Part shown: one piece after another, positions 1-36,128 of the stretch
Layout: each line of letters starts with the position of its first letter
Position numbering within the stretch: position 1 is the first letter of the stretch
NCBI GenBank assembly: GCA_036507075.1
Contig: DASXQR010000123.1
Location: forward strand, 1-36,128
Length of the DNA: 36,128 bases
Reading direction: 5' to 3'
Origin: Acidobacteriota bacterium
GTDB lineage: Bacteria; Acidobacteriota; UBA6911; JACQSX01
Program-made: the position numbers and the translations under genes
Notes under the pieces: model-generated
The model's database searches: none
The model's input: the letters and a program-made list of their open reading frames with translations, nothing else
What the model was told of the DNA's origin: nothing

Positions 1-110
1 ACCACGTCAACGTCCACGCCTACGCTAATGATGAAGATCCGAACACGATCAAAACAACCCGTGGACTTACCTGGTGGACGTTGACGTGGTCGTGCACGTG
101 GACCTAGACG
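1..110. repeat. Inverted-repeat element built from a CACGTC/GACGTG-like hexamer (left arm probably truncated by the window edge)
   Basis: 1-17 ACCACGTCAACGTCCAC is the exact reverse complement of 74-90 GTGGACGTTGACGTGGT; degenerate hexamers continue to about 110. Confidence 0.75.
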
Positions 111-123
111 GCTTTTGTGCAGT

Positions 124-2607
124 TTACTTCGCCGCGGTTTGTTTGCCCGGCTTGATTACCAGTTCTACCGGCTCGGCGGCCGCTTCGTCACGCAGCGGAG
201 AATTGACTTCCACACGGCCCGTGATCACCAGCGGGAGTTTCATTGGTTGCACCCACGGTTCCGCGACGATGTGGAAAGTGCGGCTGGTTTCCTGCTCGGT
301 GATCAAAATCGCGTTCAGTCCTATGTCATTGACTCGCACGCCATGCGGCAAGTTCATCACCGAGATCGGTACCCGTCCCGTGAATCCGTTGTTGCGCTGA
401 ATTGTTACTGTGACAGAAACCGACGCGCCGGGAGTGAGCTCGAGCGCTGGTGTCAGGGCCTTTACCATCAGGTCCGGCGCGGGCGCCAGCGCAACTACAC
501 TGATCGGTTCGCCGACCTGGGCGTCATGGATCACTTCCTTGCCGTCGATCACCGCGCGCGCGGCCAGTTTGAGGTTCACCAGTCCGGGAAGCTCCATGCT
601 CGCCCGCGGCGTGCCCGGGCGGCGCGCACCGGGCCCGGGAGCAGAAAGGTACATGGACTTGATGGATGCCGAATAATTATTGAGATTGATATCTTCTGCG
701 GCGGTCAGTACCAGCGTGGTTGTATCCTCTCCCTCGGGAATCGTGCCTCGAGTCGCCGTCAAGCCCCGCGGCAGGTCCTGCAGTTCGACTTGAATTGGAC
801 CCTGGAAGCCGTCCTTTCTGAGGGCGGTCACCGTGAGAGAAACACGCCCGCCGCGCGGGATGTTAAAAGACTTCGGATCAAAGGTAACCTCGTAATCGGG
901 GGCCGGCTCGCGCACGGTGAGGCGATAGGCATAACGGTCCCCCTCGAGATTCCTCACATCGCGCAGTCGCACCAGATAGTCGCCTTTTTCCGGCGCGATG
1001 AAATGCAGCAGCGAATCCTTGCCGCCGAACATTACGCCGCCGTCATCATTTTCATAGTTGATCTGAAACAGCGGCATTCCGTTGGGGGGAAATTTTGTGC
1101 CTGCCGGATGAACCTCAACCTTGTACACAGGCGTGCCCACGGCGTGGTTCCGCGGCGTGGTATCCAACATCCCGATGCGCGATCCGCGAAATCCCTTGAA
1201 AACCATGTCTGCGTCGGGATGCGTGGGCATTTCGTCGACCTGCAGGATTTCTTCGCCGATCATCACGTAGTCATTGATGGCCAGGTCATTCCAACTCGCC
1301 AGGCGGATCCCCTTGCGCGCGGAATCCGGGTCGTTGAGCGCCAGATTTGTCTGTGCCACGCACCTCAGCGTGGCGCGGGGCACCGGCGCGCCGTTCGCGT
1401 CCAGGATCTCCAGAATTGAATCCAGAGGCGATCCAAGCTGCTGCGCAGTCACCTCGAATACCAGCTCCTGTCCTTTGCGGGCATGAATGCGGTAGAGATC
1501 CCGGTCAGCAGAATGATCGCCGCCGGGGCTGGTTCCGGAGGTCACCGATTGAATCCTTCCATTGACGGTGCTGGGGATGGCAAGCGGCTGCGCAGTAGCG
1601 GGTCGATCATTGGGTTCGTTTTCAAAAACTTCAACATAATCGCCCAGCGCCAGACGCGCTCGATTCAGTGTGGGACCGCCAGGAGTGTGTAGGGAAACCG
1701 GAACGGTCTTCGCCGGCGGTGTCAATCCTTCGCCAATCACCTTGATCTTCTCGATCTTGCCCAGATTGAAGCCCTGCACGGAAATCTCAGCGCTGGTTTT
1801 CTTCTGCAGCCCCAGAGGAAAAACCTGGGCCAGATAAGGAAAGGCGCCCGCATAAATACGGTAGAAGAAGTTTTTCCCACCTCCATGCTCGACGTCCTCA
1901 ATCTCCAGAGTGTAAGTTCCCGAGTTGGAAAACTTGTACGCAAGCAGCGCATCGCGATTGGTGTCAACGTCGTTGTTCTCCGCCAGCACCCGTCCCTGCG
2001 AGTCCTTCAAACGAAGAACCGTGTCGGCTTGCGAGTTCAAAGGCCGGGCCAGTGTTTGAAATACCAATTCTTCTCCCGGCCGGGCCTGGAACTGAAAGGA
2101 GTCGACGTCCCCTGGTTCGTCGAGAGTGCCGACAATAGTCGCAGGAAAGGAGATCTTTTGAGGGCTGGAGGATGCCGGTTCTGTTTCATTTATTTCGGTG
2201 AACGAACCTGTGCCGAAGGGCAACAGATTGGAAACACCCAGCGCGGTACGAACGCGAAAGAAGTGAACTCCTACCGGGACATCCGGGTCGATTTTCACCC
2301 GCACAGTAACGCGAAATTTTCGCGCCTTGTCTTCAATCGGAGCCGAAGTTACAACCACGCCTTTTGGCGCCTTTCTTTTCACCATCGGCAACTCTTTGAT
2401 GCCGGCGATCTCGGTTGAAAAACCGGGTTCGCTGAAAATCAGCCCCGTGGCTCCGTCAATATTGGTCCCTTCGATCTCGAGGGTAATTTGAGTGCCGCGC
2501 TGCGCGCCGGTCGGCTTAACCGTTTGCAGCGTCGGCGGCGCGGTCTGCGCGCAGAGCCACGACAAATCCAACAGCAGAAGAGAAAGGAACATGGATGCTC
2601 TTCGCAT
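124..2607 (-). CDS. Secreted pre-peptidase C-terminal (PPC)/Ig-like repeat protein, Planctomycete type
   Basis: Start moved to ATG 2607 (AAGGAG RBS at 2615-2620, signal peptide MRRASMFLSLLLL). PPC-type motifs: GDVDSFQFQARPGE, ENEPND, DRDLYRIHARKGQ, DSLLHFIAPEKGDYLVRLRD. Confidence 0.8.
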   Translation of the reverse strand: MRRASMFLSLLLLDLSWLCAQTAPPTLQTVKPTGAQRGTQITLEIEGTNIDGATGLIFSEPGFSTEIAGIKELPMVKRKAPKGVVVTSAPIEDKARKFRVTVRVKIDPDVPVGVHFFRVRTALGVSNLLPFGTGSFTEINETEPASSSPQKISFPATIVGTLDEPGDVDSFQFQARPGEELVFQTLARPLNSQADTVLRLKDSQGRVLAENNDVDTNRDALLAYKFSNSGTYTLEIEDVEHGGGKNFFYRIYAGAFPYLAQVFPLGLQKKTSAEISVQGFNLGKIEKIKVIGEGLTPPAKTVPVSLHTPGGPTLNRARLALGDYVEVFENEPNDRPATAQPLAIPSTVNGRIQSVTSGTSPGGDHSADRDLYRIHARKGQELVFEVTAQQLGSPLDSILEILDANGAPVPRATLRCVAQTNLALNDPDSARKGIRLASWNDLAINDYVMIGEEILQVDEMPTHPDADMVFKGFRGSRIGMLDTTPRNHAVGTPVYKVEVHPAGTKFPPNGMPLFQINYENDDGGVMFGGKDSLLHFIAPEKGDYLVRLRDVRNLEGDRYAYRLTVREPAPDYEVTFDPKSFNIPRGGRVSLTVTALRKDGFQGPIQVELQDLPRGLTATRGTIPEGEDTTTLVLTAAEDINLNNYSASIKSMYLSAPGPGARRPGTPRASMELPGLVNLKLAARAVIDGKEVIHDAQVGEPISVVALAPAPDLMVKALTPALELTPGASVSVTVTIQRNNGFTGRVPISVMNLPHGVRVNDIGLNAILITEQETSRTFHIVAEPWVQPMKLPLVITGRVEVNSPLRDEAAAEPVELVIKPGKQTAAK

Positions 2608-2616
2608 TTTTGAACT

Positions 2617-2776
2617 CCTTAGTGGTGCCTTGGTGCCTTTGTGAACGTGGAGAGACGGCCTGAGGGCCGTCTCAGGGAATGTCCCGGGATTGCCCTGCTG
2701 TCGACCTCGCCTGAGACGGCCATCGGGCCGTCTCTCCATGTAAAAACTCCAGCGACGCGGCCTGCCGCGTCGCTAC
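2617..2776. repeat. Composite: one 8-mer array arm, an inverted REP-like doublet and a GTAG-type REP-like hairpin
   Basis: CCTTAGTGGTGCCTTGGTGCCTTTGTG (2617-2643); GTGGAGAGACGGCCTGAGGGCCGTCTC with an inverted copy GAGACGGCCATCGGGCCGTCTCTCCA; minus-strand GTAG-CGACGCGGC-AG-GCCGCGTCG at 2751-2776. Confidence 0.7.
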
Positions 2777-2788
2777 GGCTGGGAATGT

Positions 2789-4288
2789 TCATGGCACCGT
2801 GAGATTCTGCGCTGCTTTGTGTCCGGCCAGGTCGTAAATTCCCACCGTCCCATCGTACCTTCCTGCAGCCAGCCACTTTCCATCGGGAGCAATCGCCAGT
2901 CCTAACGCCCAGTCGGGCTGAATCTCGAGTGCCTGCGTTTCACGCAACGTTTCCGGATCCCAAATCTTCACCAGGCGGTCAGCCCCGGTGGAAGCGAGCA
3001 TTTTTCCATCTTTGGAAAAAGCCAGCTTAAGAACCGAATCACCATGCGCAAAAGTGGATCGCAGCAGCGTCGCCCCCGGAGCTCCGCCTGGGCCGCCGCT
3101 TTCCGACCAGCTCCAGATGCGAATGAGCTTGTCGGCTCCCGCAGCCGCGATCATCCGGCCTGAGGGATGAACAGCGACCGTGTAGACAGCATCCAGCGGC
3201 TCGCTCATTGTGACCAGTCGGAGACCGGACTGCACATTCCAGATTTTCACGGTGCGATCTCCGCCCGCGGAAACAAGAACCTTCCCGTCGGGCAGGAACG
3301 CAATTGAATAGACGGCATCCACGTGCTCTTTTAATGTTTTTGTCTCCCTGCCCGTGGTGACGTCCCACAGCTTGATCAGGTGATCGTAACTGGCGCTGGC
3401 CAGCGTCTTTCCATCCGGCGAAAAGCTCAGCGAATAAATGGCGTCGGTATGCCCGCGCATCGTTGAAACGACCTTTGCCTGTTCGACATCCCAGATCTTG
3501 ATTTCTCCGAAACGTGCCGCTGATCCTCCGCCGGCCGCAAGAAATCTTCCGTCCGGAGAAAAGACCACCGCCCGCACCAGATCAACATGTCCCGGGAAAC
3601 TTTGCAGCCACCTGCCCGTGTTTACATCCAGCAGATGGACTGTTTTATAACTGCCGATGGCCACTCGCTCCGCCTTCGAATCGAATGCCACATCGGCAAC
3701 GGAAGCGAGCACCGGAATGGCCGGCTTGATCGAAGGAACGGACAATTCATCACTGCCTGCGGCTAAGAGCTCGCCCGGTCTGGGACCGGAAGCGCCCGCG
3801 TCAATCCAGCGGCGCACGATCGCGATTTCGGCCGGATCCAATGGCTCGCCTTTGTTCGGCATCCGCGGTTCCAGCTTTCCCTCCATCATCAGAACCATGC
3901 GGCTGGAATCGCTCTTTCCCGGGACAAATGCGGGTCCGTGCTCTCCGCCTGCGGCCAGATCTTCGTATGTTTCCATGATCAGGCCTCCCTGCGTCTTGGT
4001 GGAGTTGTGGCAGGAGATGCATTTTTGCTGGAGAAGAGTTCTAACCTGAGAGAACGGAACACCGGGTGTTGTTACTTTTCGGTCACCGGCAGGCTGAACC
4101 GGGGGAGCGCTGGGTGACGTTATGTTAGTCGGAGTCGCAGGAGCAGGCGCTCGAGCGACGGCCATTTTTTTAGTCGCGCAACCAGTCAAGAGAATCAGCA
4201 GGCTGGCCTGTATCGTAGCCAACCGGATGAAAGACCGGTACCGATGCCAAAATGTCTCAGTCCACGCACTCAGTCCAAAGAAGATCAT
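2789..4288 (-). CDS. Putative lipoprotein with a Planctomycete cytochrome c (PSCyt1-like) domain and a WD40 beta-propeller
   Basis: Lipobox LLILLTGC; heme motif CISCH followed by GGL...PGKSDSS...RMP...RWIDAGA; about seven GH...FSPDG...WD repeats. Confidence 0.85.
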   Translation of the reverse strand: MIFFGLSAWTETFWHRYRSFIRLATIQASLLILLTGCATKKMAVARAPAPATPTNITSPSAPPVQPAGDRKVTTPGVPFSQVRTLLQQKCISCHNSTKTQGGLIMETYEDLAAGGEHGPAFVPGKSDSSRMVLMMEGKLEPRMPNKGEPLDPAEIAIVRRWIDAGASGPRPGELLAAGSDELSVPSIKPAIPVLASVADVAFDSKAERVAIGSYKTVHLLDVNTGRWLQSFPGHVDLVRAVVFSPDGRFLAAGGGSAARFGEIKIWDVEQAKVVSTMRGHTDAIYSLSFSPDGKTLASASYDHLIKLWDVTTGRETKTLKEHVDAVYSIAFLPDGKVLVSAGGDRTVKIWNVQSGLRLVTMSEPLDAVYTVAVHPSGRMIAAAGADKLIRIWSWSESGGPGGAPGATLLRSTFAHGDSVLKLAFSKDGKMLASTGADRLVKIWDPETLRETQALEIQPDWALGLAIAPDGKWLAAGRYDGTVGIYDLAGHKAAQNLTVP

Positions 4289-4317
4289 TCGTATTCAAGA
4301 CCTCGTGAATCCGCTGG

Positions 4318-4363
4318 CTTGGTGTCTTGGTGGTCAAAAAAATTGAACCACCAAGACACCAAG
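4318..4363. repeat. Perfect 17-bp hairpin made of CACCAAGA 8-mers
   Basis: CTTGGTGTCTTGGTGGT (4318-4334) / ACCACCAAGACACCAAG (4347-4363). Confidence 0.85.
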
Positions 4364-4432
4364 TCAACTGACTAATCTTGGCAGACGGCCCAAAGTCGCT
4401 GCAGGCCTGTGTACTTCGCACTGATGGTCGCC

Positions 4433-7072
4433 TTAGTGATTAAACAGGAATTCCTTGCCCGTGAGCACCGCCCACATTAAATCTTCCAGCACCTGGCGGC
4501 GCGCCAGCGACTCCGGCTTCTCATCCGTCCTGGGAGCCGCGTGCTTCGAAGCAACGGCCGGTTTCTTCACCGATGCAGCGATGCTCTCCTCCTCTTCGGA
4601 GACCGCTTCGGACTTCTCCTTAGTGTCGGCTTCCGCCATATACCCGCTGGCCGATCCGCTGCCCGGAGTCTTGCGAGCGCCGAGCATTTCCAATAACTGT
4701 TTGTAGTTCCGATCCAAGGCCTCGCTTAAGGCCTGAACCTCGCCGGTCGTGGCACGGCGGCTGAGCGAGCGCAGATAGACCTGTTCGATTGCAGCTCGAT
4801 TATCCGGGTTCGAATCCATCAACTTTTGAACGAAGCCCTCTCGGGAACGGAGCTTCCGGTTGATGGTATCGCCGTTGATCACGTGCAGTGCCTGCGTCAC
4901 AGTCGGCTCCTGCTGGCGCTCCGAGTCCACTGCGACAATACGCGGCGGGCGCCCGAATATATCCAGGAAGTAAGATTCCACCTGCGTGTCCGGCAACTGC
5001 AGCGCGCGCCTGCCCGGCGGGTGACCTTTGAATTTCTCCGGTACGCCGGCAGCCTGGCTGAGAGCGTCCAGGATCACTTCGGCCGGAAGGCGCCTGGCGA
5101 TGTAGTGCGAATAATATTTAAGGTCGCCTTTGTTGGTGTTGTTGGGAACCGAAGTCAACTGGTACGTGCTGGAGTTCATGATGGTGCGGATCAGGTGCTT
5201 CAGCTCGAAGTTGTGATCGATGAAGTCCCGCGTGAGTTTTTCCAGAAGCTCAGCGTGAGTGGGGGGATTGGTGTCGCGGATGTCGTCGACGGCTTCCACC
5301 AGCCCGCGGCCCATAAAGTTCTTCCAGATCCGGTTGACCATGGCGCGCCCGAAGAAGGGATTCTCGGAGGATGTGAGCCAGAGAGCGAAATGTTCGCGCC
5401 GGTCGACAGCAGAATCAATCTTTAGAGCCGGACCTTCCAGCGGCCGCGGCGCCAGCGGTTCGTTCAAGCGCGGATGATTGATGTCGCCCGCGTCAGAGGA
5501 GTACACGATTACGTCTCCGCGTCCCGCTCCGTTCTTGAGAGCCACGCGGGAAAAAAGATTGGCCATCTGGTAGTAATCTTTCTGCGTCCATTTCTCCAGT
5601 GGATGATTGTGGCAGCGCGCGCAGGTGATGGAAAACCCCATGAAGGCGATCGACATGTTTTCCGTGATGTCGATCGGGTCTTTGTGCAGCACGTAGTAAT
5701 TGGCGGCCCCGTTGCTCAGCGTGTTACCGGAAGCGGTAATCAGCTCGCGCGCCATTTTCGAAAGCGGTTTGTTTTCCGCCACACCGGAGCGGACCCAATT
5801 GTAGTAAGACCACATCGCGTTACTGGGGAGTTTCTGGCTGTTGACCAGGAACATGTCCGACAACCGGTACGACCAGTAGTCGACATACTCGGGACGTTCC
5901 AGCAGGGAGTCGATCAGGCGGGTGCGCTTTTCGGCCGCATTGTCGGCCAGAAAGCGCTGCACTTCTTCCGCGGTGGGCAGAATGCCGGCCGCGTCCAGAT
6001 ATGCCCGGCGGATAAATTCCGAATCGGAGGCAAGCCGGGAAGGTTCAATCGCCAGTTCCTGCAGCTTTTGAATTATCAGATCGTCGATGTAATTGGAACG
6101 GGGCGCGCTTTGATAGGCTTCCGCGGAAATTGTATTGGCGAATGGAGAAAATACGCGCGCAGCCGACACGCGGCTCAGATACCAAACCGAAACAGCGGCT
6201 TCGCCCGCTCCCTGAAGTTTGACTATGCCCTTGTCATCCACGACGGCGACGTTTTCATCGCTGCTGAAGAATTTTGTCCAGCGCGTGACATCTTCGACGT
6301 GGCCGTCCGAAAAGGATGCCCTCACCAGGATTTGCTGCGGCTGACCCGCGAAAAGGCGAACTTGTTTTGGAAAAACCTCCAACCTCGTGATCGCAGGATC
6401 GGTATCCGAAGGGGCCGGCATTCCAGAAGCAATCCACTTTGAAATGGTCTTGTAATCATCCGAGCCGGGAGCAAACCGCATTCCTCCGGCATGAGAAACG
6501 GCCAATGTGGGTTTGAGCAGCATCAGGCTCATGGCCGGTTCTATTTTGTTGATGCGGCGTGCCGAAGCCTGCCTTGACAGCGTAAGGTAATCCACCTCGG
6601 GATCATAACCACGCAGGGTGAGCCGGAATCCGTTCTTTCCGGAAGCGGCCCCGTGACAGGCTCCCGAATTGCATCCCGCCTTGGTCATCACAGGCAGCAC
6701 GTGGTTGCGGAAGGAGATCGGATAAGGGGCGAAGCTCTGCTCGACGGTAATGACGGTGCTTGTCAGCTGGTCGCCGATCTTCGCCGAGATGATGGAACGG
6801 CCATCGGAAACAGCGGTGACAAGACCTCTCTCGTTGACCTTTGCAACCACCGGATTGGAGGAACTGAAAGCGGCGCGCGCCGTCAGGTCGCCGTTGAACA
6901 CGCCACCCGCGCGGGATTCCAGCAACAACTGCTGCGTGGCTCCCGCTCCGCGGAGCATGATTTCGGAGGGGAGCAGTTCAATAGTCTGCGGCGCGGAGTA
7001 AGTGGCGTGCGAAAGAAGTTGGAATGCACCGAGCAACAAGACCGGAATTAGAACTAGTGCGCGTTTCTTCAT
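4433..7072 (-). CDS. DUF1549/DUF1553 (PSD1/PSCyt2-type) protein with Ig-like (Big_2) domains
   Basis: Signal peptide from ATG 7072 (TTG 7093 is an alternative start). Motifs GCNSGACHG, SDSEFIRRAYLD, CARCHNHP, NRIWKNFMGRGLVE, RRLPAEVILD and C-terminal EFLFNH. Confidence 0.88.
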   Translation of the reverse strand: MKKRALVLIPVLLLGAFQLLSHATYSAPQTIELLPSEIMLRGAGATQQLLLESRAGGVFNGDLTARAAFSSSNPVVAKVNERGLVTAVSDGRSIISAKIGDQLTSTVITVEQSFAPYPISFRNHVLPVMTKAGCNSGACHGAASGKNGFRLTLRGYDPEVDYLTLSRQASARRINKIEPAMSLMLLKPTLAVSHAGGMRFAPGSDDYKTISKWIASGMPAPSDTDPAITRLEVFPKQVRLFAGQPQQILVRASFSDGHVEDVTRWTKFFSSDENVAVVDDKGIVKLQGAGEAAVSVWYLSRVSAARVFSPFANTISAEAYQSAPRSNYIDDLIIQKLQELAIEPSRLASDSEFIRRAYLDAAGILPTAEEVQRFLADNAAEKRTRLIDSLLERPEYVDYWSYRLSDMFLVNSQKLPSNAMWSYYNWVRSGVAENKPLSKMARELITASGNTLSNGAANYYVLHKDPIDITENMSIAFMGFSITCARCHNHPLEKWTQKDYYQMANLFSRVALKNGAGRGDVIVYSSDAGDINHPRLNEPLAPRPLEGPALKIDSAVDRREHFALWLTSSENPFFGRAMVNRIWKNFMGRGLVEAVDDIRDTNPPTHAELLEKLTRDFIDHNFELKHLIRTIMNSSTYQLTSVPNNTNKGDLKYYSHYIARRLPAEVILDALSQAAGVPEKFKGHPPGRRALQLPDTQVESYFLDIFGRPPRIVAVDSERQQEPTVTQALHVINGDTINRKLRSREGFVQKLMDSNPDNRAAIEQVYLRSLSRRATTGEVQALSEALDRNYKQLLEMLGARKTPGSGSASGYMAEADTKEKSEAVSEEEESIAASVKKPAVASKHAAPRTDEKPESLARRQVLEDLMWAVLTGKEFLFNH

Positions 7073-7092
7073 ATCAGATTGCAAAGTGCGCA

Positions 7093-7150
7093 ATCACCAC
7101 AATGACGCGTTTGGTTGCGGCCTGCGGCCGGGCTGTGCCTTTGTGGTGAT
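7093..7150. repeat. Small inverted-repeat element with an internal GGTTGCGGC...GCCG hairpin
   Basis: ATCACCACAA (7093-7102) / TTGTGGTGAT (7141-7150); the internal motif recurs at 32687-32722. Confidence 0.65.
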
Positions 7151-7164
7151 AAATCTTCTATCCG

Positions 7165-8538
7165 TCAGAATAGTTCCTTAATGGGCTGCGTGCCGTAATC
7201 AACAATAGGGACCGGACGATTCTGCGCCCCTGGCAGTTCCGTCTCCAGATCGATGCCCAGCGCTCGGAAAACAGTCGCCGCCACCTGTGCCGGTGATGTC
7301 GGCCGGTCCTTGGGATAACCGCCGATTTCGTCCGAGGATCCAATTACCTGGCCCCCCTTGATCCCACCGCCGGCCATCAGAATGGTCCAGCAGTTCGGCC
7401 AGTGGTCGCGGCCGCCGGCGGGATTGATCTTGGGAGTGCGTCCGAATTCACCCATGGCGAGCACCAGAGTATTATCCAGCAGGCCGCGCGCGGCCAGATC
7501 CTCCAACAGGGAACTGTATGCATTGTCAAACATCGGTCCCACCAGGTCGCGATAGCAACTGATCGGGCTGAAAGGCGCCGAGCCGTGAATGTCCCAGGTA
7601 ATTTCGTTGAACACGGTCTCGAACATGTTGACGGTGACGAAGCGGACGCCGCGTTCGATCATGCGGCGCGCCAGCAGACAGCTCTGGCCGAAGCGATTCC
7701 GGCCGTAGCGAGCGCGCGTTTGATCGTCTTCCTTGGTGATATCGAATGCTTCGCGGGCGCTCTGAGAAGAGATCAAGCGATACGCCTGCTCGAAATTGCT
7801 GTCCAGAAGGCGCGCATCGGGCGTAGATTCCAGGTACGAAACGCTCTTGTCGACCAGTGTGCGCAGCGAGGCGCGGCCATCGACGCGAATGGGAGGAAGA
7901 TAATCGGGCGGCAGCAGATCGGGAACCTTGAAATCCGGTTCCGACGGGTCCGAGTTCAAGACAAACGGATCGTACGTCTTTCCCAGAAATCCGGCGGTTT
8001 GGCCGTGAGGCAGATTCCCGCCGGTATTGCCGATGGGGCGAGGCAGCAGCACATGCGGGGGCGCGTCGCCCTTGGGTCCCTTCAGCTTGCTGAGAACACA
8101 GCCGATGTGCGGATGCTCGGTCCCGGCCTGGAAAAACCGGCCTGTCTGCATCATCTGATGGCCGACATCATGCACACCCGCGCCATTGTGGTAAACGGAT
8201 CGAATGAGCGAAAACTTGTCGGCGTGCCGCGCGCTTCGAGGGAAGATTTCGCTGATCTGGATGCCTGCCACGTTTGTGGCAATAGCTTTGTAAGGACCCC
8301 GGATCTCGGCAGGCGCATCCGGCTTCATGTCGAAAGTGTCCAGATGGCTCGGTCCGCCGACCAGAAACAGCATGATGCAGTTTACGTCTTTGTTCTTGTC
8401 TACCGCTCCCAGTGCCTTCCACTGGAGAAAATCGCCGATGGTCAAACCAAAGAAAGCGAGAGCTCCCGCATGCAGGAAGTCGCGGCGTCTCAGCCCGTCG
8501 CAGAAATTGACGCCTTTTTCAGCATCCAGTTGAATCAT
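7165..8538 (-). CDS. DUF1501 domain protein (Tat-type signal)
   Basis: RRDFL twin-arginine motif; GGPSHLDTFD, WDIH, GEFGRTP and GRDHW family motifs. Confidence 0.9.
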   Translation of the reverse strand: MIQLDAEKGVNFCDGLRRRDFLHAGALAFFGLTIGDFLQWKALGAVDKNKDVNCIMLFLVGGPSHLDTFDMKPDAPAEIRGPYKAIATNVAGIQISEIFPRSARHADKFSLIRSVYHNGAGVHDVGHQMMQTGRFFQAGTEHPHIGCVLSKLKGPKGDAPPHVLLPRPIGNTGGNLPHGQTAGFLGKTYDPFVLNSDPSEPDFKVPDLLPPDYLPPIRVDGRASLRTLVDKSVSYLESTPDARLLDSNFEQAYRLISSQSAREAFDITKEDDQTRARYGRNRFGQSCLLARRMIERGVRFVTVNMFETVFNEITWDIHGSAPFSPISCYRDLVGPMFDNAYSSLLEDLAARGLLDNTLVLAMGEFGRTPKINPAGGRDHWPNCWTILMAGGGIKGGQVIGSSDEIGGYPKDRPTSPAQVAATVFRALGIDLETELPGAQNRPVPIVDYGTQPIKELF

Positions 8539-8596
8539 GGGAAGGTCACCTCAACGCTTAAAAGTTTCAGTGCGCGGATCTCAAATTTCAGTGTAG

Positions 8597-8724
8597 TTCA
8601 CGAATTTCACGAATTCCACGAATTTCACGAATTTTCACGAAGTTAAGGCGAACGAAGCACCAACGAGTGATCCGACAAAATGCTTCAAAATTCGTGAAAT
8701 TCGTGAAATTCGTGTAAATTCGTG
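8597..8724. repeat. Palindromic array element, CACGAATTT family (copy 1)
   Basis: Five CACGAA(TTT)-type units at 8597-8641, a unique spacer, then four AATTCGTG units at 8688-8724. Confidence 0.9.
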
Positions 8725-8874
8725 GCCAACCCCCCACCCCAAATATTTGGATACAATTCAATATTTTGGTTAGAGTGGCGGGCGTTTCCCACCCGAACCG
8801 AACGTAAATATCTATTTTCCATGAGGTTTCCAACTGTCCGGTTTTGGAAAAAAAATTGCTTAAGGTTGTTTCAG

Positions 8875-8976
8875 GCCGTTGTTTCCGCGCCCTCAAGTTG
8901 AAGCGAGCTTTCACGGGGTGAGTGGGTTATTCAACTTGGAAGATCGACAAGACTTCCGGAGCGCGGAAATGGCGGC
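8875..8976 (+). ncRNA. Candidate structured RNA (three-way junction), family not recognised
   Basis: 16-bp closing stem 8875-8890/8961-8976 with three G-U pairs on the + strand; stem CAAGTTGAA/TTCAACTTG (8894-8902/8930-8938); small GAAG/CTTC hairpin (8939-8956). Confidence 0.4.
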
Positions 8977-9117
8977 ACATTCGTCTTGCTTTACGCGGGC
9001 GGGAGCTTTTAAATAGCTTCAACTATTACTGTCCGAGCTTGAATGGGTGGCTCGGCCAAGTCCAATTGATTCACATCACAAGCAGTATTAAGAGCACTGA
9101 TTCCTAAGGAGGAGTAC

Positions 9118-12100
9118 ATGTTCAATCATCGCAGATGGCTCCCTGTGAGCCTTCTTGTCCTGACTTTCGCGGCGTGGTCGGCGTATGGGCAGTCCGACAG
9201 CTCGCAGATTTCCGGTTATGTGAAGGACTCGTCCGGCGCTGTAATTCCGGGCGCCACCGTCACTGTGAAGAACGAAACGCGGGACTTTCGGCGCGATGCC
9301 GTTACAAATGACGCCGGATACTACGTCGTTGCGAACGTACCGCCGGGACTTTATACAGTTTCGGTTGAGTTGAGCGGATTCAAGCGTTTTGAAACTACTC
9401 ACAAAAAGGTCGATCCGGCTATCCCTACCACTGTGGATGCGACTCTGGAGGTCGGAGAAATTTCGCAAACTGTCTCTGTCACCGCTTCCACCACCAACGT
9501 TCAGACAGAAACGGCAACGCTGGGCAAGCTGGTCGATGCGTCGCAGATTCAATACATGCAACTGAATGGCCGCAATCCGATTTTTTTGGCGCTTCTGAAG
9601 CCTGGCGTGAGCAGTAATACTACTCTCGGTGGGTTCAATTTCGGACTCACCACCGGTGGTTTGAACATCAATGGTTCACGCACGCAGGACAACCTGATTA
9701 CCTTTGATGGCGCCGTGGCTGTGCGAACTCGTTCCAACGGAACCAGCATCGGCGCCGCCGATGTAGATGCCGTGCAGGAAGTGCAGATTTTGACCGCTGA
9801 CTACAATCCCGAATATGGTCGCTCGGCAGGAGGTCAGATTCGCATCGTGACCAAGAGCGGCACGCGCGATTTTCACGGGACCATGTATGAGTTCATGCGC
9901 AACTCTGCGTTTGACGCCAACACATGGGCGCGAAATAAACTGAACCCCTTTAAAGACAAACCCTGCGAACAGTTTTCGAAGGAAAACCACTGCCGGCCTG
10001 AACCCTTGCGCTACAACCAGTTCGGTTACAACGCAAGCGGTCCGATACTGCTTCCGTTCACGAACTACAACTCAGACCGGAACAAGTTGTTTTGGTTGTG
10101 GGGCCAGGAATGGGTGCGGCAGCGACGAGCGTCAACAACCATCACCACGGTTCCATCTTTGAAGATGCGCCAGGGTGACTTCAGCGAGCTGCTCAATCCG
10201 GCCAACCAGTTTTTTAATCGCGCGATCGTAATCAGGGATCCCAATACAAACCAGCCCTTGCCCGGTAATATAATCCCGGCAAATTTGCTCAGTCCAAACG
10301 GTCTGGCATTGCTGCGGGCCTATCCTGAGCCGACGCCGAATTATAACTCCGGGACCTCGGCCAATTTTTTCCAGGAGCGGCCCACCACGACCGATCAGCG
10401 CAAGGACACCGTATCGATAGATTTCTATCCTTCAGAGAAGCATCAGTTCCGATTCCGCCGGCAGATGTACCATTTCGTGGATACCAGCGCCTTTCGCGGC
10501 AATACGGACCGCGCACCGCAGATCATCACGCGGCCTAATCAGACAACATCGTTGAACTGGGTTTGGACGATGTCACCCACCTGGGTCAACGAGATGCTGT
10601 TGACCGGCAGCCGTGACCAGGTGTTCATTGCCGTTGACACGCGCGGCGATCGTTACAAGCGCAGCATTTACGGAATCAACTACCGCTACATTTTCCCCGA
10701 CCGCAAAGAAATCACCGACAAGATCCCCACGGTTAACTTTCCCCAGGTGATTACCGATCTTGACGGCGGGCCTTATCCCTCGAGTTCGACTGGTCCGATC
10801 TATGACGCTTCCAATAACGTCACCAAGATCATGGGCAATCATACGATCAAGTTTGGCGGCCTCTTTGAAAGATCCGGCCAGAATGACTTTGATCAGATCA
10901 ATGTATCTGGAGTTCCCGGTGGGACCAATAATCAGAACGGTCGTTTTGAATTCAGGGACCTCCGCCCGGGTTCAACCACATCGGGTCTGGCTCTGTCGAA
11001 TGCAGCGATGGGTCTGTTCAGTTCTTATGCGGAGATTGGAGTGCGTTCCTTTACTCCCTATCGCGGCCACATGTTCGAATGGTTCGCGCAAGACTCCTGG
11101 AAGGTTCGTCCGAATCTGAGGGTCGAGTTCGGCGTGCGCCACAGCATCATCCAGCCCTACTACAGCCTCTGGCGGAATATGGTCGTCTTCGATTCGAAGT
11201 TTTATGATCCGTCGATTGCGGTCACTTTGGACCGGACGTCCGGTTTTATCACCAGCGGCGATCTCAAGGCCCGTTACAACGGCCTGGTATTTCCTGGCAG
11301 CGGATGGCCGGACGCCGCCAAGGGCCGCATTCCGATCGCAACCTCGGGTGAGTATAACTTCATGTTCCGCGGGGTTCCCAAGCAGTACTCTCAGATCCAT
11401 AAGACGCTCTTCCAGCCGCGCTTGGGCTTTGCTTATTCCATCAATCCGAAAATGGTAGTCCGCGCTGGCGTGGGTCGCTTTGTCACGCGCGTGGGAGTGA
11501 GCGACTCGGTATTTCTCGGCGGGAATCCTCCGCTGCAGCCGATGGTATCCATTTCTAACGGCTTGGCGGACGATCCCGGCGGCGGAAGCAACCGCGCATT
11601 CACGCAGAACATCACTACCCAGGATCCAATCTTCAAGAATCCTGAAGCATGGGCCTGGAACGTGACTGTCGAAAGGGAAGTCGGTTACGGCACGACGGTC
11701 GAAGTTGGATACGTCGGCCGGCGTGGCTTGCACGGTCAGCGGGAGCGCAACATCAACCAGTTGCAGCCCGGCACATTGTTCAGACCAGAGAACATCGGCG
11801 CGAACGCTGATTTTCTGCGGCCCTATAAAGGCTTCAATACCATCCGTGTAACCAACAACGATGCCAACTCCATGTACAACGGCTTGCAGGTCGGCGTCAC
11901 ACGGCGGTTTACCGGGGGATTCAGCTACAGTCTGGGTTACACTTATTCGAAGCTTACGGACGACGGCTCCGCTCAGCGTGACATCATTCCGAACGCGTTT
12001 GATGCCAGCAATCTGTGGGGCCCGGCGGACTACGACCGGCGTCATGTGATGGCGGTTGGGCTTCACTACGAGTTGCCCTTTTATCGTGATCCATCCACCC

Positions 12101-12603
12101 TGGCGGGAAAGTTGCTCGGCGGATGGAGAATCACGGCCGTCTCGCAGTTTCAGACGGGCACTCCCGGATCGGTTGCCACGGGAGATGATTTCGCAGGTGT
12201 GGGGCCTGGTAGCGGTTCGCAACTTTGGGTCGTCAACGGCGATTATAAGATCGATCACAGCGACCGCAAGTTTTCTGAAGGCGTATCGGACCAGAACTTC
12301 TACTTCAAGGTCAAGACCCCGGACGGCAAGGATATCTTTACTCGCCCTCAAGGGACATTCAATACGCAGGAGGTCCGCAACATTATTTACAACCCTGGTA
12401 TTCAAAATCACAACGTCGGGCTGTTCAAGGAATTCTTCATCACGGAAGGCCAGAAGGTCCAGTTCCGTGCGGAAGCCTTTAACTGGATAAACCATCCGAA
12501 TTGGGCCGGTGTGAATCGTACTCCGACTAGCAGTACCTTTGGCAAGGTGACGAGCAAGAACGATCAGCGCAATCTCCAGTTCTCGCTTCGCTACCAGTTC
12601 TAG
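9118..12603 (+). CDS. TonB-dependent receptor with an N-terminal carboxypeptidase-regulatory-like domain (Oar-like)
   Basis: AAGGAGG RBS; signal peptide; GYVKDSSGAVIPGATVTV, LNGRN, EYGRSAGGQI, FQPRLGFAY, FRAEAFN; C-terminal LRYQF outer-membrane signature. Confidence 0.92.
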   Translation: MFNHRRWLPVSLLVLTFAAWSAYGQSDSSQISGYVKDSSGAVIPGATVTVKNETRDFRRDAVTNDAGYYVVANVPPGLYTVSVELSGFKRFETTHKKVDPAIPTTVDATLEVGEISQTVSVTASTTNVQTETATLGKLVDASQIQYMQLNGRNPIFLALLKPGVSSNTTLGGFNFGLTTGGLNINGSRTQDNLITFDGAVAVRTRSNGTSIGAADVDAVQEVQILTADYNPEYGRSAGGQIRIVTKSGTRDFHGTMYEFMRNSAFDANTWARNKLNPFKDKPCEQFSKENHCRPEPLRYNQFGYNASGPILLPFTNYNSDRNKLFWLWGQEWVRQRRASTTITTVPSLKMRQGDFSELLNPANQFFNRAIVIRDPNTNQPLPGNIIPANLLSPNGLALLRAYPEPTPNYNSGTSANFFQERPTTTDQRKDTVSIDFYPSEKHQFRFRRQMYHFVDTSAFRGNTDRAPQIITRPNQTTSLNWVWTMSPTWVNEMLLTGSRDQVFIAVDTRGDRYKRSIYGINYRYIFPDRKEITDKIPTVNFPQVITDLDGGPYPSSSTGPIYDASNNVTKIMGNHTIKFGGLFERSGQNDFDQINVSGVPGGTNNQNGRFEFRDLRPGSTTSGLALSNAAMGLFSSYAEIGVRSFTPYRGHMFEWFAQDSWKVRPNLRVEFGVRHSIIQPYYSLWRNMVVFDSKFYDPSIAVTLDRTSGFITSGDLKARYNGLVFPGSGWPDAAKGRIPIATSGEYNFMFRGVPKQYSQIHKTLFQPRLGFAYSINPKMVVRAGVGRFVTRVGVSDSVFLGGNPPLQPMVSISNGLADDPGGGSNRAFTQNITTQDPIFKNPEAWAWNVTVEREVGYGTTVEVGYVGRRGLHGQRERNINQLQPGTLFRPENIGANADFLRPYKGFNTIRVTNNDANSMYNGLQVGVTRRFTGGFSYSLGYTYSKLTDDGSAQRDIIPNAFDASNLWGPADYDRRHVMAVGLHYELPFYRDPSTLAGKLLGGWRITAVSQFQTGTPGSVATGDDFAGVGPGSGSQLWVVNGDYKIDHSDRKFSEGVSDQNFYFKVKTPDGKDIFTRPQGTFNTQEVRNIIYNPGIQNHNVGLFKEFFITEGQKVQFRAEAFNWINHPNWAGVNRTPTSSTFGKVTSKNDQRNLQFSLRYQF

Positions 12604-12650
12604 GGTTCCTCTCTCCTGAAACGCAGCCCCCTCCGACCGCCAGGCCGGAT

Positions 12651-12878
12651 GGGGCTCTAACCCACAGTACCGCGATCCGTCAGGTCGCGGCGCGCCAGAA
12701 AGAATCGCCGGCGGTTTGCAAAAACGCCAACTCCGATTATCGTCCTCTCGCAATCGACTTAACGAAGGAAACTTGTGTCTGGCGCGCCGCGACCTGACGG
12801 ATCGCGGTACTGTTGGGTTAGAGACCCTCCGGTGCTGTCGGTTAGAGAGCCTCCGGTACTGTTGGGTTAGAGAGCCCC
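12651..12878. repeat. REPIN-like inverted doublet (CAGTACCGCG family) with three tandem ~25-bp terminal copies
   Basis: 12655-12699 and 12778-12823 are reverse complements with one indel; CGGTACTGTTGGGTTAGAGA-like units at 12805, 12830 and 12854. Confidence 0.85.
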
Positions 12879-12887
12879 GTTACCCCG

Positions 12888-14066
12888 TTACATTGTTAAG
12901 CGGCTGTCGGTTTGGGGAGCCGGGTCCCAGATAATCTGGTTTCTGCCGGCGCGTTTGGCTCGATAGAGAAGACGATCCGCTTCGGCTACGGTATCTTCCA
13001 GCGTTGCGCCCTGCCGCACCGGTACGACTCCGGCCGAGAAAGTGACTTTCAGCGAAGGCACCTCGGGAATCTGGAACAGGAAGTCTCCCACCGCGACGCG
13101 CGCCTTGTCCAAAGCCCGCACCGCTCCCTCAGGATCTGTGTGGGGGAAAAGGATGACAAGTTCCTCGCCTCCCCATCGTCCGAGGATGTCCGACTTGCGA
13201 AGAGAAGACGAAATAACAGAGACAACCGCGCAGAGCACGTGGTCGCCCGCTGCATGTCCGTAGGTGTCGTTTACCTGCTTGAAATCATCCAGATCGGCCA
13301 GACCAAAGCACAGCGGCTCTCCAGCGAGAAGCGCCAGAGCGGCCGTCTGAACGAAGTATTCGCGGAAGGCCGCCCGATTTGGCAGGCCTGTCAGGAAATC
13401 CTTGCGCGCATCACGCTTGATCTTTGTCACTCTCCACAGAATCGAAGACGCCGCCGCTGAAACGGCTCCCGGGTCGATCGGCTTTTCAAAGCAGGCATCC
13501 GCTCCCAGCGCGTAGCACTCCGTGACAATGGCAGGCCCCTTTTCTCCGGTAAGCACGATGACAGGAATGTGAGCCGTCCGAGAATTTTCCCGCAGGCGGA
13601 TCAGCAGGTTTCGGCCGTCGGTGTCCGGTAGAACGAGATCCAGGAATATGAGCGAGATTTTATTGTGATGCAGGATCTCTCGAGCGTCCGCGGCGGTCGT
13701 CGCAACCTTCACTTCACAGTTTTCGTGAAACAGGTTGCATTGAATCAAGTCGGCGATTTCCGGCTGATCGTCGATCACCAGGATCTTGAGTTTGTCGAGT
13801 CTTTCGTGAGTGACGCTTCGAAGGGCGGTCAGGAATTGACGCAGCTCGCGCGGCAGTTCATTTGGCGCGGCGTTCTCCACGGCAAAGGCGGTCTGATAGA
13901 GATCGGATTGCGCCTCAGGGTCGGCCGAGATCCGCACCGAGTGAGCGATGCGGCGAATCGAATCCATTGCCTCGCGAGGCTGCTCGGCCAGACTCTTGCT
14001 GGCGGCTTCCAGAGCATTGATTCGCGCAGCCAGACTTTCTCGATCAAGCCGCGTCAACAGGTTCAT
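12888..14066 (-). CDS. Response-regulator diguanylate cyclase (possible Hpt-like N-terminus, REC, GGDEF)
   Basis: ILVIDD...FLDLVLP...EKP receiver domain; DFLTGLPNR, DLDDFKQVNDTYGH, RKSD I-site and RWGGEEL active-site variant. Confidence 0.88.
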   Translation of the reverse strand: MNLLTRLDRESLAARINALEAASKSLAEQPREAMDSIRRIAHSVRISADPEAQSDLYQTAFAVENAAPNELPRELRQFLTALRSVTHERLDKLKILVIDDQPEIADLIQCNLFHENCEVKVATTAADAREILHHNKISLIFLDLVLPDTDGRNLLIRLRENSRTAHIPVIVLTGEKGPAIVTECYALGADACFEKPIDPGAVSAAASSILWRVTKIKRDARKDFLTGLPNRAAFREYFVQTAALALLAGEPLCFGLADLDDFKQVNDTYGHAAGDHVLCAVVSVISSSLRKSDILGRWGGEELVILFPHTDPEGAVRALDKARVAVGDFLFQIPEVPSLKVTFSAGVVPVRQGATLEDTVAEADRLLYRAKRAGRNQIIWDPAPQTDSRLTM

Positions 14067-14140
14067 CGCAGACTACAATCCCCCATCCTTCACATGTAGC
14101 ATGAGTCTTGTTGAGCTTGCAACATCCGGATTATTCACAG

Positions 14141-14316
14141 TCAGTACCGCGGTGCGTGAGCCCGCGGCGCGCGCATCGACCGGCTTTAGGCCTTATGCAC
14201 GCCTCCAATCGATTAGAGATGACGGTGATGCGCGCGCCGCGGGCTCACGCACCGCGGTACTGAGACGGTCGAGGCAGGTTGATCCGCCGTGCGCGGGCTG
14301 ACGCCACGCGGTACTG
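14141..14316. repeat. REPIN-like inverted doublet plus a third degenerate copy (CAGTACCGCG family)
   Basis: Perfect 37-bp inverted repeat 14141-14177 / 14227-14263; third copy at 14292-14316. Confidence 0.88.
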
Positions 14317-14466
14317 TTAAGGCGAGCCGGCTTACCTGTTGCCACCACGCCCTTGCGTGGCGCGGCTCGGCGCTTCGCGTGCGGGCCTGGGGTGCGTGCT
14401 CCCTTTGTGGTGGATTTCTTTACACGGCTCACGTAAGCTTCGGCCGCTCTGAACAATCTCCGGGAC

Positions 14467-15789
14467 ATGAACACTCACTCTTCTGCCGAACGCCTCCGGC
14501 GCGGTCAGATTCAGGTGGCGGCGACCGCGTTTCTGGCGCTGTTTTCAATCGTGGGGCTCGCCCTGTACGGGCTGCCGTTGTATTACGACTTCATGGTGCG
14601 CGAGTACGGCTGGAGTCGTACCCAGGTCACCTCAGGAAATGCTTTCAGCAAACTTCTGGTCGGTCCGCTGTTTGGATTTATTGCCGGGTGGATCGTCGAC
14701 CGGTTCGGACCACGGAGGTTGATGCTGGCGGGAATACTGATGGCGGGAGTGGCCTTGATCGGGCTGAGCGCTATGTCCAGCCTGTGGATGTTCTACTTTT
14801 TTTACCTCTTCAATGCCCTCGGCTACGTCTGCGGAGGTCCGCTTCCCTGTCAGGTATTACTGGCCAGGTGGTTTGATCGCTCACGCGGAAAAGCGATGGG
14901 GTTTGCCTATCTGGGAATCGGGATAGGAGGGGCGCTGGTTCCATGGCTTTCATACTGGCTGACAAAACAGTATGGCTGGCATGTTTCGCTTGGAGCGCTC
15001 GGAGCTTTGATTGTTGCTATCGCCTTTCCAATGGCCTTCTTCATTAAAGAGTCTCCAGAGGCCGCCGGAGTTCAGCCTGAACGGGAGAATAAAGAGCGTG
15101 CGGGCGCGGGACACGACGCAGCGGCCGCTGCGTCCAATCCCGGGCTTTCCACGCTGCAAGTTGAATCCTCCGGCCGTCCGGCGCAACAGCCGGTTGCTTC
15201 GATGAAAGGGATCTTCAATCGATTGCCGTTTTATCTTCTCGCCTTCGGCAGTATGGCTTCCATCGGCGCAGTGGGAGGCGCAAACCAGCATCTGAAGCTC
15301 TTTCTCAGCCTCGATCAGCGCTACGCGCAGGCGGAAATTGCCAGGATCGTTTCGCTTGTGCTCACTGCCAGCATCATCGGGCGTTTGCTGATGGGATGGA
15401 TGGCTGATCACTTTCCCAAAAAGTACGTGATGCTTTTGATTTATCTGATCGTGGGCTCGGCCATCCCACTGCTGTTTTTTGCTTCCACTCCGGGAGTAAT
15501 GTATCTGTTTGCTTTTGTGTTTGGAATCGGGCTGGGCGGCGATTACATGATCATTCCGTTGATGGCGGCCGAATTGTTCGGTGTTCGCGTTCTGGGGAGG
15601 ATCATGGGGGTGATTCTGACTGCCGACGGTGTTGCGGAAGCCCTGGCGCCGATGCTGGTCGGCTTTATCCGAGATCAGACTAAAACCTATTCGGTCGGGT
15701 TTGCCGTTCTAATCGGTTTGGCATTAGTCGGAGCAGTCGCGGTCGCGTTCCTGCCTTCCTCTAAAGTCGAAAGTCAAAGGTCTGTCTGA
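14467..15789 (+). CDS. MFS transporter
   Basis: About 12 hydrophobic segments; motif A GWIVDRFGPRR; WFDRSRGKAMG; central hydrophilic loop. Confidence 0.9.
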   Translation: MNTHSSAERLRRGQIQVAATAFLALFSIVGLALYGLPLYYDFMVREYGWSRTQVTSGNAFSKLLVGPLFGFIAGWIVDRFGPRRLMLAGILMAGVALIGLSAMSSLWMFYFFYLFNALGYVCGGPLPCQVLLARWFDRSRGKAMGFAYLGIGIGGALVPWLSYWLTKQYGWHVSLGALGALIVAIAFPMAFFIKESPEAAGVQPERENKERAGAGHDAAAAASNPGLSTLQVESSGRPAQQPVASMKGIFNRLPFYLLAFGSMASIGAVGGANQHLKLFLSLDQRYAQAEIARIVSLVLTASIIGRLLMGWMADHFPKKYVMLLIYLIVGSAIPLLFFASTPGVMYLFAFVFGIGLGGDYMIIPLMAAELFGVRVLGRIMGVILTADGVAEALAPMLVGFIRDQTKTYSVGFAVLIGLALVGAVAVAFLPSSKVESQRSV

Positions 15790-16039
15790 GAGTCGAAAGT
15801 TGTAAAGCCCACGTTGGTCCGTTGTCATTTGTCCGTTGTCAGTTGTCCGTGGTCCCGTTGTCAGTGGTCCGTTGTCAGTGGTCCGTTGTCGGGTTTCCGT
15901 TGTATGGTTGCGCTTTGAACGTTACGGATTGATAACAGATACACACACCGAACTATCCCAGCACAACCGACAACAAACCACGGACAACTGACCACGGACC
16001 ACGGACAACTGACAACGGACCTTCAGACTTTCGACCTTT
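15763..16039. repeat. Nested palindromic heptamer elements
   Basis: Outer AAAGTCG arms (15763-15800 / 16025-16039) enclose an inner GTCCGTT/GTCAGTG array (15816-15903) and its reverse complement (15963-16021). Confidence 0.85.
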
Positions 16040-17810
16040 AGTTCAGTCCCGCCGCTTTCAGGACTTCATCCGCAGTGAGGGCTCGCTTTTCAGTTTTGAT
16101 TCCCGGGAGCGAAAAGGAATCGCCGGCGTTGTGGACCAGCAGCCTCCCCCGAGAAGCTTGAGCCGCCGTTTGAAAATCCCCCGCGCGGCGTAGCCCCGGG
16201 ATATACAGTTTTTCGACAAAATCGTCGTCCGAAGAGTTGTTGAACCGTCCAATATTGATCACGGCCGCGTCAACCTGCGCTACCGCCTGGGCCAGCAGGG
16301 CGGCCGGACCCGCTTCGCCGTCCGCGATTAGAACCAATCTTGCGGGTCCTTCTTTTCGCGCATTGGCGATTTCAACGGCAATGTCAAAGACACGCTGGGC
16401 GGCTTCCGAGCGGTTATAGGTTTCAAAATGGGAAATCCTGGATGCGGCATCCCGATTGAACGGGGTAAAGCGCACCTGCCGCACCTGCGCGCTCCCCAAC
16501 GCAGGAGGGCGACCCCAGCCGCTCTCCGAATCCCCCGCCAGGACGACCACTGTCTTGGCGCGCCCGCTCTTGTTGGCGCCGGGCGAACTCCCGGATGGGG
16601 GAGCGACAGTGATCGAACTGGTGTCGTCCGGTGCGGCAAGCGCGTGCCGGAGCGCATGCTGCAGCAGCGCGGGATCGGAAGCGATCAATTGCCGTCGCGC
16701 TGCGGAAAACCAGTTTTGAGTCAATTGTTCCGAGGTGACTGCGCCAGGCGGCAACGGGCGGTCATAAAATACCAGCAGGTCGCGCAGTTTTTCCGTCTGG
16801 AATTCCTTTTCCGTTACTTTCACGTCTGCCGGCGCGTTCTGGAGCCAGCGGGCCATCCAGGCGTAAACAGCTTCACGGCTTTCCTGATTGTAATTGTGCG
16901 GGGCGCGGATCTGCAGCGCGTGGACGCGGCCTTCTGCGCCAAACAGCGCGTAGAACTTGCGCATCTCGGGGTACTCCAGTTTCATGGTTTCGCCGGTCCA
17001 GTCGCCCGATGCGGAAACCATCAGCAATGGGCGGGGCGCGATGCACGCGGACAGTTCGACATTGTTCGTGTCGATTCTAAGGCCGGGAGGATTTTCACAC
17101 AGGCATCCACCCTGCATGTGCAGGGAGATCATATTCACGGGAGCAGCCACCTTCACTCGATCATCCACAGCAGCAAGCAGGAAGGTTTGGGTCCCGCCTC
17201 CGGAGGCGCCGGTACAGGCAATTCGGTTACGATCCACTTCGGGGAGCGATTCCAGGAAATCGACTGAGCGGATGCTGTTCCACAATTGAAGGCCGGCCAG
17301 ACTCAGGCCCCAGAGATTCTCGCGCTTCCCGCCGAAGCGGTGCGTGAGTTGCCGGCTGTCGTTGTATCCGATCATGTCATACGTGAAAACGACAAATCCC
17401 ATGCGGGCCAGGTTGATGGCGCGACCGGGTACCGAGGCCAGCGATGTATTCTCCAGCCGGCCGTAGGCCCAGTGTCCATGAGGCGAAAGCACGGCAGGGA
17501 ACGGCCCTGACCCGGCCGGCTTGTACAAGTTGCCGGTTACAAAGAATCCCGGAAGGCTTTCAAAGTAGACTTTGAATACAGAGTAATCGCGACGCTGCTG
17601 TGGTTCAAAGACGACGGCGTTGAGGGGAGTCTTTTCGGGCATCGGCAAAAGACCTGCGGATGCAAGAATGTGCTCGCGCAGATAATGAGCGCGCTGTTGC
17701 CAGGCCTGCAGCGACGGGTAACCGGCCACGGTGAAGCGATCATCCAGCGTGTGGTACTGGGCGGCCAGGAGCGCTGGCACTAAAAACAGGAGAAGAAGCC
17801 ATCTCTTCAT
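16038..17810 (-). CDS. Secreted alpha/beta hydrolase (acetylxylan-esterase-like)
   Basis: Signal peptide MKRWLLLL; PAVLSPHGH; nucleophile elbow GASGGG; GGCLCEN; HNYN. Confidence 0.8.
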   Translation of the reverse strand: MKRWLLLLFLVPALLAAQYHTLDDRFTVAGYPSLQAWQQRAHYLREHILASAGLLPMPEKTPLNAVVFEPQQRRDYSVFKVYFESLPGFFVTGNLYKPAGSGPFPAVLSPHGHWAYGRLENTSLASVPGRAINLARMGFVVFTYDMIGYNDSRQLTHRFGGKRENLWGLSLAGLQLWNSIRSVDFLESLPEVDRNRIACTGASGGGTQTFLLAAVDDRVKVAAPVNMISLHMQGGCLCENPPGLRIDTNNVELSACIAPRPLLMVSASGDWTGETMKLEYPEMRKFYALFGAEGRVHALQIRAPHNYNQESREAVYAWMARWLQNAPADVKVTEKEFQTEKLRDLLVFYDRPLPPGAVTSEQLTQNWFSAARRQLIASDPALLQHALRHALAAPDDTSSITVAPPSGSSPGANKSGRAKTVVVLAGDSESGWGRPPALGSAQVRQVRFTPFNRDAASRISHFETYNRSEAAQRVFDIAVEIANARKEGPARLVLIADGEAGPAALLAQAVAQVDAAVINIGRFNNSSDDDFVEKLYIPGLRRAGDFQTAAQASRGRLLVHNAGDSFSLPGIKTEKRALTADEVLKAAGLN

Positions 17811-17944
17811 CACGAATTAACACGAATTAACACGAATTTCACGAATCTTTCAATAGTTTCGTGGAATAATTCTTGAAAGTTTGTGAGCTGTATCCGAAAT
17901 CATTAAAGATTCGTGTTAATTCGTGAAATTCGTGTTAATTCGTG
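17811..17944. repeat. Palindromic array element, CACGAATT family (copy 2)
   Basis: CACGAATTAA x2, CACGAATTT and CACGAATCTTT (17811-17850) / AAAGATTCGTG...AATTCGTG (17905-17944). Confidence 0.9.
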
Positions 17945-17963
17945 ATCTACAGGAGGAAGTGGA

Positions 17964-18395
17964 ATGTTTACAAGAAGGGACTTGATGACAGCGCTGATGG
18001 CGTCATTTGCGACACTTACTTTGGTGCTCGCGCTGGAGAAAGCGGAGCCGTCTATTCTGCACTCGACTGTATTTGATTGGAACAGCGTTGAGGTCAAGCC
18101 TACCAAAGTTGGTGCACGGCGCAGTTTTTTTCAAACACCGACAGCAACTCTGAAGGAGCTTGAAATGCACGTAACGACGCTGAATCCGGGCCAGGAACCG
18201 CATCCTCCGCATAAGCACCCGGAAGAAGAGATGATCATCGTCAAAGAAGGCACGATTGAGTCGACCCTGAACGGAGTATCCCGGCCGGCCGGGCCAGGGT
18301 CTGTGGTCTTCCAGGCATCCAATGAAATGCATGGCATTCGGAATACCGGCAGCGGCCAGGCCACGTATTACGTCATTAAGTTCGTTCCAAAGTAA
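17964..18395 (+). CDS. Cupin domain protein (possible Tat signal)
   Basis: AGGAGG RBS; TRRDL N-terminus; HPPHKHPEEE and HGIRN cupin motifs. Confidence 0.85.
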   Translation: MFTRRDLMTALMASFATLTLVLALEKAEPSILHSTVFDWNSVEVKPTKVGARRSFFQTPTATLKELEMHVTTLNPGQEPHPPHKHPEEEMIIVKEGTIESTLNGVSRPAGPGSVVFQASNEMHGIRNTGSGQATYYVIKFVPK

Positions 18396-18399
18396 GCTG

Positions 18400-18702
18400 A
18401 TGACCTTCGAGGAATTCCAGTCGTCGCTGAAATCAGACAAACAGCCTCCCGAAGGCTTGTCGCCTGCCCTGCAGGCGCTGTGGCAGGAAGCGAAGGGAGA
18501 TTGGGACGCCGCGCACAATACAGCGCAGGATGTTGCCGGTGCCGATGGGGCGTGGGTACACGCTTACTTGCATCGAAAGGAAGGAGACATCGGGAACGCT
18601 CGCTACTGGTATGCCCGTGCCCGCAAGCCCGAATTCCAGGAAGATCTCATCAAGGAATGGGAGCACATTGTCACGGCGCTTTTAGAGAAATGTAAACCAT
18701 GA
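18400..18702 (+). CDS. Conserved hypothetical helical protein
   Basis: ATG 18400 lies 4 nt after the cupin stop; GDWDAAH...AWVHAYLHRKEGD..NARYWY motif; ATGA overlap with the next gene. Confidence 0.75.
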   Translation: MTFEEFQSSLKSDKQPPEGLSPALQALWQEAKGDWDAAHNTAQDVAGADGAWVHAYLHRKEGDIGNARYWYARARKPEFQEDLIKEWEHIVTALLEKCKP

Positions 18703-19505
18703 TCGCTTGCCCCAAGTGCGGATTTGAACAGGAAGGCGGCAGTGAATGCCTTCGCTGCGGCATCATCTTTGAGCGCTACGTTGCAGCGAAGGCGCCCTCC
18801 ACTCCGCCCTCACCGATATTTACGCCTATCGAAGAGAGTCCATCCCGGTCTCGCAGTCTGTTAAGAGTGGCTTACCGCATATTCACCTGGGGCACGTTGA
18901 TTGTCGGTGTGGTCACGCTGGTGCTGGTGCTGCGGCAGGCCCCTCCACCGAAGGTGCAGACAGACCCGCGAGCTGCCGTTCGCGTGCAGGCCAAGATGAA
19001 CGACCTGCAGCGTGACCTGCAGGCGGGCCGGCCTCACAGCCTGGAGTTGGAAGAAGCGGAGGTCAATTCATGGATTGATTCCAATCTGGCCCTGGCGCGC
19101 GACAACCCTTCCGCGACTTCCGTCCCAGCTCCCGATAACGCACCGGCAAAATCAGGTAATTCAACAGAGCCGACGATCCAGGAGGTTCAATCTTCCATGA
19201 AGGATGTGAAGCTGAACCTCAAGGATGACCTTGTAAGCGCCTACGTGCTGTTCAATCTCCGCGGCAAAGACCTCTCACTCTCGCTGGAGGGACGCTTGCG
19301 GGCAGAGAATGGGTACCTGCGATTCGACCCGGTGAGCGGAAAATTCGGGTCCTTACCGCTTCCTCAATCGGCCCTGGATCAGGCTGTGAACCGGTTACTC
19401 ACGTCTCCCGAGAACCGGGAAAAATTCAAGCTGCCTCCCGAGATTTCAGATATCCACGTTGAGAATGGCAAGTTGGTGGTGAACTATCGCGAGAGCAGCC
19501 GCTGA
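18699..19505 (+). CDS. Zinc-ribbon single-pass membrane protein
   Basis: N-terminal CPKC-x9-CLRC, one TM helix and an extracytoplasmic C-terminal domain. Confidence 0.75.
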   Translation: MIACPKCGFEQEGGSECLRCGIIFERYVAAKAPSTPPSPIFTPIEESPSRSRSLLRVAYRIFTWGTLIVGVVTLVLVLRQAPPPKVQTDPRAAVRVQAKMNDLQRDLQAGRPHSLELEEAEVNSWIDSNLALARDNPSATSVPAPDNAPAKSGNSTEPTIQEVQSSMKDVKLNLKDDLVSAYVLFNLRGKDLSLSLEGRLRAENGYLRFDPVSGKFGSLPLPQSALDQAVNRLLTSPENREKFKLPPEISDIHVENGKLVVNYRESSR

Positions 19506-19510
19506 AAGGC

Positions 19511-19772
19511 CAGAAGGCAGAAGGCAGGAGGCAGGAGGCAGAAGGCAGGAGGCGGAAGGCGGAAGGCAGAAGGCAGGAGGCAGAAGGCGGAAGGCGGGAG
19601 GCGGAAGGCAGAAGGCAGAAGGCGGAACTAGAAGTGACCGGTGATAGCTGAAGGCTGACACTGCCTCCTGCTTCCTGCTTCCTGCTTCCTGCTTCCTGGC
19701 TACTGCCTCCCTGCCTCCTGCCTCCTGCTTCCTGCCTCCTGCCTACTGCCTACTGCCTCCTGCCCACTGCCC
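19511..19772. repeat. Palindromic heptamer array element (CRGRAGG)n / (CTGCYTC)n
   Basis: 16 units plus a partial unit at 19511-19627, a ~33-nt spacer, then the complementary array at 19661-19772. Confidence 0.92.
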
Positions 19773-19779
19773 GGAAAGT

Positions 19780-20364
19780 ATGGATTTCAAGAAGGGGCGT
19801 TTCTCAGCCGAAGTCTTCCAGCCGGCGCCGTTTGATCCGCAGGGATTTCGTTACACCGCCGAAGCTTTTCCTCCTTACCGTCACATCCCCCGGGTAACTC
19901 CGCATCCGCGCCGTCATCCGATGGGGCATCACTTCGGCAAACCGGAACCGATCTCCGCGCCGTTCGATCCGGAGCATTGGTTTGCTTCCGCGGAATATCT
20001 CCATGGAGTCGATCTTTATAACTTTGCCTACTACTGGGAAGCTCATGAGGCCTGGGAGGCTTGCTGGAAGAGCGCCGGCGTCAAAAAACCGGCACGTCTA
20101 TTCCTGCAGGGTTTGATTCAGATCTCAGCCGCGCTGTTGAAGAAGGAACAGCGCTTGTTGGCCGGGATGACGAGCCTCGCACGGCAGGGTTTAGCGCGAC
20201 TGGGAGAAGCCTCCAATGTTGAGAATCCGTATTGCGGTTTGGATATCCCCGAGTTCACCGGCAGAATGAGCGTCATTTTTATGGCAGAGATCTCCGTTCG
20301 GTGGCCTGCGGATCCCAGGATTCAACTGCTTGGAATTGAGCCGCTGACCGGCAAGGGAGCTTGA
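19780..20364 (+). CDS. DUF309 domain protein
   Basis: GVDLYN..YYWEAHEAWE and LQGLIQ motifs. Confidence 0.85.
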   Translation: MDFKKGRFSAEVFQPAPFDPQGFRYTAEAFPPYRHIPRVTPHPRRHPMGHHFGKPEPISAPFDPEHWFASAEYLHGVDLYNFAYYWEAHEAWEACWKSAGVKKPARLFLQGLIQISAALLKKEQRLLAGMTSLARQGLARLGEASNVENPYCGLDIPEFTGRMSVIFMAEISVRWPADPRIQLLGIEPLTGKGA

Positions 20365-20592
20365 GGATATTTCCCGCTGGTGATCTTGAACACCCGTCCG
20401 GATGCGGCGCGCAGTCGACAATTCCGGTGCGCATTTAGTCGCTGCCGGGGTGTCGGCACGGAACGCATTGTTGACTGAGAGCGACGGCAAGGATAAACTC
20501 GTGGTACTAATTTCAAACGGACTCTGCCGTATCAGCCACCCTCAGAGAGCGATAGCAGCGATTTTTACAATTCGGCTCGGTGCACAGGTGGA

Positions 20593-23013
20593 ATGGGAAT
20601 GATGTCGCCACAGAGACAACCTTCGGAAGCCAATTCAGCAGGGACAAAAATCGATGTCGGTATCAGTGCCCGTATCGATCCGGAGATGCTTTCGGATTTT
20701 CCCATTGAGATTGCGCGCGAATTTCGCGTCTTGCCGCTCCACAAGAACGGTGACTCGCTGATCCTGGCCACCGACATACAGCTTCGAGCCGAGCAGCTTG
20801 ACGAGCTTCACCGCAGGCTTGGCTATCCATTTCATGTGGTACGTTGTGACATTGCAGGTTTCGCCGCCACGCTGGACGCCCTCTCGGAAAAGTCTCCTTC
20901 CAGCCGAAAAGTAGAGAAGATGAACCGGCCGCCCGACAGGCAAAAGTTTGAAGCGAAAACCTTTGCCAGGATCCTGATGGATCGCGGGCTGGTGAGAACC
21001 GAAGAACTGCCGCACAGCCTGATTGACACGTTGCGCGAACACGGTATCGCCCTTGCGCCGGCGACGTTCATCGACCGCCGCGTGATGGATCTGATGCCGG
21101 AGACCGTGGCGCGCCGCTACAAGATTCTGCCCATCGGCAGAGTGGAGAACAACTTCCTGGTGGCCACACACTCCAATCAGAACGCCGCCGGCCTGGCGGA
21201 AGTAAGAGGGATTACAGGACTGAGTCCGGTTCCTCTCTATTTCGAAATGGATGTTATCGAGGCTTCCATCGAGAAGTGCTATCGCCGCCGGCAGCAGCTT
21301 GCGCTGCAGCGCATGCTGGTCGCAAAGGAACTGATCAGTCGCGAGCAGCTCCACGCATGCCTCAAGATTCAGGCCGGCACAAACGACAGTCTGAGCGAAC
21401 TGCTGGTCAAGCAGGGCTATGTGACAGAAGATGCCATCTATGCCTGCCTGTCGGAAACACTCGGCTACGAATATCGTCGCTTCAAGACAGCCGATATCGA
21501 TCTTGAAGCCAGTCACCTGGTTTCGCGTAAGTTTGCCGAGGTGCATTGCGCGCTTCCCCTTGCGCTCGATCGGAAGAATCGGGTGTTGGAAGTGGCCGTC
21601 ACTGATCCGACGGATCTGAAAGTGATGGACATTCTCAAGGCGGTGGCCAGCGGTCATGGCTACCGGTTGAAGACGGTTCTGGCCTCTCCCAGCAGCGTCC
21701 GGCAGGGCATCGATTACACTTACAATTTCCGCGGTGCGACGGAAGAAACAGAAGAGCTGGAAACCGTCGCTACCACCACCGAGGATACCTCCCGGCCGGA
21801 GTTGATTGATGAGGACATGCCGGCGATCCGGCGCATCGCCAACAAGGTTCTTTACATGGCAGTGATGGAAGGCGCCAGCGACGTGCACATTGAGAACCTG
21901 GAGTCTCGCGTGCGTGTCCGCTTCCGCATAGACGGCATTCTCCACGAGCGCAATAGTCCGATTAACAAAGACAACATCCGAAAGATTACTTCGTTGCTGA
22001 AAATCGACGCGGGCCTGGACATTACCGAGCACCGGCGAGCGCAGGACGGCGTGTTCAAGAAAAAGATCGACAGGAACCGGTTTCTTGATTTCAGGATCAA
22101 CGCCCATGCGACCGAGTTCGGCGAAGATGCTGTAATCCGCATTCTGGATGCTTCCAAGAATCTGCTCTCGCTGGACAAACTCGGCTTGCCGCCGCAGATG
22201 TTGAAAATGTACGTGAAACTGGTGGAGAACCCGGAAGGCCTGATCCTCTTTACCGGTCCCACCGGCAGCGGAAAAAGCACCACTCTTTATTCCACGTTGA
22301 ATCACCTCAACAGCGGCGAAAAGAAGATTGTGACTGCAGAAGATCCTGTCGAGTATTACCTGGACGGTATTTGTCAGTACCAGGTCAACGAACCGATCGG
22401 CAATACATTTGCCGAGCAGGCGCGGCGTTTCCTGCGCAAGGACCCGGACATCATTCTGATCGGCGAGATCCGGGACGAGGATACTGCCGAGGCCTGCTTT
22501 CGAGCGGCGCTGACGGGACATCTGGTTTTCAGCACGCTGCACACAGCCAACAGCCTGGGTGTGGTGCAGCGACTGCGAGACTTGGGTGTAGAGCCGTCTT
22601 CATTGGGTGAAGCACTGCTGGCTGTGATTGCCCAGCGCCTCGCGCGCCGCAATTGTCTGCACTGCCGCAAGCCTTATCATCCGGATCCGGGATTGATGTC
22701 GGACTTTTACACCGACGAATTGCCTGTCAAAGCCGCCTATCAGCGGGGGACGGGATGCTCCCATTGCAACGGAACCGGATATAAGGGACGCATCGGGCTG
22801 TACGAGTTTTGGTACATCACGGATGAAGCCCGTATGGCGATCTCGTCAGGTGGACGCGAGGGACAAATTCCGGAAATTGCGTACCGGACCGGTTTGATGC
22901 CGCTGATGGAAGACGGCATGCGCAAGGTGCACGACGGAGTCACGACTCTCGAGGAACTGCGACGCGTTGTTCCGCTGGAAGAAATCCGCCGCTTCGCTAA
23001 TTTCAAAATGTAA
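20593..23013 (+). CDS. GspE/PilB-family secretion or pilus ATPase with repeated N-terminal GspE_N domains
   Basis: ASDVHIE, VRFRIDG, Walker A GPTGSGKST, TAEDPVE, DPDIILIGEIRD, TGHLVFSTLH, CLHC/CSHC zinc motif, GYKGR. Confidence 0.92.
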   Translation: MGMMSPQRQPSEANSAGTKIDVGISARIDPEMLSDFPIEIAREFRVLPLHKNGDSLILATDIQLRAEQLDELHRRLGYPFHVVRCDIAGFAATLDALSEKSPSSRKVEKMNRPPDRQKFEAKTFARILMDRGLVRTEELPHSLIDTLREHGIALAPATFIDRRVMDLMPETVARRYKILPIGRVENNFLVATHSNQNAAGLAEVRGITGLSPVPLYFEMDVIEASIEKCYRRRQQLALQRMLVAKELISREQLHACLKIQAGTNDSLSELLVKQGYVTEDAIYACLSETLGYEYRRFKTADIDLEASHLVSRKFAEVHCALPLALDRKNRVLEVAVTDPTDLKVMDILKAVASGHGYRLKTVLASPSSVRQGIDYTYNFRGATEETEELETVATTTEDTSRPELIDEDMPAIRRIANKVLYMAVMEGASDVHIENLESRVRVRFRIDGILHERNSPINKDNIRKITSLLKIDAGLDITEHRRAQDGVFKKKIDRNRFLDFRINAHATEFGEDAVIRILDASKNLLSLDKLGLPPQMLKMYVKLVENPEGLILFTGPTGSGKSTTLYSTLNHLNSGEKKIVTAEDPVEYYLDGICQYQVNEPIGNTFAEQARRFLRKDPDIILIGEIRDEDTAEACFRAALTGHLVFSTLHTANSLGVVQRLRDLGVEPSSLGEALLAVIAQRLARRNCLHCRKPYHPDPGLMSDFYTDELPVKAAYQRGTGCSHCNGTGYKGRIGLYEFWYITDEARMAISSGGREGQIPEIAYRTGLMPLMEDGMRKVHDGVTTLEELRRVVPLEEIRRFANFKM

Positions 23014-23111
23014 CTGCTGGAAACACTCCAGCCGGCAAGCCAACCCGCCCCTCTTCGATCCTCCCGTTTATCCTTCCCCTGTTGTATGATTCGATCCAAA
23101 AGGAGAACTTC

Positions 23112-23621
23112 ATGATGCCAGGCGAAAAGAATCCCTTTCAGTATTTCAAGGCGTTCACTCTGGTGCTCGTCGTCGCTGTGTCCCTCGTCTTTTGCGCGAT
23201 TGCCGCTGAGTCATCGGGCTTTGACTACTGGTCCGCTTCGGATCTGCAGGGCTACTCGAAGAAGCTGGCTGTGCGGATGAACGCTCAGAAAGTAGCGTCG
23301 GAGCGACTGGTAGATTATGGAAACCATTTCCTGATGGTGGCGCATCGCGAAGGAAGCGGTGAGGCCGAACTGCACGAAAGGCAGTCAGATATTTTCATCG
23401 TGCAAAGTGGACAAGCGACGCTTTTGGTCGGCGGCCGGATTGTCGGCGGCAAGACGACGGCGCCCAACGAAATTCGGGGACCGTCAATCGAAGGGGGAGA
23501 AAAGCGAAAACTCTCGACGGGCGACATCGTCCATATCACTAACAAAGTGCCGCACCAACTCCTGCTGGAGCCCGGGAAGGAGTTCACTTACGCCGTGGTT
23601 AAGGTGGACACCGCGAACTGA
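23112..23621 (+). CDS. Secreted cupin-fold protein
   Basis: AAGGAG RBS before ATG 23112; hydrophobic N-terminus; AELH...DIFIVQSG and GDIVHI...PHQ. Confidence 0.75.
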
Positions 23622-23858
23622 CGGAAGGCAGAAAGCGGAAGGCAGAAAGCGGAAAGCAGAAAGCGGAAAGCGGAAGGCGGAAAGCGGAAAGCGGAAAGCG
23701 GAGCGCGGAAAGCGGAGGGCGGAAAACGGAGCGCGGAAAGCGGAGGGCGGAAAGCGGAGGGCGGGTCCCTTCTGCTTTTTGCCTTCCGCCTTCTGCCTTC
23801 CGCCTTCTGCCTTCCGCCTTCCCCCTTCCGCCTTCCCCCTTCTGCCTTCCGCCTTCCG
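23622..23858. repeat. Palindromic heptamer array element (CGGAARG)n / (CTTCYGC)n between convergent genes
   Basis: About 20 units at 23622-23763, a few-nt spacer, then about 13 complementary units at 23769-23858. Confidence 0.92.
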
Positions 23859-23863
23859 GCTTT

Positions 23864-24376
23864 TCACCACCGCCGCCGGGGTGCGCCACTGGAAACGTCG
23901 TAGAACTCCAGATCCCTGGCCGCGATCATTTTTGTCAGCAGGATGATCTGGCCTGTATGCATGGAGAAATGTTCCACCACGTGATAAATGGCTTCCAGAC
24001 CGCTTACGTCGTGATTCTGAATGTGCCTCGTTTCCAGCAGCACTTTCGAGTCCAGTCGCTGTAGTACTGTATCCGCGTCCTTCACTGCTTCTCTCAATTT
24101 CGAGATCAGATCGGAGCGGGGGATCTTCGAGCGCTCATCAAATTCCTGTTGCCTCTGGCGTCGGTCGGGTTCTCCTCCAAGACCGCTCACGATCCACTGC
24201 CTGACATTGCCGGAGAGATGCAACAGCAGGTTTCCAATACTGTTGGATGTCTCGTTCGAACGCCACCAGACCTGTTCATCTGTGAGTTGCTGCACGCAAC
24301 GCTCGATTCGGGGCAGCAGATCCTCATTAATGAATTTGCGCGATCGATCGATAAACAAGTCACCGGTGTCGGACAT
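23864..24376 (-). CDS. DinB/DUF1572-like metal-dependent protein
   Basis: [13 protein letters not shown], RxRxx[15 protein letters not shown]. Confidence 0.85.
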
Positions 24377-24393
24377 ACCGGACCTCCGTCGGC

Positions 24394-25269
24394 TTATGGC
24401 GCCGGTTTGAATTGGTAGCTGTATTCTCTCGTCTCCAGGCGTTTGGGGAAAAACTTCCCGCGTCCCGGCACGTCAATCGGCGTCATGATCTCCTGCCTGG
24501 TTTTTTCGCTCTGGATCGTCATAGTGTTCAGATCGATGACGCGCTCTCCTTCGCCTCGGATGACCGGCTTGTCGGAGGTTGCGACGGCAGAGCCCGCTGC
24601 CTGGGTGCCGTTTTCCGAGGACTTCAGCGCCGCGGCGTCAGAGTCGTAACGAAACGCGATCGTTACCAGATTCTTCTCCCCGTCCTTCCTGACTTCAGAG
24701 AATCGCATTATGGTCGTATACTTTATTGGACCGGTCTGAAACGGGTATTCCTGCACCGTTTCCTTCTGCTCGCCGGATTTGAATCTCAGGCCTATAAGTT
24801 CGCCGATCCTTGAATTCCATTCCCCTTGCTCTCTATTCTTCAGCGCCTCCGGACTCATGGCGGAAGCGAGAGACTGAAGCTGGGGTGGCAACGTTTTCTG
24901 AATCTCCTCTCCGATTGTCTCAGCTCCCTTAAGGGCCTGGAATTCACCGGCGGGGGAAATCTGGTAGGTGAGCTTTCTTCCGAGCAGTATTTTGTTCATG
25001 GGGTTCTCGAACGGACGGGCGTTGCGCATCGTACGGATCGCGGTTTGCGTTCGCTGTATGTCATACCCTGCGGATGTTTTCGTTACTTTCACTTCCGTCG
25101 TGGTTTCGGCTGTGTCCTCGTTGGTCATGCCGTTGCCCATGTCGCGTATGACGGAAGCCTTCAATTTCTCTGTGTATTCCAGACCATTGGGAGGCGCAAA
25201 AACGAGCTGAAACTCCTGCGCCTGCAGCGGCAGATAAAAGATAGAAAATAAGAGCGCCAATGCCTTCAT
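24394..25269 (-). CDS. Secreted hypothetical protein
   Basis: Signal peptide MKALALLFSIFYLPLQA; GGAG RBS; beta-rich sequence. Confidence 0.7.
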   Translation of the reverse strand: MKALALLFSIFYLPLQAQEFQLVFAPPNGLEYTEKLKASVIRDMGNGMTNEDTAETTTEVKVTKTSAGYDIQRTQTAIRTMRNARPFENPMNKILLGRKLTYQISPAGEFQALKGAETIGEEIQKTLPPQLQSLASAMSPEALKNREQGEWNSRIGELIGLRFKSGEQKETVQEYPFQTGPIKYTTIMRFSEVRKDGEKNLVTIAFRYDSDAAALKSSENGTQAAGSAVATSDKPVIRGEGERVIDLNTMTIQSEKTRQEIMTPIDVPGRGKFFPKRLETREYSYQFKPAP

Positions 25270-25280
25270 TCATTGCTCCA

Positions 25281-26114
25281 TCATGAATAATACCGTCTCA
25301 ATTGCTCTGCGGTGCCGTCCAGATCAGGGAAGACCCGACGCTCGTCAACTCCTACCAGATCCAACTGGTCGCGAAACCGGCCCACTTCATCGGCGGGGAT
25401 GATGAACTTTGTCAGAGCCGAACCCAGGCCGTGGGATCGCAGGAAGCCGTCGAACGGCTGCCGCTTGTCAGAGCAGAGCGTAAAGGTCGCTGCCTGGGCG
25501 ACGATTCGCGCGTCTAGAGACGGCGGTTCGAACATGCACGCAAAATGGGAATCGGGAGCGTACTGATTGAACAGGACCCAGGGTGTGAATCGCTTCTCCT
25601 TTCCAAACAGTCTTTCCAGGTCTTCGATCAGCAGAGCCAGTTTGGGAAAACCGAAAGCATGGTGAATTCGCTGCCAGTCCAACCGCCACACGGCGCGATC
25701 GCCCGCGGCTGGAACGACAGTTGCAAAATGAGCCGCCACCAGAGGCGAATAAGTCCAGTCGAGCAGTCGCGTCGGCAAGCCGTGGTGTTGGGCCGCTACC
25801 AGCAACTCCCAATCATTTACATGTGTCGGTGAAAAGTAGGGCCGGGAATAGCGAATGAAGTTTCGCAGGAGGTGCTCCTCAAGGTCAGCCTTGGTATGCG
25901 CAGGCTTGGAGCCTCCCAGTCGATCCAAGCTGGTCAAAAGCGGGCGGCCCGCGTCGTACGCCCCACGATAGACGCCGCTGTCGCGTCGCCGACCGGTAAC
26001 CGGATTCGGATCTGTGGGCGTGACTTTGTCGATCAAGTCACCGAGACTGGAGACTCCGATCTCCACGATTTGAGCACTTCCAGAATTGAGTTTTTCGGTC
26101 GCCGTGCCTGCCAT
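25281..26114 (-). CDS. FRG domain protein
   Basis: YRG, AQHHGLPTRLLDWTYSPLVAAHFA, RIVAQAATF, FPDLDG. Confidence 0.88.
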   Translation of the reverse strand: MAGTATEKLNSGSAQIVEIGVSSLGDLIDKVTPTDPNPVTGRRRDSGVYRGAYDAGRPLLTSLDRLGGSKPAHTKADLEEHLLRNFIRYSRPYFSPTHVNDWELLVAAQHHGLPTRLLDWTYSPLVAAHFATVVPAAGDRAVWRLDWQRIHHAFGFPKLALLIEDLERLFGKEKRFTPWVLFNQYAPDSHFACMFEPPSLDARIVAQAATFTLCSDKRQPFDGFLRSHGLGSALTKFIIPADEVGRFRDQLDLVGVDERRVFPDLDGTAEQLRRYYS

Positions 26115-26115
26115 T

Positions 26116-26248
26116 TCTAACCTCTAACCTCTAACCTCAAACCTCTAACCTCTAACCTCTAACCTCTAACCTCTAACCTCTAACCTCTAACCTCTAACCT
26201 CTAACCTCTAACCTCTAACCTCTAACCTCTAACCTCTAACCTCTAACC
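26116..26248. repeat. Near-perfect heptamer microsatellite (TCTAACC)x19
   Basis: 19 units in 133 bp with one variant (TCAAACC at 26137-26143); no complementary arm nearby. Confidence 0.97.
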
Positions 26249-26254
26249 TCTGGC

Positions 26255-26641
26255 CTAACGCGCCACTCTGCTCATCAATGCGAGCAGGTTGGTCTCTGAA
26301 TCCCGAAAGAACGCCATCCACAGATCATACCTATCCATCCTGGCGATCAGGTGTGGCTCGCCCTCAAATTGGACTCCTCGTCCCGTCAATGTTTGATGCG
26401 CCTTCCGGATATCGTCGACGTTAAAATAAATGACTGAGCTGGGATGATCAAATTCCGGTTTTTCAGGCAGGGCCAGCATCAGGTTGATCCCGCTGCAATT
26501 GAAAAACGCCATTTTAGGAACGGTGAACAGGTGCTTGACTCCCAGTTTGTCCCGATAGAATGCAACCGCCCGATCGAGATCATGCGCGTTAACCGCAATC
26601 TGTCCGATTTGAGCAAGCCCAAATTGATTGGCTTCTGTCAT
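26255..26641 (-). CDS. VOC (glyoxalase/bleomycin resistance) family protein
   Basis: ATG 26641 with GGGGAG RBS; IGQIAV..DLDRAVAFYRDKLG, IYFNVDDI, FFRDSETNLL. Confidence 0.88.
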   Translation of the reverse strand: MTEANQFGLAQIGQIAVNAHDLDRAVAFYRDKLGVKHLFTVPKMAFFNCSGINLMLALPEKPEFDHPSSVIYFNVDDIRKAHQTLTGRGVQFEGEPHLIARMDRYDLWMAFFRDSETNLLALMSRVAR

Positions 26642-26651
26642 CTCCCCATCC

Positions 26652-26849
26652 TTGAGCACGAATTTCTCTTTGAGCACGAATTACGCGAATTACACGAATT
26701 GCACGAATCCTTTAATTACTTCGAGGAATTGGGAAGGTCCTACCCAAAAAATGATTTCGTGAAATTCGTGAAATTCGTGAAATTCGTGAAATTCGTGATA
26801 TTCGTGCTCAACATGTAATTCGTGCTCAACATGTAAGTCGTGCTCAACG
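26652..26849. repeat. Palindromic array element, CACGAATT family (copy 3), with 18-bp terminal duplications
   Basis: Left arm 26652-26708, right arm 26754-26849; TTGAGCACGAATT x2 on the left; TCGTGCTCAAC x3 at an 18-bp period on the right. Confidence 0.9.
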
Positions 26850-27995
26850 TTCCTGGCTGACCACTACCCGGTTCTTTCCCAACGCTTTTGCCTGATACAT
26901 TGCGGCGTCAGCACGTCGAAGCAGGTCATCCTTTTTCAGGTTCCCCTTGGGGTTATTCACAGGCTTGTGATGCGCCACTCCTACAGAAGCAGTCAGAATG
27001 TTTTCCAGATTCAGCGGTTTTAAGCCGAAACCATATTCACGAGTCACGAATTTGCCGCCTTCGACGGCTTTTCGAATTCTTTCCGCCGCATCTACGCCCT
27101 CTCGCAGGGATGCATTGGACATCACGATCACGAACTCATCACCTCCGTAGCGCGCGATGGTTGCATCGCTGCGGTCTACCGCCTGCGTCAGCAGCGTGCC
27201 CATCTCTCGCAGCACCTGGCTTCCAGTGAGATGCCCGTAGGTATCGTTGATACTCTTGAAGTGATCCAGATCAAGGAAGATTAGAACGCATTCGCTTCCG
27301 CTCAGATCTGCAGCAGTCAATGTCTCAGTGAGGTGAACGTGGAACCAGCGGTCGTTGTACAGTCCGGTAAGATCATCTTTCTTGGCAAGCTCGCGACCGC
27401 GACGAGCATCCAGCGCATTCTGCAAGGTGACCGAAGTGTAGCCGGCGAAGATTTGCAGCAGGTTAAGGTCATGTTCGCTGAATGGTTCCCCATTGAGGCG
27501 ATTGATCAGCTCAATGACCCCGCACACATCCTTCTCGATAAACACCGGTACGCAAACGATCGACCGGGTGTTATATCCCATGGTCTGATCGAACTGCCGG
27601 AAAAACATCGGATCTTTCGTGACATCGCGTGAAATATAAGGGTTGCCGGATTGGTAGACATGTCCGGCAATGCCGAGCTTTCCGGAAATCTGCTTCCCCA
27701 GGAGTTCCCGGCCTACCGGCCCAAAAGCGGCCACAAAAAAGAGGTGGTTATTTTCTCTGACCGCGCTTTTTTTGGTGGGATCATCGAGAAGAATCGATCC
27801 CGATTCTGACGGAACAAATTCAAAGGCTTTCTGAAGGATCTGCCGCAGCAAAATATCCAGATCGCTCGCTGCTCGCAGCATGAAATCGGCTTTGTGACGC
27901 TGCAGGAAACGCTCCAGGGAAGGCAACTCCAGCGAGTGGAATGTAAGCATGGACTCACGTTCATCTTGGGAGGGGCGTTTTTTTCCATCTTGCAT
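26844..27995 (-). CDS. GAF-GGDEF diguanylate cyclase
   Basis: GAF motifs GIAGHV, TRSIVCVP, GVIELIN; DDLTGLYN, DLDHFKSINDTYGH, RYGGDEF. Confidence 0.92.
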   Translation of the reverse strand: MQDGKKRPSQDERESMLTFHSLELPSLERFLQRHKADFMLRAASDLDILLRQILQKAFEFVPSESGSILLDDPTKKSAVRENNHLFFVAAFGPVGRELLGKQISGKLGIAGHVYQSGNPYISRDVTKDPMFFRQFDQTMGYNTRSIVCVPVFIEKDVCGVIELINRLNGEPFSEHDLNLLQIFAGYTSVTLQNALDARRGRELAKKDDLTGLYNDRWFHVHLTETLTAADLSGSECVLIFLDLDHFKSINDTYGHLTGSQVLREMGTLLTQAVDRSDATIARYGGDEFVIVMSNASLREGVDAAERIRKAVEGGKFVTREYGFGLKPLNLENILTASVGVAHHKPVNNPKGNLKKDDLLRRADAAMYQAKALGKNRVVVSQER

Positions 27996-28004
27996 AACTG
28001 TCAG

Positions 28005-28166
28005 AACTTTTCACCACAAAGGCACAAAGGCACGAAGCAAGACGTGGGGCAGGCAGAGGCCGGTCAGCTCCAAAAGCCCTTGCCGCGTTTACCTTTGGAC
28101 AGCTGACCGGCCTCTGCCTGCCCCACGTCTTCCCTTCGTGTCCTTAGTGTCTTTGTGGTGAAAGTT
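28005..28166. repeat. Nested palindrome: CACAAAGG 8-mer arms enclosing a perfect 31-bp inverted repeat
   Basis: Outer arms 28005-28037 / 28134-28166; inner arms 28039-28069 / 28101-28131 are exact reverse complements. Confidence 0.9.
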
Positions 28167-28193
28167 TCACACACGAACTTTTGCAAGTAAGTA

Positions 28194-29213
28194 CTAGTCA
28201 GCGCTAAAACCGTGCTGGCGGCGATGATGAGGCCCATCGAAAGTCTGGGTCGACTTGAACAGCTCGTGCCGCCCATCGGCGGCCTGCGGACGTACGCGTT
28301 CGAGCAAGGCGGCTCGTTCCTGTTTTTCCATCGGCCTAAAATCCTGAACAATCCCCAGGTCCTGCTGCAGGTCTTCCATCGACTGAATCCCTACAACCAG
28401 CGACGTAATGGGCAGGCTGAGCGCATAGCGAATGCAGTCCTGAGCGGAAACCCCTGCCTTTTCCGGTATCTGGCCTTTGGGATAGCCCCCGCCAAGGCTT
28501 TTCATCCCCAGCACGGAGATATTTCGTTTCGTGCAAACAGGAAGCACCTCGTTCTGGAAACTTCGGTAATGTGCGTCCATGACGTTAATCGGCATTTGTG
28601 CCGTGTCCCAGTCAAAGGACTTGCTAAGCATCTTCAGGTGGATGCGCGGATCCTTGTGCCCGGTAAAGCCAATGTAACGCACCTTTCCCGCTTTTCTGGC
28701 TTCTATCGCCGCTTTGATTCCGCCTTTATCGAACACCCAATCCGGGTCATTGTCGTAGACCATCTCGTGGAACTGCCACAGATCGAGATGGTCGGTGCGA
28801 AGCCGCCGGAGGCTTTCCTCCAGATTCCGCATCGACCCCTGGTAGTCCCGTTCGCAGTTTTTGGTCATCAGGAAGACTTTTTTGCGATGGTCATCCATGG
28901 AAAGAGCCCGCCCCATTACTTCCTCGCTCCCTCCGTTGTGATAATCCCAGGCATTATCGAAGAAAGTGAGGCCATGGTCTATGGCGGCATGCATAATTCG
29001 CATGGCCTCCTGAGTGTCTTTGACGGCGCCGATATGCCAGCCGCCGAGGGTAAGAATGGATACCTTCTCGCCCGTTTTCCCCAGCGACCGCGTCGGCACG
29101 CCGGCAGCGCTCTTTGCTCTCAAGGATACCCCTCCGTGGCTGAAACTCGCGCCGGCTACGATTCCCAATGATGTTCGTACAAAATCGCGTCGAGTGGTTT
29201 CAAAGTGCGGCAT
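28194..29213 (-). CDS. Aldo/keto reductase with Tat signal
   Basis: AGGAGG RBS before ATG 29213; TRRDFV; FFDNAWDY, LMTK, SLRRLRTDHLDLWQFH, GKVRYIGFTGH. Confidence 0.9.
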   Translation of the reverse strand: MPHFETTRRDFVRTSLGIVAGASFSHGGVSLRAKSAAGVPTRSLGKTGEKVSILTLGGWHIGAVKDTQEAMRIMHAAIDHGLTFFDNAWDYHNGGSEEVMGRALSMDDHRKKVFLMTKNCERDYQGSMRNLEESLRRLRTDHLDLWQFHEMVYDNDPDWVFDKGGIKAAIEARKAGKVRYIGFTGHKDPRIHLKMLSKSFDWDTAQMPINVMDAHYRSFQNEVLPVCTKRNISVLGMKSLGGGYPKGQIPEKAGVSAQDCIRYALSLPITSLVVGIQSMEDLQQDLGIVQDFRPMEKQERAALLERVRPQAADGRHELFKSTQTFDGPHHRRQHGFSAD

Positions 29214-29479
29214 GGCGCCTCCTGTGAATTTGTGGCAACCAACAGTTTTTGGTTCGGACGCCGGCACAGCCATGCTGCGCCAAGGAGTTTGGACATTTCG
29301 CAGCGGAGCCCGGGACGTTTTCACAACGTCAGAACGCGAACGAAGTGGGCGACGCAGGACTGCGTCCGGCGCTACAACTCTTCGTACCGTCAATTCAGCC
29401 TACGGCCAGAGCGGCGGAAAGAAAAGGAAAAAAAGCAGGCTATGAAGCCGGATTGGGGCCGGGGTGGGTCGGGGAGGTT

Positions 29480-29507
29480 CGACTTTTTCCGTTCTTTTTG
29501 AGTCAAA
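29480..29507 (+). promoter_or_regulatory. Possible ECF-sigma (sigmaE-like) promoter
   Basis: CGACTT-N16-GTCAAA, 35 nt upstream of the sigma factor ATG. Confidence 0.3.
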
Positions 29508-29542
29508 TAGGACAGCACAGGAAAGATTCTGAGCCGGAGTCG

Positions 29543-30205
29543 ATGGAAGAAGCCTTGAATTCAACGCTTTCGACGGAGAGCCACGCAGAGTCCAGGCCGG
29601 CAGACAGCGTCCAGGAAGTCGCCTGGATCAGAGCCTCGCAGCAGGGGGATACTCTCGCTTTCAACCGGCTTGTCCTCAGGTGGGAAAAGTCCATCTATAA
29701 CCTGACGCTGAGGATGCTTCAGGATCCGGAGGATGCTGCCGAAGTTACTCAGGAAGTTTTTCTGTCGGCTTATCGAAATGTCCGGCGCTTCCGGCATGAG
29801 GCCAGGTTTTCCACCTGGCTCTACCGTATCGCGGCCAATCATTGCATAACCAGGCTGCGACAGCGTCCTCAGGGGGTCCACTGTTCCATCGATGATGATC
29901 ATTCTGTGATTCCAATCGAGCAAGCTCTTCCCGCACAGCGTTCACACGAAAGCGAATTCCTGCGCGAGGAAATCCGCAACCAGGTGCGCGGGGCGCTGCG
30001 ACAGTTGAATCCTGATCAAAGGATAGTGGTGGAACTGAAGTTCTTTCAGGAACTCACATTTAATGACATTGCGGCGATTTTGCAGCTCCCGGTCAGCACG
30101 ATTAAGTCGAGACTTTACTCCGGTTTCGAAGTACTAAAAGGGCGACTGGGAAACGCCGCGAAACACTCTGTCAATATGACCGCGAACACTTCGGAGGCAA
30201 AATGA
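29543..30205 (+). CDS. ECF-type sigma-70 factor
   Basis: GGAG RBS before ATG 29543; DAAEVTQEVF, FSTWLYRIAAN (region 2); IAAILQLPVSTIKSRL (region 4). Confidence 0.9.
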   Translation: MEEALNSTLSTESHAESRPADSVQEVAWIRASQQGDTLAFNRLVLRWEKSIYNLTLRMLQDPEDAAEVTQEVFLSAYRNVRRFRHEARFSTWLYRIAANHCITRLRQRPQGVHCSIDDDHSVIPIEQALPAQRSHESEFLREEIRNQVRGALRQLNPDQRIVVELKFFQELTFNDIAAILQLPVSTIKSRLYSGFEVLKGRLGNAAKHSVNMTANTSEAK

Positions 30206-30996
30206 ATGGTTGTGACGAATTTCGAAATCAGATCATCGAGGCTGCCCTGGGAGAAATCGGCTCCGCAGAGCAGGGGGCCCTGGAATCGCACCTGAAGGAT
30301 TGCGCGGTCTGTCGTCGGGAACAGGATCGCGTCGTCGAGGTGGTTAGGGAGCTGCGCGCGGCCACAGATTTTCCGGTCCCGCGGCACTTTTTCGTGCACC
30401 CAGACGATAGTCCTTACACGGTCCGGGATATCTTTCGGGCGCTCACACCAGCCTGGAAACTGGGCTTGGCCGCGGCAACAGTGGTTGTCGCGCTTCTGGT
30501 GGTGTTCACGGCGGCAAGTTTCCATGCCCGCATCGAGAAGGGTGTCTACGTCTTCAGCTTCGGCACGCCAATCGATCCGGTCCCAGGCCGCTCAGAACCG
30601 TCCGTGGACGTCGGCCGGTTAAAACCGGATTTGCTGCGAACGTTGGAGGAAAAATCCCGGCGGGAACGCCTGCAGTGGATTCAAGCGATGAGAGAAGAGA
30701 TGGATCGATCCGCATCGACATTGTCGCGGCGGCAGCGGGCGGAGCTGGAAAGGACTTTGGCAAGTCTGGAGCGCCGCGTCGATGAGCGCGTATTTACCGC
30801 AGGCCTGGCCCTGCAGGCGCGCTCGGATAAGGCTCTCTCCGACATGTACAACTCGATGCAGGCGCAGCGACAGCGCGATGTGCTGCTCACACAGGAGAGT
30901 CTTGAACGCTGGAAAGCGAAAGATGAAATCAAGGCCAGCCAGACCGATGCCATCCTGCAAACGCTGCTGCAGGTGGCCGAGGTCCGCTTGAAATAA
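30202..30996 (+). CDS. Zinc-binding (zf-HC2) transmembrane anti-sigma factor
   Basis: HLKDCAVC motif, one TM helix, coiled-coil C-terminus, ATGA overlap with the sigma gene. Confidence 0.85.
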   Translation: MNGCDEFRNQIIEAALGEIGSAEQGALESHLKDCAVCRREQDRVVEVVRELRAATDFPVPRHFFVHPDDSPYTVRDIFRALTPAWKLGLAAATVVVALLVVFTAASFHARIEKGVYVFSFGTPIDPVPGRSEPSVDVGRLKPDLLRTLEEKSRRERLQWIQAMREEMDRSASTLSRRQRAELERTLASLERRVDERVFTAGLALQARSDKALSDMYNSMQAQRQRDVLLTQESLERWKAKDEIKASQTDAILQTLLQVAEVRLK

Positions 30997-31094
30997 AGAC
31001 CCATGGCCAGAAATAACTTATTGTTTTTTCGACAAGATTTCAGAAGACATCCAATCGAGCTTTCGAGCTGCGGTCTATTTAGAGGGAGAAAAAG

Positions 31095-31943
31095 ATGAAA
31101 AGATATCTAATGGCGCTTCTGCTGGCAATGTTGGCTCTGTTGCCTGCCGGGAATGTCTTGAATGCCCAGTCCGAGCTTTTCGACCAGAAGAAGTTGCGGC
31201 AGGAACTGGAAATTATGGAAGGCATCTTGCAGACCACTTTGCAGTTTGGGCTGAAAGAGTTTCGGCTTAAGGATCAGGCGGCGAAAAAAGAAGAACAGGT
31301 CTTCAGGAGGTCGTATGATTTTCCGGGTGAAATAGGAAGGCTTTCCAATATCACCGCTCTCTACCTTTATGGCCAGGGTGCTGTCTTCCTTATTCCTGTG
31401 GCGGGTCTCCAGGGGCATAACGACTTTTACGGAGTGCTTGCCCCGGGGCACAAAGATATCGATCTTTACCTCCGCAGCTCGATTAAGCCGGCCTCTCCAG
31501 CGCCCGGATCACCTCGGACCTCGATATCGCCGGCACCTCCGGCGGCTGGGAGTGGAGTCGAAAAATCCGCAAAGAGGGTGACCGAGGGAAACGAGGAGGA
31601 CCTGCGCAAACGCCTCGGCGAGGCTCAGGAGCTCATTAAGAAGCGCACGGAAGATGAAGCCGTGCTGCGAGCAAAGCTGGATGAACTGCTCGGTAAAATA
31701 AAAGGCTCGCTGATCGAGGCGCTCGCCAATTACGGAGACTCTCTGACGCTGGTAAAACCCAACGAATACATTACGATTGTCTTCACCAGTGAGACGCCGG
31801 GCCGCTTCAAACTGCTGCTGGCGGATGAGGTGGGACATCCACAGGAAGTCATCTCAGTCCAGAAATCTGTCATTACCGATTACAAGGCCGGTAAGCTGCC
31901 GCTGGAGAGCTTCAGGCAAAAGGTTTTGAATTACAAGAATTGA
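31095..31943 (+). CDS. Secreted hypothetical protein
   Basis: GAGGGAG RBS; signal peptide; co-oriented with the ECF pair. Confidence 0.75.
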   Translation: MKRYLMALLLAMLALLPAGNVLNAQSELFDQKKLRQELEIMEGILQTTLQFGLKEFRLKDQAAKKEEQVFRRSYDFPGEIGRLSNITALYLYGQGAVFLIPVAGLQGHNDFYGVLAPGHKDIDLYLRSSIKPASPAPGSPRTSISPAPPAAGSGVEKSAKRVTEGNEEDLRKRLGEAQELIKKRTEDEAVLRAKLDELLGKIKGSLIEALANYGDSLTLVKPNEYITIVFTSETPGRFKLLLADEVGHPQEVISVQKSVITDYKAGKLPLESFRQKVLNYKN

Positions 31944-31945
31944 GT

Positions 31946-32052
31946 TTCACTGCTAAGAAAGCGGAAACTGCGAAGGCGCGAAAGCGCGAAAAAATGGTTC
32001 TGGTTGCCTGCGAAGGCTGGAGCACTTTTCGTTTTCGCGCCTTCGCGGTGAA
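31946..32052. repeat. Degenerate palindromic 8-mer element (CGCGAARG) between convergent genes
   Basis: GCGAAGGCGCGAAAGCGCGAAAA ... TTTTCGCGCCTTCGCGGTGAA. Confidence 0.7.
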
Positions 32053-32063
32053 TTTTGCGAGAA

Positions 32064-32456
32064 TTACTTCAGGATCTCGGCCGCACGTGTGAGATCAGAG
32101 ACCGAGAGGATCATCAGCGCGCGATCTGAATTTTTTTCTATGCTGCCGTAAGCGTACCGCAAGTCGATTCCCTTTTCAGCGAGTTTTCTGGTGATTCGTC
32201 CCAGCGCTCCGGGGCGGTCCTTTAGATGGACAGCCAGAACTTGTTCCTCGGTATAACCAATCCTGAGAGAATCGAGTACTTTCTTCGCAGTATCCAGGTT
32301 GTTGACGATGATATGAAGCGGCGCCTCGCCGCGCGGGGTTTTCGAAATCATGATAGCCGAGATGTTGACCGCTACCTTTGCCAACTCGGTACAAATCTCG
32401 GCCAGAGCTCCCGGCTTGTCGTCCACCTTGACGGAAAGCTGCTTTACGATCGCCAT
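32064..32456 (-). CDS. Tandem ACT domain protein
   Basis: QLSVKVDDKPGALAEI and DRPGALGRI ACT motifs. Confidence 0.88.
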   Translation of the reverse strand: MAIVKQLSVKVDDKPGALAEICTELAKVAVNISAIMISKTPRGEAPLHIIVNNLDTAKKVLDSLRIGYTEEQVLAVHLKDRPGALGRITRKLAEKGIDLRYAYGSIEKNSDRALMILSVSDLTRAAEILK

Positions 32457-32470
32457 AGTTGGGCAGGAAT

Positions 32471-32722
32471 TTCCACGAATTTACACGAATTTCACGAAGT
32501 TATCTAAAAGATTCGTGTAATTCGTATAATGCGTCTGACTTTGTGCGCTTTGTACTACTAACCATGAACTACTAACCATGAGAATTTTCGCGGCCTGCGC
32601 AAATTTATTCGGGAGCGGACAGACGGCCTGAGGGCCGTCTCAGCTTGGCAGGACACCGCAGAGAGACGGCCGTCTCTCCTTGACTTTTGGTTGCGGCTTC
32701 GCCGCGCTAAGCCTTTGTGGTG
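32471..32722. repeat. Cluster: CACGAATT element (copy 4), 14-bp direct duplication, GAGACGGCC REP-like pair and GGTTGCGGC motif
   Basis: 32471-32525; ACTACTAACCATGA x2 at 32554-32581; AGACGGCCTGAGGGCCGTCTCAG at 32621-32643 identical to the copy near 2654; 32687-32722 resembles 7111-7148. Confidence 0.8.
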
Positions 32723-32775
32723 CAAATATTCTTGGTCGAATTTGTGGAATTAAATGCCAGGCGAGAACACTTATC

Positions 32776-34356
32776 ATGAAAAAACACCAGAACTTTTTGA
32801 CAGCACAGGCAATCGTTTTTGTGGCCGCGCATTGTCTGATGGCCCAGAGCCGCCCGGCGATTGATGCTCTGAAGACGGAAGCCTCAGCCGCGGTGGATGG
32901 AATGAAGGATCTGACCCAGCGAATGGTCGATCAAATCTTCAGCTTCAGTGAGTTGGGATTTCAGGAATTTGAAACATCGCGCTACGTGACCGGCATTCTG
33001 GAAGAAAACGGTTTCAAAGTGGAACGTGGAATCGCCGGAATCCCCACTGCGTGGATGGCGACTTATGGTTCCGGGAAACCGGTGATTGCCTTTATCAGCG
33101 ACATCGACGGCATTCCCCAGGCGTCTCAGAAGCCCGGCGTTGCCTATCATGATCCTCTTGTTCCGGGAGCGCCGGGCCACGGGGAAGGGCACAATTCGGG
33201 ACAGGCGGTAAATGTCACCGCTGCCATTGTCCTTAAGAACCTGATGGACAAATATCGGATCTCCGGAACTCTCCGGTTATTCCCGGGCGTGGCCGAAGAG
33301 CAGCTCGGCACCAAGGCCTTTTTGATTCGGGCGGGCCTGTTCAAGGACGTCGACATTGTTTTGGGGTCTCATGTGGACAACAGCTTCGGCACCAATTACG
33401 GCATGCCGTCGAACAACAGCGGCCTGGTTTCCGTGCAATACACATTCTCCGGACGCTCGGCGCATGCGGCAGGGGCGCCATGGCAGGGACGCAGCGCGCT
33501 GGACGCCGTGGAGCTGATGAATGCAGGCTGGAATTACCGGCGTGAACACCTGCGACTGCAGCACCGATCGCACTACGTGATTGTCAACGGCGGCGACCAG
33601 CCCAACGTAGTTCCGCCGGAAGCGACCGTCTGGTACTTCTTCCGGGAACTGGACTATGCGCGCATCAAGGAGCTCTTTGAGCTGGGAAACAGGATGGCGC
33701 AGGCTGCGACGATGATGACCGACACGACGGTGACGCATCGGATTGTGGGATCAGCCTGGCCGAATCACTTCAATAAGGTTGTCGCCGAAGCGCAGCATAA
33801 GAACATCGAGGCTGTCGGCATGCCACAGTGGAGTGAAGCCGATCAGACGCTGGCCCGTTCTCTGCAAAAGGAAATCGAAGCCAAAACGGACGGTTTGAAA
33901 ACGTCAGTGGAGAAGCTGGTAGCGCCCAAGGAACCTTCAGGCGGAGGCTCCGACGACATTGGCGACGTTTCGTGGAATGTTCCCACGGTATACCTTCGCT
34001 ACCCGGCAAACATTCCAAACCTGCCGGGACATAACTGGGCCAATGCAGTAGCGATGGCCACGCCGATCGCTCACAAAGGGTCGACGGCCGGCGCCAAGGT
34101 TCAAGCTCTAACGGCGCTCGACTTTCTGATGAATGATGAGCTGGTAAAGGAGAGCTGGAATTATTTTCGCAGCGTGCAGACTAAAGATGTGAAATACATC
34201 CCGCTGATCGAATCAACCGATCGCCCGGCGATTGAGCTGAATAAGGAAAAAATGGAAAGACACCTTCCGGAGCTCAAGAAGCACTACTTTGATCCCGGCC
34301 GTTACAAAACATACCTGGAGCAACTGGGAATCTCATATCCGACCGTGCGGCAGTAG
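32776..34356 (+). CDS. M20-family amidohydrolase, AbgB-like, with probable signal peptide
   Basis: ELGFQEFETS, GHGEGHN, AEE, GRSAHAAGAPWQGRSALDAVELMN, GGDQPNVVP, GSDDIGDVSW. Confidence 0.85.
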   Translation: MKKHQNFLTAQAIVFVAAHCLMAQSRPAIDALKTEASAAVDGMKDLTQRMVDQIFSFSELGFQEFETSRYVTGILEENGFKVERGIAGIPTAWMATYGSGKPVIAFISDIDGIPQASQKPGVAYHDPLVPGAPGHGEGHNSGQAVNVTAAIVLKNLMDKYRISGTLRLFPGVAEEQLGTKAFLIRAGLFKDVDIVLGSHVDNSFGTNYGMPSNNSGLVSVQYTFSGRSAHAAGAPWQGRSALDAVELMNAGWNYRREHLRLQHRSHYVIVNGGDQPNVVPPEATVWYFFRELDYARIKELFELGNRMAQAATMMTDTTVTHRIVGSAWPNHFNKVVAEAQHKNIEAVGMPQWSEADQTLARSLQKEIEAKTDGLKTSVEKLVAPKEPSGGGSDDIGDVSWNVPTVYLRYPANIPNLPGHNWANAVAMATPIAHKGSTAGAKVQALTALDFLMNDELVKESWNYFRSVQTKDVKYIPLIESTDRPAIELNKEKMERHLPELKKHYFDPGRYKTYLEQLGISYPTVRQ

Positions 34357-34394
34357 AAGGGGGATGAACCCTTCCCTCCCTTCCTAACCCTTCC

Positions 34395-35102
34395 TCACGC
34401 TCCCTCGCTCCCCGGGGCTGCGTTTATCTTCGCGATCTTCTCCAGGTGGCGTATATCGCGCCCTTCCACCATGAAGATCACCATTTCAGCGATGTTGGAG
34501 GAGTGATCTCCCAGTCGTTCCAGGTATTTGGCGACAAACATCAGGTGAGAGGCGCATAAGATGTCGGCCGGATGTTCGGCCATGTACGACAAAAGATCAC
34601 GGAACAGCTTTTGATTCAGCATGTCAACGTAATCGTCCGCATACAGCACCTTCTGCGCCAACTCCACATCCTGATTAACAAAGGCATCCAGAGCATCCTT
34701 CAGCATCTTCTGCGCAGCTTCGGCCATGAGGGGGTAGTCCGGCAGCAGTTTCATTTCCGGCCCGCAGCTCAACTCCAGGGCGCGCTCCGCGATATCAACC
34801 GCCAGATCTCCGACGCGTTCCAGGTCCTTGACGATTTTCAGGCTGGTAGCGATAAAGCGGAGGTCGCGCGCCACGGGCTGGCGCAGGGCCAGCAGTTCCA
34901 GGCTGGCGTTGTCAATTTCGATTTCCAGTTTGTCCACGTGGGGATCGCCGGCGATCACCTCGTTGGCCAGCGAAGCATCTTTCTGCACCAGGGCGCGAAT
35001 GCTGAGTGAAATCGCGCGCTCCACCATTGTCGCCATGCGCAAGATGGACTGTTTTAAAGCATCCAACTGTTCGTCAAAATGCTTGCTTAAGTGGTCTGTC
35101 AT
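34395..35102 (-). CDS. phoU: Phosphate signalling protein PhoU
   Basis: Start moved to ATG 35102 (the upstream extension is repeat-derived); LRQPVARDLR, DLERVGD, LERLGDH; downstream of pstB. Confidence 0.95.
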   Translation of the reverse strand: MTDHLSKHFDEQLDALKQSILRMATMVERAISLSIRALVQKDASLANEVIAGDPHVDKLEIEIDNASLELLALRQPVARDLRFIATSLKIVKDLERVGDLAVDIAERALELSCGPEMKLLPDYPLMAEAAQKMLKDALDAFVNQDVELAQKVLYADDYVDMLNQKLFRDLLSYMAEHPADILCASHLMFVAKYLERLGDHSSNIAEMVIFMVEGRDIRHLEKIAKINAAPGSEGA

Positions 35103-35132
35103 CGGTGTTCCTATTCTTGCCGGGTTAGGAGT

Positions 35133-35462
35133 CGCGGGTTTCCGGGTTCCGGGTTTCGGGTTACGGGTTCCGGGTTCCGAGTTTTCGGGTTTCGAGTTTT
35201 CGGGTTGCGGGTTCTCGAGTTGCGGGTTCCGGGTTCCGAGTTTCACGTTCCGGGTGCCGAGCTTCGGGTTCCGGGTTCCGAGCTTCGGGTTCCGCAACCC
35301 AACAACTCAACAAACCGAAAACCCACAACCCGAAAACCGGGAACCCGAAAACCCGCAACCCGAAACCCCGAAACCCGAAAACCCGAAAACCCGAAAACCC
35401 GAAATCCGAAATCCGCGAGGCGACAACCCGCAACCCGAAAACCCGTAACCCGACAACCCGCG
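35133..35462. repeat. Palindromic 7/8-mer array element (CGGGTTC)n / (GAAACCC)n inside the pstB-phoU gap
   Basis: Left array about 35133-35293, complementary array about 35294-35462. Confidence 0.9.
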
Positions 35463-35474
35463 CCGAAGGAGTGC

Positions 35475-36128
35475 CTAGCCGAATCTCCCGGTCACATAAT
35501 CCTCAGTTTGCTTTTTCTCCGGCGTGGTAAAGAGCCTGCGGGTAACATTGAACTCTACCAACTGCCCCAGGTAGAAGAAAGCAGTGTAGTCGGACACGCG
35601 CGCGGCCTGCTGCATGTTGTGCGTGACGATCACAATGGTGTAGCGCTGCTTCAGCTCTTCGATCAACTCTTCAATTTTCTGAGTGGCGATAGGATCCAGC
35701 GCCGAGGCAGGTTCGTCCATGAGCAGCATCTCAGGCTCCACGGCCAGCGCTCGGGCGATGCACAACCGCTGCTGCTGGCCGCCGGATAAACTCAGCGCCG
35801 ACCGATTCAGCCGGTCCTTGACCTCATCCCAGAGCGCAACATCTCGAAGGCTCTTCTCGACCCGCTCTTCCAGAAAGGTTCTGCTGTGCCGGCCGTTGAT
35901 TCGCAGGCCGTAGGCTACGTTTTCAAAGATGGATTTTGGAAAAGGATTGGATTTCTGAAAGACCATTCCTACCCGCCGGCGCACTTCAACCACGTCGACG
36001 TCGGGCGCATAGATATCCTGGTCATCCAGAACGATACTCCCCTCCAGCCGGGTGTGAGCCAGGATCTCATTCATGCGATTCAGCGTTCTCAAAAAGGTTG
36101 ATTTGCCGCAGCCGCTGGGGCCAATCAG
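35475..36128 (-). CDS. pstB: Phosphate ABC transporter ATPase PstB (5' truncated by the window edge)
   Basis: In-frame [14 protein letters not shown] at the window end; [41 protein letters not shown]. Confidence 0.96.

Follow-up and report, generated by a model that had tools for sequence, protein, structure and literature searches.

Repeat-armed intergenic gaps in an Acidobacteriota genome are probably emptied hairpin cassettes that spread when competence genes are on

The inverted-arm repeat elements in most of the larger intergenic gaps of a 36,128-nucleotide stretch of DNA from an Acidobacteriota bacterium (contig DASXQR010000123.1, positions 1 to 36,128, assembly GCA_036507075.1; this whole stretch is called the window below) are probably the remains of hairpin-armed cassettes, emptied of their gene, that spread as single-stranded DNA hairpins while the competence genes of the host are switched on. 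Gene-bearing versions are present in the same genome, in which a gene for a four-helix-bundle protein (TIGR02436) was found at 7 loci and a gene for a GxxExxY nuclease at 6, each enclosed by arms whose units and polarity are those of the empty elements. The preliminary description had named both gene families as often flanked by such arrays, which these loci support.

Tandem Repeats Finder (TRF), an inverted-repeat search and reading of the sequence together placed repeats in 17 of the 21 window gaps of at least 90 bp (a hand count on the gene ends), in agreement with the earlier figure of 17 of about 21. The architecture first ascribed to most of them, with a unit array and its reverse complement on either side of a spacer, held for 13 of the 17 gaps, in which the inverted arms are built from 6-10-mers, either tandem or degenerate, but not for three gaps with long REPIN-like palindromes lacking microsatellite arms, nor for one with a non-palindromic lone array. 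The claim that the units are specific to their sites did not stand, as each unit represents a genome-wide family; CACGAATT, for instance, accounts for 119 elements, four of them in the window. A strict automatic detector, which allowed one pair per gap, required exact 6-mers and did not have the gap at the contig start on its list, called 9 of its 21 listed window gaps positive. DNA folding gave z values of -2.7 to -16 for 16 of the 19 window elements tested, and no significant value for those at 7096-7152 and 34355-34398 or for the lone array.

The first inverted-arm element (1..106; folding z -2.8) belongs to the CACGTC family, with arms as in the four-helix-bundle cassette family that has the deletion series described below. 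Its left end is truncated by the contig start. The CACGAATT family is represented at 8590..8728, between divergent genes for a DUF1501 protein and a TonB receptor, at 17808..17948, at 26650..26832 and, as a short element (32464-32530), at the head of a stack (32464..32725) that continues with a 14-mer duplication, a GAGACGGCC REPIN-like palindrome, a GGTTGCGGC repeat and a CACAAAG right arm. Arms of the type found around GxxExxY genes occur at 28006..28170, where a CACAAAG element has TTCACCAC termini around a long perfect inner palindrome, and at 31944..32058, where the unit is CGCGAAG, as at a GxxExxY locus (L177) of the relative G003; a short CACAAAG-type element around the GGTTGCGGC repeat (7096..7152) folds weakly. 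An AGGCAG-family element starting at a stop codon (19506..19771) has the arms of a four-helix-bundle subclade, a CGGAARG element (23622..23863) runs from stop to stop between convergent genes, and a nested element (15760..16042) has GTCCGTT arms inside outer AAAGTCG arms that overlap the 3' end of an MFS gene and abut an esterase stop codon. A CGGGTT element lies within the pstB-phoU operon (35118..35464), in a gap that holds other element families or none in four relatives. The hairpin at 4312..4372 is an exception in arm orientation, facing outward (CTTGGTG...CACCAAG); it resembles the 3' end of a GxxExxY cassette on contig C37 and has 145 near-full-length copies in the genome. A small GAAGGG-type arm pair between convergent stop codons (34355..34416), in a gap of less than 90 bp, is a weak folder.

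The three REPIN-like gaps comprise two with a CAGTACCGCG palindrome, at 14138..14266 and, with a 24-mer tandem array, at 12655..12890, and one in which the GAGACGGCC palindrome (2645-2745) accompanies a lone CACCAAG/CACAAAG-type right arm (2623..2745). The GAGACGGCC palindrome has 138 genomic loci and also flanks decayed RAYT genes. The lone array (26116..26251) is a near-perfect (TCTAACC)19 with no partner arm, whose unit is found again in G003, where it forms part of a four-helix cassette's right arm (L187).

Genome-wide, 860 inverted-arm elements were detected, occupying 823 of 2950 gaps of at least 90 bp, compared with no shuffled gaps and 0.07% of coding controls. Among 870 pairs of adjacent TRF arrays less than 200 bp apart, 441 were inverted and 12 direct, whereas random pairs gave about 2% of each, so that inverted arms are far from the chance level that the preliminary description had named as evidence against it. 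It had also raised the possibility of assembly artefacts. The assembly is fragmented and has an array at 96 of 466 contig ends; however, the element at 31944-32058 was recovered unchanged in independent assemblies (Logan contigs of two studies, one of which may be the source sample), and the same architecture is present in relatives and in named isolate genomes. We therefore give misassembly a negligible probability.

Most of the arm units seen in the window also flank four-helix or GxxExxY genes, either here or in relatives. For the CACGAATT family this link consists of one GxxExxY locus, at which the gene is flanked by whole hairpins. The cargo belongs to PF13366 or PF05635, the latter with a bAvd match, and is neither a GIY-YIG protein nor a transposase. 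In the GxxExxY proteins the D and ExK residues are invariant; a Foldseek search returned Cas4 and Holliday-junction resolvases only at E values of 0.016 or worse, and a sequence search of the PDB gave nothing meaningful. In a tree of 29 four-helix proteins the arm unit tracked the subclade, with the CACGTC, GTCATTG, AAAGTC and AGTTGCC groups starred and the AGGCAG group supported at 93/94. An ACCRC terminus was present on both sides at 46 of 80 GxxExxY loci across phyla; the logos of five ACCRC-type families showed TTCACC/GAACC termini and not the GT[AG]G expected of the conserved tetranucleotide foot (GTAG/GGAG) of REP elements, other families having been viewed as samples only. Open reading frames between matching arms 200-2600 bp apart were also considered as cargo, but these were mostly ordinary host genes lying between neighbouring elements, and the only true cargo among them was two broken four-helix genes.

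Intermediates between filled and empty forms were found for one four-helix cassette, in which three internal deletions each have one and the same join wherever they occur, at 9, 4 and 3 loci respectively. The commonest fuses the left arm and the upstream motif to the last codons of the cargo (9 of 11 pattern matches, the other two being judged chance). As the joins are identical, the gene-less derivatives were likely copied as units; the series covers one family and one single case. Recurrent internal-deletion derivatives of this kind are a trait of MITEs, but the elements differ from classical MITEs in that no DDE transposase is carried as cargo and no long target-site duplication is present. 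None of the 860 elements has one of at least 12 bp, and with the limit set at 10 bp there were 8, compared with 6 in swapped controls; short duplications of 2-9 bp may exist. Occupancy also changes between relatives. The preliminary description had called for filled and empty sites to be sought at orthologous gaps, and in 6 of the 7 comparable window gaps relatives hold another family or nothing, while the dprA-topA gap contains a GxxExxY cassette in G001 and G003 and none in this genome. The sequencing runs listed as carrying this DNA included no RNA run, and their contigs over 26300-34390 gave no credible empty allele, the joints being short-sided and derived from other copies. In the window elements themselves there was no motif match of at least 18 bits, and comparison of their spacers with cargo interiors gave no clear cargo remnant, most matches being to nested arms; the spacer of 1-106 resembles the last codons of the cargo, which is suggestive only. 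The descent of the window elements from cassettes therefore rests on arm identity and polarity. The earlier proposal of empty, non-autonomous members of a mobile system with its gene elsewhere is supported by the cargo loci, the deletion intermediates and the turnover of gaps, but it does not extend to the three of 17 gaps with the RAYT-type class, and the mobilising enzyme was not found.

These data also bear on the idea that the arrays are independent microsatellites that arose by slippage, became inverted pairs through template switching and persist as binding sites for regulators or as quadruplex sites. Similar intergenic tandem arrays near gene ends are described in the available text on paired 7/8-mer sites of Geobacter metallireducens (PMC2700814) and GGGAATC pairs of Xanthomonas (PMC4692102), both often inverted, and on TAACTGA arrays of Beggiatoaceae (PMC4679880), where they are read as regulator-binding, quadruplex or translational sites; as far as that text goes, these accounts mention neither a cargo gene nor a deletion series, nor any connection with competence. 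In our genome the arrays vary freely in copy number, some stand alone (26116-26251), and an arm most closely resembles its partner in the same element, with 0.44 of 10-mers in common compared with 0.28 for arms of family mates (n = 385), a comparison partly biased by the detector's demand for common 6-mers. However, left/right polarity is fixed in most unit families (161:0 for CGGAATG, 119:0 for CACGAATT, 94:0 for CGGGTT) and the same deletion joins recur at many loci, which largely refutes independent origins; moreover, conserved termini are seen among the members of a family and between phyla, and families replace one another at orthologous gaps. We regard this explanation as very improbable.

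The connection to competence comes from a motif upstream of the cargo genes. Learned only from the upstream regions of cassettes and RAYT genes, it also precedes dprA, comEA, comEC, comM, comF, recA and ssb. It was found upstream of 6 of 7 four-helix, 5 of 6 GxxExxY and 10 of 11 tested Y1 loci, and a matrix built solely from four-helix and GxxExxY sites gave the seven RAYT sites found by regular expression scores of 31-46 bits. The genome contains 63 matches of at least 20 bits and the reversed genome none; 13 of 30 scanned downstream reading frames were comEA, comEC, comF, comM/YifB, dprA, recA, ssb, radC, recG, recQ, pcrA, a gene for an ERCC4 nuclease and a pilin gene. In a second family (G013) the host motif is a different one, lying before dprA, comEA, comM, ssb and pilT, and there it is this host form that stands upstream of both types of cassette. 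Among nine genomes compared, agreement between cassette and dprA motifs was clear in this genome (G000), G001, G013 and G021, weak in G010 and G046, and absent in G006, G012 and G094. The unpublished genomes G015 and G052 underlie none of the claims made here. When the dprA upstream regions of 29 further genomes from the phylum were scanned with the G000 motif, none reached 18 bits, and the exact motif is thus lineage-restricted; in other phyla many cassettes lie directly behind a host stop codon without a motif of their own. We infer that the motif serves as a promoter recognised by an alternative sigma factor of the ECF type and, from sequence, it marks a predicted competence regulon in this uncultured soil lineage.

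The sharing of this motif with RAYT genes raises the alternative that the cassettes are passengers or domesticated guards, restricting incoming hairpin-bearing single-stranded DNA and tuning recombination, while a different enzyme spreads the empty elements, the most plausible candidates being the co-regulated RAYTs, in trans. In the available text on Ssn nucleases (PMC11893778), SsnA cuts hairpin-bearing single-stranded DNA and lowers transformation; a small nuclease gene, flanking hairpin repeats (NTS/SRM), many gene-less copies and action on single-stranded DNA during transformation are likenesses to our elements, for which the last is our proposal. The described Ssn proteins are GIY-YIG enzymes with single hairpins of 20-50 nt, whereas here the gene lies within split arms and encodes a PD-(D/E)XK or four-helix protein. 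REP/REPIN-RAYT systems (TnpA-REP; PMC3116915, PMC5581495, PMC6006769), as far as described there, likewise have hundreds of intergenic inverted hairpin doublets, few gene-bearing copies and several families per genome, and in E. coli competence is accompanied by induction of yafM (cited in PMC5581495). Dispersed intergenic inverted doublets are present here too, but in place of a conserved REP each arm has a 6-10-mer repeated in tandem a variable number of times, and the cargo is not an HUH transposase. The microsatellite arms flank four-helix and GxxExxY genes and not HUH Y1 genes; only the GAGACGGCC class lies beside such Y1 genes, the decayed RAYTs. True RAYT/REPIN-like repeats coexist in the genome as a separate class. 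Next to the RAYT genes stand long REP-like palindromes of their own instead of unit arms, and it is the four-helix subclades that the units track. We consider this alternative unlikely, though it is the strongest of those weighed here.

The elements might instead act as RNA, like 23S rRNA intervening sequences, through RNase III excision or through stabilisation or termination of transcripts, spreading perhaps by an Avd-like protein with a reverse transcriptase. The bAvd match of the PF05635 cargo fits this, as do the position of elements close to stop codons (median 20 bp, compared with 72 bp from starts) and a slightly better folding of the sense strand in tandem gaps (232 versus 197 of 466, p = 0.02). 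However, G.U and A.C mismatches showed no strand bias (295 versus 281, p = 0.41), elements also occupy 145 of 668 divergent gaps, and the two reverse transcriptase matches in the genome are a fragment and a group II intron-like reading frame that points away from a nearby motif. Rfam gave no match in 1-19000 or 20000-36128. The Coxiella intervening sequence with its S23p reading frame (PMC4990558) is, in the available text, a PF05635 gene inside stem-forming terminal inverted repeats, and resembles filled copies only; our elements differ in their microsatellite arms, in a competence-type motif of their own and in the hundreds of empty copies, and protein genes border both the window elements and the 13 cargo loci that were viewed, none of which is inside an rRNA gene. 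This RNA-level reading appears improbable.

Under the preferred reading of emptied cassettes, each cassette would carry one four-helix-bundle or GxxExxY nuclease gene and spread when the host competence genes switch on. During DNA uptake the arms could fold back in any register, drawing the flanks together, and the cargo proteins would act in trans on the hairpins, GxxExxY as the nuclease and the four-helix protein as a binder. A PD-(D/E)XK nuclease does not ligate, and we know of no catalytic role for the four-helix protein. Host recombination (RecA, DprA, ComM) would insert the hairpins, for the most part directly after a stop codon, a position that tolerates them; the arms may expand by slippage, with fold-back copying keeping the two arms of an element alike.

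A search of titles and abstracts, in which most subscription papers were out of reach, returned no account of the cassettes or the motif, only empty paired arrays read as regulatory sites. More tentatively, and at somewhat less than even weight, we suggest a widespread class of transposase-free selfish DNA: one-gene cassettes with microsatellite hairpins, plugged into the competence promoter of each host, where the insertion of cassettes and empty elements from transforming single-stranded DNA would be the work of a minimal PD-(D/E)XK nuclease or of a four-helix protein like Avd. The four-helix TIGR02436 and GxxExxY proteins are very common orphan families and the abundance of paired 7-9-mer arrays is unexplained; if the suggestion is true, one cause would cover both, giving a function to the two families and an origin to the surplus 7-9-mer arrays found between the genes of many bacteria. 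The motif points to competence as the moment to look, the arms are a candidate substrate for each protein, and an assay could draw on the recurring deletion joins for its minimal non-autonomous elements. A nuclease able to read a microsatellite hairpin on single-stranded DNA could also serve as a tool.

Repeats were found by TRF, an inverted-repeat search and direct reading in 17 of the 21 window gaps of at least 90 bp, as the preliminary description had claimed; 13 of these gaps carried inverted repeat arms, three REPIN-like palindromes and one a lone (TCTAACC)19 array, among genes that form an ordinary protein-coding set. In the whole assembly (6.1 Mb in 233 contigs, the window being contig C123) TRF gave 2650 merged arrays, 953 of them with period 7, and among 870 adjacent pairs less than 200 bp apart 441 were inverted and 12 direct, compared with about 2% of each in random pairs, a marked excess of inverted arms over chance. 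A strict detector recovered 860 elements in the genome and none in shuffled gap sequence; 823 lay within the 2950 gaps of at least 90 bp defined by our own 4608 gene calls, occupying 504 of 1756 tandem, 174 of 526 convergent and 145 of 668 divergent gaps. The median distance of outer arm ends was 20 bp to stops and 72 bp to starts, the latter measured from our own start calls, which lie somewhat downstream. Several window elements start right at a stop codon, and the last codons of an MFS gene come from an AAAGTCG left arm (15760-15789). The element at 31944-32058 was identical in contigs assembled independently from two studies, which argues against an assembly artefact. A further repeat, GCCGCAACCAAA, at 7115-7140 and 32690-32710 (147 genomic copies compared with 2 in the control), often joins CACAAAG-type and CACGTC arms.

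The units had been thought site-specific, but instead they fall into about 18 families across the genome. Most families showed a single polarity (161:0, 119:0 and 94:0), and the CACAAAG, CACCAAG and CACGTC types occurred in both inward and outward orientation. Independent microsatellite births would yield both polarities, so the single polarity of most families argues against them. The two arms of one element shared more 10-mers (0.44) than the arms of family mates (0.28) across 385 elements, in a comparison where the detector is biased toward higher within-element sharing; this suggests that arms may become homogenised within each element. No long duplications flanking the elements of this genome were found. 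Four GxxExxY cassettes elsewhere, L356 (G095), L360 (G026), L361 (G086) and L367 (G069), are unlike these empties: the host sequence beside them is directly duplicated over 30-70 bp, which may record the insertion route.

Arrays flanking four-helix-bundle and GxxExxY genes had been mentioned in the preliminary description, and inspection by eye located them at nearly all 13 such loci of the genome (seven four-helix-bundle loci with eight hits and six GxxExxY loci, several of the 13 broken, besides 12 Y1 transposase hits). The five relatives G001-G005 have 36 further loci, with the same design in the about 30 rows listed. Window units recurred on four-helix genes (CACGTC, GTCCGTT, CGGGTT, AGGCAG/CGGAARG and AAAGTCG) and on GxxExxY genes (CACAAAG, CACCAAG and CGCGAAG), and a single GxxExxY locus links the CACGAATT unit to cargo. 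Arm units followed subclades in a 29-protein four-helix tree; as kin share labels, this shows co-descent, not recognition. The 80 GTDB loci most similar to one GxxExxY protein came mainly from Bacteroidota and Ignavibacteria, with some from Chloroflexota, Verrucomicrobia and others; the ACCRC terminus faced inward on both sides at 46 of the 80 and outward at 6, with a match in 5 of 73 far-upstream controls. GxxExxY (PF13366) has invariant D and ExK residues, and its structure model (pLDDT 94) matched Cas4 and Holliday-junction resolvases with weak E-values; the four-helix protein (PF05635) matched PDB 2gsc, and bAvd was hit by one of three proteins tested. Separately, a family-less coiled-coil ORF of 112-119 aa is present twice at C28:575-2407 of the window's genome, each copy with the competence motif described below in front and GxxExxY-type arms adjoining, possibly a further cargo class.

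A full CACGTC-family cassette on C37 aligned with gene-less derivatives in which the left arm and upstream motif are fused directly to the last codons of the cargo. One join recurred at nine loci, a second at four and a third at three, with differing outer flanks; the derivatives were therefore very likely copied after gene loss. The C231 cassette has a comparable derivative on C82. The idea of 'empty' members whose gene lies elsewhere is supported by filled cassettes and recurrent joins, and we are confident, short of certainty, that the repeat elements are empties of four-helix and GxxExxY cassettes. At L182 (G003:C384), L252, L258 and L277 filled cassettes and deleted copies of themselves stand in tandem, and at C57:18379-18807 the left arm and motif of a deleted CACGTC cassette now precede a DUF7674 gene, a possible promoter capture. 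The relatives are of other genera (71-83% PhoU identity), too distant for exact junctions; six of the seven comparable element-bearing window gaps held another family or nothing by eye, and the PPC|WD40 gap shared a CTTGGTG-type arm between the window and G001. The pstB|phoU gap held different families in G000 (the genome of the window), G002 and G003 and no element in G001 and G005, and G001 and G003 each have a broken GxxExxY cassette at dprA|topA, where G000 has none.

Cargo and RAYT genes were preceded by a two-part motif, TTTCGCAGATTT ... CAGTTATGT, in which TCGC and GTT are separated by 18 bases. With 18 cassette or RAYT sites and zero host genes as the training set, the resulting matrix gave 63 matches of at least 20 bits in the genome and 0 in the reversed genome. 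Behind 44 non-seed matches of at least 21 bits, 13 of 30 scanned ORFs were comEA, comEC, comF, comM/YifB, dprA, recA, ssb, radC, recG, recQ, pcrA, an ERCC4 nuclease and a pilin; two were RAYT-like and the majority of the others had no family. Many ORFs start 2-5 bases past the motif, as would fit leaderless transcripts. The motif reached at least 18 bits at 21 of 36 cargo loci in G001-G005; none of 29 other genomes from the phylum had its exact form ahead of dprA, and no motif was found in the window elements. The co-regulated RAYTs are the main alternative candidates for the enzyme that joins the strands. Three ORFs with no Pfam or NCBIfam family behind strong matches (C97:18644-19267, C48:57222-58103 and C83:143915-144415) are candidate new competence genes. 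At C17:70859-72967 an ECF-like sigma gene is followed by an anti-sigma/TPR gene with the motif just upstream, and close by are an XRE gene and another copy of the motif in divergent orientation; this locus is a candidate regulator of the regulon. A group II intron-like reverse transcriptase ORF (C146:65986-66615) lies back to back with a match.

G013, from another family, had a different motif, TCAACTTT ... GTGCGTTA (10 matches compared with 1 in the control), preceding dprA, comEA, comM, ssb, pilT and a four-helix cassette, with a variant form upstream of its GxxExxY cassette. Its AAC...CGTT form suggests an ECF-type sigma factor. Cassette and dprA motifs agreed in G000, G001, G013 and G021 and weakly in G010 and G046, with no agreement visible in G006, G012 and G094. 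Some cassettes without their own motif immediately followed a probable dprA, comEA or comM gene, and others lay within a lexA-dinB-dnaE2-like operon (neighbours recognised by eye from translations); L330 and L333 (G046:C2:491905-493840) are two four-helix cassettes between such lexA-, dinB- and dnaE2-like genes.

Geobacter and Xanthomonas are already known to have paired 7/8-mer arrays, and Beggiatoaceae to have TAACTGA arrays, read as regulatory or quadruplex sites; the cassettes and their competence motif had no description in the open-access literature searched. REPIN/RAYT and Ssn/NTS are parallel in design, but these elements lack a defining feature of each. The rRNA IVS has the same cargo, and an IVS-like role in RNA is possible, but the elements lack a defining feature of the IVS too and strand bias lends that role no support, G.U and A.C mismatches on the transcribed strand being without bias in the G000 elements. 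In the cassette reading, arms would fold in any register on incoming ssDNA, the cargo protein, supplied in trans, would likely bind or nick the hairpin, and host recombination would finish insertion. We hold this ssDNA route less firmly than the identity of the empties; on balance we lean toward the view that the elements are non-autonomous shells of cassettes that are induced in competence and act on ssDNA.
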